A stretch of 64,000 nucleotides of DNA from contig CAYFZH010000001.1 in the NCBI GenBank assembly GCA_964347785.1, forward strand, positions 35,589-99,588, in the 5' to 3' direction. The position numbers and the translations under genes were made by a program. This stretch comes from an uncultured Candidatus Saccharibacteria bacterium. Its GTDB lineage: Bacteria > Patescibacteriota > Minisyncoccia > Phycocordibacterales > Zambryskibacteraceae. This document shows, in pieces, positions 1 through 64,000 of the stretch (its first letter is position 1; each line of letters opens with the position of its first letter). The notes under the pieces are model-generated. The model saw only the letters and a program-made list of their open reading frames with translations, was not told the DNA's origin and did no database searches.

Positions 1-225
1 GTCGCACCTTAAGACCTTGGACCTTTCGCCATCTCTAGCACACATTCTCTTCAAATCTGCGTAAGAGTCAATAGTGGATAAGTGGTTGCATAAGCCAGAT
101 ATCGTGGTAGGATATTTTTTATGCAAGGATTTTGGCAGACATTTACCTACGTAAAGCCTCTCTTTCTCATCATTGAGAAGGGGCTCGTTGGTGTCGCCTA
201 AATCCCGAATCTAGACGAAACCAGA

Positions 226-264
226 GACGAGCCCCGAACTAGTTCGGGGCTCGTCATGTTTTTG
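226..264 (+). terminator. Rho-independent terminator: perfect hairpin gacgagccccgaac/gttcggggctcgtc followed by a TTTTTG tract
   Basis: Perfect inverted repeat followed by a T-tract, read directly from the sequence. It probably terminates a plus-strand gene ending upstream of or at the window edge. Confidence 0.6.
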
Positions 265-302
265 TCTCAGTAGTTTTTAGTTCTTTCAACCAAGGAGAGC
301 GT

Positions 303-587
303 ATGATTGATGAACGAGTGTTCTTCACCACAAAGCACGGTGACAAGCGTGTCACGGTCAAGGACTTGATTCGCAAGAAGGGTCACAAGGGGTGTCTCCA
401 CGGGCGAACGGTCTGGCTTGAGCTTCCCGATGGAAGCAGAGAGGCGCATCAGTACGATGTCTACGCTGTCGATTTTCTGTCGGTCCCTGTCTTTCAGGGG
501 AAACAGAAGATTCGCAGGGAAGCTCGTCGTCTTGATCGTTCTCAGAGAGCTCGTGGATCTGTGTACGAGTATAGATTCGCTCTCTAA
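303..587 (+). CDS. Hypothetical small protein (94 aa)
   Basis: ORF with SD AAGGAGAG about 5 nt upstream of the ATG and a terminator hairpin immediately downstream. The overlapping antisense ORF 267..605 has an S/T/L/R-rich composition typical of a spurious antisense frame. Confidence 0.5.
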   Translation: MIDERVFFTTKHGDKRVTVKDLIRKKGHKGCLHGRTVWLELPDGSREAHQYDVYAVDFLSVPVFQGKQKIRREARRLDRSQRARGSVYEYRFAL

Positions 588-594
588 TCGATTC

Positions 595-626
595 GCGGCG
601 GACACAGTTGTCCGCCGCTTTCTTAT
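595..626 (+). terminator. Rho-independent terminator: hairpin gcggcggacacagttgtccgccgc followed by TTTCTT
   Basis: Inverted repeat with 8-bp arms followed by a T-rich tract, directly after the stop of ORF 303..587. Confidence 0.6.
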
Positions 627-653
627 TGGTAAGAAAGTCTTATACTAAGCGCA

Positions 654-2669
654 ATGTCAGTTTTCAAAATCAATAACGAATTCTCACCAGCTGGAGATCA
701 GCCTAAGGCGATCAAGGAGCTAGTGTCAGGTCTTAAGTCTGGTCTCTCACACCAGACTCTTCTGGGTGTCACAGGCTCTGGTAAGACCTTCACCGCGGCG
801 AACGTCATCGCAGAGATAGGTAAACCCACTCTTGTCATAGCCCACAACAAGACTCTTGCAGCTCAACTCGCACAGGAGTACCGAGAGTTCTTCCCAGACA
901 ACGCAGTGCATTACTTCGTCTCTTACTACGACTACTATCAGCCAGAAGCCTACATCCCTCACTCCGATACTTATATCGAGAAGGAGGCGATGATCAACGA
1001 AGAGATCGAGCGTCTGCGACATGCCTCGACTCAAGCACTGCTTACGAGGAAGGATGTCATTATCGTCGCCTCGGTGTCTTGTATCTACGGCTTGGGTGAC
1101 CCGATAGAATACGAAAAAGTGAATTTGAAAATCTCGAAGGGGGATGTCAGGAGTCGAGCGGACTTTATCCGAGAGCTGATCGACATCCACTATACTCGCA
1201 CTAACTCTGACTTGAAGTCAGGACAGTTCCGCGCACTGGGCAATGTCATCGAGATCATGCCTGTCTCTGAGCGGATCATTTATCGCATCGAGCTTGAGGC
1301 TGGGCAGGTGAGTGCCATCAAGCGGATCGATGCTACTTCTCGCACTATTATCAATGAAGTGGAAGTTTTCTTCCTCTTTCCTGCGAAGCACTTCATCACT
1401 GGAGATAAGGCACAGGAGAAGGCTCTCAAGAGTATCAAGACTGAGCTCGATAAGCGTCTGGTCGAACTCCAAGATGGAGGCAAGCTTCTCGAAGCTGAGA
1501 GGCTCAAGCGACGCACGAGCTATGACCTCGCTATGATCCGCGAGGTGGGCTATACCAACGGGATCGAGAACTACTCCAGACACTTCACCGGCAAGTCTGC
1601 AGGGGAAGCACCCTATACTCTCCTCGACTACTTTCCCAAGAAGGCGGACGGCTCAGCAGACTTCCTCACTATCATCGACGAGTCGCACGTCTCTGTGCCA
1701 CAGATTGGTGGTATGTATGCTGGAGACAGATCTCGCAAGGAGACTCTGGTGGAGCATGGCTTCCGTCTCCCAAGTGCCAAGGACAACAGACCGCTCAAGT
1801 TCGACGAGTTCGAGAAGCGAGTGGGTCAAGTGATCTTCACCTCTGCCACTCCGAGTAAGTATGAGAAGGAGAAGAGTCAGAAAGTGGTGGAGCAGATCAT
1901 CCGTCCGACAGGACTGATCGACCCAGAGATTATCGTCCGTCCTATACAAGAGAAGGGAAGTTACAAGGGGCAGATCGTAGACTTCATCGCCGAGGCAGAG
2001 AAGGCGATAGAGAAGGGGGGTCGTGTCATCGCTACCACTCTGACCAAGAGGATGGCAGAAGATCTCTCTGAATATCTCAAAGAGAAGAAAATCAAAGCAG
2101 AGTATCTACATAGTGACATCAAGACTATCCAGCGTATCGAAATTTTGACCAGTTTACGCAAGGGAGAGTTCGATGTCATCGTGGGAGTAAACCTCCTCCG
2201 GGAAGGGCTCGACTTACCCGAAGTGACACTGATCGGTATTCTCGACGCAGACAAGGAAGGTTTCCTCCGTAGTGAATCGGCACTTATCCAGATCATTGGT
2301 CGTGCAGCGAGAAATGTCCTCGGGCGAGTGATCCTCTACGCAGATAACATGACAGGCTCGATGAAGAACGCGATAGACGAGACAGCTCGACGTCGTGCTA
2401 TCCAGACTGCATATAATACGAAGCATGGGATCACTCCCAAGACGATTATCAAGAAGATCAAGGACATTACAGAAACGCTAGAGCGTGAGCACCACCAAGC
2501 AGTGAACCTGCTTCTAGAGACAGATGAGAAACTTTTCAAAAAAGCTCCAAAGAAAGTGATCAAGGAGAAGACTCGGGAGATGGAGGAAGCGGTCAAGAAC
2601 CTCGACTTCGAGACTGCAGCTATCATCCGTGATGAGATCAAGGCACTTGAAAGTAGGTTGAAAAAGTAG
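654..2669 (+). CDS. uvrB: Excinuclease ABC subunit B (UvrB)
   Basis: 671 aa with a Walker A motif (GVTGSGKTF), helicase motifs and a C-terminal UvrB/UvrC interaction coil. TATACT lies 7 nt upstream of the ATG, suggesting a leaderless start. Confidence 0.95.
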   Translation: MSVFKINNEFSPAGDQPKAIKELVSGLKSGLSHQTLLGVTGSGKTFTAANVIAEIGKPTLVIAHNKTLAAQLAQEYREFFPDNAVHYFVSYYDYYQPEAYIPHSDTYIEKEAMINEEIERLRHASTQALLTRKDVIIVASVSCIYGLGDPIEYEKVNLKISKGDVRSRADFIRELIDIHYTRTNSDLKSGQFRALGNVIEIMPVSERIIYRIELEAGQVSAIKRIDATSRTIINEVEVFFLFPAKHFITGDKAQEKALKSIKTELDKRLVELQDGGKLLEAERLKRRTSYDLAMIREVGYTNGIENYSRHFTGKSAGEAPYTLLDYFPKKADGSADFLTIIDESHVSVPQIGGMYAGDRSRKETLVEHGFRLPSAKDNRPLKFDEFEKRVGQVIFTSATPSKYEKEKSQKVVEQIIRPTGLIDPEIIVRPIQEKGSYKGQIVDFIAEAEKAIEKGGRVIATTLTKRMAEDLSEYLKEKKIKAEYLHSDIKTIQRIEILTSLRKGEFDVIVGVNLLREGLDLPEVTLIGILDADKEGFLRSESALIQIIGRAARNVLGRVILYADNMTGSMKNAIDETARRRAIQTAYNTKHGITPKTIIKKIKDITETLEREHHQAVNLLLETDEKLFKKAPKKVIKEKTREMEEAVKNLDFETAAIIRDEIKALESRLKK

Positions 2670-2696
2670 TACCGTGATTTCTGGACTGGAGGGTCT

Positions 2697-2918
2697 ATGT
2701 TTGCAAAGATTGTCGCTGTCGTCGTCTCCGTATTTTTCTTCGGGATGGTGTATCAGAACATCGCCTATCCCGTGCAACCTGTCGATCATCAGGAGTTGAC
2801 GATGTGGTGGGTGCTCGGAGTTCCGGGGTCCATCTTTTTTTCCTGCCTGCTCATGACCGTGCTGAGGATTCAGCAGGATGACAGACAGCGTGTCAGTTCT
2901 AAGGGCGGGTCATCGTGA
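2697..2918 (+). CDS. Small hydrophobic membrane protein (73 aa), co-transcribed with uvrB
   Basis: ORF with two predicted TM helices and a GGAGGG 3 nt upstream. No terminator separates it from uvrB, and a hairpin terminator overlaps its stop codon. Confidence 0.45.
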   Translation: MFAKIVAVVVSVFFFGMVYQNIAYPVQPVDHQELTMWWVLGVPGSIFFSCLLMTVLRIQQDDRQRVSSKGGSS

Positions 2919-2934
2919 CCCGCTTTCGTTTTAT
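2905..2934 (+). terminator. Rho-independent terminator: hairpin gcgggtca-tcg-tgacccgc followed by TTTCGTTTT
   Basis: 8-bp stem followed by a T-tract, at the end of the uvrB / small-ORF transcription unit. Confidence 0.6.
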
Positions 2935-3008
2935 AAAAATAGTCTATGTGTTAGTATCTACCTGTTCTATATACCCCCTATAGCCTAAGTGGCAGGGGAT
3001 TTACCTGT

Positions 3009-5606
3009 ATGAAAAAGGACCATAAATCGGAGGACAAAATAATCGTACGAGGTGCTCGTACTCACAACCTTAAGAACATTACGGTTGAGATGCCGCGCAA
3101 CAAGATGGTGGTCTTTACAGGACTCTCGGGCTCGGGCAAGTCATCTCTTGCCTTCGATACCATCTTCGCCGAAGGTCAGCGTCGTTATGTCGAGTCGCTC
3201 TCAAGCTATGCGAGGCAGTTCCTCCGTCAGATGCAGAAGCCAGATGTAGACGAGATCGTAGGTCTCTCTCCGGCTATCTCTATCGACCAGAAGTCGCGCT
3301 CCAACAATCCTCGCTCGACTGTCGCCACCATCACCGAGATCTACGACTATCTGCGTATCCTCTATGCGCGTATCGGTAGACCACATTGTCTAGTCTGTGG
3401 GACGGAGATCAAGAAACTAAGTAACGAAGAGATCAAGAACTTCGTCTTGGAGAAAATTTCTGAATACCAAGCCAGTAAGCCGAAAGCCAAGAAGCTTGAG
3501 TTGCCAATCTACGCAGAGATCTTCTCTCCGATAGTGCGTGGGAGGAAGGGTGAGTACTACCAGCTTCTCTACGACCTCTTGGGTAAGGGTTACTCAGAAG
3601 TGCTTGTCGACGGCGAGAGGAAGTCTCTCCGTGAGCGTATTGCACTTACCAAGACCAAGAAGCATGAGATCTCTGTCCTCGTCGACTCTATCTCAGTAGA
3701 AGATTTTAAGAGTGATGAGAAGTCAGCCCATGAGCGTTTGAGTGAGGCGATAGAGAAGGCTGTGAGTGAGTCTGATGGACTCCTTGTCCTGAAGTTCAGA
3801 GACATGAGCTTGAAAGAGCAGAGTAAGGAAGAGTTCCTGATGTCTGCCAAGTGGGCGTGCCCCAAGGATGGCTTCTCCTTCCCCGAGATTGAGCCGAGAC
3901 TCTTCTCCTTCAACTCGCCTTACGGTGCGTGTCCGACTTGTAACGGCTTGGGGACCAAGTACCTCTTCGGTACAGAACCGTGTGAAGCTTGTGAGGGTAA
4001 GCGTCTGAGAGCAGAGGCTCTCCACGTGCTTGTCGGAGGCAAGAATATCGTCGACCTCACTGCCATGTCTATCAAGGAAGCAGATGAGTTTTTCAAGAAG
4101 CTCAAGCTTACTGCGAGAGAGAAAAATATTTCTAAAGTGGTGACCAAGGAGATTGAGGCACGACTCTCCTTCATGCTCAACGTGGGTATAGACTATCTCT
4201 CTCTCAGCCGTCGCGCACACACACTCTCTGGTGGTGAGGCTCAGCGTATCCGTCTTGCCTCACAACTTGGTTCTGGACTCGTGGGTGCACTCTACGTGCT
4301 CGACGAGCCGACTATCGGTCTCCACTCTAGAGACAACGACAGACTGATCCAGACCTTGCTCAATCTCCGCGACCTCGGCAACACCATCCTCATCGTCGAA
4401 CACGACGAGGACACTATCTATGCATCAGATTATCTCATCGATATAGGACCGGGGGCTGGTACGCACGGTGGTGAGGTTGTGGTGGCAGATTATCTCGACG
4501 ATCTCCTGACAGCTCCGAAGAACAAGAGCGGGTCTCTCACCCTTTCTTATCTGCGTGGTGAGACCAAGATAGATTTACCAGAGAAGCGTCGTGAGTCAGA
4601 GAAGGGGATGATCCAGATTAGAGCTGGGAAAATTTTCAATATCAAACACTTAAACGTCGACATCCCACTCCACAGACTCATCGTCGTGACTGGTGTCTCG
4701 GGCTCTGGTAAGTCCTCCTTCGTCTACGAGATCCTTTATAAAAACTTACAGGCTCGTCTCGATAGGCGATACAGAAGTGCACAGACTTATAACTGTCAGA
4801 GCTTCAATGGCTCAGAGTATCTGGGTCGAGCTATCATGATCGACCAGTCGCCCATCGGTCGCACTCCTCGCTCGAACCCCGCGACATATACGGGTGCGTG
4901 GACCTTTATCCGAGAGCTCTTCGCCGAGTCGTCTGAGGCGCGAGCGCGTGGTTGGAAGCCGAACAGGTTCTCCTTCAACGTGAAGGGTGGTAGGTGTGAG
5001 ACTTGTCAGGGTAACGGGATGATAGAGGTGGAGATGCACTTCCTCCCGACAGTCTATGTGCCTTGTGATGTCTGTGGTGGTAAGAGGTTTATGAAAGAGA
5101 CTCTGGAGGTGAAGTACAAGGGCAAGAATATCCACCAAGTGCTTGAGATGACTATCGAGGAGGCACTAAGCTTCTTCGAAGATATCCCAGCTATCTACGA
5201 CAGACTCAAGTCGATGAACGACGTGGGTCTCGGATACCTTGCACTCGGTCAGTCTGCGACTACTCTCTCTGGTGGTGAGGCACAGAGAGTGAAGGTGGCA
5301 TCAGAACTCTATCGTCCTCATGTGGAGAAGACGATCTATATCCTCGACGAGCCGACTATCGGTCTCCACTACGAAGATGTGAGAAAGCTCATCGAGATCC
5401 TCCAGAAGCTCGTGGACAAGGGCAACACCGTGCTCGTCATCGAGCACAATATGGATGTCATCAAGAGTGCAGACTATATCCTCGACATCGGTCCTGAGGG
5501 AGGTGATGGGGGAGGTGATCTTGTTGCCAAGGGTACTCCAGAAGAAGTGGCGGGAGCTGATACGCATACAGCAAAATATCTTAGGAAAGCTTTGAAGAAG
5601 AAATAA
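3009..5606 (+). CDS. uvrA: Excinuclease ABC subunit A (UvrA)
   Basis: 865 aa with two ABC ATPase modules (GLSGSGKSS; GVSGSGKSS), LSGGE signature motifs and zinc-finger cysteines. Confidence 0.95.
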
Positions 5607-5611
5607 AAACC

Positions 5612-5637
5612 GACCCGAGCAGTCGTTGCTCGGGCCG
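5612..5637. terminator. Hairpin terminator shared by the convergent uvrA and minus-strand ORF
   Basis: Hairpin cccgagca..tgctcggg. Reading the minus strand it is followed by a T-tract (TTTTTATTT), so it is mainly the terminator of the minus-strand gene. Confidence 0.5.
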
Positions 5638-5647
5638 TCTCTCAGAA

Positions 5648-5914
5648 CTAGTAGGCGTCCGCGTAGTACGGATGCCGGAGTCCGGCCTCATAGTCGAGGT
5701 CGTCATACTCGTAGGGATCGTATCTCCTGAGCGCAGGCTCCTCTTCATCGAAGAAGGGGTAGATGTGCCCATCCTCGCGCTCAGATTCGAAAAAGTGGTC
5801 AAGTTCCTCCGCATCTTCCTGCTCCTCCTGGAGACTGAGACGGAGTTCCTCTTTCTTGCTGATCTGAAAGCGGTTCGCCTTGAGAATGCCCTTCTGTGCC
5901 ATGCCAGCCTCCAT
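5648..5914 (-). CDS. Highly acidic, aromatic-rich hypothetical protein (88 aa)
   Basis: GC-rich ORF (about 58% GC) with a D/E/Y-rich C-terminus. It is convergent with uvrA and divergent from uvrC, and followed by its own terminator hairpin. No SD was seen. Confidence 0.45.
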   Translation of the reverse strand: MEAGMAQKGILKANRFQISKKEELRLSLQEEQEDAEELDHFFESEREDGHIYPFFDEEEPALRRYDPYEYDDLDYEAGLRHPYYADAY

Positions 5915-5941
5915 GAATCGAAGCGGTTGAAAATGTCTCTA

Positions 5942-5957
5942 TATAGTATATACTATA
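5942..5957. promoter_or_regulatory. Perfect 16-bp palindrome TATAGTATATACTATA in the divergent promoter region, overlapping the -10 box (TATAAT 5954..5959) of uvrC
   Basis: Seen directly in the sequence. It is a candidate operator or divergent promoter element between ORF 5648..5914 and uvrC. Confidence 0.35.
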
Positions 5958-5961
5958 ATAG

Positions 5962-7179
5962 ATGAAAAGTCAAGAGCTCAAGAATTTTAACTTACCAGAT
6001 GCGCCGGGGGTGTATTACTTCTTAGATAAAAAGGGGAAGATTTTGTATGTAGGCAAAGCAACTTCCTTGAAGGATAGGGTCAAGAGTTACTTCGCTCGAG
6101 ATATCTTGATGACACGTGGACCGAAGATCCAGAAGATGCTCGAGGATGCGGTGAGAGTCGAGTACAAGCAGACTGACTCGGTACTTGAGGCACTTATACT
6201 TGAGGCGAACGAGATCAAGCGACTTCAACCTCCTGCCAACTCCAAGGACAAAGATGACAAGAGTTACAACTTCGTCGTGATTACCAAAGAGGATTTCCCA
6301 CGGGTACTAATAAAACGCGGTAGAGAGTTAGAAACAAACACTATGATATATCATAGTGTCTTCGGTCCGTTCCCGAACTCGGGGGAACTCAAAGAGGCTT
6401 TGCGAATAGTCAGGAAGATTTTTCCCTTCAGAGATGAGAAGTGCAAGATCACTGATAAACACAAACCTTGCTTCAACGCACAGCTAGGTCTCTGTCCGGG
6501 ACCTTGTGCGGGATGGATTACGAAGACGGACTACAAGAAGCAGATTAGGAATATCAAAATGTTTCTCGAAGGCAAGAAGCCCAAGCTTATCAAGTCTCTA
6601 GAGCAAGAGATGAAAGCGTTTGCCAAGAAGCACGAGTTTGAGAAAGCGGATGAGATCAAGAAAAAGATTTTTGCCCTCGATCACATTCAAGATATCGCTT
6701 TGATAAAGGCTGACATTACGACCTACGACGAACGACCAACGACATTTAGAATTGAAGCTTATGACATCGCCCATCTCTCGGGTAAAGATGTGGTAGGGGT
6801 GATGACTGTGGTTGAGGATGGAGAGACTGCGAAGAGTCAGTATAGGAAATTTAAAATCAAGCTAGACAAGAACGACGATACCAAGAACCTGAGGGAAGTC
6901 CTCGAGAGACGTCTCAACCACAGAGAGTGGCGACTACCTGAGCTCATCGTTGTAGATGGAGGAGTGGGTCAGATCAACGTCGCGAAGAGTGTGCTCAAGG
7001 AGAGAGGTCTCAAGATTAATGTAGTCTCGGTGGTCAAGGATGATCGGCATAAGGCTCGAGAAATCTTGGACCTCAAGGATAAGACTCTCGAGAAAGCGAT
7101 CATCCTCGCCAATGCAGAAGCGCATCGCTTCGCCATCGGTTATCACAGGAAGCTCCGTGGGAAAGGATTTCGTATATAA
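5962..7179 (+). CDS. uvrC: Excinuclease ABC subunit C (UvrC), short form lacking the C-terminal (HhH)2 domain
   Basis: N-terminal GIY-YIG motif (GVYYF..GKILYVGKA), a Cys-rich segment, the UvrB-interaction region and an RNase H-like endonuclease domain. At 405 aa it is shorter than the typical ~600 aa. Confidence 0.85.
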   Translation: MKSQELKNFNLPDAPGVYYFLDKKGKILYVGKATSLKDRVKSYFARDILMTRGPKIQKMLEDAVRVEYKQTDSVLEALILEANEIKRLQPPANSKDKDDKSYNFVVITKEDFPRVLIKRGRELETNTMIYHSVFGPFPNSGELKEALRIVRKIFPFRDEKCKITDKHKPCFNAQLGLCPGPCAGWITKTDYKKQIRNIKMFLEGKKPKLIKSLEQEMKAFAKKHEFEKADEIKKKIFALDHIQDIALIKADITTYDERPTTFRIEAYDIAHLSGKDVVGVMTVVEDGETAKSQYRKFKIKLDKNDDTKNLREVLERRLNHREWRLPELIVVDGGVGQINVAKSVLKERGLKINVVSVVKDDRHKAREILDLKDKTLEKAIILANAEAHRFAIGYHRKLRGKGFRI

Positions 7180-7186
7180 TAAGTTC

Positions 7187-8083
7187 ATGTCGAAGATAAA
7201 AGTTGGTGTGCTCCGTGGTGGACCATCACACGCGTATGATGATTCGCTCAAGACTGGTGGCTATGTACTCTCGCTCTTGCGAAAGATGCCAGAGACTTAT
7301 GAACCAGTCGATCTCTTTGTCTCGAGAAATGGGGACTGGCACTCTGCTGGGCTTGTGACAGAACCTCACGACGTCTTGAGTAAGGTCGATGTGGTGTGGA
7401 ACGCAGTCCACGGTCCTTACGGAGAAGATGGTCAGGTGCAGAAACTCTTCGATAACCTCATGGTTCCATATATTGGTCCGTCCTCATTTTCCTCAGCTCT
7501 GTCTTACAACAAAGACTTCTCCAAAAAGCTTTATACAGAACACTCCCTCCTGACCCCTAGGTCATATGTCTTGAGCGAGGAGAGCGTGAGTGAAGATGAA
7601 TTGGTCAAGGTCTTCCACGCCTTCGTCTACCCTGTGGTGGTAAAGCCTGCCACAGGCTCTCGGGCTCTAGGGGTGAGACTGGCTCACACCTTCCAAGAAC
7701 TCAAGGACTTGGTCAAGAGAACTTTCTCCCACGCCCCTAAGGTGCTAGTTGAGGAGTATGTGAAGGGGAGAGTCTCGACTTGTACAGTAATCGAGGATGC
7801 AAAGGGGGAGAGACTCTACGCACTCCTACCTACAGGTAGACAACCGGTCGAGGTGAACAAGAAGATTGAGGAGATGGCGAAGAAGGCTCATGAGATCCTG
7901 GGTCAGAGACATTTCTCGAGTTCTGACTTCATCATCACTCCGAGAGGGAAGGTGTATATCCTCGAGACCAACTCTGTACCGGTCTTCTACGAAGGTTCAC
8001 ATTTGCATCAGTCTCTAGAGTCTACCGGTTGGCAACCGCAAGACTTCGTCGAACATTGTCTGAAGCTGACTCTCAAGAGTTAG
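7187..8083 (+). CDS. ddl: D-alanine--D-alanine ligase
   Basis: Ddl N-terminal motif (KIKVGVLRGGPSHAYDDSLKTG) and ATP-grasp motifs. The ORF-track start at 7040 is an out-of-frame extension into uvrC. The ATG at 7187 gives 299 aa. Confidence 0.85.
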   Translation: MSKIKVGVLRGGPSHAYDDSLKTGGYVLSLLRKMPETYEPVDLFVSRNGDWHSAGLVTEPHDVLSKVDVVWNAVHGPYGEDGQVQKLFDNLMVPYIGPSSFSSALSYNKDFSKKLYTEHSLLTPRSYVLSEESVSEDELVKVFHAFVYPVVVKPATGSRALGVRLAHTFQELKDLVKRTFSHAPKVLVEEYVKGRVSTCTVIEDAKGERLYALLPTGRQPVEVNKKIEEMAKKAHEILGQRHFSSSDFIITPRGKVYILETNSVPVFYEGSHLHQSLESTGWQPQDFVEHCLKLTLKS

Positions 8084-8089
8084 ATATGA

Positions 8090-8127
8090 GAAAGGGCGCC
8101 CGCTGTGTATAAGCCGAGCGCCCTCTA
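8090..8127. terminator. Bidirectional hairpin terminator (agggcgc..gcgccct) between the convergent ddl and minus-strand ORF
   Basis: 7-bp GC stem seen directly in the sequence. Confidence 0.45.
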
Positions 8128-8376
8128 ACGATACTCACGACTCTTCTTGTTTTCTGTATAGTATGTGTCACCGATACTTCGGCGACACCGCGGACAGAGA
8201 TCGTGATCCTTGTCCGTCTTCACAAATCTCTTTTTACACAAAACGACAACACCATCCCTCGTTCTCCGACTCCTTCTGATGAAAATCGCTTTATTGGGAC
8301 ACCACGCACAGACCTTCTTGGTCTGTTTGTTCAAAACCCTTGTCCTACCTTTTCTGTTGGGCTTGATCGGGCGCAT
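8125..8376 (-). CDS. Small, very basic zinc-ribbon protein (83 aa; CxxC-x35-CxxC)
   Basis: Strong SD AGGAGGTG 4 nt upstream of the ATG. Two CxxC pairs, K/R-rich. Function unknown. Confidence 0.55.
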   Translation of the reverse strand: MRPIKPNRKGRTRVLNKQTKKVCAWCPNKAIFIRRSRRTRDGVVVLCKKRFVKTDKDHDLCPRCRRSIGDTYYTENKKSREYR

Positions 8377-8540
8377 CGTGCACCTCCTGCTGGACAGGAT
8401 AGCATAGGTATCCTTTTATTCAATTGGGTGGAGTTGGACTATGCCTTTTGGAACAAATTCACAATAGAATGCGGGAGGTTGGCTCAGATTTTGAAAGAAA
8501 TATAATACGAAAGACCCGTTGATATTATCTCAGGGTCTTT

Positions 8541-8813
8541 TTAGTCTTTGAACGGGATCTCCTTGTGCAACTTATGAACAACATCCCACTGTTCCTTACG
8601 GGTGAGTCTCGAGAGTTCCTCCCACAGCGAATCCGTGTACTCTGCCATTGGAGAGAATACCATTAACTCCTCCCCGTCGATGCGGAGTACTGGAATTGGT
8701 GTTCTGGCTTGTGAGAGCGGAGTGGTTCCTAGGAAGACCCCGATCTTCAAGGGCTCATCCTCGTTGCTTCTTACGATATACGAAACGCCTTCTTTGTAAG
8801 CTCTGCCCTTCAC
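8541..8813 (-). CDS. Hypothetical protein (90 aa)
   Basis: GTG start preceded by GAGGAGG. It has its own promoter (TTGACA-17-TAATGT) and a downstream terminator hairpin (8508..8545). Confidence 0.5.
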   Translation of the reverse strand: MKGRAYKEGVSYIVRSNEDEPLKIGVFLGTTPLSQARTPIPVLRIDGEELMVFSPMAEYTDSLWEELSRLTRKEQWDVVHKLHKEIPFKD

Positions 8814-8838
8814 ACAACCTCCTCTCTATCTGCTATAA

Positions 8839-8867
8839 ACATTAGCACGCTTTAATACTTATGTCAA
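8839..8867 (-). promoter_or_regulatory. Sigma-70-like promoter TTGACA-17-TAATGT driving ORF 8541..8813
   Basis: Consensus -35 and extended -10 (TGCTAATGT) on the minus strand. The same TGCTAATGT motif recurs at 10152..10161. Confidence 0.5.
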
Positions 8868-9043
8868 GCATTATGAAAACTGACCCATATCAGACCAGAG
8901 TGGTACATGTTGGGATAAATATTTGTATGCTTCGCATGCAGATCTAGTGGATCACAAATAAATTTCCTGACGGAAATTTTTCGCGACCCCCGCTCGCAAT
9001 TTTTGCCTTTCGCTTCGCTCAAACAAAAATATAGCTGCGCGCT

Positions 9044-9093
9044 CCACAAAATAAGAAAAGACTGGAGCAGTCCAGTCTTTTCTTATTTTGTGG
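9044..9093. terminator. Perfect 23-bp-arm palindrome (ccacaaaataagaaaagactgga-gcag-tccagtcttttcttattttgtgg), a bidirectional terminator abutting the 3' end of tRNA-Ala(UGC)
   Basis: Exact inverted repeat with a 4-nt loop. The outer arm includes the tRNA 3' end (..TGG). Confidence 0.6.
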
Positions 9094-9163
9094 ACCCTAC
9101 CGGGATCGAACCGGTCACCTCCTCATTGCAAATGAGGCGCTCTACCAGATGAGCTAAGGGCCC
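9091..9163 (-). tRNA. tRNA-Ala (anticodon UGC)
   Basis: 73-nt cloverleaf folded by hand: acceptor GGGCCCU/AGGGUCC with a G3:U70 pair, D-arm GCUC/GAGC containing GG, anticodon loop UUUGCAA, and T-loop UUCGAUC. CCA is not encoded. Confidence 0.85.
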
Positions 9164-9222
9164 TAAATTTCTAACCGATTGATTCTAGTATAAAAATGGA
9201 GCAAAATAAAGCCCTAATAAAA

Positions 9223-9293
9223 GGGCCCATAGTATAGTAGTAACACGCATCCATGGCATGGATGAGTCCGGAGTGCGATTCTCCGTGGGTCCA
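9223..9293 (+). tRNA. tRNA-Ala (anticodon GGC), noncanonical D- and T-loops
   Basis: 71 nt: acceptor GGGCCCA/UGGGUCC with G3:U70, and anticodon stem CAUCC/GGAUG with loop AUGGCAU. The D-loop lacks the conserved GG and the T-loop reads UGCGAUU (G at position 55). CCA is not encoded. Confidence 0.6.
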
Positions 9294-9317
9294 CAAAAGC
9301 GCGGGGCGCTTTTGTGG
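9291..9317 (+). terminator. Perfect palindrome ccacaaaagcgc-ggg-gcgcttttgtgg including the tRNA-Ala(GGC) 3' end
   Basis: 12-bp arms with a T-tract in the 3' arm. It shares the CCACAAAA/TTTTGTGG outer motif with the palindrome at 9044..9093. Confidence 0.5.
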
Positions 9318-9329
9318 CGTGTTCACAAG

Positions 9330-9405
9330 GGACGATTAGCTCAGTTGGTTAGAGCGTACGATTCACATTCGTAAGGTCACAGGTTCAATTCCTGTATCGT
9401 CCACC
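9330..9405 (+). tRNA. tRNA-Val (anticodon CAC)
   Basis: Acceptor GGACGAU/AUCGUCC fully paired, D-arm GCUC/GAGC with GG, anticodon loop UUCACAU, and T-loop UUCAAUU. Discriminator A followed by CC. Confidence 0.85.
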
Positions 9406-9440
9406 CAAGGTTTCCCACCTCAATATGTTAGTATTCCAGT

Positions 9441-10124
9441 ATGAAGAAAGTCGCTATATTTGACGTAGATGGGACCATCTTCCGATCGAGTCTACTCATC
9501 GAGCTGGTCAATGTGCTCATAGACAAGAAGCTTTTTCCCGCGGATTCTTACACAGAGTATAACAAGGAGTACTTGGCTTGGATGGATAGGAAGGGGACAT
9601 ACGAGGAGTACATCATGGCGGTGGTGAGAGTCTTTATGAAATATATTGTGGGGATTAGCTACACAGATCTGCAAGAAGTTTCTAGGATCGTGGTGGCACA
9701 TCACGCGGATCGTACATATAGATATACGCGGGACCTGATCAAGGAACTCAAGGAGAAGGACTACTATATCCTCGCCATCTCGCACTCGCCGAAGACAGTC
9801 CTAGACGAGTTCGCGAAGAAGATGGGCTTCGACAAGGTCTACGGTATGCGTTATGAGGTGGACGCAGATGGTAAGTATACGAGTACAATCTTGGACGAAG
9901 AGATCATCAGGAACAAGAACAAGGTTCTCGAGAGAGCAGTAGAGAAGGAGGGTCTCACTCTAGAGGATTCTGTGGGAGTGGGGGATACTGAGTCTGATAT
10001 CAAGTTCTTGAGCATGGTGGCGAAGCCGATCTGCTTCAACCCTAACAGTGGTCTATACAAACATGCGAAGGAAGCAGGCTGGAAGGTGGTCGTAGAGAGG
10101 AAGGATGTGGTTTATGAACTGTAA
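9441..10124 (+). CDS. HAD-superfamily hydrolase (HAD-IB / phosphoserine-phosphatase-like)
   Basis: N-terminal DxD motif (FDVDGTIF) and C-terminal GDTESD motif. An extended -10 (TGTTAGTAT) lies 6 nt upstream of the ATG. Confidence 0.7.
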   Translation: MKKVAIFDVDGTIFRSSLLIELVNVLIDKKLFPADSYTEYNKEYLAWMDRKGTYEEYIMAVVRVFMKYIVGISYTDLQEVSRIVVAHHADRTYRYTRDLIKELKEKDYYILAISHSPKTVLDEFAKKMGFDKVYGMRYEVDADGKYTSTILDEEIIRNKNKVLERAVEKEGLTLEDSVGVGDTESDIKFLSMVAKPICFNPNSGLYKHAKEAGWKVVVERKDVVYEL

Positions 10125-10133
10125 GAGAGATAG

Positions 10134-10161
10134 TTGACTTTATATAAAAATGTGCTAATGT
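10134..10161 (+). promoter_or_regulatory. Sigma-70-like promoter TTGACT-16-TGCTAATGT for the response-regulator gene
   Basis: -35 and extended -10 consensus. SD GGAGGG at about 10185 and a GTG start at 10200. Confidence 0.5.
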
Positions 10162-10199
10162 TTCGTCTGAACAAACAAGCCTTTGGAGGGGCTTAAAAA

Positions 10200-10553
10200 G
10201 TGAAGAGAATCCTCATCGTGGACGACGAAGAAGGGATTCGTGAGATTCTGAGTCGGGTGTTATCGGCTCACCAACTTACGGTGCTTGCAAGTGCCGAGGA
10301 GGCGGTCGTTGAGCTCATGGCGGGGAAACGCTACGATGCCATCATCACCGATGTGGATATGTCTCCAGGCATATCTGGCATCGAGCTTATCCGTATCGCT
10401 CGGGCCAATAATCTTCTGGGTGGGGCGAACATCTTCGTGATGACAGGACTTCCTACCCCGGAGAGGGTCGACTTCTGCGATGAGATCGGGGCTGTGCTTC
10501 TGACAAAGCCGTTCAACATCCAGAGGTTCGCTTCTCTCGTCTCCGGAGTCTAG
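10200..10553 (+). CDS. Single-domain response regulator (CheY-like receiver only)
   Basis: 117 aa with the acidic pocket DDEEG, the phospho-acceptor Asp in ITDVDM, and a conserved T/K (TKPF). No output domain. GTG start. Confidence 0.8.
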   Translation: MKRILIVDDEEGIREILSRVLSAHQLTVLASAEEAVVELMAGKRYDAIITDVDMSPGISGIELIRIARANNLLGGANIFVMTGLPTPERVDFCDEIGAVLLTKPFNIQRFASLVSGV

Positions 10554-10567
10554 CTTCTCCGGCAGTA

Positions 10568-10600
10568 CCCCCACGCGAAGAGTCGCGTGGGGGTCTTATT
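10568..10600 (+). terminator. Rho-independent terminator ccccccacgcga-agag-tcgcgtggggg followed by TCTTATT
   Basis: 11-bp GC-rich stem followed by a T-tract, after the response-regulator gene. Confidence 0.7.
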
Positions 10601-10610
10601 ATATAAAGTT

Positions 10611-10634
10611 AAACCCACCCGTAAGGGTGGGTTT
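10611..10634 (-). terminator. Hairpin aaacccaccc-gtaa-gggtgggttt, terminator for the minus-strand SWIB gene
   Basis: 10-bp stem with U-rich flanks in both directions. It forms a convergent-gene terminator pair with 10568..10600. Confidence 0.55.
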
Positions 10635-10661
10635 AACTAACTTTTGTTCTCGAGTCTTAGA

Positions 10662-10916
10662 TTACTTCAAGTGTCCTGAAGCAAGCTTGGTCATCTCAAA
10701 CATTGTTACCTCCTTCTTGCCGAAGATAGGCATAAGCTTGTCATCAGCGAAGATGTTGCGCTTGTTAGCAGGATTCTGAAGATCGTTCTTCTTGATGTAT
10801 TCCCACATCTTCTTGACGACTTCTCCACGAGGCATAGGACCCTTGCCAACCACGGCTTCAAGCTCTGGTGAGAGGGTCATCGGCTTCATAAGGGCCGCGT
10901 TTGCAGTTCTAACCAT
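10662..10916 (-). CDS. SWIB/MDM2-domain protein
   Basis: 84 aa matching the bacterial SWIB consensus (..LSPELEAVVG..PMPRGEVVKKMWEYIKKNDLQNPANKRNIFADDKL..). Confidence 0.75.
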   Translation of the reverse strand: MVRTANAALMKPMTLSPELEAVVGKGPMPRGEVVKKMWEYIKKNDLQNPANKRNIFADDKLMPIFGKKEVTMFEMTKLASGHLK

Positions 10917-11009
10917 AAATTAATTTAAATTTATTGTAATTAAGTCCTAGTAAACTTGGACGGAGTCCATTATACCATAGAATTATGCATGCTAGAATAG
11001 TGTCAACCT

Positions 11010-11918
11010 ATGTTAGACCTACTGAGCTCCATCTGGCTTACCTTGGTATCGCTTCTTGGACTGAGCCATTTTGTACCAGAAAGAGCTATTTTTTCTTGTT
11101 CTGAACCCATCTCATACTCTATCGGGACCTTCGATAGACGGTTTGGAGTGAGCTTCGAGGATTTCCTCAAGGCTCTACAGGAGGCTGAGGAGATATGGGA
11201 AAGCTCTTCAGGGAAAAATCTTTTTACTTACTCTCCAGAGAATGCCACACTTCCAGTGAATCTGGTCTATGACTACAGACAACAGGTGACACAAGTGCTC
11301 GACGATATCGAGGATACGGTCAAGACAAATGACGTCAGATACAAAGAGCTCCAAGCTCGCTACTTACAGATGAAGAGTTCCTATGAGTCAGCCAAAATTT
11401 CTTATGATTCAAAGGTGGACATCTTTGACCAACACAATAGAGAATACGAACAGGCGGTGAAGGATTGGAACACTGGCCCTAGAGGCTCACGCTCTGAGTT
11501 CGAGGCTCTCGAGAAGAAGCGTGTCGAGTTACAAGCAGAGCTTGTGGTCCTGAAGGAGTCTGAGAAGAAGATCAACGCTCTCGCAGAAGAGATCAACGCT
11601 GTAGTCTCAGAGCTCAACCCCTTGGCCAAGGAACTCAACCTTACTGTCGAGGAGTACAACACTATCGGAGCTTCTCGCGGGGAGACCTTTGCTGGAGGGA
11701 CTTATACACAGGATGAGAGTGGGGAACGTATAGATATCTTCGAGTTCAGTAACCACGATAAGCTGGTGAGACTCTTGGCACATGAGCTCGGGCATGCACT
11801 GGGTCTGGAGCACATCTCAGACTCACAGGCTATTATGTATGAGCTCAATAAGGGTACGGCAGGTAAGGCGACCGAGGCGGATCTCCTCGCGCTCGAAGCA
11901 CTTTGCCAGAGTAAATAA
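11010..11918 (+). CDS. Metzincin-type zinc metallopeptidase (matrixin-like HExxHxxGxxH with Met-turn), N-terminal signal/TM and a central coiled-coil insertion
   Basis: HELGHALGLEH followed by a Met-turn (IMY). A hydrophobic N-terminus and a heptad-repeat region of about 120 aa lie between the N- and C-terminal catalytic segments. Confidence 0.7.
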   Translation: MLDLLSSIWLTLVSLLGLSHFVPERAIFSCSEPISYSIGTFDRRFGVSFEDFLKALQEAEEIWESSSGKNLFTYSPENATLPVNLVYDYRQQVTQVLDDIEDTVKTNDVRYKELQARYLQMKSSYESAKISYDSKVDIFDQHNREYEQAVKDWNTGPRGSRSEFEALEKKRVELQAELVVLKESEKKINALAEEINAVVSELNPLAKELNLTVEEYNTIGASRGETFAGGTYTQDESGERIDIFEFSNHDKLVRLLAHELGHALGLEHISDSQAIMYELNKGTAGKATEADLLALEALCQSK

Positions 11919-11919
11919 T

Positions 11920-12636
11920 ATGAACAAACTAATTTTCCTAGATACAGAGTCCACAGGCAACGAACCTCTCAAGGATCGTCTAGTGCAAGTGTGTTACAAG
12001 GTGGACGGAGTGGTGAGGACAGAATACTTCAAACCACCGATTCTCATGTCGGTGAAGGCGATGAGTGTGACTCACATTACGAACAAGATGCTTGTAGACA
12101 AACCTCCCTTCGAAGGCTCTCTGATGCAGAATGACTTACAGGAACTTCTGAAGGAAGAGGTGCTCGTCGCGCACAATGCTCTCTTCGACATCGCGATGCT
12201 CAAGGCGGACGGAGTCTCGGTGCATAAGTTTATCGACACTCTACGTGTCGCGAGATACTTGGACCCAGACAACAAGATCCCAGAATACAACCTTCAGTTC
12301 CTACGATACTTCTTGGAACTTGAGATAGAGGGTTCTGCTCACGACGCGGAGGGAGATGTGCTGGTGCTTGAGGGGATCTTCAAGAGACTTTTCGCCAAGA
12401 TACGAGAGAGCGAGGAGTCAGATGAGGATACGATAGACAAGATGGTCGAGATCTCGGGTCGCCCAACTCTCTTCAAATATATGATCTTCGGCAAACATAA
12501 GGGTAAGACTATGGAAGAAGTGTTGAAGACGGACAGACGTTACCTAGAGTGGCTCCTGAGTACCAAGCTGGAGAACGAAGAAGGCGAGGAGGATTGGATC
12601 TATACACTGAGGCATTATTTGGAGAAAACAGCCTGA
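11920..12636 (+). CDS. DnaQ-like 3'-5' exonuclease (DEDDh) with a C-terminal FGKHKG..YLEWL extension
   Basis: Exo motifs FLDTESTG, HNALFD and H..D. Its ATG lies 1 nt after the metzincin stop. The ORF-track start at 11782 is an upstream extension. Confidence 0.75.
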   Translation: MNKLIFLDTESTGNEPLKDRLVQVCYKVDGVVRTEYFKPPILMSVKAMSVTHITNKMLVDKPPFEGSLMQNDLQELLKEEVLVAHNALFDIAMLKADGVSVHKFIDTLRVARYLDPDNKIPEYNLQFLRYFLELEIEGSAHDAEGDVLVLEGIFKRLFAKIRESEESDEDTIDKMVEISGRPTLFKYMIFGKHKGKTMEEVLKTDRRYLEWLLSTKLENEEGEEDWIYTLRHYLEKTA

Positions 12637-12653
12637 CTTGGTAATATCAAGAA

Positions 12654-12887
12654 ATGGGAATCAAAGATTTCTTCCTCAAACAAGCTCTGAAGCACAAGAT
12701 GAAGGATGTGCCCGAGGAGCAGAGAGACATGCTTCTCAAGGCTATGGAGGCGCATCCAGACTTCTTCAACAAGATTGGAGAGGAGGTGCAGAGGAGAGTT
12801 AAGGGTGGTCAGAGTGAGATGGTGGCGACACTTGCTGTGATGCGAGAGCATCAGTCAGAGCTTCAGAAGATTATGACCAATAGATAG
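12654..12887 (+). CDS. Hypothetical small helical protein (77 aa)
   Basis: ORF only; charged and helical. Confidence 0.35.
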   Translation: MGIKDFFLKQALKHKMKDVPEEQRDMLLKAMEAHPDFFNKIGEEVQRRVKGGQSEMVATLAVMREHQSELQKIMTNR

Positions 12888-12893
12888 TTTTAT

Positions 12894-13484
12894 ATGTTCT
12901 CAAACAAGAAAAAGAAAATTTTCATATTGCTCGGTCATCCAGACGAAGATAGCTTCAACTGCACGCTCGCAGATGAGTACCAGCGTGGAGCAGAGGAAGC
13001 GGGTCACGAAGTGAGGAGGGTCAATATTTCTGACATGTCCTTCGACCCTATCCTTCACCATGGTTATCGTCTGAAGCAGGAGCTTGAGCCTGACCTCCTC
13101 TCCTTCCAAGAAGATGTGAATTGGTGTGACCACTTCGTCATCTTCTACCCGTCTTGGTGGTCTACTATGCCAGCTCTCCTCAAGGGACTCTTCGACCGAG
13201 TGTGGCTCCCAGGGTTTGCTTACAAGTTTACCAGTGACTTCAGTTGGGAGAAGCTCCTGAAGGGCAAGAGTGCGACTATGGTTATCACTTCAGACACTAT
13301 CCCGCTAGTGCAGAGGATTATCTTCGGCGATACGACCAACGAGCTTAGGAAGGGGATACTTTGGTTCGCGGGGTTCTCTCCTATCCGTGTCTACAAGTTC
13401 GGTTATCTCAAGCACTTCCACTCCACCGGTCGTCGAGAGAGGATTAAGAGAAAAGTATTTAACTACGGTAAGAAAGTAAAATAA
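12894..13484 (+). CDS. Flavodoxin-like NAD(P)H-dependent oxidoreductase (NQO1 / MdaB / general stress protein 14-like)
   Basis: Flavodoxin_2-like motifs (ILLGHP.E.SFN..L, YPSWWSTMPALLKGLFDRVW). Confidence 0.65.
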   Translation: MFSNKKKKIFILLGHPDEDSFNCTLADEYQRGAEEAGHEVRRVNISDMSFDPILHHGYRLKQELEPDLLSFQEDVNWCDHFVIFYPSWWSTMPALLKGLFDRVWLPGFAYKFTSDFSWEKLLKGKSATMVITSDTIPLVQRIIFGDTTNELRKGILWFAGFSPIRVYKFGYLKHFHSTGRRERIKRKVFNYGKKVK

Positions 13485-14497
13485 TGAAAACGAAAGTGAT
13501 CGCAACAATCGGACCCAAGTCCGAGAATGAGTTAGTTTTGTCCAAATTGGTCGAGGCTGGTATCGACGTGGCTCGTATGAACTTCTCTCACTGTACAGAA
13601 GAAGAGTTTATTAAGCGTGTGGAGATTATCCGCCGAGAGAGTGAGCGTCTAGGGAAGAAAGTTTCTATTCTCCAAGATCTCCAAGGTCCTAGGATCCGTG
13701 TAGGGAAGCTCCCAGAAGATGGTCGGGAACTAGAGAAGGGGGAGAAGGTCATTTTCACCGTGGCTCATGAGGAGGAAGGCAAGATCTTCGTCGACGAGGC
13801 GTCACTTATAGAGAGTATCGAGGTGGGGCACCCGATTTTCCTCTCGAGTGGTGAGATGGAGCTTATGGTCATAGAGAAGGGTAGAGAGGAGTTCACTGCG
13901 GAGGTGGTGCGAGGCGGGACACTCTTCTCTAGGAAGGGCGTCAATGTGCCGGAGACTCCGCTCAAGTTCAACGGACTGACAGAGAAGGATCTCAAGGACT
14001 TGGAGTTCGGGCTCTCTCAAGGAGTGGACTATGTGGCGATCTCCTTCGTCCAGTCGGCTGAAGATGTGCGACGTGTACAAGAGATAGTACGAGGTCGTGC
14101 GAGAGTGGTGTCGAAGATCGAGTCCTCTCAAGCTCTGCGTAACATCGACGAGATCATCCGCGAGTCAGACTGCATCATGATCGCTCGAGGAGATCTCGGG
14201 GTCGAGGTACCTATGGAGAGAGTGCCATTTATCCAGAAGAACCTCATCCGCCAAGCTCACTGGCACAACAAGGGTGCGATAGTGGCGACTCAGATGCTTC
14301 TCTCGATGGTCAGCAACAAGAAGCCCACTCGTGCAGAAGTTTCTGACGTGGCAAACGCCGTCCTCGACGGAGCAGATGCGGTGATGCTCTCAGATGAGTC
14401 AGCAGGAGGGCATTACCCTATAGAATCTGTAGAGATGATGATCAAGATTGCTCGCGAGACCGAGCGCATCTTCCATGAGACGGACAATTTGCTCTAA
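13484..14497 (+). CDS. pyk: Pyruvate kinase, short form lacking the C-terminal allosteric domain
   Basis: TKIVATIGP, MIARGDLGVEVP and ATQMLLSM motifs. At 337 aa it is shorter than the typical ~470 aa. The TAATGA start overlaps the upstream gene. Confidence 0.85.
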   Translation: MKTKVIATIGPKSENELVLSKLVEAGIDVARMNFSHCTEEEFIKRVEIIRRESERLGKKVSILQDLQGPRIRVGKLPEDGRELEKGEKVIFTVAHEEEGKIFVDEASLIESIEVGHPIFLSSGEMELMVIEKGREEFTAEVVRGGTLFSRKGVNVPETPLKFNGLTEKDLKDLEFGLSQGVDYVAISFVQSAEDVRRVQEIVRGRARVVSKIESSQALRNIDEIIRESDCIMIARGDLGVEVPMERVPFIQKNLIRQAHWHNKGAIVATQMLLSMVSNKKPTRAEVSDVANAVLDGADAVMLSDESAGGHYPIESVEMMIKIARETERIFHETDNLL

Positions 14498-15018
14498 ACA
14501 ATATTCTTGAGTGCTGAGCCGACGCCGTAGGCGACAGAGGCTGCGATGATACCGATGAGGCACGTCTGGAGAGAGGTCTTCAGACTAGAAGCCCTTGCCA
14601 CTCTGCCTCGGATAAGTCCGATGATAAAGAAGGTGAGCAGTGTGAGAACCGATGCTGTGTAGAATTCATCTCTGATAAGCTCGGGGTAGAAATAACTCAC
14701 GACATAAGAGATGAGTGGTATGGAGCCCACGGTGACAAAGGAGACGAAGGTAGCAACAGCAGTCTTCCAAGGGGAGATAAATGAGTGACCCAAGCTCTTG
14801 TGCTGGTCTTGATGTGACTCCTCGGAGAGATAGTTGGAGGAGGCCATGGAGAAACCGTCTGCGAGGACATTCGAGAACCCGAGGATGAGGACGATAGAGG
14901 AACTGAGGTTCGCTCCTGCCACGCCGGCGATGATGGCGAAGGTGGTGACAGTGCCGTCTATGGAGCCATAAACAAACTCGGGCAAATATTTCCAAAACTT
15001 TTTCAGTATCTTTTGCAT
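14494..15018 (-). CDS. VIT1/CCC1-family membrane protein (iron/manganese transporter-like)
   Basis: N-terminal GSIDGTVTTFAIIAGVAG signature plus TM helices. TATTAT lies 6 nt upstream of the ATG on the minus strand. Confidence 0.7.
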   Translation of the reverse strand: MQKILKKFWKYLPEFVYGSIDGTVTTFAIIAGVAGANLSSSIVLILGFSNVLADGFSMASSNYLSEESHQDQHKSLGHSFISPWKTAVATFVSFVTVGSIPLISYVVSYFYPELIRDEFYTASVLTLLTFFIIGLIRGRVARASSLKTSLQTCLIGIIAASVAYGVGSALKNIV

Positions 15019-15068
15019 TTGGACATAATACTATAAATCTAAGTCAAAATAAGCTACTCTAGAGTCCT

Positions 15069-15890
15069 ATGTCCAAACTTTCTGTCGGCATTGTCGGTCT
15101 ACCAAACGTGGGGAAGTCCACGCTCTTCAACGCGTTGACGAAGAAGGGGGTGCCAGCGGAGAACTACCCCTTCTGCACCATCGACCCTTCGGTCGGTATA
15201 GTGCCCGTACCCGATGAGAGACTCCAGAAACTCTCTGACCTAAGTAAGTCGAAGAAGACTATCCCTGCGGTAGTAGAGTTCGTCGACATCGCAGGGCTCG
15301 TGAAGGGAGCTTCAGAGGGAGAAGGTCTGGGCAACAAGTTCCTTTCACATATCCGCGAGGTGGATGCGATCATCATGATGGTGCGCACCTTCGAGGACTC
15401 AGACATTATCCATGTGCACAACAAGGTGGATCCGCTCTTCGACATTGAGATTATCAAGATGGAGCTCGAGAAGGCGGGGATAGATAAACCGATTCTCTAC
15501 GTGCTCAATGTCTCTGAAGTCAACGGGCAGATCTCACCAGAATTTAAAGATAAGATCCCCGGACCATATCTCGAAGTGGACCCAGTCTTCGGCACCGGAC
15601 TCGACAAACTCATCGTCGAGGCGTACAAACTCCTCGACCTGATCACCTTCTTCACCACAGGAGAGGACGAGTCGAGGGCGTGGACGACTAAGAGGGATGC
15701 CACTGCACCAGAAGCGGGGAAGAGTATCCACACAGACTTCCAAGAGAAGTTTATCCGCGCCCAAGTAGTCTCGTACGAAGATCTCATTGGCAACGGCTCT
15801 ATGACTAAGGCTCGAGAGAAGGGACTCCTGCGTACAGAAGGTCGAGACTACATCGTGCAGGACGGAGATGTCATAGAATTTTTGATATAA
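15069..15890 (+). CDS. ychF: Ribosome-binding ATPase YchF (Obg-like), short form
   Basis: G1 motif [10 protein letters not shown]3 and G4 motifs, and a C-terminal TGS domain. At 273 aa it is shorter than the typical ~363 aa because the central helical insertion is missing. Confidence 0.85.
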
Positions 15891-15894
15891 GAAA

Positions 15895-15926
15895 ACCGGT
15901 ATCTCGTCGTGTGACGTGATACCGGC
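15895..15926. terminator. Hairpin accggtatc..gataccgg. A T-tract on the minus-strand side makes it the terminator of the minus operon 15930..16693
   Basis: Inverted repeat seen directly in the sequence. It may also terminate ychF. Confidence 0.5.
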
Positions 15927-15929
15927 TGG

Positions 15930-16166
15930 TCAGTGTTGTGTCGGCTTCTTCTTCTTGCCGATGACAATCTTGACCTTACTTTCACCCTTCGCCCCGACGC
16001 AGTCGGGGCACCCAGAGGAGAACTCGATCTTGGCGTAGAGTACTTCGCCAGACCTCTCCTTCTTGTTGAGTTCCTTGCAGGGCTTTGCGGAGAGGAATCT
16101 TTTGAACTCCTTCTCCGTTAGCTCCCGGACTCGCTTGCACTTCTGACAGAAGGAGTGGTAAGTCAT
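15930..16166 (-). CDS. Small zinc-ribbon protein (78 aa; CxxC..CxxC), lysine-rich C-terminus
   Basis: Four Cys arranged as two CxxC pairs. A 4-nt ATGA overlap couples it to the upstream gene. Confidence 0.5.
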   Translation of the reverse strand: MTYHSFCQKCKRVRELTEKEFKRFLSAKPCKELNKKERSGEVLYAKIEFSSGCPDCVGAKGESKVKIVIGKKKKPTQH

Positions 16167-16645
16167 CGCACTCCTCCTGCCAGTCGCTTCGCCACTTCCG
16201 GAGCGGCGAATGCGATCGCCGCGTCCCGGTAGCTACAGTTGACCACGAGGTCAGCCTTCGCTACCTGCTTCGATGAGTTGATCGTCAGATCGATAGTGAC
16301 GATCTTCCCCTTGAAGCAGAAGAAGCAGTCCACTCCGTGGAAGAAGTCCAGAGGACTCCCCACCGCGGTATAGAACTCGAGCCCTGACCAGTCATCGAGC
16401 CCGAGTGCGAGCGCCACACTTGCGTGCAGGTCACTTGCGAATCTCGGCTCGGGGTCAGACGGGTCCCACGGCTGGTGAGACTTCACTGCCCGGAGGCTCT
16501 GATGGAAAGGAACGTACTGACCGTTCCAACTCACCAGAGCGTGACCGATGACTTCTTCCTCCACTTCCGTGCCGGTCGGGCACGTGGGTCTCCAAGACAT
16601 CTCGCTCTCCTCTCTGGTTGCCGGAATGGCTACTATGTCTATCAT
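16163..16645 (-). CDS. Hypothetical protein (about 160 aa), GC-rich, no recognisable domain
   Basis: GC-rich ORF (about 58%) translationally coupled to the zinc-ribbon ORF. The start is uncertain: the ATG at 16645 is preferred over the GTG at 16693, and no SD was seen. Confidence 0.45.
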   Translation of the reverse strand: MIDIVAIPATREESEMSWRPTCPTGTEVEEEVIGHALVSWNGQYVPFHQSLRAVKSHQPWDPSDPEPRFASDLHASVALALGLDDWSGLEFYTAVGSPLDFFHGVDCFFCFKGKIVTIDLTINSSKQVAKADLVVNCSYRDAAIAFAAPEVAKRLAGGVR

Positions 16646-16741
16646 AGCATATTCTATACCTAATGTCAAGTAGCTAAAACAGCCTATAAACACGGCTTAA
16701 GGTGTGTTACTAAAAGGGTCAAATTTTGCTATATTATCTAT

Positions 16742-17281
16742 ATGAACACATCAAACATCGGCAGGTGGTCTATCATCTTCGGGATTATCATCGTACTCAA
16801 CCTCTTCTTCAACTACGCGATCTCGCTCGCTTACAAGGCTCCTGAGTACGAAGCTTTTTGCCCTACATCTCAAGTAGTAACCCAACCAGACAATCAGAAG
16901 TCCTGTACAGACCAAGGTGGTCAGTGGACAGACAACGCTTACTACTCTAAACCTATGCCAGCTAGTGAGGTAGAACCTCGTGGTTACTGCGACCTCCAGT
17001 ACACCTGTAGGCAGGAGTATGAGACTGCCAACAAGACTTACAATCAGAACGTCTTCATCATCCTCGTCGTCCTCGGCGCACTCTCTGTAGCAGTAGGGAA
17101 CTTCTTCGCCGGTAACGAGATCATCTCGAGCGGGCTCTCTCTCGCAGGTGTACTCTCCTTCGTCATCGCCTCAGTGCGTTACTGGAGTTCGGCAAACGAC
17201 ATCATCCGTCTAGTTATCCTTGCTATTGCTCTCGGACTTCTCTTCTGGGTAGCGATGAAGAAATTTGGTAGTAAGAAGTAA
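16742..17281 (+). CDS. Hypothetical membrane protein (179 aa; N-terminal TM, Cys-containing extracytoplasmic segment, 2-3 C-terminal TM helices)
   Basis: Hydrophobicity pattern. An extended -10 (TGCTATATT) lies 6 nt upstream of the ATG. Confidence 0.5.
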   Translation: MNTSNIGRWSIIFGIIIVLNLFFNYAISLAYKAPEYEAFCPTSQVVTQPDNQKSCTDQGGQWTDNAYYSKPMPASEVEPRGYCDLQYTCRQEYETANKTYNQNVFIILVVLGALSVAVGNFFAGNEIISSGLSLAGVLSFVIASVRYWSSANDIIRLVILAIALGLLFWVAMKKFGSKK

Positions 17282-17306
17282 GGAGTAGGAAGTAAGAATA
17301 ATAAAA

Positions 17307-19607
17307 GTGAAAGATTACGATCCGAAAGAAATAGAGAAGAAGTGGCAAGCAGAGTGGGAGAAGTCGGAGACCTCTAAGGCTCAAGAAGAAAGCGATGTGC
17401 CCAAGGAGTATCTCTTAGTAGAGTTCCCTTATCCGTCTGGCAACCTCCACGTCGGTCACTGGTACGCTTTCTCTGTGCCTGATATCAAGGCGAGGTTCGA
17501 GAGGATGAGAGGGAAGAACGTCTTTTTCCCTATAGGGTTCGACGCGTTCGGTCTCCCAGCAGAGAACGCAGCTATCAAGCGTGGACTCAACCCTCGTACT
17601 TGGACTCTCGACAACATCGCTTATATGAGAAACCAGCTTCGCTCGATGGGGGCGTCCTTCGACTGGTCTAGGGAGGTTATCACTTGTGAGCCGGAGTACT
17701 ACAAGTGGACACAGTGGCTCTTCCTCCAACTTTTCGACAAGGGTTTGGTCTACCAAGCAGAGAGGGAGGTGAACTGGTGTCCCAAGGACCTGACCGTGCT
17801 TGCTAACGAGCAGGTGATAAACGGTAAGTGCGAGCGTTGCGATACACTAGTCGAGAAGCGCAACATGCTCCAGTGGAATATAAAAATTACAGACTATGCT
17901 GACAGATTGATTGATGATCTCGAGGCGCTTGATTGGCCAAGGGCGATCAAGGAAAGTCAGAAGAACTGGATAGGCAGAAGTGAGGGAGCAGAGATAGAGT
18001 TCTCAATTCTCAATTCTCAATTTTCAGTTAAGGTCTTCACCACTCGACCCGACACAATCTATGGTGCGACTTATATGGTCCTTGCACCGGAGCATGAGCT
18101 GGTAGGGAAATTGAAATCAGAGATTTCTAACTTCTCTGAAGTTGAAGTTTATATCAACAAGACCAAGAACAAGACGGATATAGAGAGAAGTGCGGAGGGT
18201 AAGGAGAAGACAGGTGTCGAGCTCAAGGGAGTAAAAGCTATCAATCCTGCTAACAAAGAGGAGATACCTGTCTTTATCGCAGACTATGTCCTCCCTCACT
18301 ACGGTACGGGAGCGATCATGGCGGTACCTGCAGATGACGAGAGAGATAGAGAATTTGCCGAGGCTTATAAGTTGCAAATTGTTAAGGATTATCCAGAAGC
18401 AGGCTTCGAAGATTTCGGTCATAAGGTGACTAAGTTCAAACTCCGTGACTGGGTGGTCTCGAGGCAACGTTACTGGGGGGTACCGATACCTATGGCGCAT
18501 TGTGAGTCTTGTGGAGTTGTTCGTATACCAGATACTGATCTCCCTGTAGTCTTGCCCGAGATAGACGACTATCTACCCCACGACGACGGCAAGTCACCAC
18601 TTGCGAAGGCAGAATCTTGGGTAAATGTTAAATGTCCGAAGTGTGGAGGCTCGGCACAGAGAGACACAGATACGCTCGACACCTTCGTCGACTCTTCTTG
18701 GTATTACCTTAGATACACGGATCCAAAAAATACTGAAGCCTTCGCCTCTAGAGAACAGCTCGATAAATGGTTGCCCGTAGATCTCTACTCGGGCGGCTCG
18801 GAGCATACTACTATGCACCTTCTCTACTCGCGCTTCTGGCACAAGGCTCTCTATGACTGTGGACTAGTGCCACAGAGCGAACCATATCTCAAGAGGATGA
18901 ACAGAGGTCTCATCATGGGTCCAGATGGGCAGAAGATGAGTAAGTCCAAGGGCAACGTTATCGACCCAGACAAGGAGGTCGAGCGTCTAGGTGCTGACAC
19001 AGTGCGTATGTACCTCGCTTTCATCGGTCCTTACAACGAGGTCGGCTCTTATCCTTGGAACCCAGACGGCGCAGTGGGGGTGAGAAGGTTCCTCGAGAGA
19101 GTTTGGAGATTGGGACAGAAAGTTTCTAATTCTCCACTCCCAATTTCCAATGAATTTTCAATGCATCAGACGATAAAAAAAGTTGGAGAAGAAATTTCGT
19201 CAATGAAGATGAATACAGCAGTCTCTGCCCTGATGATCTTTACTAACGAACTCGACAAGAGAGAGAAAATTTCTCAAGAAGAATACGAAACCTTACTCAA
19301 GCTTCTCGCGCCGTTCGCTCCACACATGTCAGAAGAGCTTTGGCACACGCTGGGCCACACTACATCTATCCACACTGAAATCTGGCCGAAGTGGGATGAA
19401 AGCAAGCTCGTGTCGGACCAAGTTACACTCGTGGTACAGATAGACGGCAAGGTCAGGGCGCAGTTTCTCGCCTCTCCTGAGATGGCAGAAGATGAGGCTT
19501 ACCAGAGAGCACTTGAGTTGCCAGATGTGCAAAAGTGGGTTGGGGATAAGGAGGTCAAAAGGCGGGTCTATGTGAAGGGGAAATTGGTCAATCTGGTGGT
19601 ATCTTGA
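17307..19607 (+). CDS. leuS: Leucyl-tRNA synthetase
   Basis: HIGH (HVGH) and KMSKS motifs, plus CP1 editing-domain motifs (TTRPDT, GTGAIMAVPADDERD). 766 aa. GTG start. Confidence 0.95.
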   Translation: MKDYDPKEIEKKWQAEWEKSETSKAQEESDVPKEYLLVEFPYPSGNLHVGHWYAFSVPDIKARFERMRGKNVFFPIGFDAFGLPAENAAIKRGLNPRTWTLDNIAYMRNQLRSMGASFDWSREVITCEPEYYKWTQWLFLQLFDKGLVYQAEREVNWCPKDLTVLANEQVINGKCERCDTLVEKRNMLQWNIKITDYADRLIDDLEALDWPRAIKESQKNWIGRSEGAEIEFSILNSQFSVKVFTTRPDTIYGATYMVLAPEHELVGKLKSEISNFSEVEVYINKTKNKTDIERSAEGKEKTGVELKGVKAINPANKEEIPVFIADYVLPHYGTGAIMAVPADDERDREFAEAYKLQIVKDYPEAGFEDFGHKVTKFKLRDWVVSRQRYWGVPIPMAHCESCGVVRIPDTDLPVVLPEIDDYLPHDDGKSPLAKAESWVNVKCPKCGGSAQRDTDTLDTFVDSSWYYLRYTDPKNTEAFASREQLDKWLPVDLYSGGSEHTTMHLLYSRFWHKALYDCGLVPQSEPYLKRMNRGLIMGPDGQKMSKSKGNVIDPDKEVERLGADTVRMYLAFIGPYNEVGSYPWNPDGAVGVRRFLERVWRLGQKVSNSPLPISNEFSMHQTIKKVGEEISSMKMNTAVSALMIFTNELDKREKISQEEYETLLKLLAPFAPHMSEELWHTLGHTTSIHTEIWPKWDESKLVSDQVTLVVQIDGKVRAQFLASPEMAEDEAYQRALELPDVQKWVGDKEVKRRVYVKGKLVNLVVS

Positions 19608-19652
19608 CACGGTATTGACATATAAGTAGTGTAATGATACAAATAAGATTAC

Positions 19653-20690
19653 ATGATAGAAAAAACAGCCAGCTTCAAACCGAAGGAAGCCACCAAGAAA
19701 CTCTTGGGCGTCCTCACTAAGCGTGCTCAGGACGTGATTGTCTCTCGCTATGGTCTCGGTTCCAAGGCCACTCGTCTCACTCTCGACGCTATCGGCAAGA
19801 AGTACAGCATCACTCGCGAGCGTGTCCGCCAGATCGAGAACCACTCTCTCGTCACCATCAGGAAGTCCAAGGCTTATAAGGACCTCGAACCCGTCTTTAC
19901 CGAACTCAAGGCAATACTCATCGAGCTTGGTGGTCTAGTCTCTGAGAAGGATCTCCTCAAGCACCTGAGCAAGGACGTCTCTACACAGAACCATTTCCAC
20001 TTCCTACTTGTCATCGGCGAAGAGTTCAAGAAGGAGAAGGAAGACGACGAGTTCAAGCACCGCTGGCACGTGGACCCACAACTTCAGGGCAAGATTGAGT
20101 CTGCTCTCCGCAAACTTTACTCCAAGCTCTCTGACGACGAACTCGTCGTAGAAGGTGATCTGATCGAGGACTTCCTCGAAGAGGTCAAGGATATGAATGA
20201 GAAGTACAAGAACGAGGAAGTGATCAAGCGTTGGCTCTCTATCTCACACAAGATTGGCAAGAACCCTCTAGGTGAGTGGGGCAAGACCTCTTCTCCAAAT
20301 GTGAATGCCAAGGGTATGCGTGACTACGCCTTCCTCGTCATCAGGAAGCACGGTTCCCCAATCCACTTCAAGGAAGTGGCGAAGGCTATCGGTCAGTATT
20401 TCAATAAAAAGGCTCACGTTGCCACTACTCACAACGAGCTGATCAAGGATCCACGCTTCGTCCTTGTAGGACGCGGTCTCTATGCACTTGCTGAGTGGGG
20501 TTATATGTCTGGGGTAGTTAAGGATGTCATCCGTAAGATCATCGACAAGGACGGTCCTCTCACCAAGGAGAAGATTATCGACAAGGTACTCAAGGAGCGT
20601 TATGTGAAGGAGAACACTATTCTCGTCAATCTCCAGAACCCAAAGTTCTTCAAGAAGGACAAGGAAGGCAGGTATTCCAACGCGAGCTAA
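19653..20690 (+). CDS. Sigma-70 region-4 HTH protein with a C-terminal HARE-HTH-like winged helix
   Basis: N-terminal region-4.2-like segment (ITRERVRQIENHSLVTIRKS). C-terminal segment (HFKEVAKAIG..FVLVGRGLYALAEWGY) resembles HARE-HTH. No sigma regions 2 or 3. Confidence 0.6.
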   Translation: MIEKTASFKPKEATKKLLGVLTKRAQDVIVSRYGLGSKATRLTLDAIGKKYSITRERVRQIENHSLVTIRKSKAYKDLEPVFTELKAILIELGGLVSEKDLLKHLSKDVSTQNHFHFLLVIGEEFKKEKEDDEFKHRWHVDPQLQGKIESALRKLYSKLSDDELVVEGDLIEDFLEEVKDMNEKYKNEEVIKRWLSISHKIGKNPLGEWGKTSSPNVNAKGMRDYAFLVIRKHGSPIHFKEVAKAIGQYFNKKAHVATTHNELIKDPRFVLVGRGLYALAEWGYMSGVVKDVIRKIIDKDGPLTKEKIIDKVLKERYVKENTILVNLQNPKFFKKDKEGRYSNAS

Positions 20691-20732
20691 GTTTCTCTCT
20701 TCTAACTTTTAGTTTTAGTGTAGAATAAAGTC

Positions 20733-21977
20733 ATGTTCGAAGACTTGTTCGCACTTTTCAAACACCCTTATTTCATCAAGGCTTTACGCATCTTCTGGTC
20801 TCTCTGGCCAGTGTGGGCACCTATCATCGCAGTCAAGGTTGCTTGGGAGTATTGGATGGACTATGTAAGACGCCTCTGGATACAGAAGAAGGGTTACCTC
20901 CTGCTTGAGATTAAGTTACCCAAAGACCAGCCCAAGAGTCCGGCGGCTATGGAGTTTGTCCTCCAAGGTATCTGGGAGAACGCTGGTATCTCTACTCCAG
21001 CAGATGCCTTCTGGGAAGGTAAGCTCCGTGAATGGTTCTCTCTCGAGATAGTGGCAGTGGGGGGAGAGGTGAGGTTCTTTATCTGGACCTTCCCTAGGTG
21101 GAAGAAGATTATCGAAGCGAGAATCTACGCCCAGTACCCAGGAGCGGAGGTCTATGAGGTCGACGACTATGCACTCAAGCTTCACTACGATCCTACTAAG
21201 GTAAGCATCTTTGCCGTCAATACTGAGCTCGTCAAGCCAGACGCGTATCCTATCAAGACATACATCGAGTATGAGCTCGACAAGAAGAAGGGAGATGAAC
21301 AAGAAGAGATTGTGGACCCTCTCACACCGGTGATCGAGTACCTAGGCACACTTGGACCAAGTGAGGTGGCGGGGATTCAGATTATGATCAGAGCTCATGC
21401 TTCCGAAGACTATATGTATGGTCGTCTGAGCAAGAAGAAGGACTGGCAGGGAGGTATCAAGGATGAGATCAAGAAGATGCTCAAGGAAGAGTCTCTGGTC
21501 GAGCAAGACAAGGACAAGCCAGCCAGCTTCCTCAACCTCACTAAGCTCCAGACCGACACGGTAAATGCTATCCAGAGGAACGCGGGCAAGCTCGCCTTCG
21601 ACACGATGATCCGCCTGCTCTACGTGGCACCCAAGGACACCTTCGAGAGTACGAGAGGGATGGGGATCATCGGCTCGATGCGCCAGTTCGGCTCGAGCAA
21701 TATGAACGGGATCAAGCCGAAGTTCTTCTCTACCACGCACGCATGGGAAGACTTCAACGACAGGACCAAGAGAGAGCGTCAGTCTACGTTTGTCGACGCT
21801 TACAAGAGGCGTTCCTTCTTCAGCACTCCGCACCAGAACTTGTTTGGCAAACCCTACATTCTCACTACAGAGGAGCTTGCTACACTCTTCCATCTCCCAG
21901 GAGCCGTCGCTACCACTCCGAGCCTTCGTCGTGCTCCAAGCAAGAAGGCCGAAGCCCCAGCCAATCTCCCTGTCTAG
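20733..21977 (+). CDS. Hypothetical protein (414 aa), N-terminal TM, translationally coupled to mltG
   Basis: ORF only. Its stop codon lies 2 nt before the mltG ATG. TAGAAT lies 6 nt upstream of the ATG. Confidence 0.5.
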   Translation: MFEDLFALFKHPYFIKALRIFWSLWPVWAPIIAVKVAWEYWMDYVRRLWIQKKGYLLLEIKLPKDQPKSPAAMEFVLQGIWENAGISTPADAFWEGKLREWFSLEIVAVGGEVRFFIWTFPRWKKIIEARIYAQYPGAEVYEVDDYALKLHYDPTKVSIFAVNTELVKPDAYPIKTYIEYELDKKKGDEQEEIVDPLTPVIEYLGTLGPSEVAGIQIMIRAHASEDYMYGRLSKKKDWQGGIKDEIKKMLKEESLVEQDKDKPASFLNLTKLQTDTVNAIQRNAGKLAFDTMIRLLYVAPKDTFESTRGMGIIGSMRQFGSSNMNGIKPKFFSTTHAWEDFNDRTKRERQSTFVDAYKRRSFFSTPHQNLFGKPYILTTEELATLFHLPGAVATTPSLRRAPSKKAEAPANLPV

Positions 21978-21979
21978 CA

Positions 21980-22861
21980 ATGATCGACCCGAAGCAGAAG
22001 AAATTTATAGTTCTAGGAGTGGTGTCGATTCTTTTTTTATTTCTAATTTGGAGTATTGCTCCACCGAGAAATTTCCCCAAGGATTCTATCTTGAGTATCC
22101 CCGATGGTTCGGGGCTCTACGTGGTAGGACAACTGCTAGAGCAAGAAGGGTTTATCCGCTCGCCATTCTGGTTCCGGAGCGTGGCTATTATGCTCTCTGG
22201 TGAGAGGAGGATGAAGGCGGGGCAATACTTCTTCGACACTCCAGAAAGCTCTGTGAAGCTCGCGTGGCGTATCCTCCACGGGGATTACAAGGTGGAGACG
22301 GTCAAGCTTACTATCCCAGAAGGATTTACAAACGAGAAGATCTCAGACCTCTTTGGAGAAAGGTTTACTCTCTTCGACAACACCACCTTCCTTGTCACGG
22401 CTCCAGAGGGATACCTCTTCCCTGACACATACTTCATCCAACTTACTGCAACGGCTTCCTCGACTATCAAACTAATGCAGGACAACTTCGATCGTAAGGT
22501 CTTGCCTCTCTTGCCCGAGATAGAGAAGTCCAAACATACGCTCCACGACATTGTGGTGATGGCGTCACTGATCGAAGGTGAGACTAACAATCAGAAGGAT
22601 AGGGAGATGGTCTCGAGTATTCTCTGGAAGAGACTAAGACTCGGGATGTTACTCCAAGTAGACGTAGAGAGGAAGACGTATGAGTTCAAGGGTCTACCAG
22701 AGAAACCTATCAATAACCCCGGACTCGCATCTATCAAGGCTGCTATCTATCCCACCACTACTCCGTATCTCTACTATTTGACAGGCAATGATGGGAAAAT
22801 GCATTATGCGAAGACATTTGATGAACACAAACAAAATATTGTGAAATACTTGACAAGATAG
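21980..22861 (+). CDS. mltG: Endolytic murein transglycosylase MltG (YceG family)
   Basis: N-terminal TM plus YceG motifs (EGYLFPDTY, MASLIEGE, NPGLASIKAA, YLYY). The ORF-track start at 21743 is an out-of-frame upstream extension. Confidence 0.8.
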   Translation: MIDPKQKKFIVLGVVSILFLFLIWSIAPPRNFPKDSILSIPDGSGLYVVGQLLEQEGFIRSPFWFRSVAIMLSGERRMKAGQYFFDTPESSVKLAWRILHGDYKVETVKLTIPEGFTNEKISDLFGERFTLFDNTTFLVTAPEGYLFPDTYFIQLTATASSTIKLMQDNFDRKVLPLLPEIEKSKHTLHDIVVMASLIEGETNNQKDREMVSSILWKRLRLGMLLQVDVERKTYEFKGLPEKPINNPGLASIKAAIYPTTTPYLYYLTGNDGKMHYAKTFDEHKQNIVKYLTR

Positions 22862-22899
22862 GCATTTGAGTGTATTTTCATGAAAGGAGGCTAAGTTAG

Positions 22900-23307
22900 A
22901 TGAAAAAGTTCATGCTGTTCCTCGTACTGCTGGTATATGCCATCGGTGTGAATTTCTGTGGAAGCTGGCTTCTCAGTGGTCACTTCAGACTCACAGACAT
23001 CCGTAATCCTGGCGATGTCGTACTTCTGGTGGTGGAGACAATCATTCTCCTCATCTTTTGTAAGGGGAGCTGGGCAAATCATGAAATCCCGTTTTCTCGA
23101 ACGATCACTGTGGTCTTTGGCATTGCCGGGCTCATGGTCAGTAATTATCTCGCTATCGTGTTTGTCGACGGAGGTTTCTCTACGAGCATGGCGTTGGAGT
23201 GGTACTACTTCCGTTTGTACCTACTCATGATCCTGCCGGTGGCGTTTTTTGGTCATCACACCGGCACGGTCTGGGTGGGTAACCTGGGTTGCCCATCAAA
23301 AGTCTAG
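22900..23307 (+). CDS. Hypothetical 4-TM membrane protein (135 aa)
   Basis: SD AAGGAGG, hydrophobic helices and a downstream terminator. Confidence 0.5.
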   Translation: MKKFMLFLVLLVYAIGVNFCGSWLLSGHFRLTDIRNPGDVVLLVVETIILLIFCKGSWANHEIPFSRTITVVFGIAGLMVSNYLAIVFVDGGFSTSMALEWYYFRLYLLMILPVAFFGHHTGTVWVGNLGCPSKV

Positions 23308-23321
23308 TTGTGGTATCAAGT

Positions 23322-23352
23322 GGCACTGGAGAAATCCAGTGCCTTTCGTTTT
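23322..23352 (+). terminator. Rho-independent terminator ggcactgga-gaaat-ccagtgcc followed by TTTCGTTTT
   Basis: Hairpin followed by a T-tract after ORF 22900..23307. Confidence 0.65.
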
Positions 23353-23384
23353 GGAAAAATACGTTAACAGACTATACTCATTTC

Positions 23385-24521
23385 ATGAAAAAGGTTTTTG
23401 TTGGACTTTCTGGTGGGGTAGATAGCGCTGTGTCAGCGGCGCTACTACAGGAGCAGGGGTATGACGTCACGGGCGTCTTTATCCGTGCATGGCAACCGGA
23501 CTGGCTTCCTTGTACTTGGCGAGAGGAGAGACGAGATGCGATGAAGGTGGCTATCGCTCTCGGCATACCGTTCCTCTTCCTCGACCTTGAGAAGGAGTAC
23601 AAGCAGGAGGTGGTAGATAAGATGCTCGATGAGTACAAGAAGAACAGGACGCCGAACCCAGACGTGCTTTGTAACAGAGAGATCAAGTTCGGTCACTTCT
23701 GGAAGTTCGCGAAGGAGATGGGTGCAGATTTTATTGCAACTGGTCATTATGCGAGAGTCGCACATGATTCTACTCGAAAAAACGCGCTATCGTCGTCTGC
23801 TGACGACGCACGCTCCACTGAGTCCGGTGACGTTTTTTCTCTGCAGAATCATGTGCTCTTAGAAAGTTTTGATAAAGAGAAAGATCAGTCCTACTTCTTG
23901 TGGACTTTGACAAAAAATGATTTGGAACACGTTTTGTTCCCTGTTGGAGATTTACAAAAGTCTGAGGTAAGGAAGCTGGCGAAGAAATTCAATTTGCCTG
24001 TTGCAGAGAAGAAGGATAGTCAGGGGATCTGCTTCATGGGCAATGTTTCTATGGAGGAGTTTCTCTCGCACTTCATCGAGACTAAGTCAGGGAAAGTTTT
24101 GAACACTGACGGAGAGGTGATCGGCAAGCACAAGGGTCTCGTCTACTACACCATCGGTGAGCGACACGGCTTCGAGGTGACGAAGAAGAGTGCTACCAGT
24201 GGTCCCTTCTATGTTGTGGGGAAAGATGTTAAGAAAAATATTCTAGTCGTCTCTGATAAGGAGTCAGAGATAGTGGAACTCTCGCCACGCAAGATCGCTC
24301 TCACCAAGGCAAGTTGGTCTCAAGTGCCAGATGTACCCAACCTCACTGCGCGCATTCGTTATAGGGGAGAGAAGCTACCTTGCAAACTCTCGCTTAAGGG
24401 TAAGAGACTTATGGTCGAGTTTGCTGAGCCGGTCCGCGGACTCTCGCTCGGGCAGTCTATCGTCTTCTATTCTGATGAAATCTGTCTCGGAGGAGCAGTG
24501 ATGGATAAAATAGTTTCTTGA
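23385..24521 (+). CDS. mnmA: tRNA-specific 2-thiouridylase MnmA
   Basis: PP-loop SGGVDSAV, catalytic Cys residues and KDQSYFL. TATACT lies 6 nt upstream of the ATG. The ORF-track start at 23289 is an upstream extension. Confidence 0.85.
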   Translation: MKKVFVGLSGGVDSAVSAALLQEQGYDVTGVFIRAWQPDWLPCTWREERRDAMKVAIALGIPFLFLDLEKEYKQEVVDKMLDEYKKNRTPNPDVLCNREIKFGHFWKFAKEMGADFIATGHYARVAHDSTRKNALSSSADDARSTESGDVFSLQNHVLLESFDKEKDQSYFLWTLTKNDLEHVLFPVGDLQKSEVRKLAKKFNLPVAEKKDSQGICFMGNVSMEEFLSHFIETKSGKVLNTDGEVIGKHKGLVYYTIGERHGFEVTKKSATSGPFYVVGKDVKKNILVVSDKESEIVELSPRKIALTKASWSQVPDVPNLTARIRYRGEKLPCKLSLKGKRLMVEFAEPVRGLSLGQSIVFYSDEICLGGAVMDKIVS

Positions 24522-24534
24522 TATACTTAGGGCT

Positions 24535-25374
24535 ATGTTAAGCGAGGCAGAAGATATCATTATAGTTAAGGAGAATGGCAAGCATGAGAGCTTCGACTCA
24601 GAGAAGCTTCGCTTCTCACTTCTGCACTCGGGTGCCTCAGAAGAATCTGTGGAGGAGGTGATGAGTCGTGTAGTCCCAGAGCTCAAGAGTGGTATGACCA
24701 CTCAAGATATCTACTCGCACGCCTTCGCTGTGCTCGAAGGGTTGAACAAGAAAGTGGCAAGGAGTTACTCACTTCGCCGAGCAGTGATGCAACTTGGACC
24801 CTCTGGCTTTCCCTTCGAGGACTTCGTAGCAGAGATCTTGCGTGCCAAAGGTTTCGAGTGCAAGACTCGTCAGACTGTGCTCGGTGGTTGCGTCCCACAC
24901 GAAGTGGACGTGGTCGCTTACAATGAGAAGAAGCTCATCATGGTCGAGGCGAAGTTCCACAACGAGCTTGGTATCAAGTCCGATATCAAGGTGGCACTCT
25001 ATATCAAGGCACGCTTCGATGATATAAGGGAAAACGTCTTCAACTACGGTAGAGACAACCGCAAGGTGACAGACAGCTGGCTTATCACCAATACCAAGTT
25101 CTCCTCTACTGCTATCCACTACGGCGAGTGCAACAACATGACCCTTATCGGATGGAACTATCCTGAGCATGGTAGTCTCCAAGATATGATCGAGAGTGAG
25201 CGGCTACACCCTCTCACTTGTCTCACCACCCTTTCTGATACAGAGAAGAAGAAACTTCTCGAGAGTGGGGTCGTACTCTGTAGTAATATTAAGTCTGATC
25301 CGGAGGTGCTGAAGAGACTTCTGGGGCAAGAATTTATCATCGAACCTGTGCTTAATGAAATAAACGAATTATGA
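24535..25374 (+). CDS. ATP-cone domain fused to a PD-(D/E)xK (Mrr-like) nuclease-fold domain
   Basis: N-terminal ATP-cone (IIVKENGKHESFDSEKLRFSL). Central candidate D..ExK motif (HEVDVVAY..LIMVEAKFH). TATACT lies 7 nt upstream of the ATG. Confidence 0.6.
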   Translation: MLSEAEDIIIVKENGKHESFDSEKLRFSLLHSGASEESVEEVMSRVVPELKSGMTTQDIYSHAFAVLEGLNKKVARSYSLRRAVMQLGPSGFPFEDFVAEILRAKGFECKTRQTVLGGCVPHEVDVVAYNEKKLIMVEAKFHNELGIKSDIKVALYIKARFDDIRENVFNYGRDNRKVTDSWLITNTKFSSTAIHYGECNNMTLIGWNYPEHGSLQDMIESERLHPLTCLTTLSDTEKKKLLESGVVLCSNIKSDPEVLKRLLGQEFIIEPVLNEINEL

Positions 25375-25823
25375 CCTTAAACCTTTTGACCTCGGGACCC
25401 TTTGTATATCTGGTAGTAGCTCTTCTCCTCGGTGCCGTCTTGGGACTCGAGAGAACTCTGGCTCACAAGACTGCCGGTGTGCGTACTTACGGACTAGTCT
25501 CGATGGGAGCGTGCCTCTTCGTCACTCTTGCTCGGATAGTGAGTCCAGCTGTCGACTTGTCTGCTCCGGGACAGATGTATATCTTGCAAGGGTTGATCAT
25601 CGGGATTGGGTTCGTCGGCGGAGGAGCTATCCTCCATGCACGAGATCATCACCAAGACCACACCTCGGGTCTCACTACCGCGGCGGGTCTCTGGGTGGCA
25701 GCAGGTATCGGCGCTACTGTGGGTTATGGACTCATGCAACTAGCCCTCTTTACCACTCTGGCTACACTAGTTGTCTTTACTCTTTTCTGGTTTATCGAAC
25801 ACAGAGTTCTAGCAGACAAATAA
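25371..25823 (+). CDS. mgtC: MgtC/SapB-family membrane protein
   Basis: MgtC N-terminal motif (GAVLGLERTLAHKTAGVRTYGLVSMGACLF). 4-nt ATGA overlap with the upstream gene. Confidence 0.7.
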   Translation: MTLNLLTSGPFVYLVVALLLGAVLGLERTLAHKTAGVRTYGLVSMGACLFVTLARIVSPAVDLSAPGQMYILQGLIIGIGFVGGGAILHARDHHQDHTSGLTTAAGLWVAAGIGATVGYGLMQLALFTTLATLVVFTLFWFIEHRVLADK

Positions 25824-25838
25824 TCCCTTCTCCTATGT

Positions 25839-26426
25839 ATGAGCGATAAGATTCTGGAGCTCAAGAAGATTGAGGAAGAAGTACTCGTTCTCAAGGATTC
25901 TCCCCTCTACTCTCTACGTGTGGACAATAGTTATCTCCCTGTTACAGGAGAGGGGAGTTGTGATGCACGAATTATGTTTGTCGGCGAAGCTCCGGGGGAG
26001 AATGAGGCGAAGACGGGGAGACCCTTCTGTGGGCGATCTGGCAAACTTCTCGACACCCTTCTTGAGTCTGTGGGTGTACGGCGCGAAGATGTCTATATCA
26101 CGAACATCGTGAAGGACCGTCCACCCAAGAACCGTGACCCTCTTCCAGAGGAGATTTCTCTCTACGCACCCTTCCTCGATCGGCAGATAGAGATCATTAA
26201 GCCTAAGGTGGTAGTCACTCTCGGACGCTTCTCTATGATGTATGTGATGAGTCGTTACGGATTTGAGAGTGAGCTTGCTCCTATAGGTGAGCTTCATGGC
26301 AAAGTATTCCAAGGTCAGACCTTTAAACTCATCCCGCTCTATCACCCAGCAGCCGCTATTTATAATCAGAAACTTCTAGAAACTCTTCGGAGTGATTTCC
26401 AAATTTTGAAAAGAGTGGTAATCTAG
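25839..26426 (+). CDS. Uracil-DNA glycosylase, family 4
   Basis: UDG family-4 motifs (GEAPGENEAKTGRPFCGRSG, HPAA). Confidence 0.8.
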   Translation: MSDKILELKKIEEEVLVLKDSPLYSLRVDNSYLPVTGEGSCDARIMFVGEAPGENEAKTGRPFCGRSGKLLDTLLESVGVRREDVYITNIVKDRPPKNRDPLPEEISLYAPFLDRQIEIIKPKVVVTLGRFSMMYVMSRYGFESELAPIGELHGKVFQGQTFKLIPLYHPAAAIYNQKLLETLRSDFQILKRVVI

Positions 26427-26459
26427 TGGATTAGACATGTTCCCAAGGAGGGTCTGTCT

Positions 26460-26687
26460 ATGTGTGTGCATCCACCATCGCTTCTACGGCGTACCGAAAC
26501 CCCTGGTATTACGCGGTGTCTCGAATGTGGTGACACGCACAAGTGCGATCACCCTCAGTCTCGACAGACGGCAGGTCACGAGATCACCGTTTGCGCTGCT
26601 TGCGACGAGATCACGGCGTTCGACAGGGTCGTGCTCGTCGCACAGCCTTCGAGGATGGTTTACCCACCAAGCCATCTTCACCACTGA
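26460..26687 (+). CDS. GC-rich micro-protein with a CxxC-x17-CxxC zinc ribbon (75 aa), tentative
   Basis: Strong SD AAGGAGGG 7 nt upstream of the ATG, and a terminator immediately downstream. The region is about 60% GC with ORFs open in several frames, so a structured RNA cannot be excluded. Confidence 0.4.
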   Translation: MCVHPPSLLRRTETPGITRCLECGDTHKCDHPQSRQTAGHEITVCAACDEITAFDRVVLVAQPSRMVYPPSHLHH

Positions 26688-26693
26688 TTCCAC

Positions 26694-26735
26694 CGGCACC
26701 CCACGCGCGAAGCGTCGGGTGCCGTTCTATTTTTA
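26694..26735 (+). terminator. Rho-independent terminator (compound hairpin ccggcaccc..gggtgccg followed by TTCTATTTTT)
   Basis: Hairpin followed by a T5 tract just upstream of alaS. Confidence 0.6.
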
Positions 26736-26760
26736 GTGCCGAAATGCTATATTTCTAAGC

Positions 26761-28023
26761 ATGAATTCAAAAGAAATAAGAAAACGATTTGCAGATTTTT
26801 TTGAAAAGAGGGGACACGCTGTCATCCCTTCCGCTTCTCTCGTGCCTGATCAGAACGACAAGTCAGTACTCTTCAACACTGCAGGGATGCAACCTCTCCA
26901 ACCTTACCTTATGGGTGCAGAGCATCCGAAGGGTAAGCGCTTGGTCAACATTCAGAAGTGCGTCCGCACTCAAGATATCGAAGAAGTGGGGGACAAGACG
27001 CATGACACCTTCTTCGAAATGCTTGGTAACTGGTCTCTCGGTGATTATTTCAAAGAAGAGGCGATCAAGTGGAGTTTCGAGCTCCTTACTTCCAAGGAAG
27101 AGGGTTTCGGTCTCGATCCAAAGAGACTTTATGTCACCGTCTTCGAAGGAGATGATAACGCTCCTAAGGATACAGAGGCCTTCGAGATTTGGAAGAAGTA
27201 TATGCCAGAGAATCGTATCTATTTCCTCGGGGCAGATAAGAACTGGTGGAGTGTGGGACCCAATGGCCCATGTGGTCCTGATACAGAGATGTACTACGAC
27301 GTGACTCCAGAAGGTCTCGGTGATCTTAGTTTGGAGGAGTTCAAGAAGGTGGACGACGAGCAGAAGGTGGTCGAGATCTGGAACGACGTCTTCATGCAAT
27401 ATGAGAAGAAGGATGGCAGTATTGTAGGCAGGCTTTCTCAACAGAATGTCGATACCGGTGCCGGTCTTGAGCGTCTGGTTATGGCTCTGCAGAACAAGGA
27501 CAACATCTTCGATACAGATCTCTTTGCACCGCTCATGGCGATACTGCCGAAGGAGAAGGACCTCAAGTCCGCTCGAGTGGTCGCCGACCACATGCGTACA
27601 TCCGTTTTCATGATTGCTGATGGTGTAACTCCATCGAACACCGATAGGGGTTATATCCTCCGTCGACTATTACGCCGTTCGTATGTCCATGCGAGAAAAC
27701 TGGGAGCTAGTCCAGAAGTTCTTGAGTCTGTAGCAGAGCTCGTGGTGTCGCATGAGAGTTATAAGGGTCTCTACAGCTTCAACCCTGATACCATAAAGAT
27801 AATCAGAGAAGAAATAGAGAAGTTCAAGAAAGCTCTTGAAGCTGGACTAAAGCAAGTGGAGAAAGGAGCCGATCCCTTCACCCTCTTTACCAGTTATGGT
27901 TTGCCACTCGAGATTATCGAAGAGGTAACAGCAGTAGATCGGGAGAAGTTTGCGAAACAACTGGCTGAACACAAACAAATGTCCAGTGTGGCGGGTGAGC
28001 AGAAATTTAAAAGTACGTTATAA
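26761..28023 (+). CDS. alaS: Alanyl-tRNA synthetase, catalytic/tRNA-recognition N-terminal fragment only (420 aa; no editing or C-Ala domains)
   Basis: AlaRS N-terminal motifs (FFEKRGH, FNTAGM, KCVRT.DIE, LGNWS.GDYFK). The ORF ends with a TAA stop and the next gene is unrelated. Confidence 0.85.
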   Translation: MNSKEIRKRFADFFEKRGHAVIPSASLVPDQNDKSVLFNTAGMQPLQPYLMGAEHPKGKRLVNIQKCVRTQDIEEVGDKTHDTFFEMLGNWSLGDYFKEEAIKWSFELLTSKEEGFGLDPKRLYVTVFEGDDNAPKDTEAFEIWKKYMPENRIYFLGADKNWWSVGPNGPCGPDTEMYYDVTPEGLGDLSLEEFKKVDDEQKVVEIWNDVFMQYEKKDGSIVGRLSQQNVDTGAGLERLVMALQNKDNIFDTDLFAPLMAILPKEKDLKSARVVADHMRTSVFMIADGVTPSNTDRGYILRRLLRRSYVHARKLGASPEVLESVAELVVSHESYKGLYSFNPDTIKIIREEIEKFKKALEAGLKQVEKGADPFTLFTSYGLPLEIIEEVTAVDREKFAKQLAEHKQMSSVAGEQKFKSTL

Positions 28024-28030
28024 TTTGTCT

Positions 28031-29365
28031 ATGCCAAAAAATATCGACGATGTAATCTTGCCAGAAAGGAGGAAAAGCATCAGGAATATCCCCATCCCTG
28101 AAGGTCGGAGCAAAAAGGGTGAGAAAGTTGCTCTCGACGGTGTTAAGCGTCCTGCACGAGTAGCAGAAGATAGAGAAGAAGTTTCTCACGAAGCAGAACG
28201 TCACGAGTCATCTCGTCGTACACACAATCCCAAGAAGAAGATCTGGCTCGCTTCAGGTTTCGCCATCTTGGTACTCATCTTCTCTGTCCTCTCAATGTTT
28301 AAGGGTGGCACTCTCTCCTATGTGCCTAAGTCGGTAGATCTCAAGTTTGCAAACGACATCTTCTCTGCGGTCAAGACTGGTGAGGATAAGCTCACTTATA
28401 GTGTGGTCAAGCTCTCTGGGGATAAGGGAGTGAGTGTCCCTGCTACGGGAGAACAGGCGGTGAGTCGTAAGGCTTCCGGTATGATCGTGGTCTACAACGA
28501 CGCTTCAGCCGAACCTCAGAAGTTGGTCGAGAACACTCGTTTCGAGTCCCCAACAGGCAAGATCTACCGTATCGCTACAGCTATCACTATCCCCGGCAAG
28601 AAGACTGTGGCGGGTAAGTCTCAACCAGGGAGTATTGAGGTCAAGGTCAACGCAGATGTCGCTGGTGCTGAATACAACTCGGAGCCTACTGACTTTACCG
28701 TCCCCGGGCTCAAGGGATCTCCTCGTTACACCACTATCTATGCTCGTTCCTCCACTGCTATCTCTGGAGGGTTTGTGGGCAAGGAGAAGGCTGTCGCTCC
28801 AGCAGACTTAGAGAAGGCTAAGGCAGAGCTCAAGACTTCCCTCAGCCAAGGACTTCTAGCCAAGGCGCAAGCCGAGGTGCCGTCTGAGTTTATCCTCTTC
28901 CCCACACTCTCATCCGTCAGTTTTGAGGACCTACCACAGAGCAATACTGGTAGTGGGAGCACTGTGACGGTCAATCTCCGCGGTCACCTATACGGTATTA
29001 TGTTTAAGAAGAACGACCTCTCCCACGAGCTAGGCAAGAAGAAGGCCTCTCTGGCGAAGGATGATTCTGTTGAGCTCGTCTCCTTCGATTCTCTAGAACT
29101 AGCCTTCGCCGGTGTCGCACCAACCAACCTTCTCTCTCTCAATGAGATTAGCTTCAAGGTTACTGGAGAAAGTAAGCTCGTCTGGCGTACTGACGAGGTG
29201 GCTCTCAAGTCAGATATCCTAGGACGCAAGAAGTCTGAACTCTCTACTATCCTGAAGAATTACCCTACAATCTCATCCGCCTCTGCCACACTTAGACCAT
29301 TTTGGAAGACGACTTTTCCTCTAGAGGGTGATAAGGTGTCCGTGAAGAAATTAGAAATCAAATAA
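28031..29365 (+). CDS. Hypothetical membrane-anchored protein (444 aa; charged N-terminus, one TM, large beta-rich ectodomain)
   Basis: The ORF-track start at 27950 is out of frame. The ATG at 28031 lies 7 nt after the alaS stop. TAATG overlap with infA. Confidence 0.5.
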   Translation: MPKNIDDVILPERRKSIRNIPIPEGRSKKGEKVALDGVKRPARVAEDREEVSHEAERHESSRRTHNPKKKIWLASGFAILVLIFSVLSMFKGGTLSYVPKSVDLKFANDIFSAVKTGEDKLTYSVVKLSGDKGVSVPATGEQAVSRKASGMIVVYNDASAEPQKLVENTRFESPTGKIYRIATAITIPGKKTVAGKSQPGSIEVKVNADVAGAEYNSEPTDFTVPGLKGSPRYTTIYARSSTAISGGFVGKEKAVAPADLEKAKAELKTSLSQGLLAKAQAEVPSEFILFPTLSSVSFEDLPQSNTGSGSTVTVNLRGHLYGIMFKKNDLSHELGKKKASLAKDDSVELVSFDSLELAFAGVAPTNLLSLNEISFKVTGESKLVWRTDEVALKSDILGRKKSELSTILKNYPTISSASATLRPFWKTTFPLEGDKVSVKKLEIK

Positions 29366-29580
29366 TGGACAACAAGAAAGACTTAGAGAAGACAGGTGTG
29401 GTGGTAGAATCCCTGCCGAACATCATGTTTAGAGTAAGGCTAGACGGTACAGAGGAGGAGATTCTCACCTACCTTTCAGGCAAGATGAGACTCCACCGTA
29501 TACGTGTCTTGGTAGGGGATAAGGTCCTCCTAGAGCTTGAACCTTATGGGGGTAAGGCTCGTATTATCAAGCGACTTTAG
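29365..29580 (+). CDS. infA: Translation initiation factor IF-1
   Basis: 71-aa S1-like OB fold (GVVVESLPN.MFRVRLDG..E.L.YLSGKMR...IRVL.GDKV). Confidence 0.9.
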   Translation: MDNKKDLEKTGVVVESLPNIMFRVRLDGTEEEILTYLSGKMRLHRIRVLVGDKVLLELEPYGGKARIIKRL

Positions 29581-29628
29581 CCTCAGACTAGACAAGAAAC
29601 AGGGCTTGGGTTAGAATACACCTTTGCT

Positions 29629-29745
29629 ATGAAAGTAAAGGCGGCAGTAAAGAAAATCTGTGCAAAGTGTCAGATAGTCCGAAGAAAGGGCTATGTTTAT
29701 GTAGTCTGTAAGGCAAATCCCCGCCATAAGCAAAGGCAAGGCTAA
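29629..29745 (+). CDS. rpmJ: 50S ribosomal protein L36
   Basis: Hand-translated as [38 protein letters not shown] (38 aa; C..C..C..H zinc ribbon). It is absent from the ORF track because it is under 60 aa. Its stop overlaps the rpsM start (TAATG). Confidence 0.9.
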
Positions 29746-30125
29746 TGAGAATACTCGGCATCACCATCCCAGACGAAAAGCGTCTTGAAATCGGCTTGAC
29801 TACGCTCTACGGCGTAGGCCGTTCTCGCGCACAGGCCATCCTCAAGGAGGCTGGAGTTCCTTATGAACTTAAGGTGAAGGACGTAACTATCGATCAGGAG
29901 AACAAGATACGCTCCATCATAGAGACCGTTACGCTCGAAGGTGACTTGAAGAGAGAGACTGCCAGTAACATCAAGCGTCTCAAGGATATCAAGGCTTACA
30001 GAGGAGTGAGACATATGAGAAGCCTCCCAGTCCGCGGTCAGAGGACCAAGACCAACTCTCGTACTCGCCGTGGTAACGTCAGGAAGACCATGGGTACCGG
30101 TAGAAAGATCGCTGAGAAGAAATAA
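29745..30125 (+). CDS. rpsM: 30S ribosomal protein S13
   Basis: MRILGI.IP..K....LT.IYGVG consensus. Confidence 0.95.
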   Translation: MRILGITIPDEKRLEIGLTTLYGVGRSRAQAILKEAGVPYELKVKDVTIDQENKIRSIIETVTLEGDLKRETASNIKRLKDIKAYRGVRHMRSLPVRGQRTKTNSRTRRGNVRKTMGTGRKIAEKK

Positions 30126-30130
30126 TCAAT

Positions 30131-30577
30131 ATGGGCAAGAAGAAAATCACCACAACCGAAGAGAAGACAGAGAAGAAAGTAGAAGCCACTACTGAGGCTG
30201 TTGCTACCCCTACCAAGATCAAGGGTAAGCGTATCGACACAGGTATTCTCTGTGTAGAATCCACATATAACAACACCAAGCTTGTACTCACAGACATTAA
30301 GGGTGGAACTCTCGCTTGGTCTTCTTCTGGTTCGTTGGGCTTCAAGGGTGCTAAGAAGGGCACCCCTTTTGCTGCCGCAAAGGTGGGTGAGACTCTGGCT
30401 ACCAAGGCTCAGACCTTCGGAGTCAAGGAGGTGAGAGTGGTGGTCAAGGGCGTAGGTTCTGGACGCGAGTCAGCTATCAGAGGATTTATCTCCAAGGGGA
30501 TCAACCTCACTACTATCCAAGATATGACTCCAGTGCCTCACAATGGCCCAAAGCCTCCTAAGCCTCGTCGCACATAA
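30131..30577 (+). CDS. rpsK: 30S ribosomal protein S11
   Basis: S11 consensus (..NTKLVLTDIKGGTLAWSSSGSLGFKG.KK.TPFAA). Confidence 0.95.
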   Translation: MGKKKITTTEEKTEKKVEATTEAVATPTKIKGKRIDTGILCVESTYNNTKLVLTDIKGGTLAWSSSGSLGFKGAKKGTPFAAAKVGETLATKAQTFGVKEVRVVVKGVGSGRESAIRGFISKGINLTTIQDMTPVPHNGPKPPKPRRT

Positions 30578-30588
30578 TTTAAATATCT

Positions 30589-31194
30589 ATGAAAATCGGA
30601 CCTAAATTCAAAATAGCCCGCCGCCTTGGAGCCCCTGTCTTTGAGAAAACTCAGACTGCCAAGTTTGCCCTCTCACTCTCTCGCAAGGAGCGTGCTGGTA
30701 CCGTTCCTCCTCGTGCCAAGAGTGAGTACGGTCAGGCTCTTACTGAGAAGCAGAAGGCTCGTTATACTTACGGTCTCTCTGAGAAGCAGTTTAGAAGTTA
30801 TGTAGATAAGGCTCTCAAGTCTACTAACCCAACTGGGAAGCTCTTCACCTCACTTGAGTCTCGTCTCGACAATGTCCTCTTCCGCTCTGGTCTTGCGAAG
30901 ACTAGATCCTCTGCCCGCCAGATCGCGAGCCACGGTCACACTCTCGTCAATGGTAGACGAGTGGACGTGCCTTCTGTCCTCTTGAGAAACGGAGACAAGG
31001 TGAGCTTGCGTGACGCTTCGGCAGGGAGCGCGCTGTTCGCTGAGACAGCAGAGAGGATGAAGGCGATGAACGTACCGGCTTGGCTTAAGGTCAACGCAGA
31101 GACTCGAGAAGTCTCTGTCGTCGGCGAGCCGGTATATGAGCGTGGAGCACACGTCTTTGACCTGGGCGTGGTGATCGAGTTCTATAACAGATAA
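30589..31194 (+). CDS. rpsD: 30S ribosomal protein S4
   Basis: S4 N-terminal region plus S4 RNA-binding domain. Confidence 0.95.
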   Translation: MKIGPKFKIARRLGAPVFEKTQTAKFALSLSRKERAGTVPPRAKSEYGQALTEKQKARYTYGLSEKQFRSYVDKALKSTNPTGKLFTSLESRLDNVLFRSGLAKTRSSARQIASHGHTLVNGRRVDVPSVLLRNGDKVSLRDASAGSALFAETAERMKAMNVPAWLKVNAETREVSVVGEPVYERGAHVFDLGVVIEFYNR

Positions 31195-31219
31195 TTTTAA
31201 ATATTTAAACTTTATAACA

Positions 31220-32182
31220 ATGGCGGATTACACAATACATCTACCCTCCAAGCCCCGAGTGGTCGAAGAAGTTGGAGATAGCGGAGTCTTCGAGATTGAG
31301 GGACTATACCCTGGTTATGGCCACACCCTTGGCAACAGTCTTCGACGCATCATCCTTTCCTCACTTCCTGGAGTAGCTATCACTTCGGTCAAGATTTCTG
31401 GTGTTCAGCACGAGTTCTCTACTATCGACGGTATCAAGGAAGATGTCGTTACTATCCTTCTCAATCTTAAGAAGATTAGAATGCGTTTCTCTACAGACGA
31501 GGCTCAGATTATCACTCTCAAGGTTAAGGGTGAGAAGGCTGTTACTGCGAGAGACCTAGAGGTCCCTGGTCAGGTTGAGGTTCTTACCCCAGATGCTCCT
31601 ATTGCTACCCTTACTTCCAAGACAGCAACTCTCGAGATGGAGATCAGAGCAGAGAAGGGTCTCGGCTTTATGCCGAAGGAGATGGTCGACAAGAACCGTG
31701 TCGAGATCGGGGCTATCGCACTCGATGGTATCTTTACCCCTATTCGTCGCGCTTCCTACGAAGTAGAGAATATGCGCGTAGGTGACAGGACAGACTTCAA
31801 CAAGCTTAAGGTCTTTATCGAGACTGACGGCACTGTCACTCCGACTGTCGCTCTCTCAACTGCTATCGAGATTATGATCAACCAGCTCAAGGCTGTGGTC
31901 GGCTTCAAGGAGGAAGAGCCTGAGGTCGAAGAAGATGCTCCCAAGGAGTCCGCTTCCTCTGCTACTCGTTCTGAGGTTGACCCTGAGGTCTTGAAGACTC
32001 GTATCGAGTCTCTTGAACTCTCAGCTCGTACTGCAAACGCACTCACTAGCGCCAACATCCGCACTGTCGGAGGGCTTGCTCGCAAGAAGGAGAAGGATCT
32101 CCTCGAAGTCGAGGGTCTAGGTGCTAAGGGTATCCAAGAGATCAGGAAGGCCCTCGGTGAGTTCGGTATCACACTTAAGTAA
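31220..32182 (+). CDS. rpoA: DNA-directed RNA polymerase subunit alpha
   Basis: Alpha N-terminal domain (GYGHTLGNSLRR) and C-terminal HhH domain. Confidence 0.95.
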   Translation: MADYTIHLPSKPRVVEEVGDSGVFEIEGLYPGYGHTLGNSLRRIILSSLPGVAITSVKISGVQHEFSTIDGIKEDVVTILLNLKKIRMRFSTDEAQIITLKVKGEKAVTARDLEVPGQVEVLTPDAPIATLTSKTATLEMEIRAEKGLGFMPKEMVDKNRVEIGAIALDGIFTPIRRASYEVENMRVGDRTDFNKLKVFIETDGTVTPTVALSTAIEIMINQLKAVVGFKEEEPEVEEDAPKESASSATRSEVDPEVLKTRIESLELSARTANALTSANIRTVGGLARKKEKDLLEVEGLGAKGIQEIRKALGEFGITLK

Positions 32183-32188
32183 ACCAAC

Positions 32189-32536
32189 ATGGCGTACCAC
32201 AAGGCAAAAAGAAAATTCGGTCGAGAGAAGAACCAGAGAGTAGCTCTGATGAAGTCCTTGGTCTACGCGCTTGCTACTGAGGAGAAGATCGTCACTACCG
32301 AGGCGAAGGCTAAGTCTCTCCGCCCAATGATCGAGAAACTCGTAACTCTAGGCAAATCTGGTACACTAGCATCTCGTCGTCTTCTAGAGAGTCGTGTCGG
32401 AGCTATCGCAGCCAAGAAGATTGCAACTGACATTGCTCCTAGGTATAAAGAGAGGGCGGGAGGATACACTCGTATCACCAAGATGGTACGTCGTGCCTCA
32501 GACGGTGCCACTCGAGCCGTAATCGAGTTCGTATAA
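32189..32536 (+). CDS. rplQ: 50S ribosomal protein L17
   Basis: L17 consensus. Confidence 0.95.
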   Translation: MAYHKAKRKFGREKNQRVALMKSLVYALATEEKIVTTEAKAKSLRPMIEKLVTLGKSGTLASRRLLESRVGAIAAKKIATDIAPRYKERAGGYTRITKMVRRASDGATRAVIEFV

Positions 32537-32541
32537 CCAAC

Positions 32542-32889
32542 ATGCAGAAATACACTATAGACGCCAAGGGAAGAGTGCCAGGAAGAATTGCTACAGAAGT
32601 GGCAGTTATCCTCATGGGGAAGAATCGCACTGACTTTTCCAAGAACACTATCCCTGCAGTAGAGGTAGAGGTGCTCTCTGCTTCTACTATGAAGCTCGAC
32701 AGCAAGAAGCTCGTCGACAAGGAGTACCACCGCCATACTCTCTACCCTGGAGGTTTGAAGACTCAGAGTATGCAACAGGTGATTGCAGAGAAGGGCGCCA
32801 AGGAGATCCTCAGACGCGCAGTCTATGGTATGCTACCCAAGAACAAGCTCCGCCCACGTATGATGAAGAACCTGAAGATCAAGGACTAA
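32542..32889 (+). CDS. rplM: 50S ribosomal protein L13
   Basis: L13 consensus. Confidence 0.9.
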   Translation: MQKYTIDAKGRVPGRIATEVAVILMGKNRTDFSKNTIPAVEVEVLSASTMKLDSKKLVDKEYHRHTLYPGGLKTQSMQQVIAEKGAKEILRRAVYGMLPKNKLRPRMMKNLKIKD

Positions 32890-32890
32890 T

Positions 32891-33292
32891 ATGACTGTCA
32901 CCAAAGAAAACAAGTATATAGAGACCGTAGGAAGAAGGAAGACTTCTGTGGCTCGTGTTCGCATCACTCCTGCTGCCAAGACTACTATCGTTGTCAACGA
33001 ACGCGAATTTGAAAACTATTTCCCAACCAAGGAGTTGCAGAATGTCGTCCTTGCCGTCTTTGCTGATGCCACTGAGAACTTCACTGTCACTGCCAAGCTC
33101 GTCGGAGGTGGAGTGTCCTCTCAAGCACAGGCTCTAAGACACGGTCTCGCTCGTGCTCTAGAGAAGAATGCTCCAGAGCTCCGTACCAAGCTCAAGGTTA
33201 AGGGTTACCTCAAGCGTGACCCTCGTGCCAAGGAACGCCGTAAGTTCGGTCTCAAGAAAGCAAGAAAGGCCCCTCAGTGGTCTAAACGCTAA
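32891..33292 (+). CDS. rpsI: 30S ribosomal protein S9
   Basis: S9 consensus with C-terminal ..RRKFGLKKARKAPQWSKR. Confidence 0.95.
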   Translation: MTVTKENKYIETVGRRKTSVARVRITPAAKTTIVVNEREFENYFPTKELQNVVLAVFADATENFTVTAKLVGGGVSSQAQALRHGLARALEKNAPELRTKLKVKGYLKRDPRAKERRKFGLKKARKAPQWSKR

Positions 33293-33296
33293 AGCG

Positions 33297-33330
33297 AAAA
33301 ACCAGACTCGAAAGAGTCTGGTTTTGTTTT
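33297..33330. terminator. Bidirectional rho-independent terminator aaaaccagactc-gaaa-gagtctggtttt followed by GTTTT
   Basis: Perfect 12-bp stem flanked by A- and T-tracts. It ends the ribosomal-protein operon. Confidence 0.75.
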
Positions 33331-33333
33331 GGA

Positions 33334-33444
33334 CCACTGAGGGTGAGAAAGGGGTCGGGAAAACTCCGGTTTTCCCGTGGAGGAAGGCAGGGCGAAGCCC
33401 GTTGGAAAACCGTGGGTTTCCAAAGAGCGGGAGCGACTCAGTGG
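33334..33444 (+). ncRNA. GC-rich structured element of about 111 nt, closed by the helix ccactgag/ctcagtgg, with internal hairpins built on GGAAAAC/GTTTTCC repeats. Class unknown, strand uncertain.
   Basis: Long-range 8-bp closing helix and two or three internal hairpins (gggaaaac-tccg-gttttccc; tggaaa..tttcca; gggc-gaa-gccc). It lies between two bidirectional terminators with no plausible ORF. Class and strand are unconfirmed. Confidence 0.3.
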
Positions 33445-33452
33445 AGCAAGAG

Positions 33453-33495
33453 ATATAAAAAGAATCGGGCGAGCCACAGTGGCTCGCCCTTTTCA
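33453..33495. terminator. Bidirectional terminator gggcgagcc-acagt-ggctcgccc flanked by U-rich tracts
   Basis: 9-bp GC stem with TTTTC on the plus side and ATTCTTTTTATA on the minus side. It terminates minus-strand gene 33509..34159. Confidence 0.65.
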
Positions 33496-33508
33496 CACAG
33501 AAGAACTT

Positions 33509-34159
33509 CTACCAGCTCGGCCACCACGTGACGTTCGCACGCAGTTTCCGGTTGTGGGTGCTGTACGCGTCGACCTCGAGGCGAGCTTCGGCGTTGTCGC
33601 TGAACCGTCTCGCGGCTCCGACGACCACTCCGAGGTAAGGCCGGTGACCCTCTTCCGGCTTCAGTTCGAGCCAGTCGCCAGAAACGCAGAGGTATACGTC
33701 GAGACAGGTCCTCGACTTGTACATCTCGTACGCCTTGTGGTTGGTGACGAGTGCCACTCCGCCGAAGACGCCCGCGATCGGTCGGATGCCGAGCTTGTCG
33801 AGTACCTTCGGTCTCGGCGTTTCCCATGTCATCTGACCACGGACTGCGAGGTTGCTCGAGCGGACAACTCCGCCCTTGCTGTAGCTCACCGGACCGTAGT
33901 CTGAACCGCCCATCTCGTGGACGTCGACCTTCTCGTTGATGGAGAAGCGTTCGACGACGAGGCTTGCCCGAAGGGGCTTGTCGCGGTCGGCGAACATGAT
34001 GCCGATGGACCATGGCTTGATCGGCTCAGCTTCTCCATAGAAGTTGAGATCCGATGACGAGCCCAAGGTGTACACCGTGCCAGTGATGCCGATAGTGCGC
34101 TCCTCGGCCTTGGCCACAGATGCGACCAGCAGGACCAGAAGAATCATGAGATATTTCAC
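33509..34159 (-). CDS. Secreted beta-rich protein with signal peptide and a C-terminal aromatic residue (..VTWWPSW), resembling small outer-membrane beta-barrel proteins
   Basis: GTG start at 34159 with SD GGAGGT. Signal peptide KYLMILLVLLVASVAKA, alternating hydrophobic pattern, and a terminal W. About 58% GC. The ORF-track start at 34228 is an upstream extension. Confidence 0.5.
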   Translation of the reverse strand: MKYLMILLVLLVASVAKAEERTIGITGTVYTLGSSSDLNFYGEAEPIKPWSIGIMFADRDKPLRASLVVERFSINEKVDVHEMGGSDYGPVSYSKGGVVRSSNLAVRGQMTWETPRPKVLDKLGIRPIAGVFGGVALVTNHKAYEMYKSRTCLDVYLCVSGDWLELKPEEGHRPYLGVVVGAARRFSDNAEARLEVDAYSTHNRKLRANVTWWPSW

Positions 34160-34199
34160 TTCTCTACCTCCAAGGGGTGAGCGGGATGCTCTGTGTGCT

Positions 34200-34228
34200 A
34201 TACTAGCATAAATTATATAGATTGTCAA
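34200..34228 (-). promoter_or_regulatory. Sigma-70-like promoter TTGACA-17-TAGTAT for minus-strand gene 33509..34159
   Basis: Consensus hexamers with 17-nt spacing on the minus strand. Confidence 0.5.
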
Positions 34229-34240
34229 GTAATCACTTGA
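34225..34240. promoter_or_regulatory. Inverted repeat TCAAGT-aatc-ACTTGA overlapping the -35 of the minus promoter and upstream of grpE. Candidate operator.
   Basis: 6-bp perfect IR with a 4-nt spacer between the divergent gene 33509..34159 and the grpE-dnaK-dnaJ operon. It does not match CIRCE. Confidence 0.3.
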
Positions 34241-34274
34241 TTTAAGCCCTATTTTAAGTTATCTTGTGTGCACC

Positions 34275-34802
34275 ATGCAGGATGATGAAAAAGATATTGA
34301 GTTAGATAAGGAGGGTATAGACGACTCGGTCATCTCTGAAGAATACCAAGGTGATACTATCGCTAAGCTCAAGGGTAAGGTGAAGGACGCCGAGGCGAAG
34401 GCGAAGGAGTACCTAGATGGATGGCAGAGGGCACAGGCAGAGTTTGTAAACATTCGCAAGAGAGACGAGGAGGCGAAGGGTGAGTTCCTCAAGTTCGCCA
34501 AAGCTGATCTTGTGGAGCAACTTATGCCGGTCCTCGACAGTCTAGAGCTCTCTCTACCTCACGGGAACAAGGAGCTCGAGGTCATATCCAAGCAGTTCCT
34601 CTCTATCTTGAAGGCAAACGGTTTCGAGGAGGTAAACCCTCTCGGTGAGAAGTTCGACCCGAGACTTCACGAGTCTATAGGGACAGAGTCTGTGAAGAGT
34701 GAGGAGGAGGATCACAAGATTCTTGAAGTGATGCAGAAAGGTTATATACTATCAGGGAAAATTATTAGACCCGCCAAGGTAAAAATAGGCGAATTTAATT
34801 AA
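34275..34802 (+). CDS. grpE: Nucleotide exchange factor GrpE
   Basis: GrpE coiled coil and C-terminal beta domain (..EFVNIRKR.....[18 protein letters not shown]..). An alternative GTG start lies at 34266. Confidence 0.85.
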
Positions 34803-34810
34803 ACAAAACT

Positions 34811-36709
34811 ATGGCAAAAATAATCGGCATTGATCTAGGTACAACTTTCTCAGCAGTGGCTGTGATGGAGGCAGGTGCGCCCAAGATTCTCGAGAACGCC
34901 GAAGGCGTCCGCACCACTCCGTCTATTGTTGCTGTGTCTAAGACTGGTGAGCGTCTCGTCGGTCTCCTCGCCAAGCGTCAGGCTGTGACGAACCCGAAGA
35001 ACACCGTCTTCGGTATCAAGCGCTTCATCGGACACACCTTCTCTGACCCTGCAGTACAGAAGGACAAGACCACTGTGCCTTATGAGGTCAAGGAGGGTGC
35101 GGGTGGTGGAGTCGTAGTGCAGATGTCTGACAAGGACTTCCGCCCAGAAGAGATCTCCGCTCAGATTCTCCAGAAGCTAAAGAGCGATGCAGAAGCCAAG
35201 CTTGGAGAGAAGGTGACTCAAGCGATCATCACTGTGCCAGCTTACTTCAACGACTCACAGAGACAGGCGACCAAGGATGCTGGTCAGATCGCTGGACTCG
35301 ATGTCTTGCGTATCATCAACGAACCTACAGCTGCAGCTCTCGCATATGGATTTAATAAAAAGAAGAATGAGAAGATAGCCGTCTTCGACTTCGGTGGAGG
35401 GACCTTCGACGTCTCGATACTTGAAGTGGGTGACGACGTCGTCGAGGTGAAGAGTACAGACGGAGACTCACATCTCGGAGGCAAGGATATCGACCAGAAG
35501 ATACTGAACTTCATCGCAGAGGAGTTCAAGAAGGAGTCTGGTATCGACGTGCGTTCAGACGCTCTCGCTCTCCAGAGACTAGACGAAGCTGCCGAGAAGG
35601 CGAAGATCGAACTCTCGACCGCTACAGAGACCGAGATCAATATCCCGTTCATCACTTCTGACGCTTCTGGACCTCGCCACCTCCTGATGAAGATGACTCG
35701 TGCCAAGCTCGAGGAGCTCTCGAGAGAATTCGTCGACCGCGCTATGGAGATCACCAAGAGAGCGGTAGAAGCCTCACCCTTCAAGGTCTCTGAGATAGAC
35801 GAAGTGATCCTCGTCGGTGGTCAGACTCGTATGCCTGCCATCGCAGAGGCAGCCAAGAACTTCTTCGGCAAGGAACCGAACAAGAGTATCAACCCAGACG
35901 AGGTGGTCGCTCTCGGTGCCGCTATCCAAGGAGGTATTCTCGCTGGTGATGTGAAGGACGTGCTTCTCCTAGACGTCATCCCACTTTCTCTCGGTATCGA
36001 GACTATGGGTGGTGTGGCTACCAAGCTTATAGAGAAGAACACCACCATCCCTTCTGCTAAGTCGCAGGTCTTCTCTACCGCAGCAGACAACCAGACCTCG
36101 GTCGAGATCCACATCGTCCAAGGTGAGCGTGCCATGGCTTCTGACAACAAGTCTCTGGGCAAGTTTATCCTCGACGGGATCCCACCATCTCCTCGTGGTA
36201 TGCCACAGGTCGAGGTGACCTTCGACATAGATGCGAACGGTATCCTCAATGTGAAGGCGAAGGACAAGACTTCTGGCAAGGAACAGTCTATCCGCATCGA
36301 AGCAAGCTCCGGTCTCTCGAAGGAGGAGATAGAGAAGATGCAGAAGGATGCAGAGGCAAACGCTGTCGAAGATGAGAAGAAGAAGTCTCTCATCGATGCC
36401 AAGAACACTGCAGAGCAACTCATCTATACAGCAGAGAAGGCGCTCAAAGATGCTCCAACAGTTCCAGAAGATATAAAAACTGGTGTGACAAGTAAGATCG
36501 AATCTCTGAAGAAAGAGAAGGACGGTGGCACTCTTGAGACTATCAAGACTGCGACAGAAGGTCTCTCGACCGAACTCTCGAAGATTGGAGAGTGGATGTC
36601 TAAGAATTCACAACAGACAAATGACAACTCACAACAGACGACCAATCCAGATGTGAAGGATGCAGAGGTGAAAGAAGAGAAGAAAGACGAAGGTACACCT
36701 AATGCCTAA
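34811..36709 (+). CDS. dnaK: Chaperone DnaK (Hsp70)
   Basis: Hsp70 signatures ([27 protein letters not shown]). 632 aa. Confidence 0.97.
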
Positions 36710-37565
36710 AGATTACTACAAGATTCTTGGTGTAGAGAAAGGCGCTTCCGAAGACGAGATCAAGAAGGCTTTTCGTAAGCTTGCTCACGCTTACCACCCG
36801 GACAAGAGTGGTGGAGATGAGGCGAAGTTCAAGGAAGCTTCCGAGGCTTACTCTGTCCTCTCGGACAAGAAGAAGAGACAGCAGTACGATACTTACGGTT
36901 CTGCCGGAGCGGGAATGGGCGGAGGGTTCCAAGGAGGATTTAATCCAAACGACTTCGGGTTCGACTTCTCTGGATTCGGTACACAAGGTTTCGACTCTGG
37001 AGATTTGAACGACATCCTCTCATCTATCTTCGGCGGACGTCGTGTGCGTCGTGGGAGAGATGTAGCGGTAGATATCGAACTTTCTTTCCAAGACTCAATC
37101 TTCGGCACAGAGAGGAAGGTGGTGATCAATTCTAAATTTGTGAAGCAGAAGGAAGTCTCTATCTCTGTCCCTGCTGGGATAGATGACGGTCAGATGATCC
37201 GTCTCACAGGTATGGGCGAGACCCTCGAGGGAGGAGTCCCGGGAGATCTTTATGTGAAGGTCCACGTCAGGAAGCATCCTTATCTTAGGAAGGAAGGCTA
37301 CAATCTGGTGATGGACTTGTCTCTCAAGCTCACCGAAGCACTTCTCGGTAGTGAGAGACCTATCGCCACTCTAGAAGGAGAGATTACTCTCAAGGTGCCC
37401 GCTGGTACCAAGCACGGCACCATACTGAGGGTGAAGGGTAAGGGTGTGCCCATGAGTAAGGACAAGAAGGGTGATCTCTATGTACGTACCCTGATAAATT
37501 TCCCAGAAAAACTTTCCAAAGAAGAGAAGAAGGTGGTAGAAGAACTTAAGAAACTTGGTCTCTAA
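36702..37565 (+). CDS. dnaJ: DnaJ-class co-chaperone without a zinc-finger domain (CbpA/type II-like)
   Basis: J-domain with HPD, a G/F-rich linker and C-terminal substrate-binding domains, but no CxxCxGxG repeats. 8-nt overlap with dnaK. Confidence 0.85.
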
Positions 37566-37573
37566 TCTAACTT

Positions 37574-39334
37574 ATGTCAAAAATTCAAAATTCTTGGAAC
37601 CTCAAACTCTTCTACAAGAGCGACACCGACCCAGAGATAGAGCAGGATATGCAGGCGATAGAGGAAGCCTGTCTTAAGTTTGAGAAGAAGTATCGGGGCA
37701 AGGACTTCACCTCTTCGGTCGACAAACTTCTTAAGGCTCTCAAGGATTCTGAGAATCTGGACAAGATCTTCAAGGGATACAAACCTCTGGTCTACTTCAA
37801 CTACAAGAGAGATTTGAATTCCAAGGATTCTGCTGTAGTAGCCAAGGCAACGCAACTAGAAGTCCGCCTGACGAGAGCTGGTAATAGACTCACCTTCTTC
37901 TCTCTTGAGCTCGGTAAGATTCCGAGTAAGTTGCAGAAGCAGTTTCTCAAAGATGCGAGACTTGCTTCGTATCATTATCTTCTGAAAACTATTTTCGACA
38001 AAGCCAAGTACAACCTCACGGAGAAGGAGGAACAGCTTGCAAGCCTACTTTCTCAACCTGGGTATGGTATGTGGGTAGATGGTCAGGACAAGCTCGCAAG
38101 CTCTCAGATGGTCAAGCACAAGGGTAAGTCTATACCTCTGGCAGAAGCGTCTGGTATCTTGTCGGGAGAGAGTAAGCCCTTGCGCCAAGCTCTGTACAAA
38201 GAGATCACCAAGACCTTGAAGAATATCAGTCACTTCGCCGAGGCGGAGATCAACGCTATCTACAACTTCAAGAAGATTATGGATGAGAGGAGAGGGTTCA
38301 AGCACCCATATAGTGCGACAGTGCTTGGTTATGAGAATGATGAGAAGACGATTGAGGGTCTAGTGGCTCTGGTGACCAAGAGCTTCAAGATTAGTCAGCG
38401 GTTCTACAAGCTCCACGCCAAGCTTCTCAAGGAGAAGAAGATTACTCTCGCAGACAGGGGAGTCTCTATCGGTAAGATTGATAAGAAGTTTGACTTCAGA
38501 GCATCGGTTGAGATTGTGAAGAGAGCCTTCGGCAAGATTGATCCTAAGTATGTGGAAATCTTTGAGAACTTTCTTGAGAATGGGCAGCTCGACGTCTTCC
38601 CCAAGAAGGGTAAGACCGGCGGAGCCTACTGTTCGCACGGAGGAGACAACCCTACTTTTGTCTTACTAAACCATACCGACAACATCCGTTCGGTCGAGAC
38701 TATTGCTCACGAGATGGGGCATGCCTTCCACAGTGAGTTTAGTAAGACTCAGCCTCACCACTACAGAGAGTATTCTACTGCGACAGCCGAAGTGGCTAGT
38801 ACTTTCTTCGAACAAGTGACTCTCGCAGAGATGGAGAAGGAGCTCGACAAGAAGGAGTACGCTATCCTCCTCCACAACAAGATTATGGGAGACGTCTCAA
38901 CCATCTTTAGACAAGTGGCGTGCTTCAACTTCGAGCTTGAGTTGCATCAGAGGATTAGACAAGAGGGTCAGCTCTCGGGCGAGGAGATGGCGAAGCTTAT
39001 GAGCAAGCACCTCCGCTCGTATCTCGGTGACTCAGTAGAGGTGACAGATGATGACGGTTACTTCTTCGTCTATTGGTCGCATATCCGTAGGTTTTTCTAC
39101 GTCTACTCATATGCATACGGGCAGATAATTAGCCGAGCTCTCTTCGAGAAGTGGAGCGAGGACAAGAGTTATGCGAAGAAGATTGAGCAGTTCCTACACG
39201 CTGGAGGCTCGATGAGTCCCAAGGACATCTTCAAATCTATCGGCATCAACACCTCTGACCCCAATTTTTTCCTCACTGGTCTTAAGGGGATAGAGAAGGA
39301 TATCAAGAAGCTAGAAAGGCTGACGGCAAAATAG
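37574..39334 (+). CDS. pepF: Oligoendopeptidase F (M3B family)
   Basis: HEMGHAFH zinc motif in an M3-like fold. 586 aa. Confidence 0.8.
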   Translation: MSKIQNSWNLKLFYKSDTDPEIEQDMQAIEEACLKFEKKYRGKDFTSSVDKLLKALKDSENLDKIFKGYKPLVYFNYKRDLNSKDSAVVAKATQLEVRLTRAGNRLTFFSLELGKIPSKLQKQFLKDARLASYHYLLKTIFDKAKYNLTEKEEQLASLLSQPGYGMWVDGQDKLASSQMVKHKGKSIPLAEASGILSGESKPLRQALYKEITKTLKNISHFAEAEINAIYNFKKIMDERRGFKHPYSATVLGYENDEKTIEGLVALVTKSFKISQRFYKLHAKLLKEKKITLADRGVSIGKIDKKFDFRASVEIVKRAFGKIDPKYVEIFENFLENGQLDVFPKKGKTGGAYCSHGGDNPTFVLLNHTDNIRSVETIAHEMGHAFHSEFSKTQPHHYREYSTATAEVASTFFEQVTLAEMEKELDKKEYAILLHNKIMGDVSTIFRQVACFNFELELHQRIRQEGQLSGEEMAKLMSKHLRSYLGDSVEVTDDDGYFFVYWSHIRRFFYVYSYAYGQIISRALFEKWSEDKSYAKKIEQFLHAGGSMSPKDIFKSIGINTSDPNFFLTGLKGIEKDIKKLERLTAK

Positions 39335-39392
39335 GTTTCCACACGTTTCTCCTTGAAATAAGCCATATAAATGGTACTGTATTCACTTGTCT

Positions 39393-41174
39393 ATGGAAAA
39401 AGTTACGCACAAGATTGGTGTTCTAGATGTTTTCAAGGCTTATTGGCAAGGAGCTAAGCATCAGAAGGGGGCAGTGTTCTTCACCGTCTTCGCTTGGACG
39501 GTGGCGAATACTCTCCTCATATCTATACCGTTATTTTATAAACGGTTTTTCGACATACTCACTCTAAATGAAGTAAACCACAGTGTGGTCGTATCTCTGG
39601 TGCGGATTATCTTGATAATCTTGGGTATTAACTTAGTAGTGATGGCACTTCTTCGAGTCGGCTTTGTATTTCTCAATAGTCTTGAATCTAGGACTATGTC
39701 TCGTCTCAAACAAATGTCCTTCGACTATATGATCAATCACTCTTATACCTTCTTTACCAACAACTTCACTGGCTCACTCGTCCAGAGAGTTAGTCGCTTC
39801 AGTCGTTCTTTCGAAAGGATTTATGACACGCTCGTCTTCCAGATCATCCCTCTTGCTGTGACTATCGTGGGATCCCTGGTGGTTATCTGGCTCAACAAAC
39901 CTCTCATCGCTGTTGTGATGCTGGCTTGGCTTGTGGTCGTGATGACCTTTAATTTCTTCTTCTCTCGCTGGAAACTTAAGTACGATATCGCTTCTGCCAA
40001 GGCAGATTCTCATACCACAGCAGTTCTTGCAGATGACGTGACCAACCAAAATGCGATAGTACTCTTCAATAACTTTAATCAAGAGGCAGAGATTTTTAGA
40101 AAGACGACCGACGAACAAGCGGCTGCACAGAGACTGACTTGGAACTTGTCTTCCATTGCTGATGGTGTTCAGATCTTCTGTATGGTGGTGGTAGAGTTTG
40201 TCATCTTCTACTACGCACTCAAGTACTGGGAGGTGGGTAGTATTACTATCGGCACCTTTGTCCTTATCCAGAGCTACATCATCGGACTCTCTAACAAGTT
40301 GTGGGACTTCGGACGGATTATCAGAAACTTACATGAAGCTCTTGCTGACTCTAAGGAGATGCTTGAGATACTCAAACTACCTCATGAGATCAAGAACCTT
40401 CCTAATGCTAAGGATCTTGAGGTGAGTGAGGGTGGTATCCAGTTCGATAAGGTTCAGTTCAACTTCAATGAGACGAGAGCTGTGCTCCAAGACTTCAACC
40501 TTAGTATCAAGGGTGGAGAGAAGGTGGCGCTCATCGGTCCTTCTGGTGCCGGCAAGTCAACTATCATCAAGACTCTACTTCGTATGTACGACTTAACTGG
40601 TGGAGCGATCCTCATAGACGGTCAGGATATCAAACGCGTCACTCAAGAGAGTTTGCGACAGAATGTGAGTCTGGTCCCACAGGATCCAGTGCTATTCCAC
40701 AGGAGTCTGATGGAGAACATCCGCTACGGTAGGACATCGGCTACAGATGAGGAAGTATACAGAGCTGCCAAGCTCGCACATTGTGATGACTTTATCGACT
40801 CACTACCTCTCAAGTATGAGACTCTGGTAGGTGAGAGGGGGATCAAGCTCTCGGGTGGCGAGAGACAGCGTATCGCTATCGCTCGCGCGATACTCAAGAA
40901 CGCTCCTATACTCGTACTCGACGAGGCGACATCAAGTCTTGACTCACATTCTGAGTCGCTTATCCAAGATGCCTTGGAAGTACTTATGAAAGGGAAGACC
41001 AGTATCGTTATCGCCCACAGGCTCTCGACTATCAGGAAGATGGATAGGATAGTGGTGATAGAAGACGGTAAGGTGGTTGAGGATGGTGACCACGAGTCTC
41101 TTCTCAAGAAGACTGATGGTCTCTACAACAAACTTTGGACTCTTCAGGCAGGCGGGTTTATCCAAGGAGAATAA
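39393..41174 (+). CDS. ABC transporter, fused permease-ATPase (type I exporter, MsbA-like)
   Basis: 6-TM domain followed by Walker A GPSGAGKST, LSGGERQR and Walker B ILVLDEATS. The ORF-track TTG at 39387 is probably an upstream extension. Confidence 0.85.
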   Translation: MEKVTHKIGVLDVFKAYWQGAKHQKGAVFFTVFAWTVANTLLISIPLFYKRFFDILTLNEVNHSVVVSLVRIILIILGINLVVMALLRVGFVFLNSLESRTMSRLKQMSFDYMINHSYTFFTNNFTGSLVQRVSRFSRSFERIYDTLVFQIIPLAVTIVGSLVVIWLNKPLIAVVMLAWLVVVMTFNFFFSRWKLKYDIASAKADSHTTAVLADDVTNQNAIVLFNNFNQEAEIFRKTTDEQAAAQRLTWNLSSIADGVQIFCMVVVEFVIFYYALKYWEVGSITIGTFVLIQSYIIGLSNKLWDFGRIIRNLHEALADSKEMLEILKLPHEIKNLPNAKDLEVSEGGIQFDKVQFNFNETRAVLQDFNLSIKGGEKVALIGPSGAGKSTIIKTLLRMYDLTGGAILIDGQDIKRVTQESLRQNVSLVPQDPVLFHRSLMENIRYGRTSATDEEVYRAAKLAHCDDFIDSLPLKYETLVGERGIKLSGGERQRIAIARAILKNAPILVLDEATSSLDSHSESLIQDALEVLMKGKTSIVIAHRLSTIRKMDRIVVIEDGKVVEDGDHESLLKKTDGLYNKLWTLQAGGFIQGE

Positions 41175-41200
41175 ATTTATTTTTGTTATATAATAAGGTC

Positions 41201-41530
41201 ATGTTTTGGCCACTAGTAATATTGGTTGGATTTCTGGGTTCTGGAGCAGATATCGTTCTTCAGGGCTGGAGTAAGAATCTGACTTTGAATTCGTGGTTGG
41301 TGAGTGTCATACCGTATCTAATCTTTATGACCGGACTCGGCTTTGTTATCCGCCTAGGAGAGACTGGCAAGGTACCACTGACTATCGCTGTGCTTCTTGT
41401 GGTGGTGGTCAATGTAGCGGGACTTGCTGTATGGGACAGCTATAAGGGAGCTCCATTCTCCTTGATGCAATGGGCAGGAGTACTTCTTGCCCTAGGGGCT
41501 ATCGCTTGTATTGAGTTTGGACGCGCTTAG
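41201..41530 (+). CDS. Small 4-TM membrane protein (about 110 aa; SMR/DMT-like topology)
   Basis: Four hydrophobic helices. The ATG at 41201 is preferred over the ORF-track start at 41135. Its 3' end overlaps the convergent gene by 4 nt. Confidence 0.45.
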   Translation: MFWPLVILVGFLGSGADIVLQGWSKNLTLNSWLVSVIPYLIFMTGLGFVIRLGETGKVPLTIAVLLVVVVNVAGLAVWDSYKGAPFSLMQWAGVLLALGAIACIEFGRA

Positions 41531-41910
41531 ACTCTAGCGACTACGGTGTGGATGGCGCCTTTTGCCTTCCAGAACTCTTTGCAGAAGTTTAGTGCATCGT
41601 CTGGGTTGAATTCTTTGCAGGAGAAGATGTTGAGGTAGACGGCGTTCTTCATAGGGATGGGGTGGCAGACTATAGTACTTGTCTCGATAAATTGGACCGC
41701 GGAGATGCCGTGGAGATGAGGGATACCAGAATAGTCTTCCCAGTATATAGGGTCGCCGTGCCGGGTCATCTTTATGAGGTCGCACAGCTCTACCAAGAAC
41801 TTGCCCAACTTCTCTTTGCTCAGATCTCCAAGTTCGCATTCGTGGAGGTCTGCTACTAGCTCGAGACCGTAGCCTCCTTTGTATCCAAATTCTTGATTTG
41901 CTTCTGACAT
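41527..41910 (-). CDS. S-adenosylmethionine decarboxylase proenzyme-like (SpeH/SpeD bacterial small type), with Thr in place of the pyruvoyl-forming Ser
   Basis: Recalled B. subtilis SpeH [27 protein letters not shown] aligns with GISAVQFIETSTIVCHPIPM..NIFSCK here. The ES-H processing site is replaced by ET-S. Confidence 0.6.
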   Translation of the reverse strand: MSEANQEFGYKGGYGLELVADLHECELGDLSKEKLGKFLVELCDLIKMTRHGDPIYWEDYSGIPHLHGISAVQFIETSTIVCHPIPMKNAVYLNIFSCKEFNPDDALNFCKEFWKAKGAIHTVVARV

Positions 41911-41952
41911 TGTTGGTTGCGTTCATTTTACTAACATTCTAAGATAGTATCA

Positions 41953-42756
41953 ATGGCCAAGACCCTCAGTTCCATCTACTTCGTGACCCTCATTGCTTGG
42001 TGTGTGCTTACCTTCCAGACTGGGCATACAGAGCACTCAGCTGGACTCTACCTACAGATCATCCTCTTCCTCGTACCATTTCTGGGAGCGATCTTCGGAC
42101 TGGTGAATGCTCGTGCTTGGGGTGGTCTAAGAAGTGCTGTGGGTAAGGCTGTGACCTTCCTCTCACTCGGCACCCTTACATGGTCTCTAGGGATGTTTGC
42201 TTGGAATTACTACATCTTTGTCGCGATGGTCGAAGTGCCGTATCCTTCGTTTGCTGACATCTTCTTCATCATCAGCTGGCCTTTGTGGGCTCTGGGAGTG
42301 TTCTTCCTCTCCCATGCTACTGGGGTGAAGTTTGCCCTCAGACAGAGCAAGGGTAAGATGCTTGTGGTGGCAGTCCCTCTGATAGCCATCGTTGCCTCGT
42401 ATTACATGCTAGTGGTGGTGGCACGTGGTGGAGCATTAGATCTTGAGGGTGTGAATGGGTGGAAGCTCTTCTTCGACCTCTTCTATCCGATAGGGACAGC
42501 GGTGATCTTGGCGATGGCTCTGACCTTCTTTAGTCTCTCGGCAGAGTTTCTGGGAGGAGTTTATAAGAAGCCGATTATTATTCTCATCTTGGGCTTTCTC
42601 GCAAATTATTTGTCTGACTTTACCTTCTCTCTTACTACTACCAACGAAACTTATTTCAACGGACATTTCGTCGATATCCTTTTCCTCACGGCAATGTACC
42701 TTCTGTCTATTAGCATCTCAGAACTTTCTCCTAGAAAAGAGATCGAGACAAAATAG
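41953..42756 (+). CDS. Polytopic membrane protein (7-8 TM), candidate sensor module of a split histidine kinase
   Basis: Hydrophobicity pattern. It lies in a tight 3-gene array (3-4 nt spacers) ending in a histidine-kinase core. Confidence 0.5.
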   Translation: MAKTLSSIYFVTLIAWCVLTFQTGHTEHSAGLYLQIILFLVPFLGAIFGLVNARAWGGLRSAVGKAVTFLSLGTLTWSLGMFAWNYYIFVAMVEVPYPSFADIFFIISWPLWALGVFFLSHATGVKFALRQSKGKMLVVAVPLIAIVASYYMLVVVARGGALDLEGVNGWKLFFDLFYPIGTAVILAMALTFFSLSAEFLGGVYKKPIIILILGFLANYLSDFTFSLTTTNETYFNGHFVDILFLTAMYLLSISISELSPRKEIETK

Positions 42757-42759
42757 AAT

Positions 42760-43047
42760 ATGAATACTATGGAACAAATAGCCTCAAAGATTATCAAAGA
42801 GCAGGAACTGATCATAGGACCATTGGCTTGGGATAGAGCAGAGAAGGTTGTAGGGCTCCACGTCGTAGACAAGAAGTCTGGAGTGGTATCTATAGACTCT
42901 GGAGTAGATGTGCGTATGGTCATAGATAATTTGGTAAAAGTTTATGAGCACCTCTTCGGTCGAGCTTCACACGAAGTTTGTAGAGAAGTGGCAAGACCTT
43001 TTCTGATCAATCTGACTCCAGCAGAGATACCGATGAGCCTACAGTAA
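42760..43047 (+). CDS. Hypothetical small cytoplasmic protein (95 aa) between the membrane module and the kinase core
   Basis: ORF only, with tight spacing to both neighbours. Confidence 0.45.
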   Translation: MNTMEQIASKIIKEQELIIGPLAWDRAEKVVGLHVVDKKSGVVSIDSGVDVRMVIDNLVKVYEHLFGRASHEVCREVARPFLINLTPAEIPMSLQ

Positions 43048-43051
43048 AGAT

Positions 43052-43873
43052 ATGCCAGAAGATACTCAACCCATTTCTCCAGAGGAGTACAAAAAGGTTA
43101 CCGAAGATCTCTATAAGCAAAATTTGGAAGTGGTTCGACTTTATAAAGAAGTCGAGAAGCTCAATGCGGATCTCCGTGTGGCAAACGAGGGTCAAGCGGA
43201 CCTGCTCCATATCTTGAACCACCAGATCAAGGGTTATCTGACTAAGGCACGCCTCATCTTCGACGATCTCTTGGAAGATACGAGTTATGGTCTCTCGGAG
43301 AAGGCGAAGCCTATGGTCAAGCAAGGGTTCGACTCGGTGACTGAGGGGGTCAACTTCGTACAAGATTTCCTAAATGCTTCAAACATCGAGAAAGGGACAT
43401 TTACTTACAATATGGTGCCAACAGACCTTAGACTTATTGTCTCTGAGGAAGCCGAGGGTCAGCGGGGAGTAGCGACAGAGAAGGGGTTGTCTTTCGACCT
43501 TGAGATTGAGGAGGGTCTCTATAACCTTACTGGCGACACTGCTGAGCTTAGACAGGCGGTAAAGAATCTTATCGACAACTCGATCAGATATACTCCGAAG
43601 GGAAGAGTCAATGTACAATTGACAATGAACAATGGTAAGGCGCAACTCAAGGTGGAAGATACGGGAGTTGGTCTCTCAGAGGAAGTGAAGCCGAAGCTCT
43701 TTACCAAGGGAGGGAGAGACAAGGATAGCCAGAAGATCAATATAAACTCGACCGGCTTCGGCCTCGCCTTCGTGAAGGGCGTGGCAGAGGCTCACAAGGG
43801 GAGAGTCTGGGCTGAGTCCGCTGGGGTGGGTCAGGGTTCTCAGTTCTATATGGAGTTGCCACTCAAATCCTGA
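43052..43873 (+). CDS. Histidine kinase core (coiled coil + DHp H-box + HATPase_c), no TM or sensor domain
   Basis: H-box LLHILNHQIKGYL, N-box LRQAVKNLIDNSIRYT, and G-boxes DTGVGL, GFGLAFV. Confidence 0.75.
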   Translation: MPEDTQPISPEEYKKVTEDLYKQNLEVVRLYKEVEKLNADLRVANEGQADLLHILNHQIKGYLTKARLIFDDLLEDTSYGLSEKAKPMVKQGFDSVTEGVNFVQDFLNASNIEKGTFTYNMVPTDLRLIVSEEAEGQRGVATEKGLSFDLEIEEGLYNLTGDTAELRQAVKNLIDNSIRYTPKGRVNVQLTMNNGKAQLKVEDTGVGLSEEVKPKLFTKGGRDKDSQKININSTGFGLAFVKGVAEAHKGRVWAESAGVGQGSQFYMELPLKS

Positions 43874-43888
43874 TAATATAGGCTCCAT

Positions 43889-44839
43889 ATGGCAAAGAAG
43901 ATTCTCCTCTCCGGTATCCAACCCACAGCTAAGCCTCATATAGGTAACTACTTCGGTGCGATGAGGCAGTTCGTCGATCTCCAGTCAGAGTACGAGAGCT
44001 ACGTCTTCATCGCGGACTTACACGCTCTCACTACTGTCAAAGACAAGAAACAACTCGAGGAGAATACTCTCGGAGTGATCCTCGACTATATGGCGATAGG
44101 ATTGGATCCAAAGAACGTCACACTCTACAAGCAATCCGATGTGCCACAGGTGACAGAACTTGCATGGATATTTAACTGTCTTACTACCGTACCTTATCTA
44201 GAGCGAGCACACGCTTATAAAGACGCTATCGCGAACGGCAAGGAATCAAGTGTGGGACTTTTTACCTACCCGCTTCTCATGGCGGCAGATATCCTCATCC
44301 AAGATGCAGACGTAGTCCCTGTTGGACAGGATCAGAAGCAACACGTCGAGATTGCTCGAGACACTGCAGAGAAGTTCAACAACGCCTTCGGCGATGTCTT
44401 CAAGCTTCCTCTGCCTATGATCCCCGCTGAAGTGGCAGTGGTCCCCGGTACAGATGGCAGGAAGATGAGCAAGAGTTACGGTAACACTATCCCACTCTTC
44501 GCTACCGACGAGGAGATAGAGAAGGCCGTGATGAGTATCGTCACAGACTCGGGCTCTGATATCCCGACCAATGTCTACGCTATCCACTCACTCCTCCGAG
44601 ACAAGACCGAGCTCGACTCTCTCTACGCAGAGCACAAGGGTCAGTACAAGAAGTTGAAGGAGCTCCTCATAGAAGATTTGAAGGTGTTTATCAAACCTAT
44701 GAGAGACAGGCGCCAAGCACTCGAAGAGGACAAGGAAGCCGTGCTCGAAGTACTCAAGGCTGGGGGTAAGGTGGCTCGTGAGAGAGCGGAGCAGAAGATG
44801 GAGAAGGTGAGAGAACTTGTCGGTCTTAAACTCTATTAA
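43889..44839 (+). CDS. trpS: Tryptophanyl-tRNA synthetase
   Basis: HIGH-like motif (PHIGNY), KMSKS, and a class Ic fold of 316 aa. Confidence 0.85.
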   Translation: MAKKILLSGIQPTAKPHIGNYFGAMRQFVDLQSEYESYVFIADLHALTTVKDKKQLEENTLGVILDYMAIGLDPKNVTLYKQSDVPQVTELAWIFNCLTTVPYLERAHAYKDAIANGKESSVGLFTYPLLMAADILIQDADVVPVGQDQKQHVEIARDTAEKFNNAFGDVFKLPLPMIPAEVAVVPGTDGRKMSKSYGNTIPLFATDEEIEKAVMSIVTDSGSDIPTNVYAIHSLLRDKTELDSLYAEHKGQYKKLKELLIEDLKVFIKPMRDRRQALEEDKEAVLEVLKAGGKVARERAEQKMEKVRELVGLKLY

Positions 44840-44852
44840 TAAATATTAGTAA

Positions 44853-46640
44853 ATGAAAGGGATTAGAGATTATTTTTCGAGTGTGTGGTTTGCTTTAGGA
44901 TTTTCTTTCCGTTTCGTACCCAGATCTACCGCACTCATGGGGGTGATGAATGGAGTAGTGGGAGTTTTGCCATATCTCAATGCTTTTATCTTGGGCAAAC
45001 TTGTAAATAATATTGTCGATGGAGCTCAAAATGGGCAGTTTGGAAATGTTTGGCAGTTAGTTTTCCTATACGCTTTTCTTGGTACGTTGCCAGCCTTGTT
45101 TAGTAACCTGCTTATGTATGTAAACAGGTATAGAATGCTCACTCTTCAGATGGAGACCGATCTCAGTATCTTGAAACGTAGGGAGGAAATCGATATAGCT
45201 CGCTACGAAGATCCAAAATTTCAAGATCTCATCCAGCGTACATTTAGAAATGGTCCCAACCCTACGTTTCAGTTGAGTAATGCCCAGTTCGATCTTATTA
45301 GGGCAGTAGTAGGATTTGCTGTGGGTACTACATTATCTATCAACTTTAGTCCGTGGGTGTACTTTCTAGTAATTGGGGCTGCGGTACCCGCTTTCTTTAT
45401 GGATATAAAGTATGCAGGTAAGGCTTGGAGTATCTGGGCTAAGGATTCCCCAGAACAACGTCGGCTTGGAGATCTGCGTCAACACATCACATCTAGATAT
45501 AATCTTATCGAGACAAAGTTACTTCAGTCTGGGGAGAAACTTTTTTCTTGGATGAGAAAGATTTTCGTAGATTTCTCTGATATCCAGAGAAAATTAGAAA
45601 AGAATAGGGTTTGGCAAAATTCAGCCGCGGATCTAGTCGCCTTCCTTGGGTTTGCTGGTGGGCTTGTGTTGATAGTTAGAAGTGTGATGGGCGGAGAATC
45701 ATCAGTGGGTACTCTAGTCTATATGATGGGTACTCTGGGAAGTGTGCGAAACTCCATCGCCAATCTTCTAGAGACTATCTCAGGACAATATGAGAACCAT
45801 TTGGTCGTCCAGGATTTGAAGGAATTTATGGAGACAAAGCCTGTTATCACCGAGACTAAAGAGCCTAGATTTTTGGATATCAAATCTGCTCCAGAGATTG
45901 TCTTCGAGAAAGTGAGTTTCAAATATTTCGGTTCTGACACTTGGAGTCTGAGACATTTGAGTTTGACCATGAGAGCAGGAGACAAGATTGGTCTCGTGGG
46001 TAACAACGGTGCGGGTAAGACCACTTTCGTCAAACTTCTCTGTCGTATCTATGACCCCACAGAGGGGAGGATTCTGGTCAATGGAGTAGATCTGAGAGAA
46101 ATCTCGATCAAGGAGTGGTGGTCGTATCTGGGAGTGATGTTCCAAGACTATGCGACATATGATTTCAAGGCTAAGGAGGCTATCGCTATAGGTCGTCCAA
46201 GTGGGAAGCTCGATATGAACCGTGTCAGAGAGTCTGCCCAGATTAGTCAGGCATCAGGATTTATCGAACAGTGGAAGGATGGGTTCGACCAGCAGATTGG
46301 AGTGGAGTTCTCTGGTGTAGAGCCGTCTAAAGGTCAGAGACAGAAGCTCTCTATTGCCAAGGTGATCTATCGTGATGCTCGTATCATGATCCTCGACGAA
46401 CCGACAGCTTCTGTAGACGCAGAGTCGGAGGCGAAGATCTTCAACTCTCTCGAGAACCTCTCCAAGGACACCACAGCCCTACTCATCTCGCACGACTTCT
46501 CGACCATCTCTCAGTGTGACCAGATCTTCGTACTAGAAGAAGGTAAGCTCATCGAGGAGGGTAACCACAAGGAGCTTATGAAGCACAAGGGTAAGTACGC
46601 TGAGCTCTACGACCTCCAAGCAGAGAGGTTTAGAAAATAG
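44853..46640 (+). CDS. ABC transporter, fused permease-ATPase (type I exporter)
   Basis: TM domain followed by Walker A GNNGAGKTT, signature SKGQRQKLSIAK and Walker B IMILDEPTA. Confidence 0.85.
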   Translation: MKGIRDYFSSVWFALGFSFRFVPRSTALMGVMNGVVGVLPYLNAFILGKLVNNIVDGAQNGQFGNVWQLVFLYAFLGTLPALFSNLLMYVNRYRMLTLQMETDLSILKRREEIDIARYEDPKFQDLIQRTFRNGPNPTFQLSNAQFDLIRAVVGFAVGTTLSINFSPWVYFLVIGAAVPAFFMDIKYAGKAWSIWAKDSPEQRRLGDLRQHITSRYNLIETKLLQSGEKLFSWMRKIFVDFSDIQRKLEKNRVWQNSAADLVAFLGFAGGLVLIVRSVMGGESSVGTLVYMMGTLGSVRNSIANLLETISGQYENHLVVQDLKEFMETKPVITETKEPRFLDIKSAPEIVFEKVSFKYFGSDTWSLRHLSLTMRAGDKIGLVGNNGAGKTTFVKLLCRIYDPTEGRILVNGVDLREISIKEWWSYLGVMFQDYATYDFKAKEAIAIGRPSGKLDMNRVRESAQISQASGFIEQWKDGFDQQIGVEFSGVEPSKGQRQKLSIAKVIYRDARIMILDEPTASVDAESEAKIFNSLENLSKDTTALLISHDFSTISQCDQIFVLEEGKLIEEGNHKELMKHKGKYAELYDLQAERFRK

Positions 46641-46665
46641 GTCATTTTGTGGTAAAATCGCTCAA

Positions 46666-47964
46666 ATGATAACTAGAACACAGGTCAAGGATATCTCGAA
46701 GGAAGCTGGCAAGGAGTGCTCTGTAGCCGGCTTCGTCCACGCACTCCGTGTGCAGTCGAAGATCGTCTTTATCGTCCTGCGAGACATTACAGGAGTAGTC
46801 CAAGTGGTGGTCACTGCGGACAACTCACAGTTCGAGATAGCGAAGTCTCTCACTCTCGAGTCTGTCATCCGTGTGACGGGTATGGTCAAGGAGTCCGCTC
46901 AGGCACCCGGAGGCTTCGAGATCGAGCCGGTGACATCTATAGAGATCCTCAGTGCATCCGCTCCAGAGCTCCCGATACCGGTCGTGGTGAAGGGGAACGA
47001 TGAGGAGACAGAGGCACCTACTCGCTTCGACTACCGCTGGTTAGATCTACGCAAGCCAGAGAAGACCAAGATATTCAAGGTCTGGACCGAGTTCGAGAAG
47101 GGTTGGCGTGAGTATTGGGACAAGAATAACTATATCCAACTCTACCCACCAGCCTTTATGTCCACACCATCCGAGAGTGGGGCAGATGTCTTCGAGGTGA
47201 AGTACTTCGACAGGAAGGCATACCTCGCTCAGTCTCCGCAGTTTTACAAACAGATGGCGCAGTCGGCAGGGCTCGAGAGAGTCTTCATGGTGGCACCAGT
47301 CTTCCGTGCGGAAGAGTCCTTTACCACACGACATATGACCGAGTTTACTGGCTGGGACTTCGAACTCTCATATATCGAGAACCACCATGACATCATGGAC
47401 GAAGAAGAGGGGATGATAGTCGCTGGGTTCGAGAGACTAGAGAAGATGTTCCCTGAGCTCAATATCACTGTACCTACTCAACCCTTCCCCCGCATCACCA
47501 TGCTTGAGGCGAAGCAAATCTTGTCGACACTCGGTGTCAACAGTCCAGAAGAGCACGATCTCTCTCCAGAAGAAGAGCGGGCCATATCGGAGTATGTGCA
47601 TAAGGAGCACAATCACGAGTTCGTCTTCATCACCGAGTATCATAAGTCGAAGAGTGCCTTCTACCATATGCGTCTCGAGGAAGGCTCTGACAGATCTCGT
47701 CGCGCAGACCTGCTCTACCGAGGGATCGAGGTAACTACTCTCGCTCAACGTGAGCACAGACCAGAGATTCTCGAGAAGCAAGCAGTAGAGAAGGGGATGA
47801 ATCTTGAGTCTCTCAAGGACTATCTCAACTTCTTCCGCTACGGCTGTCCTCCACACGGTGGTGCTGGAGTCGGTCCAGCAAGGTTTATCATGAAGATCCT
47901 CGACCTCTCAAACGTCCGCGAAGCGACGTACCTCCCAAGGGATGTGAAGAGGTTGAATCCGTAA
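46666..47964 (+). CDS. aspS: Class IIb aminoacyl-tRNA synthetase, short archaeal/eukaryal-type. Probably aspartyl-tRNA synthetase; AsnRS is not excluded.
   Basis: N-terminal OB anticodon-binding domain, QSPQFYKQ, motif 2 FRAEESFTTRHMTEFTGWDFE and motif 3 GGAGVGPARFIM. The D in ..GWDFE favours AspRS. Confidence 0.65.
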   Translation: MITRTQVKDISKEAGKECSVAGFVHALRVQSKIVFIVLRDITGVVQVVVTADNSQFEIAKSLTLESVIRVTGMVKESAQAPGGFEIEPVTSIEILSASAPELPIPVVVKGNDEETEAPTRFDYRWLDLRKPEKTKIFKVWTEFEKGWREYWDKNNYIQLYPPAFMSTPSESGADVFEVKYFDRKAYLAQSPQFYKQMAQSAGLERVFMVAPVFRAEESFTTRHMTEFTGWDFELSYIENHHDIMDEEEGMIVAGFERLEKMFPELNITVPTQPFPRITMLEAKQILSTLGVNSPEEHDLSPEEERAISEYVHKEHNHEFVFITEYHKSKSAFYHMRLEEGSDRSRRADLLYRGIEVTTLAQREHRPEILEKQAVEKGMNLESLKDYLNFFRYGCPPHGGAGVGPARFIMKILDLSNVREATYLPRDVKRLNP

Positions 47965-48006
47965 CATTTCCTTACTCAGTAGGGTTTTATATAAAGGAGG
48001 TGCGAT

Positions 48007-48381
48007 ATGAAGAAGGTTCCATATCCACATTCGTTTGAGGCTGGAACTGAATGGCAGGATGGCTATGTTCATCCAGAAGGGTTTAAAGTTAAGCTTAAAG
48101 CTCGTTTCCCAGACTGGTCTGGCTTACACGGACTTCTTGATAGTGAAGACAAGTGTGTGTGGGAGCTCCTTTGGATCTATCAAGGAAGACTCGGTACAAT
48201 CAAAGCTGAAGAAATTGTCGCTGCTGATGACAATGGCACCTTGAAGGAGATTGTCGCCAGAGTACGGGAAGCTCTTGAGCTTCACAACTGGCTCAACGAC
48301 CTTGAGAAGGAATTCTTCCCAGAAGAAATCGCTCGTCGTGAGGAGCGAAGGAAAAGAGATCTCGAGAGCTGGTTTTATTAG
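48007..48381 (+). CDS. Hypothetical protein (124 aa)
   Basis: SD AAGGAGGTG upstream. No known motif. Confidence 0.45.
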   Translation: MKKVPYPHSFEAGTEWQDGYVHPEGFKVKLKARFPDWSGLHGLLDSEDKCVWELLWIYQGRLGTIKAEEIVAADDNGTLKEIVARVREALELHNWLNDLEKEFFPEEIARREERRKRDLESWFY

Positions 48382-48407
48382 CAACAACTGAATCATCCTA
48401 TAAATCA

Positions 48408-48429
48408 GCGCCCGGCTTATGCCGGGCGC
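48408..48429. terminator. Hairpin gcgcccggc-ttat-gccgggcgc between convergent genes
   Basis: 9-bp GC stem with U-rich flanks on the minus side. Confidence 0.5.
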
Positions 48430-48447
48430 GTTGTAGTCTCACTGGGT

Positions 48448-48690
48448 TTAGGTTGAGCGTACCTCTGTTGGTATTCTCCTCGACACGAAGGCGTGGTCCA
48501 GTGGCACGATATATGCCTGCTGTTCCGTCCTCCTGTCGGAGGACTCTCTTTTGAATTGCCCATGAGAGTGCTCGGTGAATCCTCTCCGAGTCAGTTCGTT
48601 ACGGGCTACTTGCTCGCTACCGTATGGGCCAAAATTGCCATCTTCTCTTGTAGAGAAACTATAAGTGGTGATCTGCACACAGACTCTCAT
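48448..48690 (-). CDS. GC-rich small hypothetical protein (80 aa)
   Basis: Strong SD GGAGGTGG 5 nt upstream of the ATG at 48690. About 58% GC. The ORF-track start at 48738 is an upstream extension. Confidence 0.4.
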   Translation of the reverse strand: MRVCVQITTYSFSTREDGNFGPYGSEQVARNELTRRGFTEHSHGQFKRESSDRRTEQQAYIVPLDHAFVSRRIPTEVRST

Positions 48691-48771
48691 GGTGCCACCT
48701 CCGCTGGATAATGTAACACCAGATATTCTATAAAACAAACTAGGTTATATTAAAATTATTTGTAAGATAAT

Positions 48772-48800
48772 TTGACTTGTTACTATAAATAGTGTATAAA
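48772..48800 (+). promoter_or_regulatory. Sigma-70-like promoter TTGACT-17-TATAAA
   Basis: Consensus hexamers with 17-nt spacing in an AT-rich intergenic region. Followed by TGTGCTATG. Confidence 0.5.
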
Positions 48801-48806
48801 TGTGCT

Positions 48807-48985
48807 ATGCCTAGAGCATATTACAGTGCACATATGAATTCCTGCGGGCTCGGTCAGAAGATCGACGCCTCTTTTGCCGTATCTACCCAGAACGGATTCA
48901 TATTGTGTTCAGCTGTAATTGTCTAATCTCTCTAACTAAAAAGAATTTGGAAAACTGGAGCTGAACAGAAGCTTCAGTTTTTGTT
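48807..48985 (+). ncRNA. Roughly 180-nt promoter-to-terminator transcript without an ORF: candidate sRNA or cis-regulatory attenuator leader of the GNAT gene
   Basis: No ORF of 30 aa or more. Long-range helix atatgaattcc/ggattcatat, and an intrinsic terminator (ctgaa..ttcag + TTTTTGTTT at 48958..48985) about 40 nt upstream of the GNAT start, with no promoter between them. Confidence 0.4.
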
Positions 48986-49024
48986 TAGCAGTTGTTCTTT
49001 CACTTCAACACAGAGGATACGAAG

Positions 49025-49594
49025 ATGGTGACAGGAAAAGTGGTTTTTCTCCATGGTAAGAATGTGGTCCTACGTCCGGTTGAGAAGAGTGACGTGCCGA
49101 ACCTTGTCAGGTGGATCAACGATCCTGATGTGCGGCGGTTCCTCAATAACTCCTTTCCTCAGAATGAGCGTGACGAGGAAGAGTGGGTGAGTTCTCTGAG
49201 CAAGAAGACAAATAACATCGTCTTTGCTTTGGAGACTCTCTCTGGCTCTCCGATCGGAGTTATGGGACTTCACAACATCAAGTGGCGTGACGGTGTGGCG
49301 ACCACAGGAGCGTTTATCGGGGAGAAGGAGTATTGGGGCAAGGGTCTGGGGTCTGAGGCTAAACTGCTTCTCCTCGACTACGCCTTCAACACTCTGAATC
49401 TCAGGAAGATTTGCTCCGATGTTATCGCCTTCAACGAGAGGAGTTACAAGTACAGTCTCAAGTGTGGCTACAAGGAAGAGGCGAGACTCAAGTCCCACAT
49501 CTTCCGCGCTGGTCGCTACTGGGACATGATCCTCTTGGCAGTCTTCCGCGAAGACTTCGAGTCTGTTTGGGAGAAGTATCAGAAGGGAATCTAG
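49025..49594 (+). CDS. GNAT-family N-acetyltransferase (RimJ/RimL-like)
   Basis: GNAT motif A (IGEKEYWGKGLGSEAKLLLLDYAF). The ATG at 49025 has an AGAGGA SD-like sequence upstream. The ORF-track TTG at 48992 is an extension. Confidence 0.75.
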   Translation: MVTGKVVFLHGKNVVLRPVEKSDVPNLVRWINDPDVRRFLNNSFPQNERDEEEWVSSLSKKTNNIVFALETLSGSPIGVMGLHNIKWRDGVATTGAFIGEKEYWGKGLGSEAKLLLLDYAFNTLNLRKICSDVIAFNERSYKYSLKCGYKEEARLKSHIFRAGRYWDMILLAVFREDFESVWEKYQKGI

Positions 49595-49600
49595 TGTGCA

Positions 49601-49637
49601 AAAGCCTGTGGTCTACACGACCACAGGCTTTTTTATA
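49601..49637 (+). terminator. Strong rho-independent terminator aaagcctgtggtc-tacac-gaccacaggcttt followed by TTTAT
   Basis: 13-bp stem followed by a T-tract after the GNAT gene. Confidence 0.8.
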
Positions 49638-49675
49638 TTATATAAAAGAAAAGGACCACCCTGGAAAGAAAAACT

Positions 49676-49872
49676 TCCATAGGTGGCCCCGCGAACGAGC
49701 GAACGAGCGAACGAGATTGAGACGAAGGACGAGCCCCCGGTCCGCGCGAGAGGTCCGCGGGGACCGAACAGTGTCGGCGCCACGGTGAGCTACTCGCCGC
49801 GAACCGGGGTAAGTCAGGTGGAGAGGCTATGCCGTCGAATGAATCACCCGGCGGACACGCCCCGTCGCCACC
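49676..49872. other. GC-rich (about 65%) non-coding island of about 200 nt with an 8-nt x3 tandem repeat (gcgaacga, 49691..49714) and several GC hairpins. Unknown element.
   Basis: Composition shift against about 35% GC flanks. Contains the direct repeat ggtccgcg x2 and long-range complementarity ggccccgcg/cgcggggacc. Only junk-like ORFs overlap it. Confidence 0.3.
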
Positions 49873-50000
49873 CTTATCTATATCCTATCATACATCACAT
49901 TTTTTGTCAAGCATTTGTTATATATCATCTAGAAATGGCTCAGATTAGCCCTCCTTGAGACTTGGGGGATAGAGGAAGAAAAGCTATAATACTAGGACTT

Positions 50001-50741
50001 ATGGAGGGAACTTATACGGTAAAAACACATGTCTTCGAAGGTCCTCTAGATCTACTACTAGAGCTTGTGACCAAGAGGAAACTCTTTATCAACGACGTCT
50101 CTCTGGCACAGGTGGCAGATGACTTCATCAAGTACTTAGATGAGCACGAAGAATTCCCTATAGCTGAGAGTGCGGAGTTTATCCTCGTGGCCTCGACCCT
50201 CATGCTCATCAAGAGTCGCTCGCTCCTACCGATGCTAGAGCTGACTCAGGAGGAAGAGGAGAGTATCCACGACCTTGAGAGTCGTCTTGAGATCTATGCG
50301 AGAGTGAAGGAGCTTGCAGGGGAGCTCAGACTTATCTTCGGCAAGAAGATGATCTATGAGAAGGAGTCGAGGAGAAACGAGACTATCATCTTCTCCCCAG
50401 ATGCGAAGACCGACAAGGAGAACCTCCTCCTCTCGCTAGAGAGAGTGATCGACTCTCTACCCAAGAAAGAGTTCCTGCCCAAAGTGATGGTGAGGAAGGT
50501 GGTCAGTCTCGAGGAGATGATCGAGCGACTCGCCGAGAGGGTGAGTAAGGCGAACAAACTCTCCTTCACCAGCTTCCACGGAGCGAAGGGTGCTCTTACT
50601 CCAGAGAAGAAAGTTTCTATCATTGTTGGTTTCCTTGCTATGCTGGAGCTTGTGAAGAGGGGAGCTATCCGCGTGAGTCAGGAGGAAGGAGGGGAGATCC
50701 ACATGGAGACAGAGATGGTCAATACACCGAACTATGCTTGA
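50001..50741 (+). CDS. scpA: Segregation and condensation protein A
   Basis: ScpA N-terminus (FEGPLDLLLELV.KRKL.I.DVSLAQVADDF). The ATG at 50001 is preferred, and TATAAT lies 10 nt upstream. The ORF-track TTG at 49962 is an extension. Confidence 0.8.
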   Translation: MEGTYTVKTHVFEGPLDLLLELVTKRKLFINDVSLAQVADDFIKYLDEHEEFPIAESAEFILVASTLMLIKSRSLLPMLELTQEEEESIHDLESRLEIYARVKELAGELRLIFGKKMIYEKESRRNETIIFSPDAKTDKENLLLSLERVIDSLPKKEFLPKVMVRKVVSLEEMIERLAERVSKANKLSFTSFHGAKGALTPEKKVSIIVGFLAMLELVKRGAIRVSQEEGGEIHMETEMVNTPNYA

Positions 50742-51273
50742 GAAAAAAATCGAATCAATCTTATTCTTCCGTAACGAACCGGTGACTATCGCCGAGCTTG
50801 CCAAGATACTCGGAGAGTCGCGAGAAAATTTACAATTATCAATTTCCAATTTACAAAAGGAATACCAAGATAGGGGGATAGTCCTCATCACCGATGGAGA
50901 GCAGGTGAGTTTCGGTACTCATCCAGAGAATGCTGATCTTATCGAGAAGTTACAGAAGGAGGAGTTCTCTCGAGAGCTTGGGCGAGCGGGGCTTGAGACT
51001 CTGGCAGTCATCGCTTACCGCGGACCGATCTCAAGGAGGGAGATAGATCAGATCCGTGGGGTCAACTCAGGATTTATCCTCCGTACCTTGCTTATTCGAG
51101 GATTGATTGAGAGAGTCGAAAGCTCGACAGGCGAGAGAAGCTTTACCTACAAACCAACTCTCAAACTCTTCCAACACCTAGGCGTCTCTTCTAGAGAAGG
51201 TTTGCCCCAGTATGAGAGCGCCTTCAAGAAGATAGAAGAGTTTGTAAAGACTGAACCAGAACAAGATGCCTAA
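50734..51273 (+). CDS. scpB: Segregation and condensation protein B
   Basis: ScpB tandem winged-helix motifs (IESILF....PV....LA.IL; LETLAVIAYRGPISRREID.IRGV). 8-nt overlap with scpA. Confidence 0.85.
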   Translation: MLEKKIESILFFRNEPVTIAELAKILGESRENLQLSISNLQKEYQDRGIVLITDGEQVSFGTHPENADLIEKLQKEEFSRELGRAGLETLAVIAYRGPISRREIDQIRGVNSGFILRTLLIRGLIERVESSTGERSFTYKPTLKLFQHLGVSSREGLPQYESAFKKIEEFVKTEPEQDA

Positions 51274-52216
51274 CGAATTCCTTGCCAGACGTGATCAGGA
51301 GATTAGACTCGCCGTCATCTTGGTTGTTATCCTTGCACTCATGTTTATACTCTCATCTATCTTCGGTGTGCGAGTACAGAGAGATGACCACTCTGTGCCG
51401 ACACAGGTAGCGGTGGGAACCTTCCCAGAAGTAGAGCTCGAGGCGAAGTCTGCTTACGTCTTCGACGTGAGGACCGAGACCGTCCTCTACGCTCTCGAGG
51501 AGAACAAGCGTATGCCACTAGCATCTCTTACCAAGATTATGTCTGCTCTGGTAGCAGAAGACCTCTCACCTTCGTACGGTACGGTGACTGTGACAAGTGA
51601 GGCACTGAAGAGTGAGGGAGATAGTGGACTTAGAGTGGGTGAGAAGTGGAGACTCAGGGACTTGCTCGACTTCTCTCTGGTAAGTTCTTCTAACGACGGG
51701 ATACGAGCAGTAGCTCTCGCTCTCGGAGCACTCGATAGTGCTATCGCCACAGATGAGGAGATTATCTCTGACTTCGTGAGGAGGATGAACGCTAAGGCTC
51801 TCGAGCTCGATCTCAAGAACACTTACTTCTGGAACGAGACAGGTCTCGATGAGTCAGAGGTGAAGGGTGGTGCATATGGTACAGCCAAGGATATAGCTAC
51901 TCTCATGACTCACATCGTGAGATACCATCCAGAGACTCTCTCGGCTACTAGAGAATCTCTAGCCACTCTGACCTCTCTCAACAATCTCGAGCATAAGACC
52001 AAGAACACCAACCTCATCACTGGGTCTATCCCTGGCCTTCTTGCATCCAAGACCGGATTTACCGATACTGCTGGAGGGAACCTTGCCTTCGTCTTCGACC
52101 CAGAGATCGGACGCCCTATAGTGGTCGTGCTTATGGGCTCGACTGTCGATGGGAGGTTCGCTGATGCAGAGAAGCTAGTCTCTGCCAGTGTGCAATATAT
52201 AAACGGAATAGAATAA
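51266..52216 (+). CDS. D-alanyl-D-alanine carboxypeptidase (low-MW PBP, S11 family)
   Basis: SxxK (ASLTK), SxN (SSNDG) and KTG (KTGFT) motifs, plus an N-terminal TM. Confidence 0.8.
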   Translation: MPNEFLARRDQEIRLAVILVVILALMFILSSIFGVRVQRDDHSVPTQVAVGTFPEVELEAKSAYVFDVRTETVLYALEENKRMPLASLTKIMSALVAEDLSPSYGTVTVTSEALKSEGDSGLRVGEKWRLRDLLDFSLVSSSNDGIRAVALALGALDSAIATDEEIISDFVRRMNAKALELDLKNTYFWNETGLDESEVKGGAYGTAKDIATLMTHIVRYHPETLSATRESLATLTSLNNLEHKTKNTNLITGSIPGLLASKTGFTDTAGGNLAFVFDPEIGRPIVVVLMGSTVDGRFADAEKLVSASVQYINGIE

Positions 52217-52220
52217 ATAT

Positions 52221-54059
52221 ATGTGTGGTATCACCGGTATAACCGACAGCAGAATAGGGAGACTCGAGGAATCTATCCAGAAGATGAACCGTGCCATAGC
52301 GCACCGTGGACCAGACGACGATGGCTTCTTCGTCGACGTCTACGTGGCACTTGGGATGCGCCGACTCGCTATCATCGATCTAGACAAGGGACGCCAGCCC
52401 ATCTCCTCTACCGATGGGCGCTTCCTTATCTTCTTCAACGGAGAGATTTATAACTACAAGGAGCTCAAGAAGGAGCTCTCGGACTACGTCTTCAAAACGG
52501 AGAGTGATACTGAAGTGATCTTGGCAGGGTTTATCAAGTGGGGCGCAAACGGCGTACTCAGCCGTTTGCGCGGGATGTTCGCTCTCGCTATCTACGACAC
52601 AGAGGAGCACAAGATCCTCCTCGCTCGAGATCCATTTGGCATCAAGCCACTCTACTACTGGAAGGAGGATGGCAGGGTGAAGGCCTTCTCCTCGGAGATC
52701 AAGAGTTTCCTCGAGCTTTACTCCTTTAGACCTGAGGTCAATGACAGAGCTGTGGTCAACTTCCTCTCATACCAATACAATCCGCTCGATGAGACCTTTT
52801 TCAAAAATGTTTACAAACTTGCACCCAACCACTTACTCGCCATCGATCTGAAGACGGGCGTCTTCGACATAGAGTCTTATGGGCAGTTCAACTTCTCTCC
52901 GGATGAGAAGCTAGAAGAAGAACCGACCAAGCAGAAGATCCTCGAGACGATGGAGGACTCGGTCTCTCATCATATGATCGCCGATGTGCCAGTGGGGTCC
53001 TTCCTCTCTGGCGGGATAGATTCTTCTATCATTGCCACTCTGATGCAAAAGATTCGTGGAGAGAAGAAGATCAAGACATTTACTGTTGGATTCGAGAGTC
53101 TCTCGGAAGGAAATGAGGCCAAGGAAACAGCAGACCCTCTCGGGACCGAACACATTGAGATCACCGTGACTTCCGATGAATACTTCCAAGCCTTGCCTCA
53201 AGCGGTATGGCACTTCGACGAGCCGGTGGGGGATCCTTCGGCACTTGGACTCTATTTCCTTGCGAGAGAAGCGAGGAAGTCGGTCAAGGTGGTGCTCTCG
53301 GGAGAGGGGTCTGATGAGCTCTTCGGCGGGTACAATATATACCTTGCACCTCTAGCTCGAGCCAAGATGGCTTGGCTTCCACACTGGCTTCTAAGACTCT
53401 GTGTCAGTCTACCTTTCGAATACTATGGTAAGAACTATCTGCGTCGTGTGGAGATGAAGCTCTCGGAATGGTACTTCGGTCAGAAGTACTTCAACGAGTC
53501 TATCTTCCAGAGAGAAGAGATTGGTAAACTTTGGAAGGGGAAACCACAAGAGTTTCTCTCTCTTGAATCCTTATACAAGGATATTGCCCACTTGAGCGAC
53601 TCTACTCAGATGCAGTATATCGATATCCACACATGGCTTGTCGGAGACATCTTGGCGAAGGCAGATAAGATGACGATGGCTCACTCGCTTGAGCTCCGCG
53701 TGCCCTTCCTCGACAAGGAGGTGGCAAGACTCTCTGAGACTCTGCCTGACAGGTTTAAGTGGCGTGGGGGTGTGACCAAGTATCTCTTGCGAGAGGCTTT
53801 TAGATCCGTGCTTCCAGAATCTACGAGGAATAGGAGGAAGCTCGGTTTCCCCACTCCGGTCAAGAACTGGTTTACTAGAGATAGGCAGGATATCTACGAC
53901 TTCATCTTGGAGAACGCTTATGTCAAATCACACTTAGATACTGACATTATCAAGAAATTGGTGGAAGATCACCTGTCTCAAAAGAGAGATAACTCAAGGA
54001 AAATTTACCTCCTTCTACAGCTCAGCCTCTGGTACAATACCTTTATCGAAAGAAAATAA
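52221..54059 (+). CDS. asnB: Asparagine synthetase B-type glutamine amidotransferase
   Basis: N-terminal Cys2 (MCGI), a GATase-2 domain, and PP-loop SGGIDSS. 612 aa. Confidence 0.85.
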   Translation: MCGITGITDSRIGRLEESIQKMNRAIAHRGPDDDGFFVDVYVALGMRRLAIIDLDKGRQPISSTDGRFLIFFNGEIYNYKELKKELSDYVFKTESDTEVILAGFIKWGANGVLSRLRGMFALAIYDTEEHKILLARDPFGIKPLYYWKEDGRVKAFSSEIKSFLELYSFRPEVNDRAVVNFLSYQYNPLDETFFKNVYKLAPNHLLAIDLKTGVFDIESYGQFNFSPDEKLEEEPTKQKILETMEDSVSHHMIADVPVGSFLSGGIDSSIIATLMQKIRGEKKIKTFTVGFESLSEGNEAKETADPLGTEHIEITVTSDEYFQALPQAVWHFDEPVGDPSALGLYFLAREARKSVKVVLSGEGSDELFGGYNIYLAPLARAKMAWLPHWLLRLCVSLPFEYYGKNYLRRVEMKLSEWYFGQKYFNESIFQREEIGKLWKGKPQEFLSLESLYKDIAHLSDSTQMQYIDIHTWLVGDILAKADKMTMAHSLELRVPFLDKEVARLSETLPDRFKWRGGVTKYLLREAFRSVLPESTRNRRKLGFPTPVKNWFTRDRQDIYDFILENAYVKSHLDTDIIKKLVEDHLSQKRDNSRKIYLLLQLSLWYNTFIERK

Positions 54060-55105
54060 TGGACATCCTCAAGGTTATCATCCCCACAGTGCTCACCTTC
54101 TCGATAGGGATACTTATCACCCCGATCTTTTCTCGTTATTTCTATAAGTACAAGATGTGGAAGAAGTCTGCTCGTATCCACTCCGATACATCAGAGGCCT
54201 TCGGCGCCATACATAACACCGAGCACGAGGTTTCGACTCCGCGCATTGGTGGGGTGATTATCTGGGTAGCGGTCTTCCTCACTGTGTTTGCTATCTATGC
54301 TCTCTCGAGACTCTTCCCCACAGAGCTTGCTCTGGGGGTAGACTTCTTTAGCCGTTCGCAGACAGTGGTACCGCTCGGAGCCTTCTTCCTCGCAGCACTC
54401 ATTGGACTCTTCGACGACCTCCTCCAGATCTTCGGGCATGGTAGTTATGCCAAGGATCCTCTCATCTACCGCAAGGTCAAGATTTTCTTCATCACACTCA
54501 TTGGACTCTCTATCGCACTCTGGTTCTACTACAAGCTTGACTTCGTCTCAGTGTACGTACCGTTTGTCGGAGAATGGTTCCTCGGGATGTGGTTTGTACC
54601 ATTCTTTGTCCTCGTGATGCTTGCCACCTTCTCTACCTCTGTCATCGACGGGATAGACGGTTTGTCTGGCGGTGTCTTGGCTTCATGCTTCACTGCCTTC
54701 GCGGTGATCGCCTTCATCGGTGCACAGTACGACATCTCGGCACTCGCTGGTGCTATCGCGGGAGGTATACTGGCCTTCCTCTGGTTCAACATCCCACCAG
54801 CGAGGTTCTATATGGGGGAGACAGGTATGCTCTCGCTCACGGTCGTGCTCTCGGTGATCGCCTTCCTGACAGACTCAGTTCTCCTCCTGCCTCTTATCGG
54901 ACTCCCGCTTGTAGCCACTTCTGCTTCTGTCATCATCCAGACGAAGGTCTATCGATATTGTGGAGGTAGGAGAGTGTTCAAGGTGGCACCACTCCACCAC
55001 CACTTCCAAGCACTCGGCTGGCCGAGAGAGAAGGTGGTGATGAGGTATTGGATCGTCTCCGTCATCTGCGCTATCACCGGTGTGATCTTATATATAGTAA
55101 GCTAA
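54059..55105 (+). CDS. mraY: Phospho-N-acetylmuramoyl-pentapeptide transferase MraY
   Basis: 10-TM protein with DDxxQ-like DDLLQ, IDGIDGL and the C-terminal PLHHHFQALGW motif. Confidence 0.8.
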   Translation: MDILKVIIPTVLTFSIGILITPIFSRYFYKYKMWKKSARIHSDTSEAFGAIHNTEHEVSTPRIGGVIIWVAVFLTVFAIYALSRLFPTELALGVDFFSRSQTVVPLGAFFLAALIGLFDDLLQIFGHGSYAKDPLIYRKVKIFFITLIGLSIALWFYYKLDFVSVYVPFVGEWFLGMWFVPFFVLVMLATFSTSVIDGIDGLSGGVLASCFTAFAVIAFIGAQYDISALAGAIAGGILAFLWFNIPPARFYMGETGMLSLTVVLSVIAFLTDSVLLLPLIGLPLVATSASVIIQTKVYRYCGGRRVFKVAPLHHHFQALGWPREKVVMRYWIVSVICAITGVILYIVS

Positions 55106-55109
55106 ACGA

Positions 55110-56195
55110 GTGACCAAGCTTAAAAAGCTTAAGAGTTGGTACGAAGAACATGAGAAGCATATCTCTACTTCTTCACTTATCTTCGGATTCGTCTTCGACG
55201 CGCTGACACTCAAGCGTATCGACTCGCTCCTCGACAACCTCTGGTTGGGGGTCAACCTGTTCGCGGTGGCACTCTGTATCCTGCTTATCAACAGAGCAGA
55301 GAACTCGGGTAAGTTTTCTGAGTGGAAACATTTCTGGTACTTCAACACCTTACAATTCTCATTCGGAGCGCTTCTCGGTGCATCATTTATCTTCTACTTC
55401 CGTTCGGCAACTCTTGCGGTCAGTTGGCCCTTCCTCCTCATCCTCCTTGGAGCGATGGTGGGCAACGAGGTGTTGAAGAAGCATTACGATAGGCTCACCT
55501 TCCAACTCTCGTTTCTCTTCCTCTCGATCTTCGTCTTCGCCATCTTCCTCATACCGGTACTGATGCACAAGGTAGGGGCACCCATCTTCCTCTTGAGTGG
55601 GGGAGTGAGCCTGTTGCTTATCTATCTCTTCGTCTCTGCGCTCAAGAAGTTTGCCAAGGAGAAATTCCGCAAGGGTAGTTCTGAGCGTATCTGGGTCTCC
55701 ATCTTCTCAATCTTCTTTATCATCAATGCGTTGTACTTCACCAACCTTATCCCGCCTATCCCGCTCTCACTCAAGGATGCCGGTGTGTATCACTCGATCG
55801 CTGTCGGTAGTCGCGGAGAGTATCTAGTCTCAGAAGAAGAGAGGGTAGGTTGGAAGAGATATCTAGAACTTAGACAGAAGGTACACCTCCTCCCCAATGA
55901 ACCTCTCTATGCCTATGCGGCCATCTTTGCCCCTGGCTCTCTCAATACTCGAGTAGTCCACGAGTGGCAGTACAGAAACGAGTTCGGTGAGTGGGTGACT
56001 GCAACTAGGATCTCGATCACTCTCTCGGGTGGGCGTGACCAAGGCTTCCGCACTTACTCGAACAAGACGAGCCTTACCCCTGGAATCTGGAGAGTAAACA
56101 TCGAGAACCCACGAGGTCAGCTCATCGGGAGGGTCAACTTCGAGATTATTGCTGTAGATACTCAAGTCCCACTTGTGACCACGGTAAAGGATTGA
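55110..56195 (+). CDS. Hypothetical membrane protein (6 TM + C-terminal beta-rich soluble domain) inside the cell-wall cluster
   Basis: Hydrophobicity pattern. Position between mraY and ftsW. Confidence 0.5.
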   Translation: MTKLKKLKSWYEEHEKHISTSSLIFGFVFDALTLKRIDSLLDNLWLGVNLFAVALCILLINRAENSGKFSEWKHFWYFNTLQFSFGALLGASFIFYFRSATLAVSWPFLLILLGAMVGNEVLKKHYDRLTFQLSFLFLSIFVFAIFLIPVLMHKVGAPIFLLSGGVSLLLIYLFVSALKKFAKEKFRKGSSERIWVSIFSIFFIINALYFTNLIPPIPLSLKDAGVYHSIAVGSRGEYLVSEEERVGWKRYLELRQKVHLLPNEPLYAYAAIFAPGSLNTRVVHEWQYRNEFGEWVTATRISITLSGGRDQGFRTYSNKTSLTPGIWRVNIENPRGQLIGRVNFEIIAVDTQVPLVTTVKD

Positions 56196-56226
56196 TTTAA
56201 TCCAAATATGTTGTATTATATGTTTT

Positions 56227-57267
56227 ATGAAAAAGTGGCTCAAGAGACACTTCATACCCAGAGAGGAGAACGGTTATAGACCTGAGTTTCTCTCTGCACG
56301 CAACATGCGTCACATAGCGGGTGTGGCACTCTTCTTCGAGCTGATTCTCTTCGTCCTACCGTTTCTCAACACCACCACTTACTTCAGTAACCTTGATCTC
56401 TCTGCCGTCCTCCCTGGGGTACTCTCGACTATCACCAATGAAGAGAGGGAGAAGATGGCTCTACCAGAGCTAGTGGAGAACCCTGTGCTCGACAAGGTGG
56501 CACAGATGAAGGCTGAGGATATGGCAAGCAAGGGGTACTTCGCTCACACTTCTCCAGAAGGGAAGAGCCCTTGGTACTGGTTCGATAAGGTTGGTTACAA
56601 ATATCTCTATGCGGGAGAGAACTTGGCGGTTAACTTCTCTGACTCAAGAGAAGTGGCACGCGCTTGGATGAATTCTCCGAGTCACAAGGAGAACATTGTG
56701 AACGCTGGATACACAGAAGTCGGCACAGGGATCGCCTCTGGCGTCTATGAGGGTCGAGAGACTATCTTCGTCGTACAGGTGTACGGATCTCCGTCTGCAA
56801 GAAATGTAGTCGCAAAAGCTAGTAGTGATTTCTTCGCGCTTAACCCTCTCTCCGGGGGCTCCGACACGACTCAGAAATCACAACTAGCTCCTGCTCCTCA
56901 ATCTTTGGCTAAGACTAGCGAGGTGACTACCGAAGTTCTCGGTGCTTCAGAAGTGTCTGTGGCTAAGGTCAATGTCACCGAGAGACTGATGAAGAGTCCT
57001 AGCTTCTGGCAGAAGGCGCTGACTTCTCCAAGTCAGACGACTAGGGCCGTTTTCTACACCATCCTTTCTATTCTCTTTATCGCACTTTTCTTCAATATCG
57101 TGATCCACTTCGAGCGTCAGTATCCAGATCTCATCACCAATGGTCTCGTAGTGGCAGCTCTCATACTCGCTTTCAACATAGGTAACGACATCATCGCCAA
57201 GAGTCGCCTTGAGACCTCCTTTGTCGCCTTCAACAACACCACAGTATCAAGTGTCCCTACAGAGTAG
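56227..57267 (+). CDS. CAP/SCP/PR1-domain protein with N-terminal and C-terminal TM anchors
   Basis: CAP domain motifs (GYFAHTSPEG, GENLA, W.NSPSHKENI, YTEVGTGI). Confidence 0.65.
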   Translation: MKKWLKRHFIPREENGYRPEFLSARNMRHIAGVALFFELILFVLPFLNTTTYFSNLDLSAVLPGVLSTITNEEREKMALPELVENPVLDKVAQMKAEDMASKGYFAHTSPEGKSPWYWFDKVGYKYLYAGENLAVNFSDSREVARAWMNSPSHKENIVNAGYTEVGTGIASGVYEGRETIFVVQVYGSPSARNVVAKASSDFFALNPLSGGSDTTQKSQLAPAPQSLAKTSEVTTEVLGASEVSVAKVNVTERLMKSPSFWQKALTSPSQTTRAVFYTILSILFIALFFNIVIHFERQYPDLITNGLVVAALILAFNIGNDIIAKSRLETSFVAFNNTTVSSVPTE

Positions 57268-57276
57268 TGCTATAAT
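57268..57276 (+). promoter_or_regulatory. Extended -10 promoter TGCTATAAT for the ftsW transcript
   Basis: Perfect TATAAT with an upstream TG, immediately after the CAP-gene stop. Confidence 0.45.
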
Positions 57277-57288
57277 CTGTCATCATGG

Positions 57289-57410
57289 TCCCGTTAGAAG
57301 CCTCGGTCACGGTTTCAATAGGAGCCATAAGTAAATATGAAAAACAATAAAAAATTTATCAGAAATATCATTAAGCAAAGCTCGCTGACCGAGACCTGCT
57401 TCTAACGGGA
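57289..57410 (+). promoter_or_regulatory. About 120-nt structured ftsW 5' leader: 20-25-nt imperfect inverted repeat (tcccgttagaagcctcggtca / tgaccgagacctgcttctaacggga) enclosing an AT-rich loop, with the 3' arm ending at the ftsW ATG
   Basis: The long-range IR closes over the ribosome-loading region. The loop contains a 22-codon micro-ORF (MKNNKKFIRNIIKQSSLTETCF). Confidence 0.4.
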
Positions 57411-58519
57411 TGGCAGTTAGTCGGATAAAGGTGGACAAAAGTTTCCTCTTCGTCACCGTCACGCTCATCGTAGCGGGCTTCTTTATCTTCTCTTCGGCAT
57501 CCTTGGGACTCTTGGCGAAAGAGAGTTCCAACTACTCGAGCGTCGCCTTCTCTCAGACAGTGCTCGGGCTCTTCTTGGGAACTCTCGCGATGATCGTTGC
57601 CACAAGGCTCGATGTGAAGTTCTGGAAGACGTGGGCCTTCTACATATTTGTCCTTGGGATTGTCCTCAACGTGCTCGTACTCTTCCCCCAGATTGGATGG
57701 GAGCATGGTGGTGCAAGACGTTGGATCAAGCTGGGGACATTTTCCTTCCAACCTTCTGAGATTCTCAAGTTCGGTTTCGTAGTCTACTTCGCTGCGTGGT
57801 GTGCCTCGGTCAAGAGTAAGATGGAGAGCTTCTCTCATGGATTTCTACCACTCGTAATGTTGCTCGGTATCTGCGGAGGTCTGCTTCTCCAGCAACCAGA
57901 TACAGATACATTTCTCATCATCGTCGTGACTGGTCTGGCTATGTATCTGGCAGGGGGAGGGAGGTGGCGTTACGTCTTCCTCGTCGGTCTTGTGGGAGTG
58001 ATGGGGCTTGGGTTCCTCGCCTTCACCCGACCTTATGTGATGCAACGTATCGAAACATTCTTCAACCCTACGGCGGATGCTCTGGGAGCGAGTTACCAGA
58101 TCCAGCAGTCTCTCATCGCTATCGGCTCTGGAGGAGTTTTCGGGCGAGGGTTCGGTCAGAGTGTGCAGAAGTTTACTTACTTGCCTGAGCCAGTGGGGGA
58201 CTCAATCTTCGCTGTGGCAGCAGAGGAGTTCGGCTTCGTCGGCTCGGTGGTACTCATAGGACTCTTCCTCCTCTTCGCCATGAGGGGGCTCAAGATCGCA
58301 TCTGCGGTCTCAAATATGCAAGCTCGACTGGTGGTGGTCGGAATTGTTACAATGATCATATCCCAAGCGTTCGTCAATATTGGCGCCATGCTGGGAGTCT
58401 TGCCACTCTCGGGTATTACACTGCCTTTCGTCAGTCACGGGGGCACATCACTCTTCATCAGTCTCTTCGAAGTGGGAGTGTTGCTCTCTATCTCTAAAAT
58501 TCAGAAACAATCCTCATGA
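57410..58519 (+). CDS. ftsW: Peptidoglycan glycosyltransferase FtsW/RodA (SEDS family)
   Basis: 10-TM SEDS consensus (..PSE..K....Y.A.W; GHGGTSL..). 369 aa. Confidence 0.85.
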   Translation: MAVSRIKVDKSFLFVTVTLIVAGFFIFSSASLGLLAKESSNYSSVAFSQTVLGLFLGTLAMIVATRLDVKFWKTWAFYIFVLGIVLNVLVLFPQIGWEHGGARRWIKLGTFSFQPSEILKFGFVVYFAAWCASVKSKMESFSHGFLPLVMLLGICGGLLLQQPDTDTFLIIVVTGLAMYLAGGGRWRYVFLVGLVGVMGLGFLAFTRPYVMQRIETFFNPTADALGASYQIQQSLIAIGSGGVFGRGFGQSVQKFTYLPEPVGDSIFAVAAEEFGFVGSVVLIGLFLLFAMRGLKIASAVSNMQARLVVVGIVTMIISQAFVNIGAMLGVLPLSGITLPFVSHGGTSLFISLFEVGVLLSISKIQKQSS

Positions 58520-59661
58520 GAATCTTATTTACCGGCGGAGGGACAGGAGGACACTTCTACCCTATCATCTCTGTAGCTCAAGAGCTCAACGCCTTGGCTA
58601 AGGAGAAGAAACTTCTCGATCTCGAGCTGTTCTATATGGCACCGACACCGTACAACCCTGGTGTCCTCTTCGAGAACAATATTACTTATAAGAAAAATAG
58701 TGCCGGCAAACTCCGCCGGTCTGCTGGTGTGGTGAGCTCCCTTAGAAACTTCTTCGACTTATTCAAAACTGCGTGGGGAGTCTTTACCTCCGTGGTGCAA
58801 GTCTATCGTCTTTACCCAGACGTCATCTTCGGCAAGGGTGGCTACGCCTCATTCCCAGCACTTCTTGCTGGGCGGATTCTCCGTATACCAGTAGTGATCC
58901 ACGAGTCTGACACCGTACCGGGGAGAGTGAACTTGTGGGCGGGGAAGTTTGCCCAGCGAGTCGCTGTCTCGTATCGAGACGCGGCGAAGTACTTCGCATC
59001 AGAGAAGGTGGCTTATACAGGGCAACCTCTCCGACCTGAGATTACTCACCCGCTGACAGAAGGAGCCAGAGACTTCTTGAAGATTGAGAACGATATCCCT
59101 GTCGTACTCGTCCTCGGAGGTTCTCAAGGTGCTCAGAAGATCAACGACACTATCCTCGAGTCCCTGAAGCCTCTAGTAGAGAAGTACGTGGTCGTACACC
59201 AGACTGGTCCCAACAATATCCTCGAGGCCAAAGCCACTGCTGATGCTGTCCTCCACAGCTCACCGCACAAGGACCGTTATAAACCTTTCGACTACCTCAA
59301 CCCCCTAGCGCTCCGTATGTCTGCTGGAGTGGCAAGTGTGGTGGTCTCGAGAGCGGGCTCAACTATATTCGAGATCGCTTCTTGGGAAGTGCCGGCGATC
59401 ATCATTCCTATCAACGAGAAGGTCAGTCGTGACCAGCACACAAATGCTTTCGCCTTCGCTCGGGCGGGAGGCTGTGAGGTGATTGAGGAGAAGAACCTCC
59501 GTCCCAATATCCTCCAAGCAGAGATCGAACGCTTGGTGACCAATAAGGAAGTGAGAGACAAGATGCGCGAAGCGGATAAGATATTTTACAAACCAGATGC
59601 AGGCAAGCTCATCGCCGAAGAAGTGCTCAAGATTGCCCTAAGTCACGAGATAGAGAAATAA
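58516..59661 (+). CDS. murG: Undecaprenyldiphospho-muramoylpentapeptide beta-N-acetylglucosaminyltransferase MurG
   Basis: GT28 N-terminal motif (ILFTGGGTGGHFYP) and C-terminal motifs. 4-nt overlap with ftsW. Confidence 0.9.
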   Translation: MRILFTGGGTGGHFYPIISVAQELNALAKEKKLLDLELFYMAPTPYNPGVLFENNITYKKNSAGKLRRSAGVVSSLRNFFDLFKTAWGVFTSVVQVYRLYPDVIFGKGGYASFPALLAGRILRIPVVIHESDTVPGRVNLWAGKFAQRVAVSYRDAAKYFASEKVAYTGQPLRPEITHPLTEGARDFLKIENDIPVVLVLGGSQGAQKINDTILESLKPLVEKYVVVHQTGPNNILEAKATADAVLHSSPHKDRYKPFDYLNPLALRMSAGVASVVVSRAGSTIFEIASWEVPAIIIPINEKVSRDQHTNAFAFARAGGCEVIEEKNLRPNILQAEIERLVTNKEVRDKMREADKIFYKPDAGKLIAEEVLKIALSHEIEK

Positions 59662-59698
59662 AAATGTTAAAGGGCGCGGTCCCGTAGGATCCGCGCCC
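59659..59698. terminator. Bidirectional terminator gggcgcgg..ccgcgccc preceded by a T-tract on the minus side
   Basis: 8-bp GC stem. It terminates minus-strand gene 59714..60256 and may also terminate murG. Confidence 0.55.
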
Positions 59699-59713
59699 AG
59701 TCTTGCTACTCGA

Positions 59714-60256
59714 TCAGGCGATCCGCTCGCGAATCCTGTAGATCCGCTCGCGAATGTCTCGTCTGATGAGTTTGTACATCTCCCCGATGAGGTCCCGCAG
59801 GTGGCGAAACGGCGGAGGCACCTGCTCGCTCTCGTAGTCGAGCGCCGGCCAGATTTGGCCGAGCCTGATGAGCTGGTAGAGCTCACGCAGATCCGAGATG
59901 TTCTTGGCTCGGAGCTTCACATGGTAGTGGCGATCTCTGTTCGAACTGATTTCTTCGAGACTCGCACTCGCCGACATGAGTCGATAGTGGCCGAGACGTC
60001 GACGGGGGGAGAGTCCTTCACCGAAGTTGTCGTAGTAGCTGACCTCCTCGACGAATTCCCGAAGAACCTTCGGAACGTCCGTGAGCAGGTCATCAAGATA
60101 GATGGTGATCTTCCCGTTACCGTAGTCTGCTACCTCGACCTCGTTGATGGTCAGCACATCGTGCTGACGTCGATTGTCACCGCTCCCGCCCCATCGTTGG
60201 GAAACTGAAGCCCCGGCATTCAACAGGGCCTCTCGATTGAGATAGGCTTGCAACAT
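59714..60256 (-). CDS. GC-rich orphan hypothetical protein (180 aa; Arg-rich, C-terminal RIRERI repeats)
   Basis: About 59% GC against about 46% in flanking genes. Opposite strand to all neighbours, with its own terminator. No recognisable domain. Confidence 0.45.
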   Translation of the reverse strand: MLQAYLNREALLNAGASVSQRWGGSGDNRRQHDVLTINEVEVADYGNGKITIYLDDLLTDVPKVLREFVEEVSYYDNFGEGLSPRRRLGHYRLMSASASLEEISSNRDRHYHVKLRAKNISDLRELYQLIRLGQIWPALDYESEQVPPPFRHLRDLIGEMYKLIRRDIRERIYRIRERIA

Positions 60257-60466
60257 GGGTCACCTTTCTTCTTTCTGCCTCCGGCTTTGTTTCCGGTGGT
60301 CAGTGAGTGGTCTAAAGAACACACGCTTTCGGGCGTGACCGGTTACTTAGATTTCACCAGTACTTACATAATACACCCAAATTAGTACTTTGTCAAGTAA
60401 ACCACAAAATAAGCCTAGAAATAAGGGTGTCTTAAGAGATGATTGGTCTATGCTAAAATATTCTTC

Positions 60467-61666
60467 ATGAATGAGAAAATCGTAGTTCGCATACCACCAT
60501 CCCCGACAGGGAACCTGCATATCGGTACAGCTCGTACTGCTCTCTTCAACTACCTCTTTGCCAAGAAGCATGGGGGCAAGGTATTACTCCGTAGTGAGGA
60601 CACAGACAAGGAGAGGTCTAAGAAAGAATTCGAAGACAATATTATAGAAGGTCTGGCTTGGCTTGGTGTCGAGTATGACGGTGAGATGGTCAGACAGTCG
60701 GAGAGAACTGAGATTTATATTAAGTATCTCAAGCAAATGATTGAGGGTGGTACCGCTTATGTTTCTAAAGAGGAACCCAAGGAAGAGGGTCAGAGAGCAG
60801 AAGTGATACGACTTAGGAATCCCAACAAGAAGGTGAAGTTTAACGACCTCGTCCGCGGAGAGATCGAGTTCGACACGACCGAGCTCAAGGACTTCGTCAT
60901 AGCGAAGAGTCTTGAGGAGCCACTCTACCACCTCGCTGTAGTAGTGGATGATCACGAGATGGGTGTGACACACATCATCCGTGGAGAAGACCATATCTCA
61001 AACACTCCCAGACAGATCTTGATCCAAGAAGCATTGGGTCTGCCACGCCCTGAGTATGCTCACATTCCTCTTATCCTTGCTCCAGATCGCTCCAAACTCT
61101 CTAAGAGGCACGGCGCTACTTCTCTCGCTGAATACAAAGAGAAGGGTTATCTTCCACAAGCGATGGTGAATTATCTGGCACTCCTCGGTTGGAACCCGGG
61201 TACAGAGCAAGAAATCTTCTCTATGTCAGAGCTTATCGAGCAGTTCGACCTCAAGAAGATTCAGAAGGGGGGAGCGATCTTCGACGAGAAGAAGCTGGAG
61301 TGGGTCAACAAGGAGCATGTAAAGCTCTTGCCACCCGAGGAGCAGAGAGCTCGACTACTCGCCTCGATACAGGATGAGCCATATATGAAGGGTGTACCAG
61401 AACTAGATTTGTCGAAGATTTGTTGGAAGGAGGTTAGTAAGGAAGATACCAAGAATCACTTGGCTAAGGTCAAGGAAATGCTAGGAGACCCAGATGCTAC
61501 AATGAAGTACGCAGAACAAGTGGGGAAGGGGAATGTCCTCTGGCCTCTGCGCTACGCTCTCTCTGGTCTTGAGAAGTCTCCGGACCCGTTTACTTTGCTC
61601 TCGATTCTCGGTCAAGAAGAATCCCTCAGGCGTGTTGAGAGAGCGATCGAAGCCCTCAACCAATAA
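60467..61666 (+). CDS. gltX: Glutamyl-tRNA synthetase (short)
   Basis: HIGH (PSPTGNLHIGTAR) and KMSKS-like KLSKR motifs. An extended -10 (TGCTAAAAT) lies 7 nt upstream of the ATG. The ORF-track TTG at 60443 is an extension. Confidence 0.85.
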   Translation: MNEKIVVRIPPSPTGNLHIGTARTALFNYLFAKKHGGKVLLRSEDTDKERSKKEFEDNIIEGLAWLGVEYDGEMVRQSERTEIYIKYLKQMIEGGTAYVSKEEPKEEGQRAEVIRLRNPNKKVKFNDLVRGEIEFDTTELKDFVIAKSLEEPLYHLAVVVDDHEMGVTHIIRGEDHISNTPRQILIQEALGLPRPEYAHIPLILAPDRSKLSKRHGATSLAEYKEKGYLPQAMVNYLALLGWNPGTEQEIFSMSELIEQFDLKKIQKGGAIFDEKKLEWVNKEHVKLLPPEEQRARLLASIQDEPYMKGVPELDLSKICWKEVSKEDTKNHLAKVKEMLGDPDATMKYAEQVGKGNVLWPLRYALSGLEKSPDPFTLLSILGQEESLRRVERAIEALNQ

Positions 61667-62970
61667 TGCAGGACAAAGTATTTCTCTTAGTATTTCCTAT
61701 AATTTTCTCATTGACTCTCCTTGGGTTAGAACCAGAGAGATTGTTTGCTGTGACTAATACTGATTCTCTCTCGACACAGATAGAGTCTGTGAGACGACAG
61801 CGTGAGGCTCTAGTCGACGAGCAGAAGCGTCTCCAAGATGAGCTCGACAAACTCTCGACTCAGAGTGCCAACCTCGGCACGGCAGTGAAGTCGCTCGATG
61901 CGACGAGGAAGAAGCTTGCTTCTGATATAAAGGTGACTCAATCCAAGATTTCTTCTACCGATCTAAACATCAAGGTCCTTGAGAACAGCGTCAATGCTGC
62001 GGAGAGGAAGATCGACACACATCAGAGCGCTATCGCCAGTGCGATCAAGGCCTTATACAACTATGATTCTAGTCCGCTCTGGATCAATCTACTCGCATCT
62101 GAGAATCTCTCAGATGCTTGGCGAGACAGAACTCAACTCGAAGGTCTAAATGTTTCTCTCGAAGACGAGATAGATGGTTTGCGAGAAACCAAGACCAAGC
62201 TAACCAAGGAGAAGGAGAAGAAGGAGGAAGCGAAGAAAGAGATCGTCTCTCTGAGTAAGGAGCTGACAGGGCAGAAGACTGTGGTAGAGCAGACCAAGAA
62301 GGCCCAAGAACAACTCCTCGCCCAGACCAAGAGTAAGGAAGCACTCTACCAAGAGATGCTGAAGGAAAATCTCGAGCGACAGAAACAGACCGAGCAGGAT
62401 CTCTACAGCTTGGAGTCAGAGCTCAACATCGCTATCGACCCCACTCTCATCCCGAAGCCGAAGCTGGGTGTGCTCTCTTGGCCACTCGACAAGGTCTATA
62501 TCACTCAACGTTTCGGTAGGACGGCTGGGGCATCTAGACTCTATGCCTCGGGGAGTCACAATGGGATAGACTTCCGTGCTACGCAAGGGACGAGGGTCCT
62601 CGCTATGCTCTCTGGGGTGGTCGAGGGTACTGGTAACACAGACGAGCAGAAGGGTTGTTACTCGTATGGTCGCTGGGTCCTGATCAAGCACGCGAACGGT
62701 CTCTCGAGCGTCTACGCGCACCTCTCCGCCTCTACGGTCTCTAAGGGGCAAGTGGTGGGTACTGGTGAGGTTATAGGCTATTCTGGAGGTCTGCCAAGAG
62801 TCTTCGGCTCAGGGTACTCTACGGGTCAACACTTGCACGTAGGCCTCTTTGCCAGCCAAGGAGTCAAGGTGGAGAGGTTTGTCACCAGTAAGGGTTGTAA
62901 GCAGGTGGTGGTCCCTATCGTCGACATCAAGGCTTATCTTGACCCTCTTGCGTATCTACCGTCTATTTAA
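61666..62970 (+). CDS. M23-family peptidase with an N-terminal coiled coil (EnvC/NlpD-like murein hydrolase activator)
   Basis: Signal/TM, long heptad region and C-terminal LytM motifs (HNGIDF, HLHVGLF). 1-nt overlap with gltX. Confidence 0.8.
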   Translation: MQDKVFLLVFPIIFSLTLLGLEPERLFAVTNTDSLSTQIESVRRQREALVDEQKRLQDELDKLSTQSANLGTAVKSLDATRKKLASDIKVTQSKISSTDLNIKVLENSVNAAERKIDTHQSAIASAIKALYNYDSSPLWINLLASENLSDAWRDRTQLEGLNVSLEDEIDGLRETKTKLTKEKEKKEEAKKEIVSLSKELTGQKTVVEQTKKAQEQLLAQTKSKEALYQEMLKENLERQKQTEQDLYSLESELNIAIDPTLIPKPKLGVLSWPLDKVYITQRFGRTAGASRLYASGSHNGIDFRATQGTRVLAMLSGVVEGTGNTDEQKGCYSYGRWVLIKHANGLSSVYAHLSASTVSKGQVVGTGEVIGYSGGLPRVFGSGYSTGQHLHVGLFASQGVKVERFVTSKGCKQVVVPIVDIKAYLDPLAYLPSI

Positions 62971-62982
62971 TAAACTTTACAT

Positions 62983-63270
62983 ATGACTAATCTAAAGCGT
63001 GAGACGAATAGGGGATTTGTAATGATTGTCGTTCTCATCATCGCCGGTCTTGCTGCTCTTAAGTACTTCTTGAACTGGGACATCTTCGACGCTGCTTCCT
63101 CTGAGCAGGGTCAGAGTACTATCGGGTATATACGTGACCTCGTGAACACTGTCTGGTCATACCTCGAGGCACCAGTAAGGTTTGCTTGGAACGAAGTGGC
63201 TTGGCCGATACTTCTCTTCGCTTGGCACAGTCTTCAGCAATTAATCAGTATGGGTCGCGCTAACGCTTAA
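62983..63270 (+). CDS. Small membrane protein (95 aa)
   Basis: ORF with one TM and W-rich amphipathic segments. Confidence 0.4.
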   Translation: MTNLKRETNRGFVMIVVLIIAGLAALKYFLNWDIFDAASSEQGQSTIGYIRDLVNTVWSYLEAPVRFAWNEVAWPILLFAWHSLQQLISMGRANA

Positions 63271-63394
63271 GCTCTAAATTATTTATGAAATTTCTCAAAC
63301 TTGTTCTCTTCTTCGCCCTCTCTCCACTCTATGTGCCAGCGTATCTCCTGATGAACTTCTCCTTCAAATGGTGGACGAGTCTCTTGGAGTGATC

Positions 63395-64000
63395 TTACTC
63401 GACAACTTTCTCTAGACGCATACCTCTTGAACCCTTGACCAGTACGGTCCAATCCTTCCAATCTTCTTCTGTAAACCATTCGCGAGCTTTCTCTGAGCTT
63501 TCGAACCAGAGAGATTTGAGAGTAACGTACTCTAGGGTTTTCTTGAAATTTTCTCCGACTAGTATTGTGCGCTCGATATTTTGCTTCGCAAGATATTCTA
63601 ATATTTCTCGATGGTAGTGATCAGAATAGTCTCCAAGCTCAAGCATGTCACCCAATACAACAGCGCGAGGAGGAACTGCAGAGCTTATAAAACTTTCTAG
63701 GGCGAGTCTCAAGCTGGTGGGGTTTGCGTTGTAACAGTCGAGGATTATCTTGGTCCCGTCCTTTTCTACTAGCTGACTTCTCTTGAGAGTGGGGGAGTAG
63801 TGGGTTATAGCCTCGAGAGATTCCTTTGTGTCCAATCCAAATTCTTGTCCTATAGATAGAGCTGAAATAATGTTCTCTAGATTATAATCACCGAAAAGTT
63901 GCGTCTTGTATTCTGAGTCTTCGTATCTGAGAGTGAGGGGTAGGGAAGAGGTCTTTTCTAAATTTATTGGCATCTTGTGTATCACCACTTTTCCCTGCTC
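63395..64000 (-). CDS. murF: UDP-N-acetylmuramoyl-tripeptide--D-alanyl-D-alanine ligase MurF (C-terminal part only; the gene continues beyond the window)
   Basis: Mur-ligase C-terminal domain motifs (DCYNANP.S, VVLGDMLELG). The frame stays open to the window edge. Confidence 0.75.
   Translation of the reverse strand, partial: EQGKVVIHKMPINLEKTSSLPLTLRYEDSEYKTQLFGDYNLENIISALSIGQEFGLDTKESLEAITHYSPTLKRSQLVEKDGTKIILDCYNANPTSLRLALESFISSAVPPRAVVLGDMLELGDYSDHYHREILEYLAKQNIERTILVGENFKKTLEYVTLKSLWFESSEKAREWFTEEDWKDWTVLVKGSRGMRLEKVVE

Follow-up and report, generated by a model that had tools for sequence, protein, structure and literature searches.

The window analysed here, a 64-kb stretch of DNA, is assigned to the tiny genome of a Parcubacteria/Paceibacteria (CPR) bacterium of a Zambryskibacteria-like group. 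This genome appears to possess three routes of translation start: predicted leaderless mRNAs at genes closely preceded by a -10 box, strong Shine-Dalgarno (SD) sites at small orphan genes, and a third class of packed genes carrying neither signal. As a whole explanation, we give this reading a probability of about 70%. The sample consisted of the window and about 110 kb of relatives, and the gene set of 71 curated genes, fifty-two with Pfam annotation and nineteen without Pfam match (features in Table 1).

Table 1. Genes of the window with a -10 box close to the start codon or with an SD site
Feature	Signal	Position	Strand	Elements
uvrB	-10	641..656	+	TATACT 641-646, 7-nt spacer, ATG 654; intrinsic terminator 595-618 just 5'
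uvrC	-10	5949..5964	+	TTGAAA-16-TATACT promoter, -10 at 5949-5954, ATG 5962
ddl	-10	7175..7189	+	TATAAT 7175-7180 overlapping uvrC stop codon, 6-nt spacer, ATG 7187
HAD hydrolase	-10	9426..9443	+	TGTTAGTAT, 6-nt spacer, ATG 9441
77-aa conserved gene, no Pfam match	-10	12639..12656	+	TGGTAATAT-6-ATG 12654
VIT1 gene	-10	15016..15030	-	TATTAT 15025-15030, 6-nt spacer, ATG 15018
179-aa gene	-10	16727..16744	+	TGCTATATT-6-ATG 16742
414-aa gene	-10	20721..20735	+	TAGAAT-6-ATG 20733
mnmA	-10	23351..23387	+	TTGGAA-16-TATACT, 6-nt spacer, ATG 23385; terminator 23322-23343 5' of promoter
ATP-cone/Mrr gene	-10	24519..24537	+	TGATATACT-7-ATG 24535
alaS, truncated, 420 aa	-10	26745..26763	+	TGCTATATT-7-ATG 26761
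444-aa gene	-10	28019..28033	+	TATAAT-6-ATG 28031
109-aa gene	-10	41189..41203	+	TATAAT-6-ATG 41201
267-aa gene, no Pfam match	-10	41940..41955	+	TAAGAT-7-ATG 41953
trpS	-10	43871..43891	+	TGATAATAT-9-ATG 43889; predicted leader ~2-3 nt
aspS	-10	46629..46668	+	TGGTAAAAT-7-ATG 46666; TTTAGA-18-TAAAAT with TG extension
scpA	-10	49985..50003	+	TATAAT-10-ATG 50001; short predicted leader ~3-4 nt
asnB	-10	52209..52223	+	TAGAAT-6-ATG 52221
CAP-domain gene	-10	56192..56229	+	TTGATT-16-TATTAT, 7-nt spacer, ATG 56227
gltX	-10	60451..60469	+	TGCTAAAAT-7-ATG 60467
Orphan, 94 aa	SD	292..587	+	AAGGAG 292-297, ATG 303
ORF 2697	SD			Weak coding score or poor SD spacing
Orphan cassette	SD	5611..5973	-	TTGACT-17-TATACT 5973-5945, GGAGG 5908-5912, ATG 5902, 84-aa ORF to 5648, terminator 5637-5611
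Orphan, 83 aa, basic, zinc-ribbon-like	SD	8125..8388	-	AGGAGGTG 8381-8388, ATG 8376
Orphan, 90 aa	SD	8541..8870	-	TTGACA-17-TAATGT promoter, AGGAGGT 8817-8823, GTG 8813
Response-regulator receiver gene	SD	10150..10553	+	TGCTAATGT promoter, GGAGG 10185-10189, GTG 10200
Two-gene orphan operon	SD	15930..16669	-	TTGACA-17-TATGAT 16669-16641; AGGAG, ATG 16600 (145 aa); AGGAGG, ATG 16166 (78 aa)
Orphan cassette, 135-aa membrane protein	SD	22850..23343	+	TTGACA-17-TATTTT, AAGGAGG 22884-22890, ATG 22900, terminator 23322-23343
Doubtful ORF, 75 aa, Cys-rich, CxxC...CxxC	SD	26447..26687	+	AAGGAGGG, ATG 26460
Orphan cassette, 216 aa, signal-peptide-like N-terminus	SD	33467..34228	-	TTGACA-17-TAGTAT 34228-34200, GGAGGT 34166-34171, GTG 34159, terminator 33489-33467
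Orphan, 124 aa	SD	47994..48381	+	AAGGAGGTG 47994-48002, ATG 48007
Orphan cassette, 80 aa	SD	48408..48753	-	TTAATA-17-TAGAAT, GGAGGTG 48696-48702, ATG 48690, terminator 48429-48408

The -10 box next to the start codon

A first-pass annotation of the window had described -10 hexamers, often TG-extended, 6-7 nt before many starts, and had proposed scoring the -10 distance at every start. Run in the window, this scoring gave a clear peak: a TAnnnT hexamer matching TATAAT in at least 4/6 positions and separated from the start codon by 6 or 7 nt (strict criterion) was present in 20 of the 71 curated genes, against about 1.7 genes per other spacing (P ~7e-10) and 1.6% of non-start ATGs. The TG extension (TG at -15/-14) was found in seven of the twenty, together with T enrichment at the would-be -35 position. 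All twenty starts are ATG, and fifteen are the earliest possible start of their ORF. With at least 5/6 matches required at curated starts, the box occurs at spacers 6-7 in fifteen genes, compared with 0.67 genes at each other spacer (Poisson P 1.6e-11), the rate at control ATGs being 0.33%. When starts were set blind to the motif, as the first ATG of each of 67 ORFs, TANNNT preceded eleven ORFs at spacer 6 and seven at spacer 7, with a mean of ~3.3 at other spacers and a rate of ~1.4% per spacer among 1527 control ATGs. The share of genes with a -10 box before the ATG is ~28% by the strict criterion and 40-45% by a lenient one (any TAnnnT 5-9 nt from the start), about ten calls of which are possibly chance in AT-rich upstream sequence.

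The sites first reported for uvrB, the HAD gene, 16742, 20733, mnmA, 24535, trpS, aspS, gltX, the VIT gene and scpA agree with the sequence. Further cases are uvrC 5962, ddl 7187, 12654, alaS 26761, 28031, 41201, asnB 52221, the CAP-domain gene 56227, and 62983. The start of mnmA was taken as ATG 23385, not as the initial TTG 23289 of its ORF. The 41953 gene was rejected as ScpA by Pfam, and ScpA corresponds to the 50001 gene.

The arrangement recurred in related Paceibacteria. TATAAT of ddl is kept 6-8 nt from the ATG in six genomes (invariant in L087-L091), with a spacer of variable sequence, and the uvrB box is kept in five relatives, TATACT-7 being found also in L087 and L088. The TATAAT-6 arrangement of the 28031 gene is conserved in L086, and trpS of L002 has TGCTATAAT-6 ahead of its start. 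The 12654 gene shares 76-78% identity with its orthologues in L088 and L089. Ten close CPR loci have their peak at spacer 6 (23/123 genes) and an SD use of 7%.

The T-A---T profile of the motif is that of a -10 box, accompanied by the TG extension and by TT at the would-be -35. For uvrC, mnmA, aspS and the CAP-domain gene, a complete promoter match stops 6-7 nt short of the start, and the boxes of uvrB and mnmA lie directly 3' of terminators. The same motif precedes tRNA genes and, roughly 15-40 nt upstream, the SD-led starts. Among genes without SD, a -10 at 5-12 nt was found in 19 of 28 at unit starts versus 8 of 29 packed genes (P 0.003); the geometry is concentrated at genes that open transcription units. 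The box could alternatively be an AT-rich, SD-independent translation signal in leadered mRNAs, of the Bacteroidetes type (GeneMarkS-2 group B), and not a promoter. Such a signal would suit the boxes just past an upstream gene, the want of SD on conserved genes and the A-rich sequence upstream of packed genes. However, the promoter-like profile, the preference for unit starts, the position after terminators, the recurrence ahead of tRNA genes and SD-led leaders, and a spacing equal to that of an actinobacterial control make it very improbable.

Leaderless mRNAs are the best reading of the geometry, with a transcription start position predicted from the box. In six strict cases the box lies only 4-13 nt past the upstream gene, where read-through transcripts would add a leader, so the leaderless form need not be the sole one.

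SD sites and gene class

SD use tracks gene class, as the first-pass annotation had suggested. Scored as an SD 5-mer upstream of the start, it was present in 2 of the 52 Pfam-annotated genes and 12 of the 19 without Pfam match, at a background rate of 9.7% (Fisher P 2e-6), and the association was replicated in five relatives (pooled P 2.4e-5). Of the genes with SD, only the response regulator 10200 is clearly conserved. The longest matches, of up to 9 nt, are to AAGGAGGTG, and GGAGGTG is invariant in the homologues of the 48007 orphan at 81% and 59% identity. Nearly all classic ribosome-binding sites belong to small genes of unknown function that evolve fast. Eight of the nine SD sites first listed stand, namely 303, 8376(-), 8813(-), 10200, 22900, 34159(-), 48007 and 48690(-); the ninth, 26460, is uncertain, its ORF lying inside a 334-nt gap in a frame different from that of the listed ORF 26437. 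SD-led ORFs outside that list were found at 2697, 5902(-), 16166(-) and 16600(-).

Small orphan ORFs are recognised as genes partly via their SD, and the association is thereby exaggerated on its orphan side. The link might even be largely an artefact, in which short ORFs lacking homologues are called via chance SD matches and some are not genes. GGAGG is indeed not rarer than expected (190 observed, ~120 expected), its density between genes is about average, several of the ORFs form single-sequence clusters, and at 2697, 26460 and 59714 the coding score is weak or the SD poorly spaced. Nonetheless, an ORF of at least 60 aa begins 3-11 nt after 10 of the 16 GGAGG sites located between genes, against ~9% of the sites antisense to genes. 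SD matches reach 7-9 nt, many cassettes come with a promoter of their own and several with a terminator, and two families keep the SD in diverged homologues. The near absence of SD on the 52 Pfam genes is unaffected by this bias, and we consider a largely artefactual link improbable.

Origin of the SD-led genes

Initiation mode had been proposed to mark origin, SD-led genes being horizontally acquired, and mostly GC-rich or orphan, and leaderless genes native. The orphan character was confirmed (11 of 13 SD-led genes have no Pfam match), but not the GC-richness: mean GC3 was 0.625 in SD-led and 0.581 in other genes, which is not significant (P 0.12). Synonymous codon usage, conditioned on the amino-acid sequence, did not differ significantly either (P 0.07). 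Comparison with PHROG phage families gave no convincing match for SD-led genes, and their surroundings contained neither an integrase nor another mobile-element gene. The 33509 orphan (GTG 34159) has a syntenic orthologue in L086, which is 51% identical and retains both the SD and the TG-extended -10. The response regulator with SD is likewise conserved in relatives at a syntenic position, with SD kept in L088, L089 and L090 and a TG-extended -10 in L088 and L090. Both are resident genes and not recent imports.

Other features favour acquisition. SD-led families are very small (3 and 5 members, other clusters one or two sequences), dicodon coding scores are lower in SD-led genes (P 1e-4), 7 of 13 lie on the minority strand versus 4 of 58 other genes (P 3e-4), and two of the orphans adjoin tRNA genes. 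The slots 5' of uvrB and between uvrA and uvrC contain small SD-led ORFs without detectable similarity between genomes whose UvrB is 86-94% identical. SD-led ORFs occupy the uvrB-upstream slot also in L087, L089, L090 and L091, those of L087 and L089 showing no detectable similarity when compared, and the window's ORFs of both slots are absent in L001 and L087. Unrelated small ORFs in the same slots of different genomes point to rapid turnover. This turnover speaks for a native-versus-acquired split, and GC3, codon usage and the synteny of two genes speak against it; the genes read as leaderless likewise include seven with no Pfam match. We regard such a split as unlikely.

Proposed model and known systems

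Both modes of the first two-mode picture are seen, but it left out the third class: about a third of the genes are tightly packed, with neither -10 box nor SD, and the sequence ahead of them is rich in A and poor in G. From motif geometry, statistics, conservation and gene-class association, we infer transcription start sites and ribosome loading for three routes. In the leaderless route, a sigma-70-type -10 box (TAnnnT, TG-extended in about one third, with a weak -35) 6-7 nt before the ATG, mostly at transcription-unit openers with many housekeeping genes among them, would place the first transcribed base on the A of the ATG or a few bases from it. On such an mRNA, lacking a 5' UTR, ribosome and initiator tRNA would assemble directly at the 5'-terminal AUG. 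Packed downstream genes presumably depend on coupling/reinitiation, or on SD-independent initiation on unstructured RNA. The SD-led cassettes, comprising small, lineage-specific, fast-evolving ORFs and one response regulator, would each be transcribed from a promoter with a clear -10, about five with a near-consensus -35 (TTGACA or TTGACT, 17-nt spacing). Each has a predicted leader of ~10-40 nt and a strong SD, in which 5-9 nt can pair with the anti-SD; several end in a terminator of their own, and about half lie on the minority strand.

The -10-to-ATG spacing is non-random, conserved in relatives and equal to that of known leaderless-rich bacteria. Actinobacterial loci, the positive control, peak at spacer 6 like the window, whereas Firmicutes-like loci (291 genes) have no spacer peak and an SD use of 50%. 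TANNNT about 12 nt before the start, counted from its first T, has been read as leaderless (PMC3160421), and the defining feature of GeneMarkS-2 group C is a Pribnow box separated from the start by 6-8 nt (PMC6028130). The mechanism is already known, and the lineage and the sharp leaderless/SD split are apparently undescribed; the window has the known "TA-led" or group C pattern, here in a new lineage.

Positional peak of a -10 box next to the start codon

Numerous genes in the window carry a -10 box 6-7 nt before the ATG and are termed leaderless-type below. Every site of this kind cited in the first-pass annotation was read in the sequence and is present, and the 6-7 nt spacing holds for these examples in general, except for trpS, where the box lies 9 nt from the ATG, and scpA, where it lies 10 nt from it. 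The starts of mnmA and gltX were refined to ATG 23385, which is not the first TTG of the ORF, and ATG 60467, respectively. The box of gene 20733 (genes without a name are called by the position of their start codon) has no canonical TG extension. Further cases with the same geometry are listed in the table.

A motif-blind rule was applied to 67 long non-overlapping ORFs, the first ATG of each being taken as its start. TANNNT was found at spacer 6 in 11 ORFs and at spacer 7 in seven, and other spacers averaged ~3.3; at 1527 other ATGs it occurred at ~1.4% per spacer. Among 71 curated genes, hexamers matching TATAAT in at least 4/6 positions were present at spacers 6-7 in 20 genes vs 1.7 per other spacer (P = 7e-10), and those matching in at least 5/6 positions in 15 genes vs 0.67 per other spacer (P = 1.6e-11). 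Control ATGs carried the hexamer in 0.3-1.6% of cases. Since spacers were compared within the same upstream sequences, upstream AT-richness is controlled for, and the positional test together with the ATG controls rules out chance or AT-richness as the origin of the boxes. By strict criteria (TAnnnT, at least 4/6 match, spacer 6-7) the share of genes with the signal within the window is 20/71. The start codon is ATG for every leaderless-type gene, and in 15 out of the 20 no alternative start codon lies between the ATG and the preceding in-frame stop.

Six lines of evidence, the uniform ATG starts among them, indicate that the -10-like element is a promoter. Alignment of the 20 strict sites by their hexamers reveals the T-A---T pattern typical of -10 boxes. 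Seven of them have TG at -15/-14 (~6% expected by chance), and their -35 region is weak, with only T/TT enrichment where TTG would fall. An independent consensus scan detected full two-hexamer promoters ending 6-7 nt before the starts of uvrC, mnmA, aspS, and the CAP-domain gene. Terminators lie directly upstream of the uvrB box and of the mnmA promoter (table), and a promoter is therefore needed in the few remaining bases. The same motif is also found upstream of tRNA genes and ~15-40 nt upstream of starts preceded by a Shine-Dalgarno (SD) site, hence it is not tied to translation. Finally, the motif is 2.4-fold rarer before packed (tightly spaced downstream) genes than at unit starts, defined as genes preceded by a gap >15 nt or by a divergent neighbour. 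Among non-SD genes, a -10 box at 5-12 nt was found at 19/28 unit starts vs 8/29 packed genes (P = 0.003), and at spacer 6-7 at 14/28 vs 6/29 (P = 0.028). Some -10 boxes fall inside the 3' end of the upstream gene. At 9164-9222, divergent tRNA-Ala genes share a short palindrome (TCTAGTATA / TATACTAGA), with a -10-like hexamer on each strand.

In model bacteria, transcription starts ~7 nt past the -10 hexamer. A spacer of 6-7 nt places the usual start site on or beside the A of the ATG; the mRNA would begin at the AUG and would be translated without an SD site. This leaderless interpretation is a prediction well supported in silico, and the same reading of such boxes was used for TA-led genes (Zheng et al. 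2011, PMC3160421) and for GeneMarkS-2 group C (Lomsadze et al. 2018, PMC6028130).

Coordinates of further leaderless-type starts, added SD-led ORFs, terminators and candidate loci (window positions)
Feature	Position	Strand	Remarks
Leaderless-type start, uvrC	5962		
Leaderless-type start, ddl	7187		
Leaderless-type start	12654		
Leaderless-type start, alaS	26761		
Leaderless-type start	28031		
Leaderless-type start	41201		
Leaderless-type start, asnB	52221		
Leaderless-type start, CAP-domain gene	56227		
Leaderless-type start	62983		
Added SD-led ORF	2697		
Added SD-led ORF	5902	minus	
Added SD-led ORF	16166	minus	
Added SD-led ORF	16600	minus	
Strong terminator hairpin	595-618		directly upstream of uvrB box
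Strong terminator hairpin	23322-23343		end of 22,850 cassette, directly upstream of mnmA promoter
Doubtful 75-aa CxxC...CxxC ORF	start 26460		gap 26427-26760 (334 nt, UDG gene to alaS); TGGTAATCT box + AAGGAGGG
Probable non-coding RNA gene, unannotated	49600-49910	minus	TTGACA-17-TAGGAT (TG) promoter 49910-49882

Conservation of the box and genes with neither signal

The GC content of the window is ~49% throughout, and its genes are mostly on the plus strand. Three tRNA genes are present, and no rRNA genes were found within the window. In the species-level genome collection, the UvrB sequences closest to that of the window come from Parcubacteria/Paceibacterota MAGs, with at most 73% identity, and UvrC homologues with 65-81% identity are labelled Parcubacteria, Minisyncoccia, Patescibacteria or Candidatus Zambryskibacteria by their sources. 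The organism occurs in public samples, among them ERR3094292, ERR3094302 and ERZ27247817. The loci of relatives were reached through UvrC homologues. The replication set comprises six loci from five related genomes (L086-L091), for which the collection's own gene calls and precomputed Pfam matches were used.

Loci surrounding uvrB in other genomes were examined with the same blind procedure. In ten close CPR loci the peak is at spacer 6 (23/123 genes) and SD use is 7%; in more distant CPR loci the peak is broader. Actinobacterial loci, belonging to a known leaderless-rich group, also peak at spacer 6; the 291 Firmicutes-like genes show no peak, with an SD use of 50%. At the level of single genes, the ddl genes of the window and of L087-L091 possess TATAAT at 6-8 nt, and uvrB possesses TATACT-7 (hexamer, then spacer length) in the window, L087, and L088, and TAATAT-8/9 in L090 and L091. 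TATAAT-6 of gene 28031 is kept in L086, and in locus L002 TATAAT-6 precedes trpS, scpB, and dnaJ. Orthologous genes differ in spacer sequence but retain the box, a pattern indicative of selection for the hexamer and for its spacing to the ATG. In L089 (4991-5015) the public uvrB gene call begins 21 nt too far upstream: ATG 5013 lines up with other UvrB N-termini and is preceded by TATATT at 9 nt. The case illustrates how gene callers that lack a leaderless model can misplace starts.

The first-pass annotation had proposed two initiation modes. The signals of both are seen, and a third class, with neither -10 box nor SD, has to be added. It comprises 26 genes, most of them at -8 to +15 nt from the previous gene, with upstream 16 nt consisting of 40-60% A and ~10% G. 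The ribosomal protein and dnaK operons belong to this class. A short rpmJ (L36) gene (29630-29744), below the ORF length cut-offs used, lies just before rpsM, which is thus internal and not first in its unit. For uvrA (window 2960-3008; L087 upstream of 7402; L088 of 7115; L089 of 7100) neither a -10 box near the ATG nor an SD was found. In L088, L089, and L090 a hairpin lies 10-15 nt before the uvrA ATG, e.g. CCTATGGC-CCA-GCCATAGG in L088; the window and L087 have near-identical sequence at the hairpin position, with imperfect pairing. The hairpin may serve as a structured leader, or may be a terminator co-opted as one.

Small genes preceded by Shine-Dalgarno sites

Eight of the nine SD sites in the first-pass annotation are clear, and the one at 26460 is doubtful. 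The 16163 gene was also considered as leaderless from 16645; a TTGACA-17-TATGAT promoter overlaps ATG 16645, which places an SD-led start at 16600. For all SD-led ORFs, other pipelines gave identical starts.

SD was scored as an SD 5-mer in the region -20 to -4, with random 17-nt windows as background. It precedes two out of the 52 Pfam-annotated genes, the response regulator and rpsI (weak AAGGA), vs 9.7% in random windows, and 12 out of the 19 genes without Pfam match, termed orphans. The association of SD with the lack of Pfam matches is significant (Fisher's test, P = 2e-6), also when only genes of up to 216 aa are considered (P = 0.004). GGAGG overall is not enriched in the intergenic DNA of the window. 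Ten out of the 16 intergenic GGAGG have a start codon 3-11 nt on that opens an ORF of at least 60 aa; the figure for antisense sites is ~9%. In L086-L091 the SD-led genes include 13 orphans and five genes with Pfam match, three of the five being the orthologous response regulator, and the non-SD genes include 16 orphans and 68 genes with Pfam match (odds ratio 11, P = 2.4e-5). The suggested link of initiation mode to gene class is thus real, and was replicated in these relatives. An automated scan comparing ORF length of SD-led and leaderless genes in CPR loci was discarded, because many "SD" matches were internal in-frame sites of long ORFs.

Seven out of the 13 SD-led genes are on the minus strand, vs 4/58 other genes. 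About five possess a near-consensus -35 (TTGACA or TTGACT, 17-nt spacing), leaders are ~10-40 nt long, and several have their own terminators. The restriction of strong SDs to small orphans provides a sequence handle for a lineage-specific, possibly host-interaction, gene set.

The doubtful ORF at 26460 and its gap could represent a small zinc-ribbon protein or a structured RNA. The gap was rejected as alaS leader, since a separate -10 box precedes the alaS ATG by 7 nt. An Rfam search on the ORF-poor gaps 26350-26850 and 49560-49960 gave nothing credible. The RNA candidate in the latter gap consists of ~270 nt of GC-rich sequence without a credible ORF, followed by a strong bidirectional terminator (49600-49632), and has no Rfam family match. 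The AlaRS (26761-29365 region) has only 420 aa. It aligns with ~positions 1-430 of the alaS model, which has 847 positions, and therefore lacks the editing and C-terminal portions. A 444-aa leaderless-type gene begins 7 nt after the AlaRS gene, and the pair is conserved in L086. The search with Pfam, NCBIfam and PDB sequences gave no informative match for this gene, and a split AlaRS formed by the pair could not be shown from PDB and NCBIfam. An unusual 345-aa protein encoded at 19653-20690 has an N-terminal sigma-70 region 4 and a HARE-HTH domain (RNA polymerase delta-like) at 222-282; sigma regions 2 and 3 are absent.

The first-pass annotation also suggested that the two modes mark native versus acquired genes; the "acquired" part is not established. 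No significant difference in GC3 was found with SD use (P = 0.12). Synonymous codon usage, expressed as a z-score conditioned on the amino acids of each protein, gave P = 0.07, with many core genes equally deviant. The dicodon score is lower in SD-led genes (P = 1e-4), a measure that also reflects amino-acid content and gene size. Mobility genes, including integrase, were not found near SD-led ORFs, and a PHROGs search with ten SD-led ORFs revealed one marginal match and no convincing phage family.

Three members make up the 48007 family, in which GGAGGTG stays unchanged even at 59% protein identity, and the family of the 33509 orphan (minus strand, starting at GTG 34159) has five representatives among 1.8 billion. 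A syntenic orthologue of the 33509 orphan is located between rpsI and grpE on a 506-kb relative contig (locus L086). It is 51% identical, vs 78-86% for its neighbours, and keeps the TG-extended -10, the leader, and the SD. Judged by sequence comparison, the 33509 orphan is a resident, fast-evolving gene. The SD-led response regulator is syntenic in relatives as well. In the genomes compared, the slots upstream of uvrB and, on the minus strand, between uvrA and uvrC harbour small SD-led ORFs mutually without detectable similarity, in genomes with UvrB 86-94% identical, and are empty in some genomes. SD is most fairly described as a mark of small, lineage-specific genes with rapid turnover; that they were imported recently is not established. 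Homologous SD-led orphans, 65% identical, were found in L087 (2602-3216) and L088 (6296-6946); their 50-nt upstream region is conserved, and both carry AAGGAGG. They are located at different sites, between mreB and tgt in one relative and between uvrB and uvrA in the other, and these differing positions suggest a relocating cassette.

Tentatively, with a probability of about one in four, nearly all conserved genes of this Paceibacteria family may have abandoned the SD mechanism, being leaderless or SD-independent instead; the mechanism would be retained under purifying selection only in fast-turnover small lineage-specific genes. Several of the latter have strong consensus promoters. If true, there would be two separately addressable translation channels; accessory or host-interaction genes could be switched as a group, e.g. 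via anti-SD availability or ribosome composition, and standard gene callers would systematically misplace starts in these genomes. CPR bacteria represent a large share of bacterial diversity and, to our knowledge, their gene expression is almost unstudied, because few are culturable. If much of the Paceibacteria genome is leaderless, start annotation in thousands of MAGs would need a leaderless-aware model, promoter positions would be readable straight from gene starts, and the reduced, unusual CPR ribosome would need efficient 5'-AUG initiation.

Comparison with known systems

The closest known systems are the TA-led genes (PMC3160421) and group C (PMC6028130), with Actinobacteria, Deinococcus-Thermus, and some Mycoplasma as leaderless-rich examples. 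Similar to these, unit-opening genes have a TANNNT -10 box whose end is 6-8 nt from the start codon, 25-50% of transcripts are predicted to be leaderless, information-processing genes are over-represented among leaderless genes, and a second gene class carries SD. Unlike in these systems, the lineage is CPR/Paceibacteria, for which no papers on leaderless initiation or SD use (Patescibacteria, CPR or Parcubacteria) were found in the literature searched. The GC content of 49% also differs from that of group C genomes with code 11, almost all of which are high-GC (MetaGeneMark-2). In group C, non-leaderless genes normally bear SD, whereas here SD sites before conserved genes are as rare as expected by chance or rarer, and strong ones occur only at small orphans and one response regulator.

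Similar to group B (Bacteroidetes/FCB), conserved genes have no SD, and packed genes are A-rich and G-poor upstream. However, the group B motif is shared by first and internal genes and lies inside leaders. Here it is a positioned -10 box enriched at unit starts, scarcer at packed genes, and also found after terminators and before tRNA genes. Extended -10 promoters (TGnTATAAT) share the TG and the weak -35; nevertheless, they are a promoter class and not a translation mode, here the box is coupled to a fixed ATG distance, and several SD-led cassettes possess a near-consensus TTGACA -35. Like acquired "atypical" genes or genomic islets, the SD-led ORFs are orphan, dicodon-atypical, biased to the minority strand, and located in variable slots, two of them near tRNA genes. 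Unlike acquired genes, they have no significant GC3 or synonymous-codon signature and no mobility genes nearby, and some are syntenic orthologues with conserved regulatory sequence.

The mechanism is well known from Actinobacteria and Deinococcus, thus the advance is in scope and not in principle. The pattern is best filed as the TA-led class/group C in a new lineage, with one unusual feature, namely conserved non-leaderless genes without SD.

Follow-up and report, generated by a model that had tools for sequence, protein, structure and literature searches.

Small GC-rich, SD-led transcription units recur in the gaps between housekeeping operons of a Parcubacteria genome

The 64-kb stretch of DNA analysed here (the window) belongs to a tiny Candidatus Zambryskibacteria-like Parcubacteria (CPR) genome, whose housekeeping genes are mostly SD-less and often leaderless in appearance. 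Its overall GC content is 49.3%; the initial annotation described a near-50% genome and singled out seven segments of 57–65% GC. When segments were ranked against same-length windows of the 64-kb stretch (percentile or z), six of the seven were indeed enriched (55.8–67.5%): 5648–5914 (55.8%, 95th percentile), 16163–16693 (56.7%, 98.5th percentile), 26437–26740 (57.9%, 98th percentile), 33334–34159 (59.3%, 99.9th percentile, z 3.9), 59714–60256 (57.1%, 99th percentile) and 49676–49872 (67.5%, the window maximum, z 4). In contrast, 48448–48690 (50.6%) showed no enrichment. Of these values, only 57.9% and 59.3% fall within the proposed range, and 57.1% is at its lower edge; a few stretches within the housekeeping genes rpsD, dnaK, asnS, ftsW and that of an M23 peptidase also reach 57–58% GC over 300 nt. 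A minus-strand gene, claimed for most segments, is present in five of the seven, whereas one carries a plus-strand gene and one (49676–49872) is non-coding. Two pieces appear to represent RNA and not genes, namely an element directly 3′ of rpsI and the 67% GC element, with its conserved promoter, next to scpA. The seven segments are heterogeneous, and most are one recurring kind of small, self-contained, leadered transcription unit.

Near uvrA, unit 1 lies on the minus strand, with a promoter-like site at 5945–5973 (TTGACT-17-TATACT). Its CDS (5648–5902; the best coding frame, score 0.43; GC 55%, GC3 0.72) follows an SD, GGAGG, 5 nt upstream and encodes an 84-aa highly acidic protein (88 aa if an alternative ATG at 5914 is used) for which no match was found in Pfam, PADLOC or PHROG. 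The intrinsic terminator of the unit (5611–5637), a hairpin with a T-run on the minus strand only, also lies directly 3′ of uvrA. Unit 2, likewise on the minus strand, is a bicistron preceded by a promoter at 16641–16669 (TTGACA-17-TATGAT with a TG extended −10; 11/12 matches) that is kept in two related loci, L133 and L134. Its first gene, orph145 (16163–16600; 145 aa, SD GAGGAG, GC 59.8%, GC3 0.71), belongs to a family of 36 members and sits between ychF and leuS, syntenic in L133 and L134; judged by structural match and by the catalytic D...(D/E)xK motif, its product is at most a candidate for the PD-(D/E)xK nuclease fold. The second gene (15930–16166; SD AGGAGG, GC3 0.76), whose start overlaps the orph145 stop (ATGA), encodes a 78-aa CxxC...CxxC zinc-ribbon protein and is kept 3′ of orph145 in both loci. 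Unit 2 closes with a terminator hairpin at 15895–15928, ACCGGTATC...GATACCGGT followed by TTTTCTT, with the T-run on the minus strand only.

The slot between the UDG gene and alaS holds the plus-strand gene, encoding a 75-aa Cys/His-rich protein with two C-x-HP...C-x2-C modules (26460–26687; SD AAGGAGG). It is followed on the same strand by a terminator hairpin (26694–26724; GGCACCC...GGGTGCC, then GTTCTATTTTT) and by a −10 box 7 nt 5′ of the alaS ATG. Related small genes occupy this slot in L003, L004, L006 and L009, that of L006 being a tblastn match. The rpsI/grpE slot is composite. Immediately 3′ of the rpsI terminator lies a conserved structured RNA with a multi-stem junction (33331–33447, plus strand), absent from Rfam, with six strong and two weak homologues, every one directly after rpsI. 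A perfect 10-bp GC hairpin at 33467–33489, flanked by an upstream A-tract and a downstream T-tract, provides a terminator common to this RNA and to the minus-strand gene orph213 (33509–34162; 217 aa from a GTG start, SD GGAGGT, GC 60%, GC3 0.78), which is named after the 213-aa ATG-start model used as query. Its product carries a signal peptide, and its C-terminal residue is aromatic. The single close relative (50% identity) occupies the same slot in L132, where the orph213 promoter (34200–34228, minus strand; TTGACA-17-TAGTAT with TG) is also kept.

At 48448–48690, an 80-aa minus-strand ORF (SD GGAGGTG) has a weak coding signal, was annotated as a gene in two assemblies made independently and matches DUF6316 at E 1.3e-4, below the cut-off. 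Its terminator at 48408–48429 has nine GC pairs and a T-run on the minus strand only. The neighbouring 67% GC element (49640–49875, minus strand) is non-coding and strongly folded (z = −6.3), and carries a tandem repeat, CGAACGAG x3, at 49692–49715; within it, 49676–49872 shows no codon periodicity, and no gene was called there in the independent assemblies. It is a candidate for either a small RNA or a decayed gene. Its promoter (49882–49910, minus strand; TTGACA-17-TAGGAT with TG) has a homologue in L009, where it belongs to an SD-led 101-aa gene at the corresponding position, likewise on the minus strand. A bidirectional terminator at 49600–49632, a 14-bp hairpin between AAAA and TTTT, serves a GNAT gene on the plus strand and the element on the minus strand.

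The last segment corresponds to orph180 (59714–60256, minus strand; 180 aa, GC 57%, GC3 0.71), whose family comprises 16 members in differing genomic contexts. Upstream of the gene are a promoter (60368–60396; TTGACA-17-TATTAT with a TG extended −10) and a conserved 5′UTR of 105 nt (60257–60361) that is structured into three helices, may also adopt an alternative pairing and closes with a purine-rich SD, AAAGGTGA. The terminator (59672–59698; GGGCGCGG...CCGCGCCC, then T-rich on the minus strand only) accompanies the cassette, its sequence conserved, in L129, L130 and L142. The whole block of promoter, 5′UTR, CDS and terminator occurs in at least five contexts, including the window, and in one of them adjoins a LAGLIDADG gene. 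The class has exceptions: the ORF at 48448–48690 is SD-led yet not GC-rich, and the orph180 homologue in L141 is not GC-rich.

Across the window, the small ORFs stand apart from the other genes in composition and in their expression signals. Mean GC was 56.2% for the seven small ORFs as compared to 49.5% for the other genes (p = 3e-6), and GC3 was 0.71–0.78 in unit genes versus 0.58. We scored an SD where 5 nt or more were complementary to the anti-SD sequence, 3–10 nt upstream of the start codon. At a spacing of 3–8 nt, such a sequence preceded 7/7 small ORFs and 7/60 other genes (Fisher p = 4e-6), in only four of which it was strong. By this sequence criterion the small ORFs qualify for a putative SD-led initiation; neither the window nor the related loci that were fetched contain a 16S rRNA gene. 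Four units are preceded by near-consensus promoters that have an extended −10, and the −10 boxes of units lie 34–111 nt 5′ of the start codon. Among housekeeping first-in-operon genes, by comparison, a −10-like box lies 4–7 nt before the ATG in six and 2 nt before it in one more. A GC-rich hairpin is present at every unit. Termination in both directions, as initially proposed, requires a GC-rich hairpin with an upstream A-tract and a downstream T-tract, giving a hairpin and U-run on both strands; this holds for 33467–33489 and 49600–49632, but not for the remaining units. The typical unit consists of a near-consensus sigma-70 promoter, in many cases of the TGn extended −10 type, a 35–110 nt 5′UTR, a strong SD, an ORF rich in C-ending codons whose product is restricted to Parcubacteria, and its own intrinsic terminator, and it usually lies head-on in a gap between housekeeping operons. 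At the gathering threshold, Rfam returned three tRNAs only for the whole window; permissive Rfam scans of 26380–26800, 33250–34300, 48380–49960 and 60230–60410 gave nothing credible, and no tmRNA was found by ARAGORN.

A survey of 1,963 ORFs, called with a crude ORF caller in about 100 related loci that had been picked around two marker genes, extended the pattern beyond the window. GC-rich ORFs, defined as at least 8% above local GC, were SD-led in 52% of cases (out-of-frame control, 7.5%) as compared to 9% of the others, opposite in orientation in 56% versus 12%, and flanked by a perfect hairpin terminator in 19% versus 4%. The combination of GC richness, SD, own terminator and opposite orientation is clade-wide. 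It also extends to orthologues: orph145 has 59.5% vs 46.7% GC in L133 and 53.7% vs 36.2% in L134 (GC3 0.59 vs about 0.25), and the L132 orthologue of orph213 has 61% vs 45.5% (GC3 0.82), with promoter and GGAGG kept. The amino-acid identity of orph145 to its L133 and L134 orthologues is like that of the neighbouring genes, and orph213 diverges faster than its neighbours. For orph145, same-codon frequency equals the saturation expectation in the window–L134 and L133–L134 pairs; window–L133 synonymous identity (0.70 vs 0.47 expected) exceeds that of the neighbours, which could reflect a more recent exchange. SDs are kept in orthologues although the surrounding 5′UTRs diverged, and the sole AT-rich member of the orph145 family (L136, 28.5% GC) has none. 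At the level of sequence, these comparisons show that same-slot orthologues keep the combination despite synonymous saturation, in genomes of 36–49% GC.

The codon shift, seen in five genomes, is mainly toward C3 (0.41–0.48) with T3 reduced. Unit genes strongly prefer NNC to NNT (TTC 0.8–0.92, AAC 0.85–1.0), and CGN arginine codons and G3 are raised too, whereas the ribosomal-protein and rpoA genes of the window have no such bias (C3 0.30, T3 0.29) and no SD. The protein families (4–5, 16 and 36 members) have conserved motifs and confident AF2 models, and their codon positions 1 and 2 are better conserved than position 3; given this conservation and the family members, we take the unit protein genes to be real.

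The segments had initially been read as insertions of foreign or selfish DNA. Recent horizontal transfer from a GC-richer, SD-using donor whose composition and signals were retained would account for the very narrow families, for the excess synonymous identity of window–L133 orph145 and for the slots: presence in relatives is patchy, as a check suggested with the initial annotation revealed, the four junctions tested measuring 0–20 bp in many relatives and containing something different in others. Relocation of the orph180 cassette, including to the position beside the LAGLIDADG gene, points the same way. Against this, orph145 and orph213 keep their synteny, with a divergence like that of their neighbours (orph145) or faster (orph213), and in genomes of 36–47% GC they have a high GC3 at saturated synonymous sites, where amelioration should have wiped out a donor signature. 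No integrase, transposase or other mobility gene lies in or beside the units, and a second suggested check, for shared flanking direct repeats, turned up none beyond chance, a 12-mer pair around 26437–26740 falling coincidentally within conserved UDG and AlaRS codons. IMG/VR contained no relatives of unit proteins, the sole hit of PADLOC and PHROG searches for phage or defence genes was a marginal PHROG match of the 78-aa zinc ribbon (E 0.003), and all homologues among 5.8 billion database proteins lie in Parcubacteria-type contexts. Set against the hallmarks of a genomic island, six of the seven segments deviate in composition and presence is patchy; mobility machinery and insertion scars were absent at the units, and orph145 and orph213, syntenic in L132–L134 with saturated synonymous sites, give no sign of recent arrival, whereas orph180 does change its context. 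We also considered integron gene cassettes and rejected them, as the units are single and scattered and have their own promoters, and no integrase was found. Recent insertion is therefore rather unlikely as a general account, and finds support, at most, for the mobile orph180 cassette.

The high variability of slots between relatives suggests frequent recombination, and the largest GC rise is at third positions, so GC-biased gene conversion or a local mutational bias could be at work, with the inter-operon slots as recombination hot spots and SDs and terminators incidental. Yet, with GC3 raised by 0.3 in L134 and L132, the effect is very large; it is limited to the ORF, neighbouring slot genes (for a 179-aa membrane protein and a 124-aa ORF) lack enrichment, the shift is asymmetric in favouring C over G, and the SD association (52% vs 9%) is left unexplained, making this account improbable. 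Ordinary translational selection, with the unit genes as the most highly expressed, would fit their near-consensus extended −10 promoters and strong NNC preference. Ribosomal-protein genes, however, lack the C3 bias, which argues against such selection as the cause; the rise in CGN arginine codons and G3 and the narrow-range accessory nature of the products likewise make it decidedly improbable. An artefact, whether spurious frames in GC-rich structured RNA or assembly chimeras, is suggested by the region at 33.3–34.2 kb, where ORFs of 175, 191 and 239 aa overlap in three different frames, and by 49676–49872 and 33331–33447, which are truly non-coding. For the protein-coding units, it is largely refuted by the codon-position conservation, motifs and AF2 models described above, by syntenic orthologues and by independent assemblies containing the same sequence, and we regard it as very improbable overall.

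We consider it probable, though far from certain, that the GC-rich SD-led units, whose difference persists in distant orthologues, are not recently acquired foreign DNA but a separate, maintained expression class. Since units persist in the same slot after synonymous saturation, their high GC3/C3 and SDs are, we infer, maintained features. Of the initial proposals, foreign insertion agrees with the empty slots and the relocation of orph180 but not with the syntenic, diverged orph145 and orph213 or the lack of mobility genes and repeats, while the alternative offered alongside it, a lineage-specific class with a different expression mode, gains support and generalises to the clade; the observation as a whole is partly confirmed. 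In the likeliest mechanism for such a class, bulk initiation in the lineage would be SD-independent, via starts that are leaderless or rich in A/U. This route would be closed to structured mRNAs of high GC content, which would then need SD pairing, and whose high GC3/C3 would be maintained because selection, or else a bias specific to these genes, acts on the composition of mRNAs and their codons. Housekeeping operons themselves may rarely end in strong terminators; opposite orientation and private terminators would shield the units from operon read-through, yielding an independently controlled gene set of which at least one unit, the orph180 cassette, would also move as a whole. More tentatively, expression might run in two parallel channels, one SD-independent and largely leaderless for housekeeping genes, the other for GC-rich structured SD-dependent mRNAs maintained by selection. 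If so, a private promoter, 5′UTR switch and terminator for each unit would amount to an independently switchable accessory regulon, with members relocating as cassettes. That the canonical promoter, SD and terminator signals, which differ so much from those of the symbiont itself, serve expression outside the encoding cell, for instance in a host bacterium, is barely conceivable.

As a rule, accessory genes have a higher AT content than the core genome and come to resemble the host in composition. Like atypical or ORFan genes and genomic islets, the units are short, lineage-restricted and deviant in composition, and lie between conserved syntenic genes; an ‘atypical gene’ class is modelled by GeneMarkS-2 (PMC6028130). 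Unlike these, the units described here are GC-richer, remain so in syntenic orthologues after synonymous saturation and have a specific set of expression signals in common. As for mobile cassettes, including miniature islets, integron cassettes are normally promoterless. The orph180 unit also moves, but as a full promoter–5′UTR–CDS–terminator block, and lacks attC-like sites, arrays, an integrase and flanking repeats. In Parcubacteria, the same phylum-level group as this genome, just 48% of 16S rRNAs were found to carry the anti-SD motif (Tsurumaki et al. 2022, PMC9297842), and this loss in part of the group may explain why most genes here lack an SD. That study covered rRNA rather than mRNAs, and an SD-led gene subset is not described there. 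Bacteroidota are an SD-poor lineage with a minority of SD-led genes. To our knowledge, neither this minority nor its mycobacterial counterpart stands out by a large and conserved GC3 excess, by an opposite orientation or by terminators of its own. Mycobacteria contain leaderless and leadered gene classes (PMC3898074, PMC4633059). What the present genome has in common with both is an SD-independent or leaderless default beside a minority of genes with a canonical SD and 5′UTR, which implies two initiation routes per cell.

RpoA-centred relatives placed the window within Candidatus Zambryskibacteria / Paceibacteria (Parcubacteria, CPR), and independent assemblies contain the same sequence. Its GC content is 49.3%, the plus strand holds nearly all long ORFs and the cumulative GC skew climbs along it, with plus-strand housekeeping genes comprising uvrA/uvrC, ychF, leuS, UDG, alaS, the rpsM-rpsK-rpsD-rpoA-rplQ-rplM-rpsI cluster, grpE-dnaK-dnaJ, asnS, scpA/B, ftsW-murG and gltX. 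Of these, alaS is split into two successive ORFs overlapping by ~74 nt, 26761-28023 (the catalytic tRNA-synt_2c part, 420 aa) and 27950-29365 (471 aa); the gene is likewise called as two (10688-12013 and 12021-12666) in L132, one of the loci fetched from related genomes (L-numbers). The window further encodes an 84-aa stand-alone SWIB/MDM2-domain protein (10662-10916, minus strand; Pfam E 5e-30), a domain uncommon in bacteria.

Seven segments had been singled out as GC-rich by the initial annotation, and six are: 5648-5914 (55.8%), 16163-16693 (56.7%), 26437-26740 (57.9%), 33334-34159 (59.3%), 49676-49872 (67.5%) and 59714-60256 (57.1%), the exception being 48448-48690 (50.6%). GC values of 57-58% over 300 nt are not exclusive to these segments, occurring in a few housekeeping stretches as well. 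Gene models drawn from coding potential and a reading of the sequence gave, on the minus strand, an 84-aa very acidic protein (5648-5902), a bicistron with an ATGA overlap encoding a 145-aa protein (orph145; 16600 to 16163) and a 78-aa CxxC zinc ribbon (16166 to 15930), a signal-peptide protein of 217 aa from a GTG start, or 213 aa from the ATG as in database searches (orph213; 34162 to 33509), an 80-aa ORF with weak coding signal (48690 to 48448) and a 180-aa protein (orph180; 60256 to 59714). The presumed minus-strand preference thus describes five segments; a 75-aa Cys/His-rich protein (26460-26687) lies on the plus strand, and 49676-49872, where codon periodicity is absent, was assigned no gene. 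All-against-all BLAST of the GC-rich ORFs revealed no common family apart from orthologues.

These ORFs were indeed SD-led as proposed, a Shine-Dalgarno sequence of at least 5 nt with proper spacing preceding 7 of 7, versus 7 of 60 other genes (p = 4e-6); among the window's housekeeping genes the SD is almost absent. Four of the small transcription units to which they belong carry a TTGACA-17-TAnnnT promoter with a TG extended -10. A GC hairpin accompanies every unit, yet the notion of bidirectional terminators applies strictly only to 33467-33489 and 49600-49632. The -10 box of the GC-rich units lies 34-111 nt upstream, and in several first-in-operon housekeeping genes a -10-like box stands 4-7 nt ahead of the ATG (for example at 26761, 16742, 20733, 56227, 654 and, on the minus strand, 14494), a sequence feature suggesting that leaderless or SD-independent initiation may be widespread in the lineage. 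The only other strong-SD genes of the window, 10200-10553, 22900-23307 and 48007-48381 (plus) and 8541-8813 (minus), comprise one stand-alone response-regulator receiver (54.8% GC) and three small average-GC ORFs of unknown function; they may be additional members of the SD-led class.

A clade-wide test was run with a simple ORF caller on ~100 loci (1,963 ORFs), with GC-rich defined as at least +8% GC (n = 52-53). An SD preceded 52-53% of GC-rich ORFs (out-of-frame control, 7.5%) versus 9% of the others, orientation was opposite to the neighbours in 56% versus 12%, and a perfect hairpin with a T-run followed the stop codon in 19% versus 4%. All three differences were still significant among ORFs of up to 250 aa, so the pattern characterizes the lineage rather than this particular window. 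Several GC-rich outlier ORFs of relatives bear signal-peptide or lipoprotein-type signals (L102 2696-3268, L081 16784-18220, L030 17374-17859, L133 8085-8600), and some combine beta-rich sequence with a C-terminal aromatic residue, recalling small outer-membrane barrels, which would be surprising for a presumed monoderm lineage.

Presence or absence among relatives was checked in 126 loci fetched around rpoA and scpA. The rpsI/grpE, UDG/alaS, asnS/scpA and murG/gltX junctions measure 0-20 bp in many of them; in other relatives, the same four junctions are filled by different genes, often small, SD-led and GC-rich. Families are small, with 3 members for orph213 (5 by exhaustive HMM search), 16 for orph180 and 36 for orph145 among 5.8 billion proteins. 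The orph213 orthologue in L132 is 50% identical, in an unchanged slot and orientation, and orph145 and the zinc-ribbon gene that partners it keep their place between ychF and leuS in both L133 and L134.

Orthologues are GC-rich on even AT-richer backgrounds: 61% in a 45.5% GC genome for orph213 (L132; GC3 0.82), 59.5% versus 46.7% and 53.7% versus 36.2% for orph145 (L133 and L134, the latter with GC3 of 0.59 versus about 0.25), and 58.4% versus 43% and 53.8% versus 37.7% for orph180 (L130 and L142). They also keep SD and promoter; in the orph145 family, the sole AT-rich homologue (L136) is SD-less. The amino-acid identity seen for orph145 is the same as for neighbouring genes, and codon position 3 is less conserved than positions 1 and 2. 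Between the window and L134, and between L133 and L134, identical codons at identical residues occur as expected from codon usage alone; synonymous sites are thus saturated, which makes the composition bias a long-standing one.

This persistence in syntenic orthologues, together with the saturated sites, speaks against the suggestion that the units are insertions of foreign or selfish DNA. Recent foreign insertion is viable mainly for the relocating orph180 cassette, which is also found beside ClpB, rpoB and a LAGLIDADG gene. In the last, single case, the homing-endonuclease gene (L142 1074-1889, minus) lies directly upstream of the cassette (2189-2734). Neither IMG/VR relatives nor PHROGs matches pointed to a phage origin, and PADLOC detected no defence system. 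No flanking direct repeat exceeded chance apart from a 12-bp pair, TTTTGAAAAGAG (26404-26415 and 26799-26810), which was considered as a target-site duplication around 26437-26740 and rejected as coincidence because both copies fall in ancestrally conserved codons of UDG (DFQILK) and AlaRS (FFEKRGH), including in relatives without the insert.

Biased gene conversion and artefact fit the data worse and are less likely, as is ordinary translational selection: the codon shift, which is mainly to C-ending codons, is missing from ribosomal-protein genes. Best supported is the alternative that the initial annotation had also raised, namely that the GC-rich units form a distinct, maintained, lineage-specific class of accessory genes with a different expression mode, as argued by the clade-wide feature associations and their observed persistence in orthologues. 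We infer that selection maintains the class features. The accessory class would be leadered, presumably SD-dependent, GC/C3-rich and individually insulated beside an SD-independent, leaderless-type core, and its GC-rich mRNAs might need an SD where the default route of initiation prefers starts that are A/U-rich or leaderless.

Immediately past the rpsI terminator lies a conserved RNA with several helices, about 115 nt long (33331-33447, plus) and 72-84% identical to same-place elements in L048 (11483-11613), L052 (7583-7708), L063 (4285-4416), L065 (4838-4935) and L067 (12130-12238), where S9 is just 65-70% identical. Its helices show compensatory changes, and a covariance model recovered these six copies at E <= 1e-13 and weaker ones in L011 (2379-2501) and L058 (12280-12349), every copy right after rpsI. 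Presence is patchy among Zambryskibacteria-like genomes; in the window and L065 the RNA is followed by its own terminator. The 105-nt orph180 5′UTR (60257-60361, minus) is conserved in five contexts and travels with its gene, with homologues upstream of it in L130, L129, L141 and L142. It forms three helices, with a possible alternative in which GUCAGU pairs with either ACUGRU or ACUGAC, potentially mutually exclusively, and is a candidate cis-regulatory RNA. A hammerhead ribozyme (CUGAUGA) was rejected, the window copy reading CUGGUGA and the motif lying inside helix 1. Rfam scans matched neither RNA to a family, making these two candidate structured RNA families outside Rfam.

A further by-product is an orphan GC-rich (67%) RNA-like non-coding element at 49640-49875 (minus; predicted to fold very stably, z = -6.3), with a perfect tandem repeat, CGAACGAG x3, at 49692-49715. 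The promoter in front of it shares homology with the promoter of an unrelated SD-led gene (101 aa) occupying this site in L009; tblastn of the L009 slot protein against 48381-49965 gave no match, and no homologue of the element turned up in the fetched data. A tmRNA (GGGGCG...AUUCGACGG motif) was rejected, as ARAGORN and Rfam tmRNA models found none and the matching 3′ end is absent. A T-box leader upstream of alaS (26437-26740) was also discarded, with no Rfam match and an SD-led small Cys/His-rich ORF there in relatives. Gathering and permissive Rfam scans matched no GC-rich non-coding piece to a known RNA.

CPR bacteria, nearly all of them uncultured, account for a major part of bacterial diversity and carry many unknown small genes. 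A sequence rule (GC3-rich, SD-led, own promoter and terminator, opposite orientation) would set conserved accessory genes of this class apart from the core and offer a practical means to sort and annotate such genes, while raising the question of what keeps synonymous-site GC high against the genome's drift. The class would also show SD-dependent and SD-independent initiation coexisting where the anti-SD is believed to be disappearing from the lineage. The SD-poor, leaderless-looking housekeeping genes fit the published figure of just 48% of Parcubacteria 16S rRNAs with a detectable anti-SD motif (PMC9297842).

Follow-up and report, generated by a model that had tools for sequence, protein, structure and literature searches.

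A natural A18/G55 change in the elbow of a probably functional tRNA-Ala(GGC), and trailer hairpins at a divergent tRNA-Ala locus of a Patescibacteria bacterium

The 64-kb stretch of DNA analysed here (64,000 nucleotides, hereafter the window) carries a compact tRNA locus in which two alanine tRNA genes point away from each other. tRNA-Ala(UGC), canonical and 73 nt long, lies on the minus strand at 9091-9163 (64.2 bits with the Rfam tRNA model), and tRNA-Ala(GGC), 71 nt long, on the plus strand at 9223-9293 (50.3 bits); a canonical tRNA-Val(CAC) follows on the plus strand at 9330-9403 (73.6 bits). All three genes were found by ARAGORN and score above the 29 bits that are the gathering score of the Rfam model RF00005. 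The two programs agree on the divergent arrangement that the first-pass annotation had read here, with its AT-rich spacer of 59 nt between the alanine genes (9164-9222, 25% G+C) and the valine gene after them. A HAD hydrolase gene (9441-10124) lies 37 nt downstream of tRNA-Val(CAC), and the plus-strand unit would run on through tRNA-Val and probably into this gene.

We regard this as most likely an ordinary tRNA locus on the chromosome of a bacterium from the Patescibacteria (Paceibacteria/Parcubacteria). Relatives of the flanking proteins are named Patescibacteria, Paceibacterota or Parcubacteria, and NCBIfam and Pfam scans give the window a content of ordinary housekeeping genes. The genes for the two different alanine isoacceptors would be transcribed outward from the short AT-rich spacer, which is presumed to be a two-way promoter region for both of them. 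In a three-way alignment of this spacer with those of two related loci, L186 and L190, the motif GATTCTAG (9181-9188) is common to all three, and the longer ATTGATTCTAG (9178-9188) as well as AGCAAAATAAAGCC (9200-9213) are common to the window and L190 only. A sigma-70 consensus scan gave no site for either tRNA-Ala gene in the spacer region; the sole nearby match lies on the minus strand, within the tRNA-Ala(GGC) gene itself.

Both alanine genes have the G3:U70 pair and A73 followed by CAAAA, and tRNA-Val(CAC) has A73 followed by CCC. This agrees with the earlier reading that both tRNA-Ala keep G3:U70 and that none of the three tRNAs encodes a full CCA; since CCA is not encoded, the precursors would be cut after A73 and CCA would be added later. 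No gene for truB, RNase Z or the CCA-adding enzyme was seen among the ~50 larger ORFs of the window covered by the NCBIfam or Pfam scans, three large ORFs at 60467-63973 lying outside them.

The most unusual feature of the locus is the elbow of tRNA-Ala(GGC). Nucleotides 18 and 55 touch each other in the tRNA elbow, and G18-pseudoU55 is among the few contacts that give all cytoplasmic tRNAs their L-shape. In 2006, Pan et al. reportedly found this pair to be needed for fast translocation. In tRNA-Ala(GGC), nucleotide 18 is an A (9239) and nucleotide 55 a G (9275), replacing G18 and U55, and G19 (9240) and C56 (9276) are unchanged, which leaves only G19 and C56 of the universal elbow set G18, G19, U55 and C56. 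The D-loop (AGUAGUA, 7 nt) is without GG, the T-loop reads UGCGAUU and the variable loop has 4 nt. Like canonical bacterial tRNA-Ala (RF00005), the molecule has the cloverleaf, G3:U70 with A73, the GGC anticodon, U8, A14, G19:C56, U54/A58 and G53:C61; it differs by A18 and by a G55 that is not convertible to pseudouridine. The first-pass annotation had called this isoacceptor noncanonical in its D- and T-loops, with a bearing on tertiary folding, and the A18/G55 reading confirms it, with the addition that the two changes are coupled.

Orthologues of tRNA-Ala(GGC) adjoining the same HAD gene were found at L186, L190/L191/L192 and L193. L186, whose HAD protein is 76% identical to that of the window, has A18/G55 as well; L190/L191/L192 (67% HAD identity) and L193 (65%) have the canonical G18/U55. 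Between the window and the canonical orthologues, G18 to A and U55 to G are the only changes at invariant positions. The genes of the window and L186 differ at seven positions, six of which form three compensatory stem pairs and one of which is unpaired, and no pair is broken. An alignment of 31 sequences (A4) supports a common cloverleaf, which is 96.5% paired and has compensatory change on both sides in 13 pairs. The G:U at columns 3:68 and columns 18 and 54 (G19:C56) are invariant in A4, and A at column 17 together with G at column 53 is found in the window and L186 only. All 27 metagenomic tRNA-Ala(GGC) genes of the 71-nt architecture have a D-loop GG and a T-loop with UUCG or UUCA. The Ala(GGC) variant, found in these two lineages only, may represent a single evolutionary event.

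The comparison has the following scope. L184 and L185, contigs of the closest relative (90% identical), begin within tRNA-Val and the Ala(GGC) site falls outside them. In P0004, P0005, P0007, P0008 and P0024, no tRNA-Ala(GGC) gene adjoins the HAD gene. A scan of a genome collection with the HAD protein gave 59 Patescibacteria loci, and none with 63% identity or less has the complete tRNA-Ala pair beside the HAD gene; a scan of viral contigs for the variant tRNA gave no matches. L001 keeps tRNA-Ala(UGC) and has two tRNA-Pro genes at the expected Ala(GGC) site. With tRNA-Pro at that position in L001 and L002, a remoulding of tRNA-Ala(GGC) from a neighbouring tRNA-Pro(GGG) was considered and dropped, because of the 27 canonical tRNA-Ala(GGC) genes with the same 71-nt architecture.

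Could the variant gene be a decaying pseudogene, with both changes at invariant positions being mere damage? Two near-universal nucleotides are altered, the Rfam score lies 6-8 bits under that of the canonical orthologues, an A12-C23 mismatch interrupts the D-stem and the minimum-energy fold is without a D-arm. However, the A12-C23 mismatch is common to many canonical members of the family, and L186 retains both changes across the three compensatory stem pairs. The gene retains G3:U70, A73, G19:C56, U54/A58 and an intact anticodon loop, and other genomes have fixed both changes in their tRNA-Cys and tRNA-His. Far from rejecting 9223-9293 as a pseudogene, which the first-pass annotation had envisaged as an outcome, ARAGORN and Rfam both accept the gene, the Rfam match spanning the full model (1-71) at 50.3 against 29 bits. 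We regard decay as extremely improbable and, from the conservation, infer that tRNA-Ala(GGC) would be a functional tRNA.

The first-pass annotation had also raised the question of whether the D- and T-loop changes co-vary in relatives, and the answer is clearly positive, both in L186 and more widely. The fetched loci together gave 268 distinct tRNAs, a non-random set in that most of these loci had been chosen for a tRNA-Ala(GGC) gene or a protein of Patescibacteria. In this set, every tRNA with G55 has A18 (13/13), and not one of the other 255 is without the D-loop GG or without G18. The A18/G55 tRNAs belong to six families (Ala, Cys, His, Leu, Phe and Gly), and the association is strong whether counted by tRNA (Fisher p = 2e-22) or by these families (2e-12). 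To assign position 18, the tRNAs were aligned with canonical relatives and inspected by eye; three of the 13 have an incidental GG elsewhere in the D-arm, and there the assignment was settled by comparison with the canonical relatives. The A18/G55 forms of tRNA-Cys and tRNA-His are conserved over several Paceibacteria contigs, including one 661-kb NCBI genome record. Since the same double change is fixed in several tRNA families of related bacteria, A18-G55 would be an accepted alternative and not damage. In the same collection, we also noted companion swaps at 19:56 and 54:58.

In the lineage of tRNA-Ala(GGC), the elbow contact would have passed from G18-(pseudo)U55 to A18-G55 by two substitutions, the outer pair G19:C56 being untouched. 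The purine retained at position 18 could still intercalate in the T-loop, and G55 would offer A18 a new hydrogen-bonding partner. The geometry of this contact is conjecture, possibly a sheared or imino A-G pair. With a purine at 18 and G55 as its partner, the tRNA would keep its L-shape and the face of the elbow that the ribosome and RNase P read. The 18-55 pair has been described as strictly or virtually universally conserved (PMC4117946; PMC4810234), and our literature search, made without subscription journals, found no published description of an A18/G55 variant. In a deep mutational scan of the yeast SUP4oc tRNA, no single change was tolerated at 18-55, and G18A was rescued by U20G only (PMC4117946), so that A18-G55 is not known to work in a model tRNA.

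The alanine-tRNA ligase of the window may be relevant to this tolerance. Encoded on the plus strand at 26761-28020, it has 420 aa and, according to the NCBIfam and Pfam scans, consists of the catalytic domain only, without the editing domain and without the C-Ala domain, which in other organisms reads the elbow of the tRNA. The homologues listed are either about 400-450 or about 570-610 aa long, and none of them has a C-Ala domain. In C. elegans, it is the C-Ala domain of AlaRS that reads G18 of tRNA-Ala (PMC10485164). We count the lack of C-Ala in this lineage as support, as it would fit a relaxed constraint on the elbow.

Another possibility is that tRNA-Ala(GGC) is specialised and works outside translation, donating alanine to a cell-wall bridge or to a protein N-terminus in the manner of staphylococcal tRNA-Gly. 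tRNA-His and tRNA-Cys, two of the families with A18/G55, bear on this: His and Cys normally have a single isoacceptor each, so that these A18/G55 tRNAs presumably serve translation. The known bacterial tRNAs without a D-loop GG are the cell-wall tRNA-Gly of Staphylococcus (PMC4574755), which occur beside canonical isoacceptors and stay out of translation (PMC4574755; PMC7826273), and they share with tRNA-Ala(GGC) a deviant T-loop. In L186, a gene of the ATE_C/Acetyltransf_6 type (aminoacyl-tRNA protein transferase fold) adjoins the pair, and in the window the pair has a D-Ala-D-Ala ligase gene some 1 kb to its left. ARAGORN found no second tRNA-Ala(GGC) gene within the 64 kb. The staphylococcal molecules, however, have U18U19 or C18U19 and have lost G19:C56 too, whereas tRNA-Ala(GGC) swaps the inner pair only, by a change that covaries and recurs in tRNA-Cys and tRNA-His, and retains the G19:C56 that is invariant in A4. 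Moreover, L190 and L193 have a canonical syntenic orthologue, and a tblastn search of the window for the L186 transferase gave no significant match. We consider a function outside translation very unlikely.

If the elbow is modified in this compensated way in tRNA-Ala(GGC), the recurrence of A18/G55 raises a broader idea, which we put forward tentatively and with more doubt than conviction: A18-G55 could be a lineage-wide alternative elbow in Paceibacteria, a compensated replacement of G18-pseudoU55 that arose repeatedly in Ala, Cys, His, Leu, Phe and Gly tRNAs. On this idea, a reduced elbow-reading machinery in these small genomes, for example AlaRS without C-Ala and possibly a missing pseudoU55 synthase, may have opened the way to A18-G55.

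Both of the perfect palindromes that had been reported at the 3′ ends of the tRNA-Ala genes are there. The left one, on the minus strand 3′ of tRNA-Ala(UGC), spans 9043-9094, with fully complementary arms (100%; 9043-9066 and 9071-9094) that are 24 nt long, not 23 as first given, around a GCAG loop. The right one, on the plus strand 3′ of tRNA-Ala(GGC), spans 9291-9317 and has the perfect 12-nt arms reported before (9291-9302 and 9306-9317) around a GGG loop. Each starts inside its tRNA: the first 4 nt of the left hairpin (UCCA) are nucleotides 70-73 of tRNA-Ala(UGC) and the first 3 nt of the right one (CCA) are nucleotides 71-73 of tRNA-Ala(GGC). As RNA, they fold at -41.6 kcal/mol (z = -9.2) and -19.6 kcal/mol (z = -3.4), respectively. 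Perfect hairpins with arms of at least 12 nt number 13 in the real window, a count that nests hairpins at several loop sizes and corresponds to 6 distinct ones, versus none in five mononucleotide shuffles. The window holds six copies of CCACAAAA, against 1.1 expected, and four of the six are palindrome ends. The two palindromes share their outer ends because both tRNA-Ala end in ..GGGUCCA, because tRNA-Ala trailers in this clade usually begin with CAAAA, and because the distal arm is complementary to this.

These features suggest that both palindromes are RNA hairpins in the 3′ trailers, made of an A-tract, a short stem and a U-tract, and support the earlier proposal of processing or termination signals. 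The same layout is known from Rho-independent bidirectional terminators with an upstream A-tract, and the two hairpins likewise stand directly after a stable-RNA gene, their tracts extending the stem; several hairpins of this design occur in the window. In contrast to such terminators, each stem takes in the last 3-4 nt of the tRNA acceptor end and is closed by pairing of CCAC with GUGG beyond the U-tract; the U-run is inside the full stem, and the distal arm reaches into GUGG(A). On the minus strand, a terminator consensus scan reported the stem GGACTGCTCCAGTCT followed by TTTCTTATTT in the left hairpin, a candidate inner stem with its U-run. With a real stem and a U-run, the left hairpin would most likely terminate transcription of tRNA-Ala(UGC) and is probably its intrinsic terminator. 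The same scan reported nothing for the right hairpin, which has only a 4-bp G+C core (GCGC/GCGC) followed by UUUU and has no U-run after the 12-bp stem. Because tRNA-Val begins 12 nt downstream, the right hairpin is probably a weak terminator at most, or else a processing or stability element.

The view that such long perfect palindromes would be unusual in terminators holds in part. The 24-nt one is alone of its kind in the window; however, perfect AAAA...TTTT hairpins with 12-14 nt occur elsewhere in the window, and perfect ones with 14-22-nt arms stand directly after other Patescibacteria tRNAs. Similar hairpins are also found after protein genes in this lineage, and two trailer hairpins from elsewhere, those of the L190 tRNA-Ala(UGC) and of a tRNA-Gln in L023, start inside the tRNA as well. 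As for similar palindromes in relatives, which had been suggested as a point of comparison, the left one is absent in two relatives, and its outer frame TCCACAAAA/TTTTGTGGA is kept once, with another core inside it, in L190; none of the three relatives with a readable site (L186, L190 and L193) has the right one. By sequence comparison, the palindromes are evolutionarily unstable.

The first-pass annotation had also suggested that they are recombination footprints of the inverted duplication that created the pair. More generally, they might be scars of inverted duplication or recombination, or sites acting at the DNA level such as cruciforms or an integration site, and not RNA signals. This would account for the perfect arms, for the match running 3-4 nt into each tRNA past the A/U tracts and for the same 8-mer at both outer ends; the trailer hairpin of tRNA-Ala(UGC) in L190, which resembles the tRNA-Ala(GGC) hairpin of the window in its GGG loop and 4-bp core, would be compatible with copying between the genes. 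The comparison of the two genes speaks against it. tRNA-Ala(UGC) and tRNA-Ala(GGC) are identical at only 51 of the 77 aligned columns, mostly in the acceptor stem and at universal tRNA positions, differ in length (73 and 71 nt) and have inverted matches confined to their acceptor ends, as would be expected of old, distinct isoacceptors. L186, L190/L191 and L193 all keep the divergent pair while lacking one palindrome or both, and in L186 and L193 it is present without them. Moreover, neither repeats nor an integrase or transposase lie beside the locus, and hairpins of similar build are found after unrelated tRNAs and protein genes. We consider an origin as scars or a role as DNA-level sites very unlikely. 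The mirror arrangement and the palindromes are ordinary.

Altogether, it is quite probable that this is an ordinary divergent tRNA-Ala locus, with a tRNA-Ala(GGC) that is functional with a compensated A18-G55 contact and palindromes that are RNA trailer hairpins. A natural, conserved and recurrent A18-G55 would show how a second-site change makes a first one acceptable, and it would offer those who engineer tRNAs a design rule that can be tested. It is also a reason to study how the ribosomes, RNase P, EF-Tu and modification enzymes of Patescibacteria handle an altered elbow. It matters for annotation too, since tRNA detectors give lower scores to tRNAs with A18/G55, which may then be mistaken for pseudogenes. 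Finally, if A18-G55 were truly lineage-wide, the Paceibacteria would constitute a natural mutational experiment on the tertiary core of tRNA.

The tRNA locus holds tRNA-Ala(UGC) (9091-9163, minus strand), tRNA-Ala(GGC) (9223-9293, plus strand) and tRNA-Val(CAC) (9330-9403, plus strand), all recovered by ARAGORN and scoring 64.2, 50.3 and 73.6 bits, respectively, with the Rfam tRNA covariance model (gathering score 29). The first-pass annotation described this locus correctly except for the left palindrome, whose arms are 24 nt and not 23 nt long; it had also considered that 9223-9293 could be a pseudogene, and both ARAGORN and the Rfam model (50.3 bits against 29) accept it as a tRNA. By sequence reading, the two tRNA-Ala genes, which diverge from a 59-nt spacer of 25% G+C, share G3:U70 and A73, with CAAAA as the next nucleotides; CCC comes after tRNA-Val, and none of the three genes encodes CCA. 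The flanking gene (9441-10124) codes for a HAD-family hydrolase whose relatives, in the species-representative genome collection, are only found in Patescibacteria, Paceibacterota or Parcubacteria assemblies, with at most 63% identity. The ENA contig L180 (51.6 kb) matches the window at 100% across the locus. The window also carries housekeeping genes (uvrBAC, ddl, leuS, mnmA, alaS, ribosomal proteins, rpoA, dnaK/J, ftsW, murG); its UvrC (5962-7179, plus strand) has 405 aa versus ~600 aa in most bacteria and matches full-length models (~570-700 positions) partially, with the best stretch N-terminal.

Both palindromes form very stable hairpins as RNA. The left one (arms 9043-9066 and 9071-9094, 24-nt perfect arms, loop GCAG) reaches -41.6 kcal/mol (z = -9.2) and the right one (arms 9291-9302 and 9306-9317, 12-nt perfect arms, loop GGG) -19.6 kcal/mol (z = -3.4). 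They have a common layout of A-tract, short stem-loop and U-tract, and in both the distal arm is long enough to pair also with the final 3-4 nt of the tRNA. The left stem is followed by a U-run and was found terminator-like by a terminator scan, which did not call the right hairpin; there, the G+C core measures 4 bp and the full stem lacks a U-run behind it. Since tRNA-Val begins only 12 nt further, a strong terminator is unlikely at this right position. Elsewhere in the window, perfect hairpins with 12-14-nt arms have AAAA...TTTT ends (33298-33325 and 49600-49632, likely bidirectional terminators) or lack them (10567-10594 and 10607-10638); shuffled sequence gave no hairpins of such size. A perfect palindrome without loop lies at 226-255 (arms of these further palindromes, this one included, are 12-15 nt), and two of them stand back to back between response-regulator and SWIB genes.

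The divergent tRNA-Ala pair is kept beside the same HAD gene in four lineages, window included: L186 (HAD identity 76%), L190/L191/L192 (67%) and L193 (65%, pair flipped). The proposal that the palindromes are footprints of an inverted duplication that created the pair was rejected because the two tRNA-Ala genes of the window are identical at only 51 of 77 aligned columns. The CCACAAAA shared by the palindromes is instead accounted for by identical acceptor ends and by CAAAA, the usual start of the tRNA-Ala trailer in the window's clade (6/10 examined). In L190/L191, the left palindrome has the same outer frame (TCCACAAAA...TTTTGTGGA) around a different, far shorter core, with 13-nt arms; it is absent in L193 and in L186, where CCA is encoded. 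The right palindrome and tRNA-Val are absent in L186, L190 and L193. Other Patescibacteria tRNA genes have perfect hairpins (arms 14-22 nt) whose start coincides with the tRNA end or lies immediately behind it; besides the two of the window, those of L190 tRNA-Ala(UGC) and of tRNA-Gln at another Patescibacteria locus (L023) start 3 nt within the tRNA. Altogether, the mirror arrangement and palindromes are ordinary for the lineage, and we read the latter as unstable trailer hairpins, the left a terminator and the right a weak terminator or processing element.

Other features of these loci were noted. A G+C-rich block 3′ of the left hairpin is alike in the window (~8975-8998, TTCGCGACCCCCGCTCGCAA) and L190 (~293-312, CTCGCGACCCCGGCTCGG); it sits in a 230-nt non-coding stretch with no Rfam match. 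The HAD gene ATG lies 6 nt 3′ of the tRNA in L190 (573-580) with no hairpin between, and protein-gene ATGs are similarly close in L193 (~2327-2335 and 1445-1456; 6-11 nt including L190), again with no hairpin between. This points to co-transcripts of tRNA and mRNA in which 3′ maturation of the tRNA would generate the 5′ end of the mRNA. In L186, the spacer between the tRNA-Ala genes is longer (134 nt), with its own inverted repeat (866-884/963-985, GATAGCTAATAGCTTACAG / CTGTAAGCTATTAGC), and tRNA-Ala(UGC) is directly abutted by a gene (35-781, minus strand) whose 248-aa product scores above threshold with Pfam ATE_C and Acetyltransf_6, the fold found in aminoacyl-tRNA protein transferases; tblastn detected no significant homologue in the window.

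The tRNA-Ala(GGC) was announced as noncanonical in its D- and T-loops, and comparison with canonical relatives bears this out. Scanning metagenomes for tRNA-Ala(GGC) genes that share its acceptor stem gave 120 sequences, 27 of which have the unusual 71-nt architecture (7-nt D-loop, 4-nt variable loop and, frequently, the A12-C23 mismatch of the window tRNA); each of the 27 has the D-loop GG and a UUCG/UUCA T-loop. In the gap-free family alignment of 31 sequences (A4), the window departs from its closest relatives at exactly two invariant positions: nucleotide 18 (column 17) is A instead of G and nucleotide 55 (column 53) is G instead of U. These two nucleotides touch in the tRNA elbow (PMC4810234). 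G19 and C56 do not vary in the alignment, and the family cloverleaf is 96.5% paired with two-sided changes at 13 pairs. The window tRNA is a tRNA-Ala by all tested criteria except nucleotides 18 and 55.

The L186 orthologue also has A18/G55 (Rfam scores of the variants 50.3 and 50.5 bits), and the syntenic L190 and L193 orthologues have the canonical G18/U55 (58.2 and 56.1 bits); therefore, the double change postdates the split from the latter lineages. Window and L186 differ at seven positions, six forming three compensatory stem pairs and one unpaired, so that no stem pair is broken. The noncanonical tRNA-Ala(GGC) is real and, by this conservation, appears functional, with A18/G55 probably maintained by purifying selection.

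ARAGORN, run on 199 fetched loci and the window, gave 268 distinct tRNAs, in which three D-loops were re-read by eye. G55 occurs in 13 of them, always with A18 then G19: tRNA-Cys (5), tRNA-His (3), tRNA-Ala(GGC) (2), and tRNA-Leu(GAG), tRNA-Phe and tRNA-Gly(GCC) (one each). None of the remaining 255 has a D-loop without GG (Fisher p = 2e-22, or 2e-12 with each tRNA family counted once). In this collection, positions 18 and 55 vary strictly together, and the conserved variant keeps the outer G19:C56 pair. The placeable carriers are Paceibacteria. On other Paceibacteria contigs, tRNA-Leu(GAG), tRNA-Cys, tRNA-His and tRNA-Phe combine an A18-G19 D-loop with G55, in a UGCAA/UGCGA T-loop, at L062 2040-2125, L068 3167-3240(-), L078 2086-2159 and L102 2994-3066(-), as well as at L196 3923-3996 and 8708-8779(-), L198 2387-2459 and 7082-7153(-), and L199 3111-3182, 4959-5034(-) and 7082-7153(-). 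A18/G55 is kept for Cys and His over several contigs, and a 661-kb NCBI genome record has it in both. As Cys and His normally have one isoacceptor each, these variants presumably serve translation.

Other elbow variants were observed. The L199 tRNA-Gly(GCC) (4790-4863, minus strand; D-loop AGCUAGUA, T-loop CGCGCAU) adds C at 54 and 58 to A18/G55; it may represent either another variant or a pseudogene. C55 is found in six tRNAs (T-loop UCCGA; Phe, Lys, His, Arg, Pro and Ala-CGC) that all keep G18G19 (L039 7997-8071, L080 772-845, L082 3059-3132(-), L145 7075-7147, L169 5804-5875, L193 1456-1527(-)). In L198 tRNA-Leu(UAA) (2468-2554; D-loop GAACUGCCAGA, T-loop UUGGACU), the outer pair G19:C56 appears flipped to C19:G56, and in two tRNA-Ala(GGC) genes with T-loop AUCGUAA (L061 216-288(-), L086 1143-1215(-)) the U54-A58 reverse-Hoogsteen pair appears swapped to A54-U58.

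G18-U55 is described as virtually universal; in yeast SUP4oc, this pair tolerated no single mutation, G18A being rescued by U20G only (PMC4117946). Among bacteria, the known GG-less tRNAs are the staphylococcal cell-wall tRNA-Gly species, which have also lost G19 (PMC4574755), whereas tRNA-Ala(GGC) of the window keeps it. We found no published description of A18 together with G55 in any tRNA in the full-text literature, subscription literature being outside this scope.

One constraint on G18 is missing here. Indeed, the C-Ala domain of alanine-tRNA ligase (AlaRS) reads G18 of tRNA-Ala in C. elegans (PMC10485164), and the window AlaRS (26761-28020, plus strand; 420 aa) has the catalytic domain PF01411 only, without editing (tRNA_SAD) or C-Ala domains; the following ORF (28031-29362) is unrelated. 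The closest AlaRS homologues listed fall at ~400-450 aa or, with tRNA_SAD, at ~570-610 aa, all without C-Ala. The missing C-Ala domain cannot account for A18/G55 in tRNA-Cys, tRNA-His and tRNA-Phe. We propose that A18 would still intercalate between nucleotides 57 and 58, with G55 as a new hydrogen-bond partner, possibly in a sheared or imino A-G pair. G55 would preclude pseudouridylation, and the A18-G55 partnering would preserve both the L-shape and the outer face of the elbow. The tRNA-Ala(GGC) of the window exemplifies a recurrent exchange, with compensation, of a nearly universal tertiary contact.
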